Of a DNA stretch of 64,000 bases, positions 1 through 64,000 are shown piece by piece (the first letter of the stretch is position 1; each line of letters opens with the position of its first letter). The DNA is from a virus. Lineage: Duplodnaviria > Caudoviricetes. The stretch is from the IMG/VR virus record IMGVR_UViG_3300031853_000002, positions 64,001 to 128,000 of that record; one strand, given 5' to 3'. The notes beneath the pieces were generated by a model, which did no database searches, was not told the origin of the DNA, and saw only the letters and a list, made by a program, of their open reading frames with translations. The position numbers and the translations under genes were made by a program.

Positions 1-2
1 AT

Positions 3-3000
3 TAGAAGACTACTATAAGCTATAATAATGGACTTGAACCTACAACAATACAAAATGTAGATTCAAATAACGAGAATTTATATAAAAGTACTTCTAAATA
101 TGAGAATGGAAATAATCCTATAGGACAGGTAGAAATCGATGATAGTCTTGTATAGATTGGAAATATATGGGATAGTCAGAGATAGAATGCTGTATATATA
201 ACATCTACTGATGATGCTGCACCTTATATGGATGTATTATCTAATATGAATAGGCCTGATTACTCTGTTATATATTATGTTCCTATATATAGAACTACTA
301 AACTATATAAATCTTAGTATAATTTAAGAACTTTTGCTGGTTATAATAATTTAGTAGAAATTCCTTATACAGGGGACTACTATGTTTAGGATATCAGTAT
401 AAATAATTTTACTTGTGAATATGTATGCTTTAAACACAATGATGTAATATATTTAGCTACAGGAAAAGCTACCCCAAATATAGCAGGAGTACAAGTACTA
501 CACTATTTAAATACTATTCCAGACAGATGCACAATTCTTGGAGAACTAAATAGCTCTTATATAACTTTAGAAACTACTGGAAAAATAAAATTAGAAAATA
601 TAGATGGTTCTATAATATAGGAAGAATAGTTAGATCCATTAGTTATTACTTCTACTAAAAATACAAAATCACGATTTGGTAAATTAGATGGAATACAAGA
701 TGAAATATTCCCAACAGATAAACAACCATATGGTTATGGTCTTTATGGTTAGAATGTATTTCTAACTGGAGAATTCTATCTAAATAATGGATAGGCTGTT
801 GCAGATATAGGAAAAGAAGCTATGACATTTGCTATAGCCTCATCTAAAATGGGAAATGCTGCTATAAATTTATTAAGAGCAGACCAAATTAGAGCTAATG
901 ACTTAATTAAAGCTTCACACTATAATAAAGGTACTTTGAAGACTGCAGGTATGTATATAGGCAATGATTCTAATGGAAATCCTGGAATTGTTATTTGGGG
1001 TAATAAAATTCTATTTGCTACCAATGATTTGGAATTTAATGGATATGTACAACCTACAATGTTACTATCTGATGGAAAAATTCAAGGTAAATATTTGAGT
1101 GTTGATGAAGCCCATGGCTCTGTTGATGCCTAGGTTCTTACTAGTGAATTTACAGTTGATAATGTTAAATATACAAGTTTAGACTTATCCCCAGGAACAG
1201 TAAGAGTTTATAAACCTAAGATGTAGAATACTGCATCTAATGGAACAATATATTATACTGAGAGTGATTAGATATAGTATATAAGAAGGTTTATGTTAAA
1301 TAATGATAGCTCTTAGATAAGATGGTTAGTAGTTAATCCAGATGGTTATCCATTATCTAAGAATGCTGGAGGTAATTATGATACTGTTACTTATTTAAAC
1401 TTTACATATTTTAACTCAGATAATGAACCTGTATCTTATTCTGATGGTAATCTTCCAACCAATATAGAAAATGCTCTTATAAATGATTATAGTACTCCGC
1501 TTAAAGTATGGGCCTTAGAAAAAGGAGGAAAAGGTAATTTAGGAGGTTCTACTCTATACTGGAATAGTACTGGAAAAGTAGTAGTAAATGGAATTTTGTA
1601 TAGTACTGAAGGTAATATAGGAGGATTTACACTTAGTAATAATAGCTTATATTTAAAAAGGAATCCTGAACACCCAAGTGATCTTATACTTTCTAATAGT
1701 GGTTATAAATGGGATAATAGCGAAGCTTCCTTTCCCTATATGTAGCTTAATTCTGTTAATAGTGAAGGTAAAATAGAATTTAGTACCATATATACAAGTA
1801 GAGGATTTTACTATCAAGGAGAAGGTGGACTCCTTATGCAAACTCCAGGAATGGTATTCCAACTTACTATAATTCCTATTATGTATGACAATGGTAACAC
1901 ATGGGGACTTTTTGCTAGATTATCTGGAAAAGGAGTTTTCTCTATTATAAAGATGACCTTTGATGATGGATTATTTATTATTAACTTTCCATAGCTGCAA
2001 GAATCTAATAATTCAGAGCAAGCAGATTGGTTTGTTCGTTCTTATCTAAGAGGAGATTTATTTTTCTATGCTACCGGTCATAATTTTGCAACAACATAGA
2101 CCCCATGGAATAATGGACTTAATGCTTATATATTTAACCCTGATAAAATAGATTAGCACCACTCTGAATTATTATGGTCAAATGATTTTGATGATAAGTC
2201 TAAAGTAATGCATAATCATGCAAGCGTAGATTAGTTTGGATTTATAAGTAATAACTATAATTTTAATAGTTATGGTATAGGAATAAATGGTCCACTTCCA
2301 ACTAGATGTCATTTTGGAGCTGTAATTGGACAAAGATTAGATAATAAAACTCTTATTCAAAGTGAAACATCTGGAGGTCTAGTGTAGATTGGAAAATCTG
2401 AAGCTATGTTCTCTAATGATACTTGGTATAATGCAATAGTTGTATCAACAGCTGATGATGATGAAGTTAACTTTGGAGGTTTTACTTTATGTTGTATGTA
2501 CTCTCCAGGATTCAGTGATAGAGAAAGTGCTATAATTGAAGATGCTGCATATACGTCTGAAGATATATAGGAATATACAGACAGGTAGACTTTATAGCAA
2601 CAAATAATCGATACTTATGGAACTTCAGGAGTTAGATATACAGAAGTTGTATCTGAAAGAGATGATCTTAGAGCTTCAATGACTACTGCAGAATAGGTTA
2701 CATATGCAAGTGATTTAACTAATATAGATAATTATGTATCTAATATAGCTAGTATTGCTTCAGAGGTTAGTAATAACCTTAACAAATTTACTGTTTCTGA
2801 ATTAACTAGCAAGAAAAGTGCTTGTGATGAATATTATAGTTAGATAATAACCATTTTAGATTCTATACAGAATAGAAGTGATACAGATCCAGATGCTCCT
2901 GATGCTGCTTGTACCTGTAGCTTAGGTGGAGATTATCCAACTTTAAGTAGAGCATATTCAGCAAGTGGAAGTAGTACAAGTATTGAAGTAGCTGGCTTTA

Positions 3001-4592
3001 GTCCAAGTGATTGTTCTATAACTCTTACACATGTTAAAAAGTCTTCAGGAGATGATTGGATAGATATAAGTAGTAATGATTATAACCCATTATATGACTT
3101 AACTGCTTCTAACGGAATTATAAGTGCCAAGATAAGAACTAATTCAAGTACCTCTACAATAGAAAGACGTTATTACTTTAATTGTAAAACTTCTGGAGGT
3201 GAGTACGATTACTTTACCTTCTGTCAATAGGCTGGAGAAAGCGAATCTGGAGAAGAACAACCTACTGATTCTGATTTAGAAGCACTACTTCCAACATTTA
3301 ATACCTTATTCGATTCTTAGATACAATCCGGAACTAGTTTATATGACTTCTTAGCAGATTCGTTATCTACTGCTAATAGTATGAAGTCTTCGTATAATAT
3401 AAGTACTATTACTAACGGACCTATCAAATTCTTAGGAAGCGGTTATGATGATACTGCTTTTCAAGGATTTTTTATGGGAATGTTACTTACTGCACTTTTC
3501 CCATTTGAAGGATCTGGAAGTATTGACTACAGCAAGGCAAGTAATAGAAATAGTGGAGCTCTAGCTGCTGCACATAAAACTTATGGAGCTAGACTTACAG
3601 ACAGTGTATCTAGCTACGAATCTAAATATAAAGGAGAAATTCTTGCATCTATAGTATTTGCACAAATGATTGCTAACCCTTCTTTTAGAAGTACATTTAA
3701 GAATATAAAGAATAGTGTAAGTTTATCAGGATTTGTTAATTGGTTTAGTTTCTGTGATAGTGATGAATTTCTACTTTCAGCAATAGCTCCAGATGGACAT
3801 GAAATCTTTGACACTCCAGTATCTAATAACTATACGACTGCAACTATAAGTAGTGTTACTAACTTAGGAGAAAGAGATGAAGTAATGTATAGAGATGGTA
3901 AGGCTTCTAGAAAAGATGATGGTAGCTATGACTCTAGCGATGGAGGTATAGCTAATAAAGACACTAGTAATGTTGATAATCATGATAAAAATCATGATAG
4001 AATAGGATATTTTATAGATATTTATGGTACTGCTACAAGTAACACTGTATCTATAAGTACTCCTTCTAATATTACTCATAGTTCACTATAGTCTGATAGT
4101 TCCTCATGTTGGGAAGATCCAAGCAGCTCACATCCTGGACTTTCTGGCTTATCTTATAGCTATACTACATATGCTAAGTATTGTTTATTAGACCTAGCTT
4201 GGAAACCTGGAAGAGATACTGTTAATAATACTAAGAGTACTTCTGGTAGTTGGTTTAGACAAAGACCTTTTAGTGCTCATAGTGATGATTCACCAATGTC
4301 TTATGCTAATGGAGATAGTGATGTTGGCAATACAGATACTACATCATATCCATCTGGGCATTCTGGTTATAGTTGGGGAACAGCATTAGCTTACTCTACT
4401 CTTAAATCTAACTTTAGTACTTCTAATATAAATAATCTATTTGCAAGAGCTTATAAATTTGGACAAAGTAGAGTCATAGTAGGAGCTCACTGGTAGTCAG
4501 ATGTTGAAACAGGTAGATTAGCTGCTGCATGTTCATTTGCTTAGATGTGTGGTAATAAATTATTTATAAATCAAGTTGATTTAGCACAATGA
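3..4592 (+). CDS. Large tail/fibre-associated protein, 5'-truncated, with BACON-like region (~2950-3240) and C-terminal PAP2 / class A acid-phosphatase domain (TAG=Gln)
   Basis: Track fragments 822, 3381 and 4296 share one frame, and the stretches read by hand contain only TAG stops until TGA at 4590-4592. C-terminus has RQRPF, SYPSGHS and SRVIVGAHW(TAG=Q)SDVETGR. Confidence 0.8.
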
Positions 4593-4900
4593 AATTTAAT
4601 GTAAAAGAAAGATTGTTATTAATAGGAATGTTGCCTCAGTAGGGAAGTCTTTCTGAAATGGTTGATATTTATGATCTAGTAAGAGATTTAAAGCTCTCTG
4701 AGGAAGAGAAGGGAGCTATCTCTTACATAGAGAATAATAATTATGTTAAATGGGATTTTGATAAAGACCCAAATAAAGATATAAATATAAGTAGTTCACA
4801 GATGAAAATTATAAAGGAGGCTATTGAAAAATTAGATAAAGAAAATAAAATTAATTTGGAAATGATTCCACTTATACAAATTATAAATGACTCAGTATAA
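4589..4900 (+). CDS. Hypothetical protein (103 aa, [19 protein letters not shown]...)
   Basis: ATGA overlap with upstream stop. One internal TAG precedes track ORF 4658-4900. Confidence 0.75.
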
Positions 4901-5411
4901 TAAATTAATTGCTCATGTCCTTAAATGGGAAGGAGGTTGGGGAAATGATCCGGCCGATAAAGGAGGACCCACTATGAAGGGAGTTACAATAGCTACGTAT
5001 ACAGCTTATTGTGCTAAAAAAGGCCGGCCTATTCCAACATTAAAATAGCTAAAAGGAATTACTAAAGCTGAATGGGAAGAGGTTTTTAAAACTATGTTTT
5101 GGGATAGATGGAAAGCAGACCAAATAAAAAATTAGTCTATTGCTAATCTTTTAGTTGATTGGGTATGGACTAGTGGTATTTATGGAATTAAATTTCCATA
5201 GAAAGTTCTTGGTGTAACTGATGATGGAGTTGTTGGACCTTAGACTTTATCTGCTATAAATAATTATCCTAATCAAAAGGAACTTTTTGATAAGTTATGG
5301 TAGAGACGTAAATAGCATTTTATTTCTATTGCTAATTCAAGACCAGGAAATCAAAAATTTCTTAAGGGGTGGCTTAATCGTTTAAATGATCTTAAATATA
5401 GTGCAGAATAA
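4887..5411 (+). CDS. Endolysin, glycoside hydrolase family 108 with C-terminal peptidoglycan-binding region (174 aa)
   Basis: [34 protein letters not shown]...DGVVGP...[10 protein letters not shown]. Absent from the track because of 6 in-frame TAGs. Confidence 0.92.
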
Positions 5412-5471
5412 TAAGGACTCTGTACTTAAGACTTTATAAAGTACTATTATTACAAATAGAGCTCTTAATGT

Positions 5472-5501
5472 TTTGAGTACAGACTCTTCTTATTATATTT
5501 G
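5472..5501 (+). promoter_or_regulatory. Candidate Bacteroidota-type promoter (TTTG ... TAnnTTTG) ahead of capsid module
   Basis: TTTG at 5472-5475 and TATATTTG at 5494-5501 (18-nt spacer), in an intergenic gap. Confidence 0.45.
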
Positions 5502-5527
5502 ATCTGTATTATAAACAAATATGAATT

Positions 5528-6613
5528 ATGGCAATAGGAATTGATGATTTAGACTTTTATGAGGAAGAGCCTACAATGACTCCATCTCAGGGTGGTGAAG
5601 AGCCATCTCAGGAACCTACTACTTAGGAGCCTCCAAAACCAGAAGAACTACAAACTCCTCCTCCAGCAGGAGGTGCAGTTACACCTCCACCATCTAATAA
5701 TGGGGAAGGAGAAGATGATATAATAACAACTTTACTAAAAGAAAAAGGTATAAAAGATTCTTCAAAGATTAAATTTGAGGGAGATAATGGAAATACAGAA
5801 GAAAGAGATTGGAAAGATTTGTCGAGAGAAGAACAGCTTAATATTTTGAGACAATCTACCATAGCTCCTTCTACTGAAGAACCAGAAAATGACTTGTCAG
5901 ATGAAGAGATCGAATTCTTAAATATGTTAAGAACTAATAATTTAACACCTCAAGAATATCTATCTCAATTAAATAGAGAACCGGAACCAGTCTACACAGT
6001 TGATGAACTGAGTGATGATGACCTGTTCGTATTAGATTTGCAAGCTAGAGTAGAAGGAATTACTGAAGAGCAATTAGCTAAAGCTCTAGAGAATGCTAAA
6101 CAAGATGAGACTCTTTTTAAAAAGCAGATAGAAGGTATTCGTAAAGAATACAAGGACTTAGAAGACCAAAATAGACAATAGCAAGAACTTCTTGCTCAAC
6201 AATAGCAGGAAGAATAGTATCAAAGATTTTCTAATACTATTGTTGAACAGATAGACAAGCTAAACTCTATAGCAGGACTTGATGTAGAATTAGAAAATGA
6301 CGATAAAGAAGAGCTTGCTGAATTCATTCTAGGTCGCGATGAAGCAGGAGTAAGTAATTTAGGAAAGGTCCTCAACGATCCAGAGTCATTAGTACTAATG
6401 TCATGGTATGCGTTAAATGGGGATAAAATGATAGATGATATAACAACTATGTATGAAAATGCTATTAAGAAAGCACGTCAAGAAGCCTACAATAAGGGGG
6501 TAGAAGACGGAAAGAAAGGTATACAACCTGGACATGTAGTTGTTACTCCTCCAGCTTAGAAACCTACTCAACAAACTGAGAAGATTTCTTCCATTGAGGA
6601 TTTAGACTTTTAA
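5528..6613 (+). CDS. Acidic, Pro/Glu-rich putative capsid scaffolding protein (361 aa)
   Basis: Open from ATG 5528 with TAG read-through. Very acidic and coiled-coil-like, and lies directly upstream of the MCP. Confidence 0.65.
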
Positions 6614-6640
6614 TAACTTTTTTTAAATAAGATTTTAATT

Positions 6641-9600
6641 ATGATTGTAGCAAATTTTGTAACAAACAGATCTACAATGAGTGACACTAGAACTTATGAG
6701 GATTTCTATAAGTTCCTTGGTACTCAACCTTATAAACTAGGCGTTGTGTCTAGACTTTATCCTGAACTAACTGCTTCTTACTTAACAGAATCTCTTAGAA
6801 ACATTTTCTATCAAAGTAGAAAAGGTGGTAACAAGTATCAGTCTATAGATGCTATGTACTTTGAATGGGATGTTGAAACAAACTATATTAAGAGAGTAGA
6901 GTTTGCAGCAGTTCCAGAAACAGATGGTGCAGATGGTCAAGAAATCGTTATGGCTTTCAAAGAAAGATACTATGAAAAGTATGACATCTTTAAGATTGAT
7001 GAAACTGGGCAGCAATGTTTTGTTGTAGCAAGACCTGTAAGAAAGGCTGATAATTACTGGGAAGTAACTGTTCGTCTTATTGATAATGACTATAAGTCAG
7101 TTCTTGACCTTAGTGGTTGTCAAATTGGTATGACTACAAGATTCTAGAGCAATGCTGTACCTGAAATGCATGAGGAAGGTTTGAACACTTTATATGGTAA
7201 ACACCTAATTTTTACATAGCTTTCCTCCGCTGCTTAAGCAGTGTAAAATTAAATAAATATTTCTAATTGCTGGAACACCCACAGGGTCAATCAGCAGCGA
7301 AGCCTTAGAGATTACAAGCAAATTTTGAAGTACTAAGGAACGTTCAACGACTAGTCCGAAGGACGTAGGAGAAATAAACTCCGAAATGGAATAAATCTAA
7401 AACTTAAATAAATTATGAAATATATTGTATATCAAACTGTTAATAAAGTTAATAATAAGATATATGTTGGAGTTCATGGAACAGAAACTCCTGATGAATT
7501 TGATGGCTACCTAGGAAATGGGGTTAGTATATATAGGCCCGCTACATATCTTAATCCTAAAACTCATTTTCAATATGCAGTAAAGAAATATGGCGTCAAG
7601 AATTTTATAAGAACTACTCTTAAAATATTTGATAAGGAAGAAGATGCCTATAAGATGGAAGCAGAGATTGTAAACGAGGAATTTCTTAAACGAGAAGATG
7701 TTTATAACTTGGCTTTAGGTGGAAAATTAAATTATGATAATTTACATAATCCTAAGAAAAAGGTATATATGTATGACTTAGATGGAAATTTTGAAAGAGA
7801 ATTTGATAGTGTAAACTCAGCTGGAAGGTTTCTGAATCCTTCTGCTGCAGGAGCAGGACATCTTCCAAGGGCTATAAAAGAAGGACATCAATTTCTTGGA
7901 CATCAATTTTCTTATGAAAAAGTTCCATTTATGAAGAAATTAAAATGCAGAAAAATGGGAACAGTTGATAAACCTTATATAGGAGGAAAAGTAGGACGCT
8001 ATAATGATGAAGGAAAACTACTTGAAACTTTCAATACAATGACTGACTGTATAAAAGCAGGTTATAAAAATGCAAAACTTGTAGCACAGGGTAAGCGAGA
8101 ACATTGTAAAGGCTTTATATTTAAGTATTTAGATTAAGATATAGTCTGAACACTATGGCAACATAGTGATAACAAAGTGTATGTTAAGTATTAGAGCAAT
8201 ATTGAGAAACATCGTAACTATATTACAACTCACCGTGTTGATGACAGTTATTCTGCTCAGTATGGTGCATTTGAAGATAAGTTTATTTCTATTGGTGAAG
8301 GAAAGGGACAAGGTAGTCTTACTGAAACTATCTATAGAATGGATAAGATCGAAAAGAACTTACTTGATAACTTCCTATATGTAAGAAATAATGGTTTACT
8401 CTTCAACAAGACTAACGTCGATGTAAATGGCAAACCAACTATTTCTGATCCAGATACAGGTAGACCTATCTATATTGGTGATGGTATAATTCCACAGGTA
8501 GAGAGATTCGCAAGTAAGTATGCATTTGTTAAACTTACTATTGAAGTTTTCAATGTGGTTATTGCTACTCTTAATGAGAAAGCTAAGAACCCAACTGGTA
8601 ATAAGTACATGTTCATCTGTAATGAAAGAATGTGGTCACTTATTCAGACTGTTCTTGGAGACTTCTTAGCTAAGTATAAGACAGAAGGTACATATATTTA
8701 TAGTAAGCAAGCTAATGGCTACGTAAAGGTTGGTGCAACATTCGATTCTTATGAATATGGTGGCAACCAAATTACCTTTAAGGTAGATAGAACATTCTCT
8801 AGAGAGTATGGTCAAGATAAAGGTTATTGCTTATGCTTAGATTTAACTGCTGATGCTACTGAAGCTGAACCACCAATTCAAATGTTTACACTTAAGGGTG
8901 GTGACTTCATTTCTAATAAGTATATTGGTGTAGGTGGACGTAATGGATTAAGCTCAGGTGAAGTTGCTTCTCCTGTTGCTGCTTCAAAGCTAAATTTATT
9001 GGCGTGCTAATCAGTAATGATTAGTTTAAATTTTCCTTAAATGCTGGAAACTCCTTATAAAAGGACAATCAGCAGCTATTATATACATGAAGTCTGTTAC
9101 AGACTCTGATATATTGTAGTTCAACGACTAGTTCAACAAGAACGTACATTCAAGTGAATGGAAATGGGAAATAACTTAATTATGAAATATATTGTATATT
9201 GTACTACATGTACAGAAAATGGAAAAGTGTATATAGGTGTACACAAAACGGAAGATCCAGATAAATTTGATGGTTATATAGGAAATGGTATAGAAGTAGG
9301 ATGGAATATAAAAAATCCTCATACTGCTTTTCAATATGCACTTAAAAAATATGGGTATTCTAAATTTAAAAGAGCAACATTATATGTTTTTGATAATGCA
9401 GAATCTGCTTATTCTAAAGAAGCAGAGATAGTAAATAAAGACTTTATAAAAAGACATGATAATTATAACACTTGTCTTGGAGGTATTCATGCTGGAGTTA
9501 TATATGATACTCTTTATCAATACTCTTATGAAGGAAAACTTATTAAAGAATGGGACTCAATAGGAGAAGCCATAAGATATTATGGATGTAATTCTAATAG

Positions 9601-10393
9601 ATTCAATATGGCTATAAAAGATAAGAGAAGTGCTTTTAATTCTTATTGGTCTAAAACAAAATATGATATTCTTGATATAAGTCTTTATAGAAAAAGCAAG
9701 CATTCAGAAATAAACTGTTATGAATCTAACGGAGATTTATTTAAAGTTTATGAAAATGTTCAAGACATAATTCAAGACTTAGGATTTACAAAAGCCTCAA
9801 TAGAAGATGCATTATCACATAAAATCCCCTTAAAAGGATTTTACTTTATCTCTGATGGTTCGGATATAAATAATATAATAAAAATTAGAGAACTTGTTTA
9901 TTCTTTAACTGATAAAAGTGTTTCCAAATATAAAGATGGAAAATTAGTTAAAACTTACACGAATTTAACTCAAGCAGCTAAAGAAAATGATTTAAGTTCT
10001 ACTCATATTAAAAAATCTATTATTTCAAGAAATGGAGAATGGGCATATGGCTATTCTGAATTGTTTGAAAATAGTTCTATAGAACCAACAGGACTAAAAA
10101 TTGATCAATTTGACCTAGAAGGAAATTTTATAAAAACATGGAATAGTTACTCTGAGTGTAGAAAAGAACATCCAAATGTTAAACAAGTATTAACAGGAGG
10201 AAGAAACCAAACACATGGATATACATTTAAAATTCATAATATAAGTTAAAGATATAGTCTAATCTTGTAGGTAACTACAAGCAATATGGGTCATTTAGTA
10301 ACGTAAATGATTAAATATAATTGGATAAACTGGGGTTACTCAGGTGTAGGAGTTTTCAATCCTTACAGAAGCTTTATACTTAGAGAAGTTTAA
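6641..10393 (+). CDS. Major capsid protein, three exons: 6641-7180, 8180-8991, 10324-10393 (473 aa spliced)
   Basis: Splicing restores the frame: ...PEMHEEG|YVKYQSNIEKHRNY... and ...VAASKL|INWGYSGVGVFNPYRSFILREV*. Size, sequence character and position fit the crAss-like MCP. Confidence 0.88.
7181..8179 (+). mobile_element. Group I intron 1 in MCP (999 nt)
   Basis: 5' exon GAGGAAGGU pairs with IGS GCUUUCCUC (U-G at the splice site). ACAUA pairs with 3' exon UAUGU. Core elements AATTGCTGGAA, AATCAGCAGC, GTTCAACGACTAG and AAGATATAGTCT are present, and the intron ends in G. Confidence 0.93.
7415..8137 (+). CDS. Intron-encoded GIY-YIG homing endonuclease with NUMOD1-like repeats
   Basis: YIVY...KIYVGVH...YLGNG...YNL catalytic domain and VYMYDLDGNFEREFDS repeat. 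Lies between the R and S core elements. Confidence 0.9.
   Translation: MKYIVYQTVNKVNNKIYVGVHGTETPDEFDGYLGNGVSIYRPATYLNPKTHFQYAVKKYGVKNFIRTTLKIFDKEEDAYKMEAEIVNEEFLKREDVYNLALGGKLNYDNLHNPKKKVYMYDLDGNFEREFDSVNSAGRFLNPSAAGAGHLPRAIKEGHQFLGHQFSYEKVPFMKKLKCRKMGTVDKPYIGGKVGRYNDEGKLLETFNTMTDCIKAGYKNAKLVAQGKREHCKGFIFKYLD
8992..10323 (+). mobile_element. Group I intron 2 in MCP (1332 nt)
   Basis: Same four core elements (~9040, ~9067, ~9119, ~10249). UUUAUU pairs with 3' exon GAUAAA, short P1 with U-G, terminal G. The junction CT|G restores a Leu codon. Confidence 0.9.
9182..10249 (+). CDS. Intron-encoded GIY-YIG homing endonuclease with several NUMOD1-like repeats
   Basis: MKYIVYCTTCTENGKVYIGVH... with repeats YQYSYEGKLIKEWDS and DQFDLEGNFIKTWNS. 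Start 9182 chosen by identity with the intron-1 HEG start. Confidence 0.9.
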   Translation: MKYIVYCTTCTENGKVYIGVHKTEDPDKFDGYIGNGIEVGWNIKNPHTAFQYALKKYGYSKFKRATLYVFDNAESAYSKEAEIVNKDFIKRHDNYNTCLGGIHAGVIYDTLYQYSYEGKLIKEWDSIGEAIRYYGCNSNRFNMAIKDKRSAFNSYWSKTKYDILDISLYRKSKHSEINCYESNGDLFKVYENVQDIIQDLGFTKASIEDALSHKIPLKGFYFISDGSDINNIIKIRELVYSLTDKSVSKYKDGKLVKTYTNLTQAAKENDLSSTHIKKSIISRNGEWAYGYSELFENSSIEPTGLKIDQFDLEGNFIKTWNSYSECRKEHPNVKQVLTGGRNQTHGYTFKIHNIS

Positions 10394-10405
10394 TTATAAG
10401 ATAAG

Positions 10406-10439
10406 GGAAGGGGAGTAAAAGCCTCCTCTTCCATATTTT
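10406..10439 (+). terminator. Hairpin / probable weak terminator after MCP
   Basis: GGAAGGGGAG...CTCCTCTTCC 10-bp stem followed by ATATTTT. Confidence 0.55.
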
Positions 10440-10464
10440 AAATATAAATTTATTCAATGATAAT

Positions 10465-11316
10465 ATGAGTATGACAAAAGAAAACTACATAGTACTACGT
10501 AGTGTTTATGGTAAGGTAGGAATAAAATATTACATACAACCTTGTAAAGATCCAAAAACTAATAGATATCCTGAGTGTGTAAAGCCCACTAACGCTTTAG
10601 GAGATTTAATTCTTACTGACGCTGAAAGAAATAGTGGACGATATTTTGTAAAAGAAGGAGAACAAATCACAGTAGAGGATGGAACTGTATTTAATCTTGA
10701 TGATGATATACAGAAAGCATAGTGGGAAGCTATTAAACATTGTCCCTTGATTGCTCCAGAAAGATGGGCTAAAGATTCAAAAGGTGACTATCTTATTGAT
10801 GGTACAATGGATTGGAAAGCTAAAAGACCTCGCTATGGTGTTGCTGAACTTTATGTGGATCGTCCTGGTGAAGAAACAAGACAAAGAGTTTCTAAGAAAA
10901 AGAAGATTTTACAAGCTTCAGATTTCATTATAAACGATGATCATGGAGCAGATGGAAGACTTACTATGGCTAAGATTTTAGGTAAACATATGTCAGGACA
11001 ATCAGATGCTGATGTTGAAGATTATCTATTACAAATAGCTGAGAAAGATCCAGATAAAATTATTAAGCTTTACACAGGAGGAGAACTATCCTTACGTATT
11101 CTTCTTGTTGATGCTCGTGAAGCTGGAGTTATCTTTGTTCGTGATAAGATGTACTGGTATAGTGATAAGATTCTTGGAGGAACAGATGATGCAGCTATTA
11201 CATGGATGAAAAATCCAAAGAATAAAAAAATTGTTGAACTTATAAAGAAAGATACTTATCCAGAGTTATATCCTGACGAGATAGATAATAGTCAGGGGAA
11301 AGATAAGACAAAATAA
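10465..11316 (+). CDS. Conserved crAss-like protein downstream of MCP (283 aa)
   Basis: Track ORFs 10465 and 10747 are joined by one TAG in the same frame. Assignment is by synteny. Confidence 0.7.
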
Positions 11317-11335
11317 ACTTTAAAGTTTATAAATT

Positions 11336-12475
11336 ATGACTGCAAGACAGGTATATGAAGCTGTTTTAATTGAACTAAATAAGTCTCAAGCACCTAACTT
11401 ACTGCTTGAAGATTTTAATTACTTCTTTAATAAGGCTGTCGATTAGTATGTAAATAGAAGATATAACATTTATGATATTAACCAGCAAACAACTGATGAC
11501 GTAAGAGTATTAAAATCTACTGTTACTCTAGAAGTAAAAGATAATAATAATGCTGGATCAAAAAATGGAATAGATGTTACTAGGAAGGGATCACTTTATA
11601 ATTCTGTATATGAGTTCGATCTTCCAACTGATTATTTACATCTTTTAAACTGTATTTGTGAATATAAGGTAATGAAACCTTTTAAGTGCTACGATGCTAA
11701 CACTTATGTACAATTTTCTGCAGAAAGACTAACTGCTGATAGCTGGTCTACTGTAATCAATAATGTTTATACTCGTCCTACTTACAAGAGACCTTACTAT
11801 TATTTACATAATGTAAACAGAGAACTAGTTCAAAGTGAAGGACAATATTTAGATTATACTTCACATCATTATGATGGAACCAGTGGTAACTCTGAACCAA
11901 CACAAAGAATAGATTTACCTACAGATCCTTATGGTTCTGATATTAAATCTATAGGTACTAACTTTGCTGATAGTGACACTTATGGAGAAAATGTAATAGT
12001 AGATGGACATATTACAGATAAGAATGGAAACTTATATGCTAATGATAAGTCCACAACTGGAGGAGTTAGTAGAGTTATAGATATTAAAGGTACTGGTGCA
12101 TCAGCAGGAACTTCTACACAAGTAAATGCTGTAGAAAAACTTGGACAAATTCGTTATGGTAATCCAGGAAATGTACGTATTGAGATAAGATACGGTAAAG
12201 ACAACTCTTTATTCCAACTTGAGAGAGTTTATGTAGATTACATTAAAGCTCCACAACATATAAGACTATCTCAAGAACAGTTAGATTTAACTGAGGATAC
12301 TTCTCAAATGATGGAATTCCCAGATTATGTATGTCAAGAGATTATAAATGAGTTGGTACATATAGTTATGGAAAATGGACGTGATGATCGTCTTAATACC
12401 CATATCCCAGTTTCACAAACTATTGCTAATCCAGCTCAGCAATAGGAACAACCTCAACCAACAAGGAGAGGCTAA
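11336..12475 (+). CDS. Virion structural protein, probable tail ring/head-tail connector (379 aa)
   Basis: MTARQVYEAVLIELNK...FNYFFNKA... and ...YIKAPQ...EFPDYVCQEIINELV. Open with TAG=Q, and position fits. Confidence 0.6.
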
Positions 12476-12491
12476 TAAATAATTAAAAAGT

Positions 12492-13415
12492 ATGTTTCAA
12501 TTTATAACAACTACTATCGTAAATAGTCTTTAGGACTATAATTTCCCTGCTAATAATCTTATTACTGAAGTGAAAGAAGGTAATACTGTAGTGGGAATTC
12601 ATATCAAGAGAGATTTTAAATTTTTAGCAGCTAATATCGAAGCTATCTATAAGAGAGCTGCTTCTGATCCAGTGTTAGCTCAAGCTACCGTAGATCTAAC
12701 TGAAGTAACTGCTCCTATAGTAGACACTACTTTTAGAATTGCTATTTATATTAGACTATCAGGTTCTCAGAATTCATATTATGCAAATGACTTTGTTTTC
12801 AAAGGTAAGCCTTTCTATATTGAATTCTTATGGAGAGTTGGAGAAACTGCTGCTAATGTAGCAAAGAAAGTTATAAAGATAGCAAAGAAATATCAGCAAA
12901 TGGTTTATGAATATCAATTACTTGATATTACTGAAGCCGCTGGTGTTATCACAATCAAAGGTACAGATGAATACCAAACTCTAACTAAGGTAGATCTAGA
13001 GAAGTTTGACGAAAATGAAGGTCCTTGGCAAGAAGGTGGGCATGTTGGAGCATTTATTCCAGTTGATACCTTAGATACGGATAGTGTCTATCATACAGGA
13101 GATGTTGTTGCACTTGTTCAGCAAGCAAAACAAGGCTTTGGTACATATAGAAACATGATTAAGGATTATAGACTTCCTACTGCTTCTAACACTCGTTGGA
13201 ACAAAATCATACAGGACGAAACTCCTATTGTAGGTGCCAAGTACAATCAATATACTATTGTACAGTGTGTTAATAGAGGTATCATGGGTGGAGATGCTGT
13301 TGGTGAAGTTGTTAAATCTAAGACTACTCACGTATTCTTTGTAAAGTCTGACTTAGCTACTGCTTTTGAAACAGAACTTGCTAAGATTGGTACTGTTACA
13401 GCTGTTACAGATTGA
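12492..13415 (+). CDS. Virion structural protein, possibly auxiliary capsid protein (307 aa)
   Basis: ATG 12492, one TAG, then track ORF 12570-13415. Followed by a terminator. Function inferred from synteny only. Confidence 0.55.
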
Positions 13416-13436
13416 TATTTATCCAATTAAAGAATA

Positions 13437-13467
13437 GGGCGGGGGCTTGAGCCCTTGCCCATTTTTT
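13437..13467 (+). terminator. Rho-independent terminator
   Basis: GGGCGGGGGC-TTGA-GCCCTTGCCC followed by ATTTTTT. Confidence 0.85.
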
Positions 13468-13471
13468 GTTT

Positions 13472-14140
13472 ATGCTTATCAAAAAATTAGCAGACGCAAT
13501 TTATAACGATGTTGTATCAGGTCTTTAGGGATATCATCATAATCCTTCTATTTCAATGGAATAGTTAGAGGATGATGTAGTAGATGAAAGATTACAAATA
13601 TTAAATGAACATTTTTTAAAAGGAAATCTTCCTATTAAAGACTTAATAATTGCAATTAATTGTATCCCTGTAGATTGTAAAGACCTAGAAAGATGTAGAT
13701 GCCGAGAAAGTATAGGTACTACTCCAAATGCTCATTTTGAAATGCCTTAGGTATTTAATAACAATATTGAATATATAGGTTCTATTGATAGACAACTTCC
13801 ATTTCTATTTTATACATCTTCCTATTAGTGGAACTTTTATCATAAATTTCGCAAAAGAGGAAAAAATAAACCATTTGTATATGTTGATACTTCCCCAAAC
13901 GAAAATGGAATGTATGATGCCTATATATTTAATGCCCCTATGATTAAATAGGTTTCAGTAGTAGCTATATTTAAAGATCCTAGATAGCTAGAGAATTACG
14001 CTTGTTGTTCTGATTTAGATGATGATAACTTTTCCTTTTTAAATAATGAAATAAAAAGAAGACTTACAGAAAAGAAGTTACGTTATTATAGACAATTAGC
14101 TATGTCTCCATTACCAAACGATCAATCTTATAAACCATAA
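13472..14140 (+). CDS. Structural protein, probable tail ring protein (222 aa)
   Basis: Not in track. MLIKKLADAIYNDVVSG...SVVAIFKDPR...LPNDQSYKP* is open with TAG=Q, and has a TAATG overlap to the next gene. Confidence 0.7.
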
Positions 14141-14832
14141 TGGAAAAATTTGGATATGCAATGTTCTTAGCCAATCAATTATATGGATTAGAGTTACTTC
14201 CAGATGACTTTGAAGAAATAGGATTGGTGGCTTGGAGAATGATTGGAAATAAAAGATAGAAATTATATAGATATTGTACAGAAATAAATTGTTCTTCTAA
14301 TACTATAGAACTTCCATGTAATTGTGATGATATAGAAGCAATTACTTATGGATTTGAAGATTGGAACTTTGTATCTAATCTTTATCCAAATGGGGATCCT
14401 TATTCTGCATGGGCTGAGGACTATATAGAATCTAGAAAGGCTTTTGAAAATCCTTTATATATAGGAGGACGTTATGTACATTATGAAAGAGTTGGAAATA
14501 CACTTTATCTAGATGGAAAGTACTTTGGAAAAATCTTTATTCTTTATAAAGGAACTATATTAGATGACGATGGACTTCCAGAGATTACTGAAGAAGAAGC
14601 AATGGCTATAGCTGCATTCTGTGCTTATTACTCTAAATTTAAAGAAGCTTTAAGAACTAACAACAAAAATATTCTAGAAATGGCTAATATTTTAGAACGT
14701 AAGTGGAAAACTTTATGCTCTTAGGCTAGAGTTCCACAATCTGTATCACAGAATGAATGGAATGAAATTCTAGATGCTAAAGTCAATTGGAATAGAAAAA
14801 TATTTAATAAATCTTATAAACCTTTAAAATAA
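14140..14832 (+). CDS. Tail tubular / ring protein, P22 gp4-like as annotated in crAss-like phages (230 aa)
   Basis: Not in track. Contains IELPCNC and ILYKGTILDDDGLPEI, with TAATG overlaps at both ends. Confidence 0.7.
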
Positions 14833-14978
14833 TGTATCAGAAAGCAATGCCTGCAGGAAGTGCAGGAATTATGGCAGCTTCCTATGGAATGGAAGCAATT
14901 TTAAAACCAACAGAAGTAGCAATTCCAGAACCAGAGGAGACACCTGTAGTTCCAGAGAAACCTATAGTTGAACCTTAA
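14832..14978 (+). CDS. Small Pro/Glu-rich protein (48 aa)
   Basis: MYQKAMPAGSAGIMAASYGMEAILKPTEVAIPEPEETPVVPEKPIVEP*. TAATG coupled, and fills the gap exactly. Confidence 0.6.
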   Translation: MYQKAMPAGSAGIMAASYGMEAILKPTEVAIPEPEETPVVPEKPIVEP

Positions 14979-14989
14979 GAACCTGGAGA

Positions 14990-15436
14990 ATGAACTACGC
15001 AACAGGATATGCGTTTAATACGGATGAAATATTCGAGAATTTTCCGTATGATAAACTATTAGTAACCTGTAGTGATTGTAATATTGTTAATGGAGATTAT
15101 CATAAAGATAAATTAGTTAAGCGCGTTTTCAAGGACGCGCTTAAACTAATACTTACCGATATCATTGATAATAATGTTACATTTCAACTGCCTACTGGAA
15201 GTAGAAGAGCTGAAATACATGTATTAAATACTACAGGTAAATAGTTTTAGCAAGCTAGAAAAAGAGGTAAATGGAAAGAAGTAGACTTCCTAGCTTCTAA
15301 TTTTACAGGTAATCAATTAGTTTTAGAACTATATGGTAAAAAAGATTCTATTAGTAGACGTAAACCTATATATGTAGATAAGCGTCTTAAAGATAGATTA
15401 ACTGAACATACAAACAATGGAAAGTAGTACTGCTAA
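14990..15436 (+). CDS. Basic protein, putative IHF/HU-like (148 aa)
   Basis: Extends through TAGs to TAA 15434-15436. Position next to tail tube and stabilisation genes matches crAss IHF-like genes. Confidence 0.5.
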
Positions 15437-16029
15437 TGCAAATAAAAACGATTAATGATTATTATGAAAATGTACGTGAACTATGGCCAAGACTACCTGA
15501 AAAGGATATAAAGAGAATTTTAAATTTTGGATTCAAAGCTTTATATTTACATAATAGTTATGGTGGTGATACCTTTATAAAGGACAAGGATTTCTTATGT
15601 TATATAGGATATCTTAGAAATAATTCTATAGCTCACTATCATTACTATATAAAAAAATTAATAATAAAATTAAGAGTTCTTTATAAAAGACGAAAGATTT
15701 AGTGGGATGGTTATTATTACTTTGCTCTACGTGATGACTAGTATGAAAATTATATAAGTCAAAAGAAAAGAAGAGGCCGTCCAAAAAAATGGTTTGAATA
15801 TGGTTTAATTATGTTATATAAGATAAAAGAAGAATGTCTTATATCACAACATAATTGTAAATATATATTTAAAGTTCCATATAAAAGTGATATTGGAATT
15901 AGATCTTTATAGAGAAATTTTATTAGTGATTGTGCAGAACTAATTGAAACTAGATAGCCATTAAAATTAAAAGATATTCTAGTTACTAATTATAAATATT
16001 AGATATTAAATGAAAAAGGAAACAACTAA
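15436..16029 (+). CDS. Basic DNA-binding protein, IHF/HU-like N-terminus plus AT-hook-like KRRGRPKK (197 aa)
   Basis: Read-through of TAG 15700 to TAA 16027-16029. Confidence 0.55.
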
Positions 16030-19000
16030 TACATTTGAAGGTGGAATGATAAAAGATCTTCATCCATTAACTACTCCAAATAATGTATTGACTGATGCTT
16101 TAAATGCTACATATATTACTTATAATGGTAATGAAAGTATCTTACAAAATGATATGGGTAATGTAGAAATTAAGCATGCACTTTTAAAAGCTGGTTATGT
16201 TCCTGTAGGAATGAAAGAACATGGTGGAATAATTTATGTTGCAGCTTATAATCCTCAAACTGGAAAAGGGCAAGTAGGTTCTTTCCCTTCTCCATAGCAA
16301 TTATGGGAAAGTGAAAATTGGACAGTAAATGCGCCTAAAAATATAATTCCTACAGTAAATATTCCAACTATTTTTTATGAAGGATCTTTTATAATAAATG
16401 AAATAGTAAAACAAGAACTATTTAAAAGTCAAGATGGAGAACCTAGAATATTTCATCCTGGAGACAAATATATAATAAAATTTCCAGCTAAAAGTAGCAT
16501 TACTCCTTATATAAATAATGACTATATGGATATATAGCTAGGAGTAATAAAATCAGATGGAGGAATAGATATTATGAAAACTTGGAATAAAGATAATTCT
16601 GGAGAATTTCTTTATGGAGGTGATGCAGACCCCTCTACCCTTTTATCTAATCCTACAGTAGTACAAATATTTGATGCTTCATCTTCTGGCGAAATGATTC
16701 TTATATTTAATTTACATACTTTAGACTCTTTTAATTTATTAAGAGAATACTCTTTAGCTGGTGAAAATATTAGAGTTACATTTAGAGGGGAAGGGCAAAA
16801 AGATGGGGTCACTTATACAAGTAGTGGAAGTGATGGTAGATTAAGACTAACTAAAGGACAAATAGTAAATGATAGTATTTCTGTTACAGCTTCAGATCAA
16901 ACTTCTGTAAATGTTGAAGGAAAAACTGGAAAGACTAAACTTGTTATTTATCCTAACGTTCCATTTGGAATTATTAAAAGGATGGGACGTACAATGACAA
17001 TCGATTTTGATAAAATTAGAAAGAATCAGGACGAATTCTCAGAATGGAGATTCTTTGTTACTGATACTTATATGAAAATAGGATGGGCTTATGATTTCTA
17101 TAATTTAGATGGAAGTAAAGAAATTGATTATATAAGAATGTATTTCCATAAATTAGAAAATGGGTATACTTCTACTAATAAGGAAGAACTTCCACATATA
17201 GATATTTAGAGGGAATCATATAATGGAAACTTTGAAGATTACATTGACTATAATCAAATAGGTCTACAATATAAAAATATTTATATAACTGAAATTGTAA
17301 GAAAATTTAAAAATGAAGAAAATGAAGAAATAATAGGATTTAAAATGCTATACCTTAGTAAGTTATATAATGAACAATATAATGGATTTTATGAAAATAA
17401 AGCTATAGGTCTTTCTGGAGAAGATGGAGACACTCAAGAACGTAAACCCGAATATAATTCTATAACAGTAAAATCAGTAAATATTGACTTTAAAAATGAT
17501 TCTGATATAACATTATCAGAATCCAAAACTAAAGTACAAAAACCTGGAGAACAGACTTTAGGGCATGAGGTTAATACAGTTGATGTAGATCCTACATTAT
17601 ATATAAATGAATTAAATGCTGAATAGTTAGAGAGTTTATCTAATAAATACTATCTTACTGAAGTACATAATAAATATAATGTAAGTCTAAAATTAAAAGG
17701 GGAAATAAGTGACTATGAGGAAGGAATAATAGGAGTCCCTAGAACAGACCTAATTCCTTCTATAATAAATAATTGTGATTTAAGTGGTAATCTAAGCGTT
17801 GAGTATGAACCTCAATGGAACAGTACATCTAGTATTGTATTTCCGGGAATAATTACTAATTCTCCAAGTGTAATAAATAATGGAACTAAAACATCTTAGG
17901 ATGAGTATCTTGAATTTAGTAATATTATAGTAAATGATTATAGATATATTCAAGGAAGAGCCTCTGGATTATAGACAAGTTCATATGAAACAAAAGGTTT
18001 AACTCCAATGTATTCATCTAAATAGGCTTCTGATAAAAAATCTAGAGTTGCTCCATATTGGAATAAAGAAAGTGGAACTCTTTGTATAGGAGGTGAAGGG
18101 GATGCAAGTGAAACTATTTATCATAGCTGTACTTTAAGACCTAATGGAGATTTAGTACTAGGTCCAGATGCTGGAGGTGGTAATGATGATGGTGGACTTT
18201 CTTCTGCTTCATATCTAATGCATGATCCAATGACTAATATGTTTACTGGTATTTCTGGAGAGGATTCCGAAATTACTTTTAAGGATATGCATGGTTAGGG
18301 TGGATGTGCTTTTGAGGACTAGGAGAGAGGTTTTATTAGTCATAATGTAAATAAAGGAGGAAATAATATTAGGCATCAAAGCGGTGATTATTTAATTGCT
18401 TGTTGGAAATTTACTGATGGAACTACACATTTAGTAAATCTTATGAGTAGAAGAACTTAGGATAAACCTGATGCTTCTGCAAAATGGCCAAGACTTGATG
18501 TAATGCTTAGATGCATTCTTAGTCAATTATTCACTGTTAATAAAATTACTCATAATGCAGAATATATTACTACAGATGAAAAGTTCTATTAGTATGAATA
18601 TGGTAAATCAAAACTAAAAGTTAAATTAAGCTTGAACCCTTCGCAGTTTAATCTTATAAAGAATGATATAATGACCAGTACAAAAAATACTACAAAGCCT
18701 CTTACTAATTATTTGACGGAGGATTGGTCTTATTATGAAGGAGCATTGCATATAGGAGGGAAATCTTATCCTATGGTAAATTTGATTCCAGAAGTACAAG
18801 CTTCTATACCAACTATTGATGACGATATAGAAATAGAACTTCCTGAATTTGATTTAGATGTACTTTTGCAATATTATTTTGGAGTTCAATATACATAGAA
18901 ATAGGAGAATGATCTTGATGTAAAAGCTATATATGCTATAGACACAACAAAATATGCAGATAATGCTGCTATTTGTGAAGAAACAAATGGAAATTATCCA

Positions 19001-19378
19001 AAATGTAGAGCAGATGGAACATATAATTGGTCTGGAACTCCTAAATGCGTACCTATTACATAGTCTAATACTATATTTAAAATGCACAGATGGGATAATC
19101 CATCTAGTATTGTTACTTTTCCAAGATTCTATAGTCATTTCATTACAAAAGCTAAGCGTGATGACTGGACTGATATTCCAGAGGGAGAAGAAAATGAAAT
19201 ATTAGCAGAGGCTCCTATCAATTATGACTCTTCGGATAGTAATTCGGAGCAGGCATACGGTTATTGGACTAATGCTCATGTTGAAGATGCACCAGATCTA
19301 TATATTAAAACTTTGTATAGTCCATAGATATCAGCGTTATGGGATATACCACGTAAAAGTGCTAATTGGAATCCATGA
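16010..19378 (+). CDS. Tail protein with stabilisation/muzzle-like N-terminus (1122 aa)
   Basis: Five track fragments share one frame. Starts NTFEGGMIKD...LTDALNAT, and ends in an ATGA overlap. Confidence 0.7.
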
Positions 19379-22300
19379 ATCTTATAACACCTTTAAAAAA
19401 TTCACTAGAGGTTGATTTAGCAATTAAATAGTTATCTCAAAAAGGTAATCTAGTGTATGAATACAACCCATTCAAAACATTCAGAATAAATACAACAGGA
19501 GACTCTGAATTATTAGATGAACTTGGTAATCCTTTACCTAAAGGTTCTATCTTAGATTTAGATACATCTAAATTAAAATTTGATTTAAAACATCCTGTTG
19601 ATATGACTATTTAGCCTTCATATGATGGTTCAGTTAATGTTATCTTAAATGATGGCATTAACGAACCTCGTATGATTAATAGTCGTTTCTCTGTTACTGG
19701 AATGGATACTTATTAGATAGTAGATAGAGAAGGAGATAATGATACAAATATATATGATAAAGAATCTTTTGATACTGATATATCTTTATATAAAAAAGTA
19801 AATAGTATAGCTAAAATTAAATTTATGGGTGTTAATACTGGGGGCAATCTTCCTGTTGGTAATTATCACTTTTATTTTAAATTAGCTGATGCAGATGGTA
19901 ACGAGACCGATTTCGTTGGAGAATCTGGTTTAGTAACTTGTTATATAGGAAATTTAAATGAACCTAGTTCAATATAGGGAGGTATCAGAGATTAGAGTAG
20001 CTTTAAAGCTGTCCATTTTAGATTATCTAATTTAGATTCATCATATTCAAATGTTGTAATATATTATACTAGATATACTTCAGATAATTTAGCAAATAAA
20101 ACAACTGAAGCTTTTAAAATATTAAAAAATTTCCCAATATACAGTTCTAATTGTGAAATAAGAATAAATGGCTATGAAGAAAAATTAGGAGTTAGTATTA
20201 ATGATATTAATGCTTAGTTTAATCTCGTAAAATCTGTAAATACATAGGAAATTGCTTAGAATATGTTATTTATGGGAAATGTTAGAAAGGAAGAACTTCC
20301 TTATAAAGAACTTGCTGATTTATCATTGCGTTTTTGGCCAAGTCTTGTGCAAGAGGATAGTATAGGATTTGTAAATGAGAATTATAAAGATACTTCTGGG
20401 AAGTATGAATATTATAATGTAAATAATCTATATTATAAATTAGGGTATTGGAATGATGAAATATATCGTTTTGGGATAGTATATATAATGAAAGATTATT
20501 CACTTTCTCCAGTATTTAATGTCAGGGGAAGAGAACTAGTAAGATTGAATGATTCTTGTACTATAGAAGCCATTTACAATGGTACTGCCAGAGTATATAT
20601 TCCTATAGACAAATAGTATTCAGCTATTAATTCTACTGATAATTGTAAAGGAGTGAGTAGAATATATTGTAATACTTCACAAATATAGGAAAATGAAGTT
20701 AAACCTATAGCAATTAAATTCAATTACACAGAAGATCTTATAAATGAACTTAAAAAATATACTATAGGATGTTTCTTTGTAAGATAGAAAAGAATTGCTA
20801 CTACTTTATGTTAGGCAGTTTCTATAGGTATAGAAAATATAAGTCATTTACCAACAATTCCAATTTCTAATGGAGATAATGAAGATAGTACTACTTATTT
20901 AATGGAAGGGTTCTTTAATAAAGAGAGAATTCTTACACACAACTTTGATGAAAGGCGTGTAACTTTAGATTCTTCATCTGTAAATACTGGAAATGCAGCT
21001 ATATGTCCAGAATTTGAATTAAACCCAGGATTTTATAATTAGTTCTTTACAGGTTCAAATTTTGAAGTTAGAAGTTCTCTCAATCAATTAAAACAAAAGC
21101 ACTGTTCAAGAAGCGGCACACATCTATATAGTATCAAAGGAGAAACAGATACTAATTTAACCCTTCAATAGCTTTAGATTGTATCACTATAGGATGGGTA
21201 GGCACTTGCTAAGAATAGAAACTTATTATATTCAGCGTTAGCAGGAACAGCAGAAGAAGTACAAAGAGTTTCTTATTATACTTATAGAAATCCCTCAGAA
21301 GAAGCTTCTAACGTATTAAGAGGGGTCTATGGTCCTTATATAGGCTTAGAAGGTCAAGAAAAATTACCATATGCCATGACTATAATAGATATAAAGATTC
21401 CTAACTATAGTGAATCTAATATGAGTGAATACTTTCAAATTAGATATCAAGATACTTCTCCATTTGAGCCTATTTCTGAAAGATTCTTGTGGGAAGATAT
21501 TTCTAAAAATAATATATGTTATAGAGGTGATTGTTTTATAGGTAATTTTACACATAGAATGGTAAGAAACTTTGCAGATCCTTCAGCCCCATATAATGAT
21601 GAAATTATTAGTGTAAATACATGGAAGGATAACATGAATTTATCTGATATAGACTCGTTTAAAGATGTTAACAGAGGAGATGTAAACGCAGTTAAAATGG
21701 GGCACTGGATTACAGTTAAAATATGTAGCAATGTAAACCTCTCTATAAGAAGTGTTGATCATTCTTGGACATCAGAAGAAGGAATAACTAATAAGCCACG
21801 TGCTTTCTTCCCATTATATGCTAGAAATACATCAGGAGAAAATAAAGTTCCAGAGTCTAATGTATATAACGATGGATATTCAACTACATTATCTACAAAA
21901 TATAACTTTGAAATGCCTGATGTTCCAGCAGTAAAAAATGTATTTATAACTAGAATAATGTATTCTGAGATAGCTATTAATGATGCCTTCCGAAACGGAT
22001 TTAGAGTATTTAATCTTACTAATTATAGGGATTATACTCTTACATATGGTGCTCTTACTAGAATTATAGAATTAAAAGGAAGTTTAATTGCTGTTTTTGA
22101 ACATGGTGTATGTTTAATTCCAGTTAATGAAAGAGCAGTTGCTGGAAGAGGAGCAGGTGGAAATGTATTTATAAACACGTCTAGTGTACTGCCAGACAAT
22201 CCAATGGTTCTTTCAGATATGTTTGGTACTTAGTGGCCAGAAAGTGTCTTAAAAACTCCATATTATGTATATGGAATAGATACAGTAGGAAAGAAGATTT

Positions 22301-24057
22301 GGAGAACAAATGGGTAGAATTTTGAAATTATATCAGACTTTAGAGTTGAAAAGTTCCTTATTGATAATATATCACTTACTGAGACAGAGAAAGAACCAAT
22401 AATTGGAATACGTAATGTAAAGACTCATTATAATGCGTTTAAGAATGATGTAATGTTTACTTTCTATGATGATATTAATACAATAGAAGAAAAAGTTTGG
22501 AACTTATGTTATAATGAAATATAGAGTAAATTTACTACTTTATATTCTTGGGTTCCCTCTTATTCTGCTGATGTAGACAATATAATGTTTAGTTTTGATA
22601 GAAACACTTCTAAAGTTATTACTAAGCTTACTTCTATTTATCCAAAATTAGCACTTGTACAAGACGCTTATACTGGAAGTACAATTGAAAACAATAGTTA
22701 TGTATGTCTAGGTACTTTAAAAATTAATAATGATAATAACAGTTCTTATAGCTTTTAGTTATATAATGATAATTTTAATAATAACTATAGGTATAGGGTA
22801 GAAAATGGAAGATTATATGTAGTAAAGGAAGCTTATAATTCACAAGATTACTGGACTGCAGCTATAGAAGCTAGAATAATAACAAGCGACTAGTCTACTG
22901 ATATATATAATAAATATATAAGTGGTTCTATATACGGAACAGTAACAGCATGTAAACCTTCATATAGAAATACATTAACCACATCATTTTGGAAACATGG
23001 GCAAGCAGGACTTATGGAAACTGAAGGAAAAATAAAACCTTGTCATTGGTATGGCGAGCAACATCCTTTTGAATTTGAGTTTATAGTTCTTGATAATCCT
23101 ATAATGCACAAGATATTTAATAACTTACAAATAATAAGTAATAAAGCATAGCCTGAATCTTTCCATTTTGATGTAGTTGGAGAAGTATATGATTGGAATA
23201 ATGATAAACTAAATATGTATTGCAGATAGGAGGCTACTAAATAGCTGTTCTAGAAACTAGGTTCTAATATTAAGTATAATCCTAATTATAAAGAACTTAC
23301 TCCAAGATAGAGAAAAATACTAGGAAGCACTTACAATTAGAAATCTACATATTTACCACTATATTATAGAAGGACTGAACACTTAGATAAAATATATAAC
23401 TCTTATACCATGATGCAACAACCATCTGGTAATTGGAACAGTAGAGTTCCTAGAGATTATGCTCACTTATCAGGCTCTGAGATAGTATACGATCCTCAAC
23501 TTAACGAATTTAGAATTTGGACCCATATAGGATGTTGTCCAATAGATGGATACTACGATAAAGAAGTAAGTTATAATGACTATCTTTATATAGTAAATCA
23601 TTTTGCTCCAACACATAGAAGAGTTTACGCTTGGCAAGAAGATGATGGTTCTACAAAATATTATGAACGTATATTCTATGGACGTATAAAAGGAAACTCA
23701 GAATATAAAGAGGATAAATGGTATGTACAGATTCCTTCTATTACATTTATGTAGAAGAATGAGGCTAATTGGAATAAACCTCCTATTATTATAAATCCTT
23801 CTGAACTTCCAGAAGATTTAAAAAATACTTAGATAAGTGCATAGACTCTTCCAGAAGGATACACATTCTCTGAATTACAAATATTACCTAATACAGGTGA
23901 TAGAGGAGATGCTTATCCTCCAACATATGGAGGATGGACAGCTCGTAAAGAAACTAAAATTAGAGATAAATATATGAGAGTAAGAATAAGATATAAAGGA
24001 AATGACCTTGCTGTTATTTCTGCAATAAAAACTATATATACTGAAAGTTATGCGTAA
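19375..24057 (+). CDS. Tail stabilisation / muzzle-like protein (1560 aa)
   Basis: Fragments 20263, 21376 and 23410 are in frame. Contains EIYRFGIVY, YRGDCFI and C-terminal RDKYMRVRIRYKG...TESYA. Confidence 0.7.
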
Positions 24058-25276
24058 ATTAATTAGAAAGTGTCAAAATGGAGCTAATACATTGAATGTA
24101 GGAGCTGAATCTCTAAACATTGGAAAGGAATTAAGTTAGTCTGCTTTAGATGCTGCTAATGCTTGGAAATCAGTAGAAAAAGGAGGATTCTTATCTGGAG
24201 TATCTAATTTTGGAAAAGATATATTTAAGAACATGGGAGGAACTTCTGGGCTTATATCCATGGGAGGAAATGTACTTAATTCCTTATTACCAGAAGCTAC
24301 ACAATCAAATGGGCTAAAATTTGCTAATACTGCTTTATCTTTTGCTGAAAATATCCCAGTATATGGTAAATTTGCTACCTTAGCTAAATTAGGACTTAAT
24401 ACTCTTAATACTGTAGCTGGACATACTATAAAATCCTTAAATAATAATCAAGGAGTACAAGATACTTTAGCAGGAACTGGAGGAGGATATGGAGATTTTA
24501 TGAACTCTTGGGATGAGGCTTCTAAGTATTCTGGGAAAAGAGCAGGATTTTTTGATGGTAATAAGTATGACAGAATGGTAGAAGATGCCAACAGACAGAT
24601 GAATATTCTTCAAAGCATAATAGGAAAGAAAAGTATTGGGGATTTGCTAACTACTTAGATGGGAGATAGATGGAACGAACGTACTATGATGGATATGAAC
24701 GGAGGACCTGGAAATATAATGTTTGGGCGTCTTGGTCTTAAAGTAGAAATACTTCCTAAAGTTCATGCACTCCTCAATAAATCTAAAGTTCTTGACACTT
24801 TAAAAGAATGGGAAGAAGATGTTCAAGAATTTAAGGAAGGAGGTAAAATGAATGTTATTCCTGAAGGTTCCTTACATGCACGTTTACATCATATGGAAAA
24901 TGCAGAAGGTCTAACTAAAAAAGGAATTCCTGTAGTTACTGAGAAAGAAGGAGGAGAACTTGAACAACAAGCAGAAATAGAACTAAATGAAATTATATTT
25001 AATTTAGAAGTTACTACTGAACTTGAAAAATTAATGAAAGATGGTTCTGATAATGCAGCTATTGAAGCAGGTAAGCTCCTTGTTAAAGAAATATTTGAGA
25101 ATACTGATGATAGAACAGGCCTTATTAAATAGTTAGAACCAGAAAAGAAAGAGCCTACAACTGAAGATATAGAAAAAAATCATCAAGTATTTAAAAACGG
25201 AGGAATACTAGAAAAAATTAATGGACTTTCTCCAGAACAATTAGAAAAACTAACTAAATTTTTAAATGAGGTATGA
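24050..25276 (+). CDS. Putative internal cargo protein, Gly-rich (408 aa)
   Basis: Joins track ORFs 24233 and 24659 via TAG. Lies directly after the muzzle-like gene. Confidence 0.65.
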
Positions 25277-25845
25277 TAAATATTACTTTAGGAGATAAAT
25301 AGTTTAAGGTAGAAGAAGCTGCCTCATATAAAGAAAGACGAGATGGACTGCAAGGAGTCAAAGAACTTGCTCCAAATGAAGGAATGATTTTTTATTTTGA
25401 CGAACCTGACCTTGTAGAGATGTGGATGAAAGATACTTTAATTCCTTTAGATATAATCTTTATAAATAGTGACTAGGAGGTAACAGCAGTAGAACAAGGT
25501 AAACCTAATGATCCTACTTTATTAAGTCATGAAGATACTCTTTATGTAGTAGAACTTAATCAAGGTTCTGGAGTAAAAGTTGGTGATGAACTTGAATTTG
25601 ATGATGACAAGGCCCCTACTATGAAGGTTCTTGCACCTGATGGTTCTACTCAAATGGAGCTTGAAGGAGGAGAAAGAATAGTATCTCGTAGAGAAACTAA
25701 GGTTCTTATTTCTAAAGCTTATAGAGCAAGAGAAAGTCATAATGATAAAGATTATAAAGCATTAGGACGTTATATATTTAAGGTATTTAAGAAGTAGGAT
25801 TCAAGAGAGCCAGAGTATGTACAACAACCTGCATCTAAATCTTAA
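25273..25845 (+). CDS. DUF192-domain protein with C-terminal extension (190 aa)
   Basis: Not in track. Contains GLQG...EGMIFYF...MWMKDTLIPLDIIFI...YVVELNQG...VGD and 3 TAGs. Confidence 0.8.
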
Positions 25846-25867
25846 TATGTTAAAATTAGATAAAATA

Positions 25868-25899
25868 CTTGTAAAAATAGGAGTATAGACATATATTTA
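25868..25899 (+). promoter_or_regulatory. Candidate promoter (CTTG-N20-TATATTTA) overlapped by an inverted repeat
   Basis: Near-consensus Bacteroidota boxes in an intergenic gap. GAGTATAG/CTGTACTC flank the -7 box. Confidence 0.35.
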
Positions 25900-25933
25900 C
25901 TGTACTCAAGAGTTTAATTAAACTATTTATTTT

Positions 25934-26251
25934 ATGAAGTTCAAAACACTAAAATTTCAAGAGGGAGGTGCAATGCCTCCACAAGAAGCACCAGCAGGCG
26001 CACCTGAAGCAGGTCAAGCTGGAGCACCAGCAGAAGGAGGTCCTGAAGCTGGAGGTCAAGATCCACTTATGCAATTAGTACAGATGAGTATGCAGGCTCT
26101 ACAGAGTCAAGATTGCCAAGCAGCAATGGCTGTATGTCAAGCCTTTGTTCAGTTAGCACAGCAGCAAGGTGGTGCTGAACAGCAACCAGAACCACAAGGC
26201 GAGCCTGTTTATAGGAGAGGCGGAAAACTCGCTAGACTCATAAAGAAGTAA
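25934..26251 (+). CDS. Small Gln/Ala/Gly/Pro-rich protein (105 aa), TAG-free
   Basis: Complete ORF in the standard code, followed by a terminator. Confidence 0.8.
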   Translation: MKFKTLKFQEGGAMPPQEAPAGAPEAGQAGAPAEGGPEAGGQDPLMQLVQMSMQALQSQDCQAAMAVCQAFVQLAQQQGGAEQQPEPQGEPVYRRGGKLARLIKK

Positions 26252-26261
26252 TAACTGAATA

Positions 26262-26293
26262 GGGGTATACGTTAATTCGTGTACCCCATTTTT
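26262..26293 (+). terminator. Rho-independent terminator
   Basis: GGGGTATACG-TTAATT-CGTGTACCCC followed by ATTTTT. Confidence 0.85.
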
Positions 26294-26298
26294 AATAT

Positions 26299-29200
26299 AT
26301 GGCAGAACCTAAAAACCCTTTTAATTTCGGTACAGGGAATATCGATAAAGACCAATGGCTAAGAGATATAGATGCTGAACAAGGTGAATTTGTATCTCAA
26401 TATAGTAATGCAGTAAATAAACATAGAGCTACTCTTCTAAGAGACGCTTTTGCTGATTTACGTAGACGTATAGCCAATGGTGATATGCTGAGCCGTACTG
26501 CTGATGGCTAGTACCAATTTAGTTCAGCATTAAATAGAGAAGATAAACATATGTAGGAGGCATATCAAAGAGCACTTGGCTTTATGGGGGATTTAGCTAG
26601 AAGACAAATACAAGCACCTCCTGCAACAGAACCAGAAAAGAAAGCTCTTGGTAATCTTGAAGAAAGATATATAAAATCTCTCAATCCCTCTGGTAAATTT
26701 AATACAGAGGCGTATTGGAAAAATCAAACAGACGAAGATAGAAGAACATCACTTAGAGAATTTTTAAATAAAGAACTTAAGGAAGCTGGAAATTATCAAG
26801 ACTTTGGAAATTTTGGGGATAGAGATACCTATACTTAGAGACTACAGACTGTAATGAATCTTTTAGAAAGTGGTAAAGCTAATGATTGGTCACTACAACA
26901 ACTTGGATTTACAAAGAATTGGTTAGCAAAACCAGAAGAGGAGGAAGAAAAAAAGTCTGAAACAGATGAAGAAGTAGCTACTAAAGCTTATAATGACCAA
27001 TTAACTTAGAGAAAAGTTGCTCAGCTTAACAATATAACTAACTTTATGTAGTAGGCTTCTCCCGAAATTTGGTATAATTTTTCTACTCCATAGTATGATA
27101 GTACACAATTCAATAATATGATAAGAGAAGCTTGGGCAACTGGGGGAGCGGAAGTAGATAAATATAAAAATCCTTACTCTATAGAAAATGCCTATAGTGA
27201 TAATGTTGGAGGTGTACCATAGAATTTTATAAATGATTACATAAATAACTTTTCTAAAAACCTGAATGATTATTTTGGCAATCTAGGTATAAAGTATAAT
27301 TCTATGTATGCTGATGATAAAGATAAATTAGCATAGAACTTAGCTTATTTATTTAGAAAGAATAAAGAAGGAAAATATACATATAATGAGATAATATAGA
27401 AATATTTAACTCCACTCAGTGATGGCTCTTTCTTAATAAATGGTTCAGAGGATAAGACTTCTGGACGTTATGCTAGATATGTTCCTGGAAAGGGAATAAT
27501 TGAAGAAAGTATAGGTAATACTTATATTAATAGAAATGATCTTGATAATATTTTTAATATAACAAGACAGAAAAATGGAGGCGTTATTAAAGCTCAATAT
27601 GGTACTGCTCTATAGGACTTTAATGAAGACCTGGAGGAAACTTAGCCCAAGGCAATAAGTTAGCCTAAATAGACAAAAGTAGTATCCGAATAGAAAAGCA
27701 GAAGTCCTTTTGATGGTTGGACTACAGGGGATTATGCTTTACTTGGTAGTGCTGCTGCTGATATAGCTTCTGCAGCAGCTTCTTATGTTCCAGGAGGGCA
27801 AGCTATTTCTGGTATATTAGGAGCAGGAAGTACACTGACTTCTAGTATTGTTGACTTTAAAAGAAATAATATAAAGTCTGGTCTAGCTAATTTATTTCTT
27901 GGTTTAGGAGCAGATGTAGCAGGAATGCTTCCAGTAGTTGGTACAGCTGCTAAAACTGCAAAAATAGCTAAAACAATAGGTAAATTATCTAAAATTTTAG
28001 TTCCTGCCTTTACTGCAATGGGAGCTACTCAGGCATTAAGTGCTACTGGGAAGGTAATTAAAGGAGAAGCTTTAACACCTTAGGAATGGCAAGATCTTGC
28101 TCAAGGAATACAACTAATTATTAGCGGCGGAGCTAAAGGTGTTGCAGGTCATAGTAACAGTGCTTTTAAACGTACACAAGCAGAAGGAGTTACGCATTAT
28201 GATGTAAAATTAGAAGATGGTACTACATCAAGAATAACTAGAGAAGAGTTTGAGGGGGCTAAAAGAAATGATTATAAGGGTACTGTTAAACAAAATATAT
28301 TTGGACAAATAAAAGGAAATGCTGTTGTTACCAAGGAAGGAGTAGAAAAAGCTAATAATTAGATAGTATCTGAAAGTCTTAATCCCTTTAATTCAGTAAC
28401 TAGAAAATAGAAATAGTATATGTTGAATAAAGCAGGAGATCAAGGATATTATATAAAAAACTGGATATGGCCAGAATGGAGTCCTATACAAAATAAACTT
28501 AAAAAGATATAGGAAAGAAGACTAGGATTAACATAGCCCACAACTCCTGGAGGAAATTAGCCTAATCTTGGAACTGGAGCACCTCCAACATAGTCAAATG
28601 GCACTAGAGGTAAAAATAAATCCAAACCTCTTACTGAAGAATAGAAAGTAGCTAGAAGATAGAGGGCAGCTACTAAAAAGCAAGAACAAAAAGCAAAGGA
28701 ACTAGAAAATCTAAGAAGATAGCAAATATATGGAATGTCTGAAGAGATTCCACAAGCTTCTAGTCAAGCTATTAATATCCAAAGGAAGTAGGAACAAGCA
28801 AATCTTAGTAGTCGTTTTGCTAATGAAGTGGAAATGCCTGGACCACAAATGGAAACATAGAAAAATAAATTTTATCGCAGATATGGAAATGCAGTAAGAT
28901 ATCATCAAATAGGTGGGATTCTTAAAACTCTTAGAAATGGTGGTATTATTAAAGCTGATGATGGAACTAAGTTCCCTTCTTTAAAAGGATACGCAACAGA
29001 TACTGATTGGGCTAATTTAAATTTTGGTACTAGCACTAATCATAATTATGCCGATAATGGATTTTCTAATAGAAAAGCAGGAGGATTAGGTCCATCAAGA
29101 GGTTTCTATGCTAATGGAGTTAATGGGGATTTATATCAAGATTTAAATTCTGCAAGATAGGCCCAATATAATTATTATACTTTTGATGGAGGAAAAAATA

Positions 29201-30594
29201 TATTCGGAGATGTATTAAATTACTATAATACCTGGAAAACTGATAATCCAAATGGTAATTACCAAACTTTTATATAGGATTATAATTCAAAAGTGGATGA
29301 GTTAAGAAATTTAAATAAGAAAAAATTAAATACAACTTTTAATTCTTCTGGATGGACTTATTTTAATGACTTATTTCATAAACTATATTAGAATTATGGC
29401 AAAACCTACATAAATAAAGATGGAAAAGAAGAAGTTTTTGATGATTGGTCTGATAAATTAAAGGATTATTTTGGAGAAAGTACAGCAAGAAGAGTTCCAA
29501 ACACATTTGATGATCATGAACAATTTGCTGATTTAAGAAATGGCTTATTAAATGATAAGGATTTAAAGTCAAGAGTGGGTATTGATAATGAGGGAAAATT
29601 GTTTATGTATGATTAGAGTAATGATGGAATAACGGAAACATCTAAAACAGGAAAAGAAGGTTCTAAAGCAACTGATTCTGAAGGAGGTATAAAGACTATA
29701 TTTAATACAGAATATAAAAATCCTAATGATCCAACTCCTTATATAATAGCAGGTAAAACTGTTATGGGCTTAATAGGTAATAGAAATATATATAAGAACT
29801 TGTTAGACGAAATGCCTCAAGCACCACTTCGTGATCCTATAGATAGAAAACTTGCTATTGTAGGATGGCAAGAAGCTATTAAACAAGGACAAAATCAACT
29901 TGCTGACCTTAGAAATGCTACTTGGATGTAGCATGGCTCTGACCAGTAGACTAACTTAGCAGGAATGTATGAGACTGAAGGTAAAGGCCGTGATATAATG
30001 AATGATAAGTTCATGAAGGATTCCGGAAGACAGTTTGAAACTGCATAGAAATCTTGGAATCTTGATAATGAAGATACTCTATATAATATTGGAGTTGGAG
30101 ATGCTAATAGAAAAGCTATTGCTGATAGAGCACGTATGATGACACAAATTAGAGCTGCTTGGAGAAGTGGTGATAATAATATACTTATGGGAGCTTTATC
30201 TGACACTGGTAATTGGTTGATGAAGAGATATCAACGTGAACAAGATATAGTTGATAAAACAAGAGAACTTAGCTTAGGAACTCCAGAGGAATGGGCACAA
30301 TCTGAATATACTTCTAAACTTGGAGAATTAGCTAATAAAAAAGAGGCGGATTTAACCCCAGCAGACAGAGCTAAAATTTAGGCTGTAAAGGCTCAAGTTC
30401 TAAGAGAAATGAGAAAGAAATATTCGGAAAGATATTATAATACATTTGGAACTAATTTATTTGGAGGAGGTTCTTATACCACTATGGCTAAAGACGGAAC
30501 TAAATTAGAAATGTCCAAATTAAAAGCAAGAAGTAAAGATAATGATAGATATGTAAGCATGATGAAAGACTTACGTAAACGTAAAAGAAGATGA
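26299..30594 (+). CDS. Large cargo/ejection protein with central hydrophobic Gly/Ala segment (1431 aa)
   Basis: Single frame with many TAGs. Region ~27730-28060 includes LFLGLGADVAGMLPVVGTAAKTAK. Confidence 0.7.
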
Positions 30595-32483
30595 GACTAA
30601 ATATTCGTAAATTTCAAATTGGAGGTGAATTTGCCTCTTTAGCTGTTAATTATATACCAACCAGTGCTAGTACAACTGCGGGAGCCTATGCTCCTGCGGT
30701 TGCTACTAGTTCTTCAGGTTCTTCAAAGAGTTCTTCATCATCTAGTAGTAAAGATGAACTTAACATAAAGGATGTACTCAAAGTCTTTGATGGAGTTAAG
30801 GGACTTCCTGTTGATATTTAGTATGTTCTTAAAGACTTTAAATAGATGTTTGATGATGATACTTTATTTTCCTTTAGTGGAAAACCTTCCTATTCTTCTT
30901 TAGTAACATACTATCTTAATAATATAGGAAAGTTTAATGCTTTAGGACATAGTAAAGAACTTTATGATGAAGCTAGGAAACAATTAATAGCTAATAATAG
31001 TTTAGATGAAATAGCCATTGATAGAAATGGACGAGTAGTAGTATCAACAGGAGATGGACTTGATGCTGTTACTATGGATGAATTCAAGAAAGGTGATTAT
31101 ACCGCTCTTACTAACAGAGAATTACTTGATCTTAGATAGAAAAAACTTCCCTTTGGAGATTCAGTATATAATACAATGACAGGTGTTGGCATGGATTCTG
31201 TCATTAAAAAGGTTAATGATATTGTACACAGCCTTGGAACTTCTGAGAAGAATATATCTGGATATACAGCTAAACAATCAGATGCTATACGTTCAGGTCT
31301 TACTACTATGAAAGAGCTTCAAGGAGTTGAGGCTAGCACTATGACAGTAGATGGACTTTATAAAAATAAAGCTATTACTAAGGATTAGGCCTAGTAGGCT
31401 AAACTTGCCTTACAAGCAGTTTATAATAGTCTAACTCCACAAGAAAGAACTCTACTTTCTATTCACTCTCAAGGTGGTAGTCCAACTGAAACTCTTTCTA
31501 GTATTATTCTATCTCGTACACCTGATACAATAGAATTTGAGCCTACTTTACAGGCTACTCTTAATCCAGATGGAACTAAGAAAGAAACTACAAAGGCTGA
31601 GAAGGAACCTGGAGATGAAAATGATAATCCACTTACATAGATGTAGGAACAAAAGGGAGGAGTACATACACAACTTACTTGGATTACTAAGGAAGGTGTT
31701 CAAGCTATGCATACTCCTGGAACTGAATATCCTATGTTAAATAATGTAAAGGGTGATATGAGTATTAAGTCTATGCTTACGGCAAGTGGTATAGCTGGTA
31801 TTACTCAAGGTTATGGAGGAATTACTATGGGTGACCAAGTTATTCCATATGAAAACCTTAAAGACGTTATGTATGAGGATAGAGGTGGTGCTGTTGCTGT
31901 TCTTCCAACTACAACAGATCCTCAAGGTAATAAGAAAGTGGATCTTTCTGTTCTAAATGATTATAACGAGATAGTTAATAATATACCGTATGAATAGGGT
32001 AGTGCTGAATGGGCCAGAGAACTCGCTAAAGGTCTTAAGGAAAAAGGTCTTGACCAATATCTCGAAGGTTCAGATACAATTGATCCAAGACGTTTTGGTT
32101 TGTTCTTAATGGTTACTGGTTATACTACAGATAGATGGAACTTTAGAAAGGACTCTCAATTTATAGAGAAAGTATCTAATCCATCTCAAGACTTAGCTAA
32201 AAGAATGTCTACTGCTCTTAGTACGGATAAAGATAATACAAATTATGAAGTTGATATTGATGATTGGGGACTTGGCTGGTTATTCGAAGGAGGATATGAT
32301 GATATTTACAGGGGAACAGTATATATTCCACTTAATCCTAATAGAAATTCAGCTGTATCTGCTTTTGGAGGTCAAGTTAAACATTCTACTGGTCAGCTTT
32401 ATGAAAGAAATTATCAAGATCTTCTTTCTGGTAAGATTGACAAACAGAAAGATATAAGTAGTGATATACTAAACGAACAATGA
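30591..32483 (+). CDS. Putative cargo protein (630 aa)
   Basis: Five track fragments share one frame, with ATGA overlaps at both ends. Confidence 0.7.
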
Positions 32484-35400
32484 AGAAGAATGATTTTATA
32501 GTTGCTAGTATAAATAATCCCGATTTCAGTATAGCCGATTTTAAAGACATATCTGAAATGAACTTAGGGAATACCTAGATGCTTTCAGAGGACGAGTACT
32601 TAAAAAGTAAATTTATTAAGGAAAATCCTCTCTTTTAGGATAGTAATGGAAATTTTGTAAAACAGAAATTCTCAGACTTTTATAGATAGAAGCTTAGAGA
32701 CTTTAGCGAATTTAGTACTGAAAGTTCTTTAGATAATTATCAATATGGACTTTTCGATACTTTTCGTAAAGCAAAAGATAATGTAAGACCTTTTGGTGTT
32801 AGTTTTGAAAAAGTTGCTAATTCGGAAAGAAGGAGTACTGGTATAGTAGGTCCAAATCTTCAAGGAGAACGTACTTTCTCTGATAGAGAACTTGCTCAAC
32901 GAGAAAGAGTCTTTGATTATAAAGAAGGTACATTTAGAGACTATACTCCTAATGATTTAGCTTTTACAAAGAATCCATTTGCGTGGATTGGTTCATTGTT
33001 TGATGATCCTCTTGTATTAGCAACATATGACGAGAATGGAACACACTATGATCCTATTCTTGGTAGAGAAGTCGAACATGTAAAAGGACAAAAGAAACTT
33101 AATGAAAATGGAGTTCCTTACTATGAAACTTTAGCAGGACGTTCTGCAGCTAATAAGGATATACTTAGTATAACAGACAATCTTACTGTTGATGGTTCTT
33201 GGATAAATAAGTATGATTTCTTTGATTCTGATGGAATGGATAAAAGTGTTGCTGGTACAGTTATGAAGAACTTAGCAGTAATTGCTCCAATCTTTATTCC
33301 TGGGGCTGGACAATATTATGCTGGAGCTTTAGTAGTAAGAGAAATGGCTAAGACTATGCCTATGTTATATGGTATGGCTGGCCTGTTTGATAATGATTTA
33401 GAAGACTCTAAATTAGTAAATACTATAGCTGGAGTAGGTAATAAGTTCACAGGAAATACATCTGATTATGCTAAAGAAAAGATGTTTTCTATGGAAAACT
33501 TTGCTAGTCTTGTTTCTGATGTAGCATTACAATGGCAACAACAGCAATGGATTATCAATAACTTATCTAAAATAAATAAGGCTACTAAAGCAACAGAAGA
33601 AGCAGCTAAAGCAAAAGCATTAAAGGAATATTCTACTAGAGCCAATATGTTAATGACTCAGGGAGAAAGAGGAGAGATTGCTATGGAGCGTGTTGCTCAA
33701 CTTACTGGTGCTAAAGATAGAGCCGCTCTTAATGAAATCATTAAAGGTGATACTTGGATGGCTTCTCCTTATGGAGGTGCTTCACTTGAGAAGTATTTGA
33801 CTCCTGCTAGAAATGTTATTGCTAAGAAGACTAAGTTAGCACAAGACCTATCTCTTGGTTATATGGCTATCATATCTAATGGAGATGTATACCAAGATGC
33901 TCTTAACCACGGTACATCTAAAAGAGAAGCAGCAATGCTTGCTCTTGGTAGTACTGTAGGAATGTTCTCTGTAGATAAATATTTAGGTCTTGGAGAAATG
34001 TTCTACGATCCAGCTCAGAAAGCAGAAAGAGCAGTATTCAGAAATACTCTTCTTGATGAAACTGGAAAACTTACAAAACAGTTAGGAGAAGGAGTATCAG
34101 TAAAGGCTGGTAAAACAGCAGTTGCAGACGAAAGAAAAGGTCTTGGTAAGTACTTTGTAAAAGGTATTCAAGCAGGTAGAAAAGCAGTAGAAAACTATCA
34201 GGGTGCAATCAAAGAAGGAACTTTAGGATTCTTTGGTAAAGCACTTGGTGAGGGACTTGAGGAAACATCTGAAGAACTTGTAACTGATATTGTAAAACAA
34301 CTTGGTGAAATAGCCGGTGAATATGGATTATCAGAAGTTACTAACCTTGGCGCTTGGGATAATATGAAGGATAGATATCTTATGTCTTTCTTAGGAGGTG
34401 CTATTGGTGGTGGAATATTCTCATTAAAAGATGGCAACTTTAAGACACGTCAAGCATCTGGAGAATTACTTACTTTACTTAGATAGGGTAAGGGACAAGA
34501 AATTCGTGACGAATTAAAGAGACTTCATGATAAGGGAGAACTTGGTAGTACTGAATTATCTTATAAGACAGAACAAACTTATGATGATAAAAATAATCCT
34601 CAATCTGTATTCTTAACTGCTGATGAGAATAATCAATCACAAAATGATTATGCTTATAATATACTTACATAGTCTATAGAACAAATAGAATCAATATTAC
34701 AAAAGAATCATCTTGTAAAGTCTGAAGACGAACTATTCGATAACTTAGTTCTTCAAGATGAAAACTTTACTGCTCTTAAAGACTACTTACAAGATGCCTC
34801 ATATATAACTGGATACCAGAGACGTTATCAACAACTTGTTAAAAATATTGTAGCCCAAGAACAAAAGATAAACAACTTATCTAAGTCTGATGGCGAAGAA
34901 AAAGCTAACAAGACTGAACTTGAAGAAGCTCGTAAAGACCTTACTAATATGCTATTAGAAAGAGACAAGTTCTTCAATGGTGATTATTCTCTTGAATATT
35001 TACAGAAAATGCTTTTCGCTATTAACCCACAATTAGCAGGAGCATTCATGCCTCTTACAAAGAAACAATTAACTAGAGCTATGCTTAATATTGATTACGA
35101 TCTATTAGATGGAGGTATGAAAGAGTTTATGGATAAAATCTATGAACAACACGTTAAAGACCCATCTAAAATAGAAGAGGAATTGGATAAGGCTTTTGAT
35201 AAATTCAAGTCTTTACAACCATAGATGGAACCAATCCTATCTAAATTAACAGGTGGAAGTAAACAGTGGGAAAACATTCGTAAGACTCTTGATGAAAAAG
35301 GAATCTTAAAGAATGAAGATATATATACAGTAGATTCAATTCTTCCTGGCGAGGATGAAGAGTCAGAATCCTATGTATATAGAAACAAGCTAATGGAAGG

Positions 35401-38400
35401 TGAAACTCAAGCAGAATTTGCTCAAAGACTTAGAGCTAGACAAATGACTGCTGCTGAGCATAATGCCCGTCTTAAAATACAAAAGCTACAAGCTGTTCTT
35501 GATGAAGCTAAGGTTGATTCATATGACCCAGTTACTGGAATGAGTAAACCTTCTACATTTATTGATCCAAGTACTCGTCGTTATCTAATGGCATATCTTG
35601 GAGAAACACAGCAACATATAAAGAACAGACTTATAGCAAGAACCATAGGTACAGCTGTTAATAAGGAACTCCTTAATAATGCTGAGAACTATGACGAACT
35701 TATTAATAAGGTTAGAGATTCTTTAAAGATTAAGTTTGAAAGAAGTATTGGAGAAGACTTCCTAAATTATCTTGGAACACAAGATTATAGTGGTCTTTCT
35801 GCTTTTTATGGACAGTTATCTTCTAAACCTAAGTTTACTCTTGAAGAAGTTCTTAAGAATCTTAACAGAGATGGTTGGGAAGATTATACTATTCCAGAAC
35901 AGTTAGCTGCTATGTTTGAAGATGCAACTGGAATGGAAGGAGACTTTGACTTTATATAGGATGCAGCTAAATATGATGAACTATATAGTCAGTATATGGG
36001 AGAGGCTGATCCAGATAAATAGGCTGAGTTAAAGGAACAACTTGATAAACTTGGACAAAAAGAATATCAAGCCTGGGATGAAGATTACTTCAATGAACAA
36101 GTAAAACAACTTGTAGAAAATGAAATAACTCGTCTAGAGCCTCAACTTCAGAAACTTAATAAAGAATTCCTAACAGATAGTGATTTAAAAGCTGCTAAAG
36201 ATCTAGAAGAAAGACTTTCAGTAGAAGAAAACCCTGCAGTTGAACTTGTAAAAGAGCTTGCTCCTAAGATTGGAGGAAGTGCTGTAGAAGTAGAGAAAGC
36301 TCTTGAATCTATAATGCAGCAATTCAGAGAGAAAGAAAAGTCTACAGACTTTATCTTATCTGGAGACCAAGTAAACTATTTAGAAGAAGCTAAGAAACTT
36401 ATAGCTATTACTACTGCTATGGTAGCTGCTTCATCTCGTGAATCTAATTTACAAGATGGAATGACTTATAACAAAGCAGTTAATAAGTTCCATGCAGATC
36501 ATCAAGGAAGACAACAAGGTTCAGAGTTCTTCAAGAATTTTGAGCCCCTCTTTGAAATGGACGAAAAGATTGGTGGACAACTTATTACAGCTCTAAATGG
36601 TTATGCCAACGAAATAGACCAGTGGATTTAGCTATCAAGAGAGAATCAAGCTAACAGTACTGCTAGTTTAAAGCGTTCAGCTGAAGCACTTAACAATGCT
36701 AGACTACGCTTCTTGAGTGGTAGTATGTCTTCTAATGAGTTCTTAGAGGATAGTCTTGTTAATCCAAATGATGAGAACTCCCTATATAATTTTGAAAAGC
36801 AATTCCACGATAACGTTAAAAGCGCTATAGCTGGAGGAAGAAACTTAAAAGATATATTTAAGAGTTTACTTTCACATCTTAACTAGGATGATGAAATTAT
36901 AAGTGGTATTACTTCTAATGTAGACGAAGAATTAAAAGAACTTACTGCTTATGATAAGTATATGTATCTTACTTCTTTAATTGCTTTAGATCCTACAGAC
37001 CAATTAAGAAGAGAACAAGCCTTTATAAAAGCTAATCCTAATATTGCTCCACTTGCTACCCAACAACCAGGTATGCAACTTGGTCAAGCCCTCGCAGAAA
37101 ACCCAGACGTGATTAATGCAGCACTTGAAGCACTTCAGGAATTAGCAACTGCTAAAGGACTTAAAGTTCCTGTAATGTGGAATACCACTATAGTAACAGG
37201 ACTTGGAGGTGGTGGTAAGACTAGTGTAGAAGCCAAGTATCTAGTTAATGAAGACGAAGAGACTTGGATAGCTGGTCCTACTGATAGACAACTTGAAGCT
37301 CTTAAAGAAATTGCTCCAAAGGCTAAAGCATTTAACCTTGATAATCTTATTAAGGCTATATATAAAGGAGAACTTAAAGGTACTGCAGGTAAGAGTATTG
37401 ATGGATGGACTCCTAAAATTATTGATGATTCTAAAGCTGAATATATAATTAAGGATGCTCCAAAGCACTTAATAATTGATGAGGCTACACACGTTGATAC
37501 ACTTAAATTACAAGCCATTGCTAATTGGGCTAAGAAAGCAGGAGTTAGAATAACTTTACTTGGTGATGAGAATCAAAGAGGTGCTGAATATAATTTAAAT
37601 AGAGAAGCACTGCTTGCTTATAGAACTCCTAGACTTAATTTTTCACTAAGAAATGAAAGTATCTGGAAAGTATAGAATCAAAATCAACTTGTTTCTATGT
37701 TGGACAGAATGAGAAATTCTTCTAAAGAAACAAAATCTGCTGTACTTTCATAGATATTAGAAAGTTTTAAAAATAAGTTACCTCTTAGTTACTTTGAAAA
37801 TGAAAATACTATAGAAGGAGAAAAAGTAATATCTAAAATAACTGCTGACGACCTTAATAGACTTAGTGGAAGTGTTGCTTATATAGGTGATAATAAAGAT
37901 ATTATAAACTTTATACAATCTAATTTACCTGCAGGAACTACATTTACATCTTTAGATAAAAAATCTGTACAAGGCTCAGAATTTGATTATGTAATAGTAG
38001 ACTCTGATTGGGGAGGAGCCTTTACAAAAAGTGCTGATGGAAAGTTTAACTATGAGCAAGATATAGAGCATGCTGCTAACTTTTTGAGAGATTTATATAC
38101 AATGATTTCAAGAAGTAGAAGAGGTAGTTTAGTTTTAGATAATCAATTAACTAACGTAGTAAATCCTATAAAAGAAGAATATACTACTAAATATGAAAGA
38201 CTTTCTGAAGGAGTTATTCAAGATTTTATTGAATCTAGACTTGCTTACATAGAAAATATTCTTAATAATCTTGAGAAGCCAGAAGAAGTAACAATAGAAG
38301 AACCTAAAGAGGAACCAAAGGAAGAAGAAACTTCTGAGGAAACTCTAGAGCCAAAGCCTGTTAAAAATCTTTCCGATGCTGAAAAAGAAGAGTTACAAAC

Positions 38401-41359
38401 TGTTCCAAAAACTGAAAAGGAAGCTAAAATAACAGGATATCGTGCTTATGGTAATGTTGCTTTTGTTGGAAATGTATCTGAAGATGGAAAGGAATGGATA
38501 TCTACTGGTGGCAAGCCAAGGGATATAGGTATATTTGGTGCTATGAGTCCGGCAGGAACTATACTTGCCAAGACTGGAGCAGAGAAAAGAGAACTTGTAA
38601 GAAAACTTAATTTTATTAAGAGTTTATTCTTATATGATCTTGATATAGACCTTTATGATATTCCTCTTGAACTTCAAAGACAACTTTCTAAGAAGGCACT
38701 AAAAGCAGCTAAATTCTATTTAGTAGCTGAAGATAAGAGTAGTGTTCATAATCTTACAGGTCTTACAACTCTTAAGCAGAATGAACTTGATTTTATTCCT
38801 GGTAAGGTAATCAGTATTCAAGCTAGAGTAGAAACTCCTGCTGGAGAAGCTATTATAACTCTTGGAGCTGTTGCTAATCCTGCTAAATGGATAGAGGGAA
38901 TAGAAAATAACCCAAGTCTTTCTCGTGCCGAAAAAGATGCTCAAATAGCAGAAGCTAAACATTATGAAGAATAGTTAAAAAATCTTATAAATAGTAAAGA
39001 TTAGGAAATTAGAATAAATAAGCCTAAATTTAATGGTCGTACAGAACTTGTTCAATTAAGGGTTGGAGATATTACTGGTTTAGAGAATGCTCCAAATGCA
39101 AGAGATAAGCGTAAAATTAGACTCGAAAATCTATATGACGATATCTCTGAATTTGATGCTAGAACTGGTAACTCTGTTGTAAGTCCTATACATGTTATAA
39201 CTGCACCTATTCCTGGAATAAGTGATAAGTTAGTTGGACATTCTGTATTGTTTGTTTCTAATAATAATACTCTACAACCTGAACAATTAGGTAAACTCTT
39301 TATTCAACAACAAGAAGACAGAGCTAAAGGAATAGAATCTAAAGCACAAGTTAGAATGATTGTTCTTGACAATGCGGGAGTTTCATTCCATTCTCTTTAT
39401 AGAGGAGGTTTCAAGGATATTTATTCAACTAGTGTTCGTGATAAAGAATTTGCTTTCCCATTTAATCTACAAGCACAAAGTATTCGTATGCTTGCTGCTA
39501 TGTGGAACTTCAGAGCAGATCTTAACCGCTTTATAAATGCTATGAATAATTCTGGTTATACCAGAGAATAGCTAATGGATATGGCTAGGACCGATACTGA
39601 ACTTTATCAAGAACTTCAAAATCAAAAGGTTGAAGAATACAGAACTATGTATGGAGAAGATCCAGAAAGAGAACCTGTTATTTCTAATACCGAATATAAG
39701 CAGTGGCTTAATAGTTATTTTGATAGAGATAAAGCTGATAAGGTTCTTAAACTTATTGAGTTCAATGAAAATTCTGATCTTCCTAGATTTAGAGTTGGAT
39801 GGAGTAATAGAGCAGGAGCTTATATAAGAAGAATATATGGTCTGAAAGAGGATAATCCTTATTATAATAGACATTATAAAGGACATTCAGAAAGATTTGA
39901 TCCTAATAATACAAATGGTATCTATATCAATCCTGATCTTGCTGACCAATATGCTGGTATGCTTGATTACTTATTTGATAATGTAGTCGGAAGAATATTC
40001 GATACTACATCTTTAAATAAGAATGAGAATATCAATTATAAGGAAACTGAAAAATGGCTTAATGAAGCTAAGGCTAAGAAGCTAACAATTAACGACGAAG
40101 GTGGTGTTATTCCAATTCCAAGTCAAGAAATGACCAAAGCATTCCCTCTAATTCTTACTAAGATTGCTTCTTATATGCATAGTAAGATGCATTTCGGACA
40201 AGAAGAATTTGATAATAGAAGAAATAGAGAAGGTGATAATGCCCTGTACCATATTTATCTTAATTACGAAAGTAAGACAGACGAAATTGATTACACAGGT
40301 CTTGACTCGTTCTTAAAAGCAACAGTAGGTGGAACAGAGGTTTCTGGACTATTACAAGAATCTAATACAAGAAGAGATGTAATTGGACAGAGTGACTATA
40401 CATATGAAGATGGAGATACAGTTTATCAAGACTGTCGTTTAGATAACTTCTTTAATCTTATGTTCCATGGAGTTGTATTTGAAAAGAACTACAACGAATT
40501 CGATGGAAGTCAACAGCATGATTCTATGGCAATCTTTGGAGATGGATTCTTCTCAGATCCAGTTATTATCAGTGGTAATGGAAGTGCTAGAGATATGATT
40601 GCTGCTTGTGCTACTAATAGAAAGTTATTCAGATTAGATGTAGTTCCAGGTAATCCTATTCTTGAATTTACTTTTGACCAATACAAGGAAGAAACAGAAG
40701 TAAAAGGAGAAGAGGCTGCTACAGAACTACCTATACTAGCAGAAGCTAGAAGTCTAGGTATTGATACTTCAAGATTCAATTTTGATGGCTTTACTGATGA
40801 TGAAATAGCTTCATTTATAGAGAGAAAGTTTGATGAACGTGATAGTAAGGTATTTGCAAAGGGAGAAGGAGACCTTTCTAAATTAGTAATTAGGGTAGAT
40901 ACTAATAAAGTATATACTCTAAGTGATGTTTATCCAGAAGTTGGAAATATTGTAAGCTAGGAAGCTAGTGGAGATGGTACAGCATTCACAGTTACTAATG
41001 ATAAGGGTCTTAAATTTGAGATTCGCTATAATGACCATGAAATCACAGTAAATCAGAAGACTGCTCCAGGAACAAGAACTGTCGATGATAAGGTAGTTAC
41101 TTCGTTCCAAGGACAAGAAGTAAATAAAGCAATACAAGACTTTATTGAAAGTAAATCACAATATGACGATAGTGATGCGCTTAAGAGTTGGATGAGTAAC
41201 AATGAAGGAATTGAGTACTCAGCAGATGATCTAAAAGCAATAAGAAAAGACCTTAGAAATACTCTTGAAGATGAAGGAGTTTTAGAGGATGCTGATATTA
41301 CACTTTTAGAAAATATAATAGATACATTTATCAATCAAATAAATACAAGTGATTGTTAA
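32480..41359 (+). CDS. Giant virion cargo protein with internal SF1 (RecD-like) helicase domain (2959 aa)
   Basis: Walker A TGLGGGGKTS, Walker B LIIDEATH, LLGDENQ, SVQGSEFDYV and LYTMISRSR. Hydrophobic segments in the N-terminal part. Confidence 0.85.
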
Positions 41360-41360
41360 T

Positions 41361-44300
41361 ATGCAGTGTAAATTACCTAATTTTGGGAAATTAGACGAAA
41401 TTGGAGTTCCAGCCGAAATCCTGGAACTCCAAAATTTCGACGACATGGTGAAAGCTATAATGGAGTTTCTTGAAAAGAATACTACTAACTTTAGCTTATC
41501 CGAAGAAGGGTCTTTATCTCCTGAAAAGTATAAGGATTCAGTTGACCTACTAATAGATAAATTCGAAAATTTACTTGACGCTGCTGATAAAAATAATCCG
41601 AATCTTGATCTTAAAAAGGGAGGAAAGCACTCTGAAATGCTTAAAGCTAACCTTAAAAATGAGCTTTATCCCAGAGGAGGTATAACAAGAGAAGAAGAAG
41701 TTGACTTATCAGCGGTAATAGATGGACAGTTGGCAAGTAGGGAAGAAATAGCAGCGCAACGTCTTAACAAGATGTTAGATACTTTCTTTGCTAATAATCT
41801 TCCAGCTAGAGAATACTTCAAAACACACTTTGGTAGAGAACTTGGACTTACTACCGTAGTTAGAATAGGACAAACTTTAAAGGATAGTTCTATTGTTGAT
41901 AGTTAGAAAGCTCTTAATGAAAACATAGAGAAGTTCATGTCTAACCAATATCTTATTTTATATAGATATTTAAACTCTTTAGGACTTGCTAAAGGGTTAC
42001 CAAACTCTATGTTTAGACAAAATAAACCTATTGGAACTTATGTAAATACATTAGATAGATTCTATAATCTTGTAATGCATAAGAGTAAGATAGGTACACT
42101 TGAAGATGAAATCGAACAAGGATGGCAATCAAGTCTTAGTAATGAAACTAACAGTAATGATGGACTATTTAAAGCAGTTAATGCTTACTTGTCTATTGTT
42201 TACTTTGATAAATTATCTAAAGAAGCCATCGGTGATTATATTAGCTCTGACAAGAATCAAGACTTCCCAATTGAAGTTGATTCTGAAGGAGTAACACATT
42301 ATAAATATCGTTTTGGTAAGGATACAGAAAATAGAGTACATGGATGGCAAATTGATGTTCGTGATGCTCTAAAAGAAATGGGTAATTTCTCTAAGTTCCT
42401 TATTTCTAGTATTCCTATTGATGATACATATCTTACTCCAGTTAATTATCTTGGAGCATTCACCAACTTATTTGGAAAGGTACAAGCATTACTTGGAGGT
42501 AGAGAAGAAGTAAGAGCTTTATATAATGATATAGTAACCTTTAACTAGGATCCAGTTAATAAGATGCGTAGTATTCTTTCTCGTATCAATAAATATGATT
42601 CAGTTAGAGATTTCTTATTAAAAGGAGTTGTAAATCCTTATGAAATGAAGGTATTTGATGCTGTTTATGAATATGTATTTAAGGGAAGTAACTCTCTATT
42701 TAATATTGAAGCGGCATATAATAGAGTACATGGTCTTACTAATAGATATCCTCTTGTTGAGAGTCTTGCAGCTTAGATAGGTTCTAGTACAGAAATGTCT
42801 TATCTACAAACTGTATTTGACTATAACACTAATCAATATATAACTACTATTAAGAAGAAATTCCAAACTAATAAGTAGTTCTTTGATATGATTAGATCTA
42901 TCAATAGTAATAACTAGGTAACAGAAGAAGTAGATGTTCCATACAAATTCCTTTCTAAGTCAGCTAATAGATACTCTATAGACTTTGGAGACTATACTTT
43001 AGAAGTAAGTGTAACTCCAGAACTTAACCCTTATGGTATTCTAACTAAATGGTCAGAAACTAAAGGTGTTACTCTAAGCGTAAAGAATAAGCAGAATGGA
43101 GCTGAAACTTCTGTAGAATCTTTATTTGCTAATAAGGATTTAGGAACTAAAGCTAAGAGACAAGCTTTTATAGATAGTATGAATGAAGATATATTCATGA
43201 AACTTCTTGAGTTTGTTGATTTCTTTACTGGAACAGGATTTACATCTACACAAGATGGTCTTTTAGAGTTTGACTTATTTAAGAATAACTTTAAGAAATC
43301 TCCAATTGAAGCACTGCTTACAGCTGTAAGAGGTATGGTAGTTAGAGATATACATACTCAATTTAGAAAGGCTGTAGAGAATGGACAATACTCTTCTAGT
43401 GCTCTTGATAAATTCATTTTAGATAGTAAGATATATAAAGATTCAATTCTTGGAATTGATCCAACTAACAAAGAATGGAGAACTATTTGGGAAGCAGGTG
43501 TACTTGGACCTGACCTTATTACTGTAAGTAATTCCCAAGATTGGGTTGATGATTATGTTACTATTAAATAGATAATGTCTGGAGAAATATCTAAAGCTAA
43601 TACTAAGAACTTAGCTGGTGATAGTGTTCCTAACTATGGACTTGCTTTCATGGGTTCAGACATTCATACTATAGTATCAGATGCACAGCATAAGAGAGAA
43701 GAAGGAAGATTAACATTAACTCCTCTTGATTTCAACTTAATTATGCAAAGTCCAAATTCTGTTAGAGGTACAGTTATTGATACTGATGTACGTCTAGCAG
43801 ATGGTACCACAAAGCAAATTAAGAATATGACAGAAGGAGAGCTATTTTATCATGCTATTGTTGATAAATTCTTAATTCCTCTTACTTCTAAAGACAAATA
43901 TATCATAGTACAGCCAACTACATATTCTGATAAGACTAAGTTTGTAAACTATATGATAAGTACCGTATTTAATGGTAAAGACTTATCTAGAATGTCTAAC
44001 TCAGAACTTGAAAGTCTGTATATAAATAGTATAGGTAAGGGTTATCAAACTATTTTACAGAATGTTCTTGATGATTTTGCTCAAATATTTGACTTACAAG
44101 AACAATACAAACAAGCCTATACAATAGACGAATTTGGAAATGTTACAAGTACTAATGATTTAGCATTAAGACAGTTAGTTACTACTGTAGACAGACGTCT
44201 TAATAATATAACAGAACAAGAATTAGTAGCATTAGCTAGATAGAAAGGAGTAAAATCTGAGATACTAGCTGATACTCACTTTAGATATAATAAACATAGA

Positions 44301-47300
44301 AAACGTGGAGGTAAACAATATCTTTCATTTAATGAATCTCTATATCATTATGCTACTAAGGTTTATACTAAGCAAGGTATAAAACAAAGACTTAATGATG
44401 AAAAGAGAAAGTTCCTTAACCAATTATTAAAGAACAAGATTAGTATCACTGGTATTAGTATGTTTAAAGGTCAGCCTGATCCAGAAAGCTTATTTACAAT
44501 GGCTCTAAAAGATCTTGATGAAACTCCTAGTAATTGGATACAACGTGATGGAACTCTTACTCTTGCCAAAGTAAATGATGAAAATATTGTAGTACATAAT
44601 GCTTTCCCAGAAGGAACTAATGTAGAACTTAACCCAATTTTGGATAAATATTTCATGTTAAATAGTCTTCTTGGAAACAATCTACGTATGGTTCTTACTG
44701 GTTCAGAGATTAACCATAAGAATAAACATTTAGCTGGAATTAACCCTGCTCTTGTTATTAGTAGGCTATACAACGAAAAGGACAAGGCTGCTAATCTGAA
44801 TATGCAAGATGCTAATATTAAATAGGCTGTAGAAACAACTGCTTTACAGAAAGGTCTGAATGCAGAAGATTTCTGGAAGTCTATGAGTCTTATAGAGGCT
44901 TATGACCTTATTGATAACATTACTGATACTGCTACTAAGAACAAGGTTAAGAAAGCTATAGATAAGAAGATGTATGAAGTTGAATCTGCTGGTCAGGGAG
45001 CACAATTAAAACGTAATGTTATTATCCCTGCCACTATGAGATATTATACTCAGAATAGTTTAAGAGGTATTCCAAGAACAATGCGTCTTGCTATTATGAA
45101 TGATATTCAAGCAGATGTATTCAACTTTACAGGAGACAATGGTACTATAGATTCCCATGATGGTGCTGCATATATCAATCCTATTACATCTATCTTAGAA
45201 AACTGGTCACTTCAAGAAAATGAAGTTGGTACAGTTAAAAAGCCTATTTGGCATTATTATGACAAGGAACATATGACTTCTTCTCTTGTTAAGTTTGCTG
45301 CACATACAATTACTAATAATATGATGTAGCAATCTATAGGTTCAAGAGTTAACATGTTAAACATGTTTAAGAAGATGTCTAATACTCCTTGGGCACAAAC
45401 AGGCAATATTCTTTTATATGCTGCACATAAACCTGATGGAGAAATAACTTTCCAAGACCTTACAGGTGGAAATGCATTATATTATAAAGGACCAGAGGGT
45501 GTACACTACAAGATAGTAGACTTTGGCTATGAAGATGGAGTTTATTGGACCGATGAAATTAGAGTAAATGATAAAGGTATTGGTAGTAAGCCAGAGCGTA
45601 AATATCATTATTTTGATGCTGACAGTAATCATATAATTGCTACCAAGAAATTAGAAGGTTACCATACTATGTCTTCTATTTATGAAGCACATCAAGTATT
45701 TGGTGGTATAAACAGTGAATCGCTTATTGGAGAAGGTAGAGATGCTAAACTTCAATACTCTGAAGCTTCTAACTATGTAGTAGCTAATCTTGTAAATAAT
45801 GTTACTGTTCTTACAGAACTTGGTAAAGAATCAAAAACAAGAGAACTTAACCAAAATTACTATGAACAACCTCTTAAAACCTTAATGATAGATTATCTAT
45901 GTAATAATAGTGCTATCAAGAATGGTGCAGGTAATAGAAACGATGCTTCAAGATTCTATAATAATGAAGCTCTTGATACTATAACTCTTGGAACAGAATA
46001 CTATGGTATTCAGATGGACGCTGACCATGAAGCTGATGAAGCTGAAATGACTGAGTTTTCTCAGGTTATATCTGCTTTGGATGCTGGTGGTAGACTTCAT
46101 AACTATGTAAAAGGTATATATCAAGCCCTTGGTCAGATTGCTCTTGAAGAAGCTTCTCTTGAAATGGAAGCTATTACAGCTTATCAGTAGAATCCTTCTG
46201 AGGAAACTCGTGATGCTTTATATGATATTATAGGTAGAACTATTATTAATAATATAAGTACTGCACGTGGTCAAGCTGGACTCGCTGAATCTATTATAGG
46301 ACAAATCAAGAGAAAGTTTAATCTTACTAATAGTCATAATTTCGATGACTTAAAGATTCCATTTAGTGATGCTAACATTTATAGTAATATTCTTTCTACT
46401 TTCGCTTCTATAATTACTAATAAGTCAATTCGTAAGAAGTATCCTGGACTTGGAGCTGTTCTTTCTCCTGGATTCAATATTATGATGGTTTACGATATAG
46501 ATGGTAGACAATACTAGTATAAGGATTTAGTAAAAGAAGCTACTATTCATTATACACAATATAAGAAAAGAGTAGCAGAAGGTAAGGAAGATCCTGAGGA
46601 TGCATACTTCAAAACTATTTATGAGCAAGATAAAACTGCTCTAGAAAATGGTTATTATCTATCATCAGAACAATGGAACAAATAGGTTGTAGAAGCTTAT
46701 TTAATGAAGAAGACTGATGATTATAATGCTCTTAAATGGAAGTATAAGGTAGTAGATATTCCAGGTCAAAATCCGGATTGGGATTTACATACTGAAGAGT
46801 TCATGCCTACAGATAATGTAGGAGTACTTGTTCAGATTGGTGAAGAACAACATTGGGAAGATATTTCTTTGGATTCTATTCCTGACTATTATCTATTTAA
46901 AGCAGATCCAAGAGCCTTCATGCAGGACAAACTTGGATAGCCTGTTAAGATTCTACAATTTAGAAAGAACTTACATAAAGCTCGTAATTTAGCTCCAACT
47001 AAAATCTGGTGGGACTACAAAGGAAAAGCTAATATTCTAAATCCAGAAACGCAGGTACTTGAAAGCAAGACTTTAGATAGAACTACTAATATATTTAATA
47101 GTATTCACTTACTTAGAAAGTTTGCTGAATCATAGAAGGGAGATAAACAAATAAGAATTAACAACTATATAGAAAGACTAAAAGCTCAAGGAGTTAAGGA
47201 ATATTCTAGTACACAAGAATTACTTGATGAACTTGACCAAGGCTTCTATAATGGAGTACCTATTCATTTATATAATACTCCTGCTGAACTTATAATGTCT

Positions 47301-50300
47301 AATATCTATCAATCCAGATTTGGAGTGGATATAGATGAATCCATGATAGATGTTATAAAGGACGGTCCTAAGAAAGCTAAGAATGTAAGGCAGGTACATC
47401 AAAGTGTTGATCCTAACTTCTATGATTTAATAATGACTAAAGCTAATGGTCATCATACCTATATATCTTTAGATAGGGCTTTTGAAACAACTAAGGCTGA
47501 TGAAGATGGAGAACTTCCTGATACTTCATATAGATGGACTTATTGGAAGGATAGACATAGAAAAGCTGTTAATGATCCATTAATAGTTAATGAAGTTTAT
47601 GCAACTAATAAGGAACAGAAAGTTTTATTTAAGATTGGTAGAGATATAAGAAGACCAGATCTTGCTTATAGTTAGGAAGGTAAATACTACTATGATAAGA
47701 ATACACATGAAAGAGTTACAAGGAATGAAAACAGGCTCCAGTATAAAAATGGAGAAGTTATTGAATATGTTGAATTTGTAACTAAACATGAAGTAAAAGA
47801 TCACGGACGTAGACATACAGTCTTAAATATAAATGTTGAAGAATTAAAGAGAACAATTAGTCCTAGAGATATTACTCTTGATAATGGACATACTCTTACT
47901 CCTCAACAAGCTATTGATTAGGATGCTAATACTTATATACAAGAACTATGTAAAGAAATCTATGAAGCAGATTCATATGAAGCCTTTACAGTTAATAATC
48001 AACAAGTTAAACGTTCTAATTTAACAAGATTACAAAGGATATTAGAAGGATTTGCACATAAAGATAAGAATGGTAAGTATAAGTACTTTGGTTACGATGC
48101 TACTCTTACTAATTACTTAGAGGCTATATCTGAGCAGTTCAGTAAGATTCCAGAGACTAAAGAATTTAAGAGACCTGACCTTACTTATGATGCAGATACT
48201 GATACTATCAAATTTATAAAGGCTAAAGATAACGGTTCTATCGCTAAAATTATAGAAGATAGAACAAAAGCGTTAAAAGCAAGGCTCAATTAGAAGAAAT
48301 ATTATTCTTTCTTAAGATCTCAATATTATACAGCTTCTCGTATTCCTGCACAAACTTTACAATCATTCATGAACATGAGACAGATAGGTTATACAGCTGA
48401 GGGTTCTAACCTAGCTTATGTATCTCACTGGCAGACTTGGTAAATTTAACAAATTTTAAGTTGGACATTTTGACTCTTAGTCCAAATTATACTAAATTTA
48501 ATAAAAATAAAATTTTATAATTATGAGAAAAAGTCCAACTAAAATTACGCCAGAGCTTATAGAAAAGCTAAGAGAGCTTGTAGAAGCAGGAAAACAGAAT
48601 AAAGAGATTTCAGAGATTTTAGGCATAGGTACTACTACTATTACTACTTATAAGAAAAAATATAATATAACTTATAAAAAACTTACAGCCGAAGATAGAA
48701 AAGATGAGATTATACAATTATATACTTCAGGTATGTCTACTAAAGATATAGCTTTTAAACTGGGATATTCTTCTCAAACCACTATTAAAAATATACTTAA
48801 TAAATACGGTATAGAGGGGAATAAAGAAAAAGAAATTAAAAGAATTCAAGAAGAAGTATCTAAGGTATGTAATAATTGTAATTCTGTATATGAGGTAAGT
48901 AAAAAAGTAGGATGCAGTGTTAGTACCGTACGTAAGTATATGTCTGAATTTGGACTAAGTTTAAAATTAAAAGAATCTCTTACAGATGAGGATATAAATA
49001 ATATAGATATTCCAGAACTTAAGTACGATTTTAATACAGAAATAAAGAACATTCCAGAAAATGATAGGGCTGAATTTATTATTAATAAAATCAAACTATT
49101 AATTATAAAAAATCGCAAATATACAGGACTTTTATTAGTAAAAAATAATGGAATAAGTGAAAATTATTTGCGAACTTACAACATTAATATTGAAGAAATT
49201 AATAATAGTTTAGGAATAAAAAGAGTTAATGGTTCTTGTCTTGAATTATATTTCTCTGAATTCTGTGAATTAAATAATATAGACTATGAAGCCCAAAAAA
49301 CTTATGAAGATTGTACTTATAAAGATTATTTAAGATTTGATTATTATCTTCCTAAATATAATGTATTAATCGAAATACAGGGAAAGCAACATTACATTCC
49401 AATAGAAAAATTTGGAGGAAAAACTGCTTTTGAAGAAGGAAAACTAAGAGATAATATTAAAAAAGAATGGTGTCATAATCACAACATAAAACTTATATAT
49501 ATTTCTTATAAAGATTTATATCTAAAGGACTATCTAGAAAATCTATTTGAAAAAGAAATATATCCTTGTTGCCAAGTATAAACTGGGTGAATTGCTGGAA
49601 AGTCTAGAGGTAGATAATCAGCAGCCAAGCTAAGTTTAGGATAAAGGAACTTAGAAGGTTCAACGACTAGAGGAATGAGCCTAACAATAATTTCCTCCAC
49701 GAGTGCCCAGCACAGAAATGTGAAGATATAGTCTGAACTTACGGTATAACCTAACCATAAACCGTAGAATTAGAGGATAAAGAGCCTCTAAGATAACAAA
49801 ATGTACAAGGAAGCGATTATGATATTGATAAGGCTTATATAATGGGACTTGCTTTTGATGATAATGGACAATACATAGGATGGTCTAGCTTATTTAATTA
49901 TAATAGCCTTGAAACAATTCAAGCTTCTGAATACTTACCACTTCCTAAAAATGGAGTAATAATCCAAGAATCAGAAAACGGAGTAGATGTATCAGATGAT
50001 GTTGCTATTATTAAATAGGCAAGAGATATCTTAAAGAATAGTCCAGAGGCTAAGCTAATAAATGAATGGGAAGCTAAGAAAGTACTTGCTTATGCTAGAA
50101 TCCTTAATAAGTTAGGAGATAATAACCTTGTTAAAGGTGCTGATCCAGAAACTATTGAGGAACTTAATAACCATAACGCTACTAAACTTCCTGCTGATTT
50201 AAAGGCTGCTGCACTTAGAAACTTTATTTCTGTACATATTCAGAATACTATACAGAATGTTAGAAATGCTGCTGACTCTTATGTTCCTGTAGATATGGAA

Positions 50301-52571
50301 GACTTAAGAAAAGCTGCTGATAACTCTCCTAAAGGTGCTGAATCTTTAGAGATATCTCTAGTAAATCCACTCTCTATATATACTATGCAATATCAGAACA
50401 TGACTGGTAAAAACGTTATTGCTATATCTGCTACTGGTCAGAAAGGTGCTTTCATGTGGATGTATTATTTAAATGATACTATCAAGAATGCTCGAGAAGG
50501 TATTGATTATATAGTAAATGAAGTTGGAGAAGTAGTTCCTGTAGAGAACACTGACTTTGCTTATAGTAGATTTGAATTTACCACAGACAGAATAGCAGGT
50601 AGAAGTAAGACAGTTAATAATATACCTCAAACTCATAAAGTTACTTCTACTACACTTCCAGATGTTAATGTAGAAGACCTACAAGACCTTAATCTTATAA
50701 AGTACATTGAATCAGGAAAGTTACACTCTGGTATTCCTATTGACATTATGATTAGCCAGATGATTAGTGCTGCTACAGATAACGCTAAAGAGCTTATTCT
50801 TGCTAAGATTAATGCTGGTAGTAAATTAGCTAAGTGTTACTTATTCTTAATGACTCTTGGTTATGATATTAATGATATAGTTAAATTCATGACTAGTGAT
50901 GCTGTTTCTTGGATAGACTCTCTATCTGATCCTAACATATTCTTAGGACAAGAACTTAGACCTGATGAAGCTATTACTGAAATAGAGAAGTACTTAAAGA
51001 ACTACGACACTAATAAGGATATTGACCATTATGAAGATGAATTTGGTGGAGAAGTAGATAACTCTCGTGATAGATTATCTCTGTTAAAGAGTATAATTCC
51101 TTCAGATTTGACTGCTTCACAAAGACAAGAAGCTTTAGCAGATTTAGCTGAATTCAAGAGAGTTATGGAAGGTTCCGATGAATTTAGTACTTTCGGACGA
51201 TTCTTAAGCATTAACCAAGGTCTTCCTGGTAAGGCTGAAGATTTGGAAGGAGTACTTTCTAATATCAAGAAGATTATTACTAAGAGAGAAAAGGATATGG
51301 GTATTGTAAATTCAGATGGAGTACTTACTGAAGCTCCTGATGATAGATACATAGATATTGCAGGAGGAATGTTCGATCCAGTTAGATGGTTACAAGACGA
51401 AGAATATCAAACTCGTGTAGCTGAATACTATAACAAACTAAAAGTTACCTTAAATATATTTGCAATTGCTCCTAAACTACCTCACTTTAAGAGTATGTTT
51501 AAACTGCTTGGAGGTGAATGTACTGTTAATCAGTTCTCAGTAAAGAGTAAGATTCTCAGTGCTTGTCTTAATAAGATAGCAAGAGAATGTCCTAAACTTT
51601 ACTTAGACGATAAGTATTATTCAAGAATTTTAGGATTTGCTTCATCTATAATGATGCAGCAATTTATTGTTGATAGTGGCTTTAAATTCCCAATAAAAGG
51701 CTCTATATTAGACAGTAATAGAACAATCGCAAATAATCGTTCTGGAATATTATCATTAGATACTGAAGAGGGTATTGCTTCATTTAAATACTACTTCGAA
51801 AATGTGGTTATTCCTGGATTAAAGGCTGGAACTTATGGAGATTGGGATGATGAAACTAAAGAAACTATTCGTAGAAATCCATTCATTCAAGCCTTAATGA
51901 GAGGTAATGATAGAGATGTTCCTGTTTGGAAAACAAACGTTAATATTTCTTCTGATTCTTCTTATACAAGAGTTCAATTATCAAGATTTAGTAAAGGACT
52001 TAATCAACTATCTAACTATAAGATTGGTAATTTATCTGTATCTGATTGGTTTGCAGTTTATAACTTGATTGTAAATAAGAACCAATATGGATCTGACCGT
52101 CTTACTAAGATATTTGAAGGATTTATTAAAGAATTTGATAATAAGGGCGATAATATAATTAACAGATATTTAAAATATGTAGGAGAGCATGATTACTCTG
52201 AACAAGAGATAGATAAGATGATGGACTTTACTGCTATGGACTTATTTATTGCTCAAGCAAGAGTAGTATCTAGTCTGAAAGGACAAAAAGATCCTGTAGT
52301 TATTATGTATGAGGATAAAGTTCCTGTATATTATAAGAATATAGGCTTTAACAGATATGAGAAGATGGATGATATACTTCCAGCTCTTCCGGGTGAAAGT
52401 ATAGAACAAAGACTTCATCGATTCTATTTAGATAGAGCATACTTTATATTAGGAAAGCCTTATTCTAATATAATAACTAAAGTAAAGGACCAACTTAATC
52501 AAGCTCCTACATTTGCTATAGCTGAATTAATGAGATAGACTAAGTTGTTATTAGACATTAATTGTGCATGA
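41361..52571 (+). CDS. Virion-packaged two-barrel RNA polymerase, exons 41361-48441 and 49804-52571 (3282 aa spliced)
   Basis: SRIPAQ motif, and spliced ...WQTW-L-QGSDYDIDK gives the crAss-type DxDID catalytic motif. All track fragments share one frame. Confidence 0.9.
48442..49803 (+). mobile_element. Group I intron 3 in vRNAP (1362 nt), endonuclease in P1 loop
   Basis: 5' exon ACUUGGU pairs with GCCAAGU (49571-49577), and CCUUGU pairs with 3' exon ACAAGG. Core elements lie at ~49590-49735, and the intron ends in G. Confidence 0.93.
48523..49581 (+). CDS. Intron-encoded endonuclease: tandem HTH repeats plus Vsr/DUF559-like (EDxHD-type) nuclease domain
   Basis: Three HTH-like units, then RFDYYLPKYNVLIEIQGKQHY...RDNIKKEWC...IKLIYI. 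Confidence 0.85.
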   Translation: MRKSPTKITPELIEKLRELVEAGKQNKEISEILGIGTTTITTYKKKYNITYKKLTAEDRKDEIIQLYTSGMSTKDIAFKLGYSSQTTIKNILNKYGIEGNKEKEIKRIQEEVSKVCNNCNSVYEVSKKVGCSVSTVRKYMSEFGLSLKLKESLTDEDINNIDIPELKYDFNTEIKNIPENDRAEFIINKIKLLIIKNRKYTGLLLVKNNGISENYLRTYNINIEEINNSLGIKRVNGSCLELYFSEFCELNNIDYEAQKTYEDCTYKDYLRFDYYLPKYNVLIEIQGKQHYIPIEKFGGKTAFEEGKLRDNIKKEWCHNHNIKLIYISYKDLYLKDYLENLFEKEIYPCCQV

Positions 52572-55138
52572 AAAACTGTACTATAACTTTTAAAATTGGA
52601 GAAACTACTCGAAATATAGTAGTTCCTGAAGAAGAATTCTATGGGGCAGAGGGCGAACGCTCTCTGTCTACATGGGATTTTTAGGCTAGGCTTGGACAAG
52701 TACTAGCAAAAAGAAAAGATGAATGGAACAGCATAAAAAGAGATATTATCCAATCTTTAAAGGATAATAGTGCAATTTCTGAAGCTGTAACTTTTAGCAA
52801 AATAAGTAAGCAGGAAGGACTTGTACCTAATGTTAATTATAAATATATACAAGATACTTATCCTGAGATAGATTTTCCTAATATTGATGTTCCAATCTTA
52901 TTACTGGATAACTTAGATATGCAATCTAAATTTCCTGTAAGCGGAAGAGTCATAGATAAGAAAGGAAAAGAAATATTTGTAGTAAGAGGTGATAAAGATT
53001 CTCTTGTACAACTTGCTGGATATTTAAAGATTAGAGAAAAAGTTCTTAGTGGAGAATATAAAAATACTCTAGATGAAGAACTTACCAATATACTTGGAAG
53101 AGTAGCTACTAAATGGAATGTATCTCCAGAAGAAGCTATACTCAAATTCTTAAATGATAAGAAAAGTGTAAAATCAAGTGAAAAGGGTATATTAGAAGGA
53201 GCTTCTATATATACTTGGATGACTTATATAACTGCTGCTATAAAGGAGACTCCTATTAAAAAGAAATATAACAATGTAATACTAAACGAAGTTAATAGAA
53301 GACTTGTTACTAATAAGTTAGGAGAACAGGTTCTTTCCACAAGTGAACTTATTACTCCTTTAATGTAGACATTTCCACAAATATTTTCAACTGAAAAAGA
53401 TCTAATAGAACTATTTAATAAAAAGTCTGGAGAAGTTCTTGATGTAATAGCACAACGTCTAAATGCTAAGAAAACTAATCTGGATAAGTCTAAAGGTCCA
53501 AAAGCTGAAATTGGAAAGGCTAGAATAGATAATGCTATGGACTTCTATGCATTACTTAATGAAGTAAGAGAAGAAGAACTTGCAAAGCGTAATGGAGAAG
53601 ATATTTGGGGATTTACTATGTTATTTAAGGCTATTAATTCTTTAACTGATACTAATGAAAATCCACTTGATGTATTACCAGTATCTCTAAAGAATAAGAA
53701 ACTTATCTTTAAGAAAGTCTTCCCATCTTTTGAATCAGCATATGGTTATGGATATGATACAGTGATTTCTTTTACTAAGGAAGAAGAAAGAAATGGTTAC
53801 TATATTTATAGCCAAACTAAAGAAGTTGGAAATAAAACTGTTACTTATTACTATGTAACTCCTTATTTTATCAATGAAAAACTAAATGCTAATAGATTCT
53901 CTAGTATAGCTGATGCACAAGAATGGATTGATAGCCATTATATTACATAGAATTTAAGAGCCAATTCCTTGATTGACCTTAAATAGAGATATATAGATGG
54001 AGGAGTTCAAGAAAGAACTGGTAGAACTTTCCTGAGTGATAAATTTATACAGGAAGGAACTATATTTACAGCAATTGATATGCCTTTAGATATACGTTCT
54101 ACTAATATGAAGGAAGAAGAATATAATCTTCTTAGTAAGTCATTATAGGATTTCTACAATTACATAGAAACTCTTGATTTTGATACAGCAACTAAAGCAA
54201 ATATTATCAGTAAAATAAATACTGCAGAAAAGGCAGTAATCTTCCTAAGTGAAATGAACAGACTCATGAACACTAAGGATGATTCTGGACAAATGCAGTA
54301 TCTAAGAGTAAATAATGATAAAGCTCTATCTATAGTAAATGAAATAAATAATAAGAAACCTACATATTATTATGTTAGTTCTTCCTATAAAGTGGATGAA
54401 GGTAAGTATCGTATACGTTTTATAGAAACTGACGAATCTGCGGTAGGAGAAAAGAAATATAATAAACGAACTCCTATATTACAGTTGCTGGCAAAGATAG
54501 CAGACGTAATGAATAAGAAATTTGGAGTTGAAGTTAATATAGTAAATGAGGAACAACTTACTCAAATGGGAATTGAAGATATGAATCTAGTCAAGGCTTT
54601 TATTAAAGATGGTAAGATTTATATTAATTCTGCTACAGCTAAAGCAGAAGATGCTTTCCACGAATATGCTCACTTATTCCTTGGTGCTCTAAAGGCAGTT
54701 CCAGAGTTTAGAGATAGTTACCAAGAGTTCATTGAAAAGGTACTTTCTACAGAAAGGGGACAAATCTTATATAAAAGGAATCAAAAGAGATTCCCTAAAC
54801 TCAGTGCTTTTGATCTTGCAGAAGAAACTGTTGCTGATTTATATGGAGAATATATGGAAGGTAACTTACCTTATGAACTTAGTTCTTTATTTGCTATGAA
54901 TGACAAACTTAAAGAAGTAGAAAATACTATATTTGATAGAAAAGATAAAGGACAAGCAATTATTGATTTTAAGGGTTCTCTAAATGGTATTTGGAAACAC
55001 TTTAATTCAGATGTTGCTGTAGCCTTAAATGATAATATAAACTTTATAAAAGATGGGGCTCTCCAAATCCAACGTCAGAAAGATAACTGGATTAAAGAGC
55101 AAATTAATAAAGGAAATATTATAGAAGACTGTGAATGA
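52568..55138 (+). CDS. Cargo protein with C-terminal zincin-like metallopeptidase motif (856 aa)
   Basis: KAFIKDGKIYIN...FHEYAHLF...AEETVAD, with ATGA overlaps at both ends. Confidence 0.8.
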
Positions 55139-58100
55139 AAAATTGTACATATGATATAGTAAATGGAGAGCAAGGGCTCTCTTTAATAGCACTACTTAGA
55201 TATGTAGATAAGTAGTTTGCAGAAGTTCTAGATACTAAGGAAAAAGCTTCTATAAGTGATATAGTATATTCTAAGGATCCACTTAAAGACTCTATTATTA
55301 CTAAAATAGGTTAGGTAAAGCATGATTATATTATAATTGCTTCTCGTACAGTTTCTACATACGATGATGAACTTGGTGGAGATGGAAATACTCTTTCTTA
55401 TCAAGAGTTTATAGAGGATCCATCTTGTCTTATAGATGGACAGCCCCTCGTAAGACCTTTTAACAGGGACGAGTTTAGAAATAGTGAAATAGAAAATCTT
55501 GTACAAAACCATAATTATTCCAAAGAAAAAGCTACTGCTGAAGTTGATAAAGACTTAGCTAATATGGATGCCTTTAAAAAGGATTCTGTAACTCTTCACA
55601 AAATAATTGATGGTTATGGAGCTGTTTCAACACAAGTAAAGAACTCTGACTATGTAAGTGCTGTGGCTGATGTTGTAAAAGATACTCCATTTGAAGGAAG
55701 AACAGCAATGCTTGAAGACCTTAAAGGTCAAATGGAAAACTTTGTAAATCAGTATATATACAGAACACAAGTTAGTCCAGTTGTAGTAGGTAACGTAGGT
55801 CTTAAAGCCAAGATAGAAGCCCTAGGTAAAGAGTTAGTTGGACATATTGACTATTTATCTGTTGATGCTTCTGGAACATTACATATTTATAATTTTAAAG
55901 CTTCTCAGAAACCAATGAATACTTGGTCTAAGGATAAGTGGAAAAAATATAACTATGGTATGGCTTTCCTTAAATAGATGCTTGCTTATAATGATATTCC
56001 TATCAATAATATAGAATTAAATATAGTTCCAGTTAGAATGGATTATGAGGGAGATAACCTTAAAAAGATAGTTGTAGGTGCTCCCCAAAATATCTCAGTA
56101 AACAGAAGTGGTAGTTATATGCTTGAACAATATGATAAGCATGCTCGTCACTTTATTCGTAGTAATGTTAATATTCCTAAAGTTACTATTGAAACATTTG
56201 ATAAAGCTGATGAAATCTTCCAACATATATTTCCTATTTTAAATATGAGAAGTGAAGGAACACATCGTTCAGCTGTAGAAATGATTAAAAGAGCACCTGA
56301 AGCTGGAGAAGCAGAACCACTTGTTATTAGAGAGGTTAATGATGAAAAAGGACGTTGGGAAGTAATTATTGGAGGTAAATCTTATAGACCTAAATCAAAT
56401 AAGAACAAGAATAACAATCAAGAAATTCTTGATATAGTTGTAGAGCATCTTAATGAAATACAAGACGAAACTCTTCAGACGGTACATACTCTTAAGGAAG
56501 CTATTCGTAAAATGAATCAAATCGGAGAGAAGGGTGTATTTGTTCCCGAAGCAGATGTAATAGACAAATTAAAAGGTCTTTCATCTTCTAGAGGTTTCAT
56601 TAAGACTATGCTTGATACATACTTTAATGATGTTGATTGGGACGTAGATTCTAAAGGTAATAAAACTCCTATATATAAATGGAAGCTACGTGATGATCTT
56701 CTTGACTACAATATTATTCTAATGTAGAATAATGATACAGGGCAACTTGATATTATTTCATTATCTGCATTTGACTGTAATGCTGAAATACCGTTTGGTA
56801 AAGGACGTCATAATTTACTTGGTGCTTTTAAAACTGATGTTGAAACAAATACTTTAAGAGGAGACTATGGTAATGCAGAAGTAATTAGAGCTATAGTTCT
56901 TCTTAATTAGATACTTCCAACTATGAAGGATATTGATAATATTCAACTTGGTAAAGTAAAGGTGCTTAGCCATACAGGTAAGTCTCGTAGTTATGCTATT
57001 GGTACTATTACAAAGGATTATCTACCTGAAATTATAAGCACCGTAAATCTAGAAGGATTTGTAAACAACTTTAGAGGTTTAAAAGCTGATAAGTTTGTTG
57101 ATCCTATCAGTGCAGTTCTTAACGAATATGGACTTCTAGCTACTGGTAGAAATGAAGCGGAAATGGCTAAGTATCTTCCAGAGAAGTTCATAGAACTACA
57201 AAGCCTTATTGAAAGTGATGAATCTTATAAAAAGACTAAAGTTCTAAAAGAATTACTTGAATCTTTCCAATCTGAGGCTACTGGTATACTACCATCTCAT
57301 GAATTCAAGGATATAGCTAGATATGCTGCAGGACAACTTGGTTCTAAAAGAGATCAACAAATCTGTAGAGTGTATAGAGCACTTTCTGATGCTTATCATC
57401 ATTATACAAGAGAAACATTTAATTATGAAATGGAACTTACTGATGTATATAGACATATGTCTACTACTAATCATATTCCAAATCAAAATATACGTATTGT
57501 AACTGATAATCTAGCACAGACTTATAATAGTATAGCAACTGAAATTGAACAATATCATGCTAAGAATATGAGAAAGTTCATTAAGGAATATTTAGATGCT
57601 AAAGGTTATGGACTTGCTAAAAATGCTACTATCGGTGATGAAGTAAATCTATTTAAAAATCTATTTGAGTAGGACGAACAAGGAAAGAGAACTATGAAGT
57701 TTAAGAATCCTTGGACTGATGGTAGTCTTGATAATGCTGAGGCCGAATTCCTTAAAAAGGCTTTGTGGTAGTTCTATATAATAAGGAATGGTGGAGATGT
57801 TCTTAACTTAGGTGGTTATAACGATCCTAAAGTTCTTGATTTTATATAGAATAGAGCAGGAGGACATAAATATTTATGGTGTCCGCTTATGAGAGCTACT
57901 AATTCTACTAGAGTTATGCAAAATCTAGAGACTTCTACTTGGAAGGGAAGAGCTCAACGTATGTGGAAGATAATGTCCAATCCTAAATAGTACTATGATG
58001 ATCAAATAGAAAATATTACAGAACAAGAAAGAGAACTTATCAATAAAGGGTTAAATGCTGATAAGGAAAAACTTGGCCATGTAATTAATATGTTTAATAT

Positions 58101-59784
58101 TGGAGATGAACGTTTTGAACCAGGTTCTCGTAATAAATACATTGAAGAACAAGGTGTAGATTTCTTTGAAACCAATGTTGAAACTATCCTTATAGAATAT
58201 CTATCTAAATAGGTGGAATGTTCTAAATTGAAAGATTTTATGATTGGTACGCGTTCTCTTCTATTCCAACTTACATTGATGGGAGAGGAATCTGGTAATT
58301 CAGATATAATGAAACGTGAAATCCAATATATCAGAGACTTCTTAAAAGTTAATGTATTTAATACTACTATTAAGAGTGAAACTGGTGCTGTTCTTACAGG
58401 AGCACTTGCAGGTATCAGAAGTAAAGTAACTCTTATGAACCTTGGAGGTAATATGATTTCATTCTTCCGTGATATATTCCAGGGCTTTGAAGAAAACTTC
58501 ATGAGGACTGTAACTAAACTTAATACTGATATAGATGCTAAGACTCTTAGTTAGGCATATGCATATGTAATTACACACGGTATGACTAATACAATGAATA
58601 TTAGTATGCTTAGTGCTTTACAAGCCAAGTATCGTCTATCTAATATAGACCTTGCTAGTATGGAATCTCTACGTATTGGTAGAGGTGGTGTTGCTAACTA
58701 CAAGAACTGGGCATATGCAACTCTTCGTAGACCTGACTTCTTAAATAGAATGACATTATTTGTTGCTCGTTGTATGAAGGATGGATGTTGGGAAGGTTGG
58801 GAACTTAAGGATGATATTCTTATATATGATTGGAAGAAAGATAAGAGATTTAAAGCATTGGTAGACGGAACTTCTAAAGATGCTCCAGAATATAAGCACG
58901 CTAAAGCCTTGTATATGTCTAAAGCTCGTGAATGGAATTCAGAACATCCTGAAAGTCAGATTGACTTGAATCCGGAAACTGCTGAAACATTCCTACCTGC
59001 ACCTTATGCTGACAGAGAAATTCTTGCTATTAAAGAAGTAGCTGATAATATCTATGGCGCATATGATAAATCTCTAAAGTCTATGGGAGAACATACAACA
59101 CTTATGTGGTTCTTCGGTATGTATACTACTTGGATGAATGGTATTTGGAACAATTACTTTATGAAGCCAGGTAAGTATATTGCTAATAGATCTAACATGG
59201 AACAACAAACTGATGAGGCTGGTAATCCTCTGTTCCTTGATGAAAATGGAGGTGTTACTACAGTAGATACTGGAATGCCCCTTTATCATAATGTTCCAAC
59301 TATAGTACAAGGAATTGCTTATACTATAAGAGATTTATACTACATTACTAAGGATGGTGGTCTACAAGCAATGAAAGACTATATAAATGCTAATCCTACA
59401 GTAAGAGCTAATCTGGCTAAATTACTTAGTGATATGCTTGTTACTTTATTAATGTTCATGGCATTCAAGTTTGCTTTAGATCCAGCTTATAAAGACTATA
59501 AGAAAGAAATGAAGAATAATCCAGTATTTGCAAATCTTGCTACTGAAATATTCTATAAGGCTGGTTCTCGTTCTTACGACTCATTTAGAGGTCCTCTTAA
59601 CTTTAAAGATTGGCTTGGAGATAATACAGCTTCTCCAATGTATGAAGTTAATCTTAAAGTTGCTCAAGATGCTCTTAAAGTTATTACAGGAAGAAAGAGC
59701 TTACCAGATGCTTTTATGGGTAATTTCGCAGTTGCTCGTGCTGGTAAAGATACTTATAATGCTTGGAAGAAAGCCCAAGATTAA
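55135..59784 (+). CDS. Large cargo protein with degenerate PD-(D/E)XK nuclease-like domain (1549 aa)
   Basis: Five track fragments share one frame. Contains LVGHIDYLSVDASGTLHIYNFKAS and a hydrophobic helix near the C-terminus. Confidence 0.75.
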
Positions 59785-59828
59785 AAAAAAAAGAGGGGAG
59801 CCCGATTACCGGACTCCCCATTCTTTTT
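59783..59828. terminator. Bidirectional intrinsic terminator between convergent blocks
   Basis: A10 tract, GGGGAGCCCG...CGGACTCCCC hairpin, then TTCTTTTT. Confidence 0.85.
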
Positions 59829-60399
59829 ATAAACTATTATGTACATGAAACTTTATGACTTTAAATAAGTCTTCAAGCGTTCCAACGTTATCAATTACGA
59901 TATCCCATCCTTTATAGTCGTCAAGTGCAGTTTCACTAATGTGATTTCCAGCACCTGCACCGGGACGTTCTATCCTAATCAATTTTCCACCTCTGGCCTT
60001 TACAGCCTCAGCTTCATTTGGGAAACGCACATCAGCTATTATAATATTACCATTTTGATAAGTATTAAATAGTGCTTTTACCCAAAATTCTGGATCTATC
60101 TCCTTTCTAACTGCAGTACCTAACTTCTGTAAGAATTCTCTGACAGTCATTCCAAGCCAATCAAGATACATTTGTTTAACCTCTTGGCTATTAAAGTCAT
60201 CAAAAGGCATATCAAGCATTTCTTGAGATACTTCCTTTAATAAATCAGCATAATGTCTTATGAAGTGATCTTGAGAAAAAGTGAAATCAGAATTCCAATA
60301 CATATCCCAAGTAATATCTGGATTGGATAGTAAACAAGCTAACATTTTAGCAGTAGTATCTTTACCTGCTTGTGCTTTACCTGCTATTCCTATTATCAT
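59827..60399 (-). CDS. Deoxynucleoside monophosphate kinase
   Basis: IIGIAGKAQAGKDT P-loop, REFLQKLGT, IADVRFPNE and HISE. Confidence 0.9.
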   Translation of the reverse strand: MIIGIAGKAQAGKDTTAKMLACLLSNPDITWDMYWNSDFTFSQDHFIRHYADLLKEVSQEMLDMPFDDFNSQEVKQMYLDWLGMTVREFLQKLGTAVRKEIDPEFWVKALFNTYQNGNIIIADVRFPNEAEAVKARGGKLIRIERPGAGAGNHISETALDDYKGWDIVIDNVGTLEDLFKVIKFHVHNSL

Positions 60400-60842
60400 A
60401 CAAATATACGACTTTTAACAATATTAGCTAGAGCAGCTCCATCTACATTAGAATAATTCTCTTTGAACATCTTAATAATCTTACCCATGTCTTTCTTAGT
60501 AGGCATACCATCGAAATTCTTAGCAATGATATAATCAACATGGGTTTCAATTTCTTGTACAGACATCATTTCAGGAAGAAGTTTCTTTAGCTCATTAGCA
60601 TATGCTTTATACTCATTAGCTATTTCTTCTCTTCCATTTATATGGTACATCTGTGCTTGATCTTCATAATGTGCAGATAACTTTTTAAGTACTGCTACTT
60701 CTGTATTAGTATTAACGTCTTCTCCCTTAGTCTTTCTAAGAAGGAATTCCTGTTTAACTTGTTTATAAGCTTCTAACTTAATTGGATTTTGCTCCTTACG
60801 AGCTTCAGCGATAAGATTGTCAATATTAATCATAAATTTCAA
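60396..60842 (-). CDS. GatB/YqeY domain protein
   Basis: GREEIA...LKKLLPEMMS..EI...KKDMGKIIK...DGAALANIVK. Confidence 0.85.
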   Translation of the reverse strand: MKFMINIDNLIAEARKEQNPIKLEAYKQVKQEFLLRKTKGEDVNTNTEVAVLKKLSAHYEDQAQMYHINGREEIANEYKAYANELKKLLPEMMSVQEIETHVDYIIAKNFDGMPTKKDMGKIIKMFKENYSNVDGAALANIVKSRIFV

Positions 60843-61470
60843 ATGTTCCTAAAATTTTCTCCTTAAGAATCTTTTTAACTTGTAAATTGCAATCCAGCCA
60901 ATTTGGTTGTGAAAGCATGAAGAAATCTCCTTTGGTGAGTTGTGAATAAGAGCTAAGAGGTTCTACATAATTATAAAATAAATCTATTATAGTCTTTTCA
61001 TGATTAAATGCCCATTTATAATTATGAATTTGATCTATAGGAATCCATTTAATATCATCTACCTCATTCTCTTCTCCACCTTCAGCTTGTTTTCTGTTAC
61101 CAAGTTCATGTTCAAAGACTATAACAATGTGTCTTAAAGTAACATTACCATTATTTGAAGTCGCTGGATCTGTCTGTGTATAAACTTGTAAGAATTTTTC
61201 TGGTTTTATTTCATATCCAGTTTCTTCAAAAACTTCTCGTGAACAGCCCTGTTGTGCATTCTCATTGGCCTCTAGGAAGCCGCACACTGCATTCCAACAA
61301 CCTTGGTAGTCTGGTGTACCAGGACCACGAAGATTAGCTAGAATTGACCATATACCATCTATACGTCTAAATACAAATGCTGCTACAGCACAGTATCTTC
61401 CACTCCATAGTACCTTTCCTGCGTGAGGTCCATCAGGAATTTTATAACTCCAGTTCTTTTCTATGTTCAT
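60826..61470 (-). CDS. Nudix hydrolase (possible ADP-ribose pyrophosphatase)
   Basis: Nudix box GFLEANENAQQGCSREVFEETGY. Start moved to ATG 61470 to limit overlap. Confidence 0.85.
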   Translation of the reverse strand: MNIEKNWSYKIPDGPHAGKVLWSGRYCAVAAFVFRRIDGIWSILANLRGPGTPDYQGCWNAVCGFLEANENAQQGCSREVFEETGYEIKPEKFLQVYTQTDPATSNNGNVTLRHIVIVFEHELGNRKQAEGGEENEVDDIKWIPIDQIHNYKWAFNHEKTIIDLFYNYVEPLSSYSQLTKGDFFMLSQPNWLDCNLQVKKILKEKILGTFEIYD

Positions 61471-61966
61471 TGTAATAATAATATACTTCGTCTTTAATAA
61501 TTTCTGGAATAAACATACCAAATAAAGTTGGGCATTGTCTATATAAACTAGAGGATAAAGCACCGTTAGGCCTATCAACTACTAACAAATCCCAATCTTT
61601 AAGTATTTGGCCACCATTCATCCAATCAGGAATCTGATTCACTAAATCTTCTCCAACAAGAAGATAGGTCTCATGATTACAATATTTATTCTTTAGAGCA
61701 TGAAGTGTAGCATAAGAATAATAAGGAGGAATCATTGATTCTTCAATAGTATCTACTTCTACATCGTCTTCAAACTCTGAACACACTCTCTCCATCCATG
61801 AACATCTAACATCAAACGGAGCTGGTTTATCCTTCTTAGTTGGATTATGCATAGCAGGAACAACTACTACTCTATCCATACCAAAATTTCTAAAAGCTTC
61901 ATTTATGACAGTTAGATGTCCATAGTGAGGAGGATTAAATGAACCTAAATAAAAAGCTACTTTCAT
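61442..61966 (-). CDS. nadD: Nicotinate-nucleotide adenylyltransferase
   Basis: GSFNPPHYGH, YSYATL, LLVGED...W, VVDRP and LSSS. Confidence 0.9.
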   Translation of the reverse strand: MKVAFYLGSFNPPHYGHLTVINEAFRNFGMDRVVVVPAMHNPTKKDKPAPFDVRCSWMERVCSEFEDDVEVDTIEESMIPPYYSYATLHALKNKYCNHETYLLVGEDLVNQIPDWMNGGQILKDWDLLVVDRPNGALSSSLYRQCPTLFGMFIPEIIKDEVYYYYNEHRKELEL

Positions 61967-62790
61967 TTATTAAACCAAGTTTCCATTTTATAAGGAGTAA
62001 TTGGTAATTTATCCTTATAATCATTAGCTATGACTCTATCCTCTACACGAGTAACTAGTTCTAAACCACACTTATCAATTGCATCTCTATATTTAAATCT
62101 ATCATCCAGTGAGTCAAGTATAAAGTCAACATCCCCATATGTAGAGCCTGGTGCTATTTGATCTAAGTCAGTACCTGATGTATTATCATCAGTGGGCTGC
62201 TGATTTATAGACTCCTGAATGGCATCTGAAGCTTGAGGAACATAGTTCTTAAGTATCTTAGCTAAGTCCCAAATCTCATGCTTCCATAGATAACGTATTC
62301 CTATATTATAGTCCCCTACATCACCATGTATAGTATAGAAACCAAGTTCATGTTCAGTCATATTATCAGTGTCTATAACTATGCCTTTATAATTAGAAGC
62401 TAGTTGATATAAGTACATCATACGAAGACGTGCCATAATATTGCCATCACTGATGATATTAGCCTTAGACTCTTCCTCATTATCATAGAATAACTCTCTA
62501 AAGCCTCTATACATATCACATAGATTAACCTTTGCAAAATCATCACACAGAACTTCCCCAAGCTCATCTGCTATTACTACACGTGGGGCAGCTTGGTATT
62601 TAATTGGAAGGCTTCTACCAATAAATGTAACATCGGACATATCTTTAGTAGCCAAATGACATATAACTGCAGCTACAGTACTATCTATACCTCCACTTAG
62701 CCCTAATACCACACTCTTTAAATGATTCTGTTTTATATAATTCTGTAGACATCCTATAGAATCACTTATCCAGTTGTCCCAATTTTTCAT
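61963..62790 (-). CDS. nadE: NH3-dependent NAD+ synthetase
   Basis: VLGLSGGIDS, GNIMARLRM..LY and E..LGFYTIHGD. No glutaminase domain. Confidence 0.92.
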   Translation of the reverse strand: MKNWDNWISDSIGCLQNYIKQNHLKSVVLGLSGGIDSTVAAVICHLATKDMSDVTFIGRSLPIKYQAAPRVVIADELGEVLCDDFAKVNLCDMYRGFRELFYDNEEESKANIISDGNIMARLRMMYLYQLASNYKGIVIDTDNMTEHELGFYTIHGDVGDYNIGIRYLWKHEIWDLAKILKNYVPQASDAIQESINQQPTDDNTSGTDLDQIAPGSTYGDVDFILDSLDDRFKYRDAIDKCGLELVTRVEDRVIANDYKDKLPITPYKMETWFNK

Positions 62791-63034
62791 ATTCTTCTTT
62801 TGTTAAAATTGTATTATGTAAATGTTCTATATTTACTAGCCACTTCTGTCCAGACTCATCTTGTGTTACAACCCAATCTGGATCTTTTCCATCCTTTATA
62901 TAAATACGTTTATAATAAGTATTATTAGGAGGGTACCAACAATAGAGTTCCTGTCCAGGAGTTAATTTCTCACGAGGTTTAGGTGGAATTCCTTTAGGGA
63001 CTTCCACCTTCTTAGTTACTTTCTTACGCGGCAT
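62762..63034 (-). CDS. Small hypothetical protein, basic N-terminus, possible SH3/Tudor-like barrel
   Basis: Overlaps both neighbours in operon fashion. Confidence 0.6.
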   Translation of the reverse strand: MPRKKVTKKVEVPKGIPPKPREKLTPGQELYCWYPPNNTYYKRIYIKDGKDPDWVVTQDESGQKWLVNIEHLHNTILTKEEYEKLGQLDK

Positions 63035-64000
63035 TTAGTAAAACTTGGTCTAAAATATCTTGCTGTACAGCACTACCTAATCTCTTACCTTTATCATCTG
63101 AACGTTTGATACAAGGAAGCTTAGGAGCATCTTTATGAAGTTGAACTTCTATAAGTTTCATTACCTCATTAAGAGGAGCTACTCCACAGTCATTAGTGAG
63201 ATTAGTACCAATACCAGCAACTACATTAATTTTATCTTTAAAATAATCCCTAATAACTTTAAATTTAGGGAATGTAAGAGCATTACTCATAACAAGAGTC
63301 TTAGTCATAGGATTAATATTCATAGACTTATAATGCTCTATAAATAAATCTCCTAATTCCTTTTCATCACCTGAGTCTATACGTGGGCCATCAAACAATT
63401 TACTGTATTTACGTGAGAATTGCTTAATAAAAAACTTAGTTGTATAAGTATCACATAATACAGTACCTAGATCTCCATCGTAACAACGTACCCAATCTCG
63501 CATTGCAAGTTCATTGGCTTGTTGATATCCCCAGATTGCTCCATGAAACATTACCCACTCATGTGGGAATGTACCACAAGGCATCATATTATACTTAAGT
63601 GCAAAGTAAACATTAGAAGTTCCTACGCAAGTCTTTGAGTGTTCTTTTAAATATTGAACTACTAACTCATGCACATTAGAAGAATATCTTCTTCTGGTTC
63701 CAAACTCAGAAAAGATAAGATTTTCCTTATTAGCAAATTCTACCTTTTCTATGAGATTTTTATACATTAAGTTTATATCTGCTTGTATATTAAAGAATTT
63801 ATAATAACATTCAGATACAGTATAAAGAATAGGAACTTCATAAAGTGTTACTTTATAAAGGTAATCTGTCACCCTTATATGTAAGTGTCCATCTTCGTCC
63901 AACCATATTTTTATTTTATCTGGATCAAATCGAAAACTTCTAAGCCATTCCCAATAAGAAATGGGAATAAATCTAGACAACCAAGGATTACAAACTATCT
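63024..64000 (-). CDS. pncB: Nicotinate phosphoribosyltransferase, 5' end beyond window
   Basis: SEFGTRRRYS, GTSNV, GTFPHEW, DTY, RIDSGD, GIGTNLTND and K.SDDKGK. The frame stays open to the window edge. Confidence 0.9.
   Translation of the reverse strand, partial: IVCNPWLSRFIPISYWEWLRSFRFDPDKIKIWLDEDGHLHIRVTDYLYKVTLYEVPILYTVSECYYKFFNIQADINLMYKNLIEKVEFANKENLIFSEFGTRRRYSSNVHELVVQYLKEHSKTCVGTSNVYFALKYNMMPCGTFPHEWVMFHGAIWGYQQANELAMRDWVRCYDGDLGTVLCDTYTTKFFIKQFSRKYSKLFDGPRIDSGDEKELGDLFIEHYKSMNINPMTKTLVMSNALTFPKFKVIRDYFKDKINVVAGIGTNLTNDCGVAPLNEVMKLIEVQLHKDAPKLPCIKRSDDKGKRLGSAVQQDILDQVLLNAA

Follow-up and report, generated by a model that had tools for sequence, protein, structure and literature searches.

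Layout of the cargo block

The window analysed here is a 64,000-nucleotide stretch of a Caudoviricetes genome (IMG/VR record IMGVR_UViG_3300031853_000002). It is recoded such that TAG is read as glutamine, and its giant plus-strand reading frames are open under that code only. The features of the cargo block are as follows.

26299..30594, plus strand: 1431-aa protein with Gly/Ala-rich hydrophobic stretches; no Cys; outside the Cys chain
30591..32483, plus strand: 630-aa protein; no Cys
32480..41359, plus strand: protein A, 2959 aa, first chain member; starts MKKNDFIV, ends NTSDC
41361..48441, plus strand: protein B (predicted virion RNA polymerase), exon 1; starts MQC, Cys3 codon at 41367-41369
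48442..49803, plus strand: predicted group I intron within B, 1362 nt; Rfam RF00028; homing-endonuclease reading frame at 48523-49581
49804..52571, plus strand: protein B, exon 2; DYDID at 49815-49829; ends DINCA, Cys codon at 52563-52565
52568..55138, plus strand: protein C, 856 aa; starts MKNC, ends IEDCE; HExxH motif
55135..59784, plus strand: protein D, 1549 aa, last chain member; starts MKNC, ends KKAQD

Given the gene order gp45-gp46-gp47 in crAss001, the 1431-aa and 630-aa proteins are, by position, the putative counterparts of the crAss001 cargo protein gp45 and of gp46, respectively; neither had a match in Pfam or PHROGs. Proteins A to D add up to about 8,650 residues, or roughly 1 MDa, and are best explained as the RNA-polymerase-associated cargo proteins of a crAss-like phage. 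By analogy with their homologues they are probably packaged in the head and ejected. The architecture of the block is crAss-like, the closest GenBank records (MT835470 and MT835492) are unclassified, and a single-sequence search of the 163-kb genome with the crAss001 major capsid protein gave no match.

Protein A matches Pfam AAA_30 at residues 1569-1702 (E=1.9e-8), a similarity that identifies an SF1/RecD-like P-loop domain, and BLASTP of A against crAss001 gp47 was not significant. Protein B had been taken for one open reading frame in an earlier note on this DNA, but it is interrupted at 48442-49803 and splicing is needed to obtain the 3282-aa protein. The insertion matches RF00028 at 49522-49755 (74.2 bits, E=1.5e-18; gathering score 50), its internal reading frame matches PHROG homing/HNH endonucleases, and its removal yields SHWQTW-L-QGSDYDIDKAY, identical to the unsplit orthologue at a related locus (L049). 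By these three sequence features it is a group I intron with a homing endonuclease, situated just 5′ of the catalytic DYDID motif. That motif lies within QGSDYDIDKAY in B, within GSDFDIDKMY at residue 1361 in phi14:2 and within GSDFDVDKLY at residue 1483 in crAss001 gp50, and its DxDxD signature marks B as a virion RNA polymerase of the phi14:2 gp66 and crAss001 gp50 type. BLASTP of B against crAss001 gp50 was not significant, phmmer found no match for B in the PDB, and Pfam and PHROGs gave no useful match for B, C or D.

Judged by its conserved HExxH (residues 698-702, encoded at 54659-54673), protein C is zincin-like, with H698, E699 and H702 invariant in 11 sequences. Its structure model was poor (pLDDT 51), and a Foldseek search of that model against the PDB gave no match at E<=1e-3. 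Protein D contains a Cas4/RecB-like PD-(D/E)XK region near residues 230-300, and Cas4, EXO5 and RecE were the top fold matches for a D homologue. When the D family (61 sequences) was aligned by hhalign with the family of crAss001 gp49 (5 sequences), the two were matched over 344 columns with a probability of 93.5% (E=2.3e-7), a profile similarity by which the C-terminal region of D is related to gp49. Profile-profile comparison alone succeeded here: BLASTP of D against crAss001 gp49 was not significant, the D-family HMM matched none of the gp49-family proteins, and the D profile found nothing among PDB sequences.

Cysteines are positioned at the facing ends of the four proteins

The earlier note drew attention to the cysteines at the ends of these proteins, and its account held up on translation with TAG as glutamine. 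Protein A ends in TSDC and has an N-terminus without Cys; its only cysteines are at 2652, 2710 and 2959, the last being the final residue (codon 41354-41356). Once spliced, protein B has 8 cysteines, among them Cys3 near its MQC start and residue 3281 within its INCA end. Protein C, which opens with MKNC and closes with EDCE, has Cys4 (52577-52579) and Cys855 (55130-55132) and no others. Protein D also opens with MKNC (Cys4, codon 55144-55146) and has 8 cysteines, the last at 1218, leaving its C-terminus without one. All six internal termini of A to D therefore carry a Cys and both outer termini lack it.

Among the other reading frames of the window, Cys occurs in the first 6 residues of 0 of 27 and in the last 10 residues of 4 of 27. 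Cysteine is scarce in the cargo block, at 0-0.55% of residues versus 1-2.7% in most other reading frames. At the roughly 0.2% Cys found in A to D, the chance of a Cys at all six internal termini is about 1e-11.

The terminal cysteines are conserved in distant relatives

As the earlier note had anticipated, the terminal cysteines are kept in homologues, at 16-35% identity and across three genetic codes, and they are enriched at internal but not at outer termini. The cysteines of the B/C and C/D junctions were retained in all 37 loci compared, those of the A/B junction (the C-terminal Cys of A included) in each of its 24 distinct types, and the C-terminal Cys of B in all relatives; none of the junctions checked had a Cys on one side only. 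All 13 complete first proteins lacked an N-terminal Cys. For protein C, each of the seven full-length homologues in a database of 5.8 billion proteins has exactly two cysteines, at residue 3 and at the last residue; a locus search queried with C by itself yielded no match, and two distant relatives were all that the phage collection contained. In an alignment of 61 D-family sequences 13 columns are invariant, the N-terminal Cys among them; of 137 representatives of clusters made at 50% identity, 132 have this Cys, where about 2.4 would be expected, and 2 have a C-terminal one. Three of the five exceptions have an aligned Cys behind a probably mis-called start. An M-x-Cys start can serve as an annotation rule that corrects mis-called gene starts, for example that of crAss002 gp33.

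The same rule was found in characterized phages. For example, in phi14:2, whose gp67-gp66-gp65 carry the GenBank tags gp078-gp077-gp076, the sole Cys of gp078 is its last residue, the 2180-aa virion RNA polymerase gp077 has Cys3 and Cys2179 only, and gp076 has Cys3 only. Similarly, crAss001 gp47 (2341 residues) has Cys2339 only, gp50 has Cys5 and Cys2404, and gp49 has Cys5 only. DAC15 and cr116_1 obey the rule, as do p-crAssphage and the Suoliviridae, and there were zero exceptions among 68 crAss001-like loci, a scan that used a three-sequence gp49 alignment and returned mostly close crAss001 relatives. Outside of the Crassvirales, the rule was found in Cellulophaga phage phi17:2 and in a Leptolyngbya cyanophage, and a Lightbulbvirus and a cyanophage keep the Cys device in their gp47-like and gp49-like proteins without a polymerase.

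Within this rule the details vary. Stop-to-start spacing at the junctions ranges from -8 to +18 nt, and the Cys lies at residue 3 to 7 from the N-terminus and 1 to 10 from the C-terminus; the C-terminal Cys of some lineages sits 5-9 residues before the end, as in crAss001 gp50 (ICGANTLYEL), which counts against a chain. The linkage in gene order proposed in the earlier note did not survive, as the pairing instead follows the order of the chain: in crAss001, DAC15 and cr116_1 the first chain protein is encoded on the opposite strand.

Cysteine pairs are gained and lost with gene splits and fusions

Each gene split in these families adds one Cys pair, and each fusion drops exactly the pair that a head-to-tail chain would join. 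In one clade (L002) protein A is encoded as two separate proteins, and each of the ends that face one another at the extra junction carries a Cys. A and B are fused in the Suoliviridae, and B and D are fused in p-crAssphage and crAss002; a single Cys pair is left in each. A BLAST map of the fused forms recovered the domains of the separate proteins in unchanged order. P0050 and P0063 are fusions of short forms of C and D that remain colinear with the separate proteins, and at the point of fusion the sequence FCG|MGC of the split forms becomes EEG-K or NG, such that both cysteines are gone.

An AF2 model of the P0063 fusion (residues 1-720) had a pLDDT of 76.5 and a pTM of 0.60, with a pLDDT of 89-93 over residues 331-370. 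In this region the last helix of C is followed by a strand from the C tail (344-347), a two-residue turn, and two strands of the D hairpin (350-353 and 356-358), and the cysteines of the split forms are predicted to align to both positions of the beta-hairpin turn.

Co-folding of adjacent termini, which the earlier note had suggested as a check, favoured the C/D pair, weakly. For a standard-code relative (L010), C residues 560-804 and D residues 1-320 gave a median ipSAE of 0.60 compared to 0.00 for the best of 3 controls; 58 of 80 solved complexes attain the co-fold mark, as do 2 of 110 mismatched pairs, and scores of 0.60 or below include 7 of the 80 solved complexes and both of the mismatches that passed. 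The runs shared at least 44% of contacts with a partner pLDDT of at least 74, and the predicted complex thereby lends weak support to a C/D contact.

A proposed head-to-tail cargo thread

On balance, we favour the reading that A, B, C and D form a disulfide-linked cargo thread, joined head to tail. The covalent chain had been put forward in the earlier note, and the parts that now speak for it are the conservation of the cysteines, their enrichment at internal termini, their tracking of splits and fusions, and the turn in the fusion model; the co-fold adds weakly to these. In such a thread the C-terminal tail of each protein would dock onto the N-terminal beta-hairpin of the next, and the lone Cys at each facing end would form an intermolecular bond, probably a disulfide to judge from the sequences, thereby making one unbranched A-B-C-D thread of four polypeptides. 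Links placed near the chain ends would keep the thread linear, allowing it to pass unfolded through the portal and tail channel, and other cysteines would be counter-selected, as cross-links formed internally or with a wrong partner would obstruct threading. Upon arrival in the reducing cytoplasm of the host the links would be severed, and the polymerase would come free together with its partners. We infer that a chain of this kind would serve ordered packaging and ejection together with redox release.

A broader proposal, which we put forward tentatively and which may well prove wrong, is that the cargo is a hetero-polymer of about 1 MDa held together covalently, a kind of 'post-translational polyprotein' in which single-disulfide joints replace peptide bonds as redox-cleavable linkers, that it is packaged and ejected in fixed order, and that host reductases cut it and thereby activate the virion RNA polymerase. 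Such a device could also be older and wider than the Crassvirales, since the Lightbulbvirus and cyanophage gp47-like and gp49-like proteins keep it without a polymerase.

Published work bears on parts of this picture. In crAss001, gp47, gp49 and gp50 were detected in virions by mass spectrometry, these cargo proteins were unresolved by cryo-EM, and the samples, whether reduced or not, were run as a single band, which is uninformative on mobility (PMC10172136). Recombinant phi14:2 gp66, whose purification included DTT, is active by itself, and the link is therefore unneeded for catalysis; gp66 is also delivered into the host (bioRxiv 10.1101/2020.03.07.982082). The earlier note supposed the pattern to be undescribed and this appears to be so, as terminal cysteines go unmentioned in the literature that we found on crassvirus cargo, and neither the crAss001 paper (PMC10172136) nor the phi14:2 paper (bioRxiv 10.1101/2020.03.07.982082) mentions cargo cysteines.

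Alternative explanations for the terminal cysteines

The termini might meet head to tail with their thiols engaged otherwise than in a disulfide, either as a two-thiolate metal bridge or as part of a non-covalent docking surface. The comparative evidence is the same for this arrangement as for the chain, and the chemical setting is in its favour: virions are assembled in a reducing cytoplasm, the gut hosts are anaerobic, and no thioredoxin-fold gene was found in the 163-kb genome, all of which stand against a disulfide. Nor was an Erv1/ALR thiol oxidase found in the phage genome, but the controls for that search were also undetected. We nonetheless consider this arrangement unlikely, because each terminus offers one Cys, with neither a conserved His nor another Cys in its vicinity, which is poorly suited to a metal site, and a purely non-covalent role would explain neither why Cys, and not Ser or Ala, is absolutely conserved nor why other cysteines are depleted.

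Bonds could also be homotypic, head to head or tail to tail, or could be made to the portal or capsid interior rather than to a chain neighbour. Many inter-subunit disulfides are present in crAss001 virions, including that of a gp57 homodimer, and Cys parity alone is compatible with such bonds. This reading is quite unlikely in view of all that it leaves unexplained, namely the Cys-free N-terminus of the first protein (13/13), the rarity of a C-terminal Cys in the last (2/137), the absence of one-sided junctions, and the joint gain and loss of both cysteines upon splitting and fusion; moreover, the fused model places both positions at one turn.

It is very improbable that B and C each close upon themselves through a disulfide between N- and C-terminus while the C-terminal end of the first protein pairs with the N-terminal end of the last. 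The parity of N- and C-terminal cysteines would fit, but the fusions A+B, B+D and C+D would each remove cysteines that are not partners and oblige the remainder to re-pair, the C tail pairs with the first strand of D in the fusion model, and the C/D co-fold passes its controls, if weakly.

Finally, the B/C and C/D junctions are alike in DNA (..TGTGNATGAAAAAYTGTAC..) and have ATGA overlaps, as might be expected if the Cys codons were by-products of a boundary signal for translational coupling or re-initiation, but we give this next to no credence: the rule survives opposite-strand partners, which effectively refutes such a signal, spacing varies from -8 to +18 nt along with the position of the Cys, and chance is countered by the figures of about 1e-11 in the window and 132 of 137 versus about 2 expected in the D family.

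Two further roles were considered and rejected. For lipoprotein-type or intein-type chemistry there is no lipobox signal peptide and no intein domain, and for a cleavage site the cysteines would not be expected to vanish, as they do, in fused forms.

Crassviruses are the most abundant human gut phages, and they store and inject a near-megadalton quantity of protein that includes an RNA polymerase. If the head-to-tail tether is true, it would give orderly packaging and threading a simple physical basis, account for the scarcity of other cysteines, and supply a redox trigger that frees and activates the polymerase. Fused and split forms would then be equivalent solutions for one continuous thread.

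Comparison with known systems

The closest known blocks are crAss001 gp47-gp50-gp49 and phi14:2 gp67-gp66-gp65 (PMC10172136; bioRxiv 10.1101/2020.03.07.982082). In common with the window, they have two cargo-like proteins without Cys followed downstream by giant ones, the GSD(F/Y)D(I/V)DK motif, a zincin-like HExxH and the terminal-Cys rule. The window differs in having four chain members rather than three, as its zincin-like unit is a separate 856-aa protein between the polymerase and the last protein, unlike in crAss001 and phi14:2. It also differs in that its polymerase is split by the predicted group I intron, in its TAG=Q recoding, and in a divergence too high for BLAST or HMM-sequence matches.

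Other crassviruses encode fused forms, in which a peptide bond joins units that are encoded separately in the window. For example, p-crAssphage has proteins of 1957 and 4070 aa, crAss002 likewise has a fused form, and the Suoliviridae cr4_1 and cr118_1 have proteins of 4491-4946 and 1667-1803 aa. Such fused polyproteins are assumed in the literature to be cleaved; the Cys rule hints at the opposite, a re-joining of the proteins that are made separately.

The N4 proteins gp50 (the virion RNA polymerase), gp51 and gp52, T7 gp14, gp15 and gp16, and P22 gp7, gp20 and gp16 are likewise internal virion proteins that exit through the tail and function in the envelope or cytoplasm of the host. To our knowledge these ejection proteins assemble non-covalently, and we know of no end-to-end covalent tether described for them. 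Long linear polymers formed through disulfides confined to the terminal regions of subunits are found in von Willebrand factor and the gel-forming mucins, which are an analogy only, being homotypic, built from multi-Cys domains and made in the eukaryotic secretory pathway.

N4 ejects a giant RNA polymerase, and a 2026 paper on this phage describes the crassvirus ejection proteins as structurally unresolved (PMC13434306). Many inter-subunit disulfides are present in the tail and portal vertex of crAss001, among the ring, tail-hub and gp57 proteins (PMC10172136), and such bonds are therefore feasible between crassvirus virion proteins. The tail and portal disulfides staple a symmetric structural lattice, whereas the proposed cargo joints would make a linear thread of different proteins.

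Terminal cysteines of the cargo proteins

On the + strand of the window, long open reading frames (ORFs) stay open solely when TAG is a sense codon, and reading the cargo block in this way gave the following features.

26299-59784, + strand: cargo block, read with TAG=Q; two Cys-free proteins, then A, B, C and D
Start of cargo block, + strand: the two Cys-free proteins, 1431 aa and 630 aa
A, + strand: 2959 aa, SF1/RecD-like P-loop domain (Pfam AAA_30, E=1.9e-8)
B, + strand: 3282 aa after splicing, virion RNA polymerase by its motif, intron-interrupted
C, + strand: 856 aa, with an HExxH motif invariant in the C-family comparison
D, + strand: 1549 aa, C-terminal region resembling the crAss001 gp49 family (probability 93.5%, profile-profile comparison)
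48442-49803, + strand: group I intron (Rfam RF00028, 74 bits), interrupting B

B is identified as the virion RNA polymerase by its GSDYDIDK motif, the counterpart of GSDFDIDK, the catalytic motif in the phi14:2 enzyme, and of GSDFDVDK in crAss001 gp50. The intron, which contains a 352-aa HTH/homing-endonuclease ORF, lies immediately 5' of the catalytic DYDID motif, and joining the exon ends (T at 48441, G at 49803) restores ..SHWQTW-L-QGSDYDIDKAY.., exactly as the unsplit orthologue reads in a relative with 67% identity. In some relatives an insertion occupies this site as well (exon 1 ending ..LQGSDY, exon 2 starting ..DIDKAY) and two relative loci, L049 and L053, have none; the cr116_1 polymerase carries a similar insertion. 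Elsewhere in the window, a second homing-endonuclease-like ORF among the virion genes (9158-10249; phrog_314, E=8e-20; no in-frame TAG) may mark another intron or be a free-standing endonuclease. Directly after the D stop codon, a G+C-rich hairpin (59785-59830, ..GGGGAGCCCG..CCGGACTCCCC..) ends the + strand late block, beyond which genes lie on the - strand with few TAG codons.

The earlier note had described cysteines facing each other along the order A-B-C-D, and translation bears this out. A lacks an N-terminal Cys and has Cys as its last residue, B runs from MQC.. to ..INCA, C from MKNC.. to ..EDCE with no other Cys, and D starts MKNC.. with no Cys beyond residue 1218. Of the roughly 8,650 residues in the four proteins, 21 are cysteines, and six of these sit at the six facing termini. 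No Cys occurs at residues 1-6 of any of the other 27 ORFs in the window, Cys makes up 1-2.7% of most sequences encoded outside the cargo block, and the chance probability of the pattern in the window is of order 1e-11. Two small tail-region proteins (8339-9010, ..LLAC; 14990-15436, ..KQYC) also end in Cys and might be counterparts of the crAss001 disulfide-linked ring/hub proteins.

Conservation of the rule

The rule, Cys on both sides of each internal junction and none at the outer ends, is kept in full by the only two related GenBank phages (25-30% identity, one on the standard code); in one of them A is split in two, which makes a five-member chain, and the extra junction again has Cys on both sides. 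A search with D brought in 35 IMG/VR loci, none of which breaks the Cys pairing at B/C or C/D. Similarly, 79 loci found with the B N-terminus gave 24 distinct A/B junction types, all 24 with Cys on both sides, across the standard, TAG=Q and TGA=W codes, and the N-terminus is Cys-free in 13 of 13 complete first proteins. Searching 1.84 billion representatives with a profile of D residues 1-1000 yielded 920 clusters. Among the full-length representatives listed, 132 of 137 have Cys at residues 2-6 (about 2.4 expected), 123 of 137 at position 3 or 4; of the exceptions, three keep the aligned Cys further in, after a start that is probably mis-called, and two have the N-terminus missing. A 5.8-billion-protein collection contains seven full-length C homologues, each with exactly two Cys, at residue 3 and at the last position. 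Terminal cysteines, whose loss in homologues the earlier note would have held against its proposal, are thus conserved at every junction examined, and the expected enrichment at internal over outer termini is evident in D, where only 2 of the 137 have Cys in the last ten residues. At L035:5504-5560, another relative locus, the start region of the C homologue is devoid of ATG and its first Met comes only after the conserved ..SNCKIFIKYKVGG.., so that either initiation is at a non-ATG codon or the sequence contains an error.

The rule extends to classical crassviruses and, outside Crassvirales, to phi17:2 and Lbo-JY46.

Cysteines of cargo proteins in other phages
phi14:2, first: gp078, 1797 aa; sole Cys is the last residue
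phi14:2, middle: gp077, 2180-aa polymerase; only Cys3 and Cys2179
phi14:2, last: gp076, 1421 aa; only Cys3
crAss001, first: gp47; only Cys2339 of 2341
crAss001, middle: gp50; Cys5 and Cys2404
crAss001, last: gp49; only Cys5
Cellulophaga phage phi17:2 (Lightbulbvirus): gp039, last residue only Cys; gp038, Cys4 and Cys516; gp036, only Cys3
Leptolyngbya phage Lbo-JY46: 1552-aa protein, last residue only Cys; 2748-aa protein, only Cys4

DAC15 and cr116_1 behave like crAss001 and phi14:2, and 68 crAss001-like loci include no exception. Both phi17:2 and Lbo-JY46 (the latter with a cyanobacterial host) encode giant gp47-like and gp49-like proteins, with no recognisable DFDxD polymerase in either. The annotated start of crAss002 gp33 (MN917146; MVLDYS..) lies 32 codons upstream of an internal Met and is probably too far upstream by that distance; we prefer a start at MSCTPSN.. 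since it fits the M-x-Cys rule and p-crAssphage MSCGNIK...

Gene splits and fusions

A BLAST map revealed two kinds of fusion. In Suoliviridae the first protein and polymerase form one chain; for example, the 4946-aa gp14 of cr118_1 bears Cys at its C-terminus only, and the next protein only Cys3. In p-crAssphage and crAss002 the polymerase is joined to the last protein, and the fused 4070-aa p-crAssphage protein starts MSC and lacks a C-terminal Cys, the preceding protein ending ..FSCM. In addition, two database proteins join a short C to D, colinear with the split forms, whose '..FCG|MGC..' becomes '..EEG-K..' or '..NG..'; both Cys are lost and the N-terminal Cys facing B is retained. Each split therefore gains one Cys pair and each fusion loses exactly one, always the pair joined in the chain model.

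Predicted structure of the junction

An AF2 model of residues 1-720 of one natural C+D fusion, P0063 (pLDDT 76.5, pTM 0.60), reaches its highest confidence around the junction (pLDDT 89-93, residues 331-370), where the last helix of C is followed by strand 344-347 (the counterpart of the C C-terminal tail), a two-residue turn, and the two-stranded N-terminal hairpin and helix of D. When the split forms are aligned to the fusion, the junction cysteines, one from the C-terminus of C and one from the N-terminus of D, occupy the two turn positions. In this model, therefore, the separate proteins would re-form a single beta-hairpin, with the Cys pair closing its open turn, a matter of topology and not a measured distance. 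Modelled alone, C was poor (pLDDT 51), with an N-terminal hairpin from Cys4 and Cys855 in a disordered tail. Co-folding of adjacent termini, as the earlier note had proposed, supported C/D weakly: the C C-terminal and D N-terminal domains of a standard-code relative gave a median ipSAE of 0.60 (best of three controls 0.00), with at least 44% of contacts shared between runs and partner pLDDT of at least 74. Of 80 solved complexes, 58 reach the mark, as do 2 of 110 mismatched pairs, and scores of 0.60 or less include only 7 of the 80 complexes plus both passing mismatches.

The D family also has a Cas4/RecB-like PD-(D/E)XK domain at residues ~230-300 (..IDLLVVDxxGxxHIxDYKTS..), and the top Foldseek matches of the P0063 model are Cas4 SSO0001, EXO5 and RecE (probability 0.98-1.0, E about 2e-3). 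Such domains often carry cysteines, which this one lacks. A similar stretch lies in crAss001 gp47 (residues 1778-1876), indicating that domains move between chain members.

A putative disulfide-linked thread

The rule itself is confirmed, and the interpretation in the earlier note is partly supported: conservation, splits and fusions strongly support pairing of facing termini in chain order, with disulfide and function putative. An unbranched A-B-C-D thread fits the evidence best, and we lean towards predicting that its links are disulfides. Facing termini would dock and an intermolecular disulfide would then lock them; with links a few residues from the chain ends the thread would stay linear, so that passage through portal and tail would be possible. 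Other Cys would be selected against, avoiding loops and wrong links, and cytoplasmic reduction would free the parts.

Assembly in a reducing compartment counts against such a chain, as do the lack of any thioredoxin-fold gene found in the phage genome and the activity of the phi14:2 polymerase alone in DTT (bioRxiv 10.1101/2020.03.07.982082). Head-to-tail contact without a disulfide is a rather improbable alternative, and the remaining probability falls to other partners or roles for the terminal Cys. Homotypic or third-party bonds are disfavoured, since they would account neither for the polarity nor for the joint gain or loss of both Cys in splits and fusions. Self-cyclisation of the middle proteins is similarly disfavoured, because each fusion removes exactly the chain-model pair and would force the remaining Cys to change partners. 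In the window, B/C and C/D resemble each other in junction sequence, as a DNA motif or translational coupling might produce; this origin is ruled out by first proteins whose genes lie on the strand opposite to those of their two partners (crAss001, DAC15, cr116_1) and by stop-to-start spacings of -8 to +18 nt.

Terminal cysteines are unmentioned in the structural papers on crAss001 (PMC10172136), phi14:2 (bioRxiv 10.1101/2020.03.07.982082) and N4 (PMC13434306), the last of which, from 2026, states that crassvirus ejection proteins are unresolved. We found no prior description of the rule in the literature searched, most subscription journals being outside its coverage; as far as searched, terminal-Cys pairing is a new feature within an already known type of system, absence from the literature not being proof. 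Published work lends the chain indirect support: crAss001 virions contain many inter-subunit disulfides along with gp47, gp49 and gp50 (PMC10172136), and the polymerase of phi14:2 is delivered into the host and presumed to require an activation step (bioRxiv 10.1101/2020.03.07.982082).
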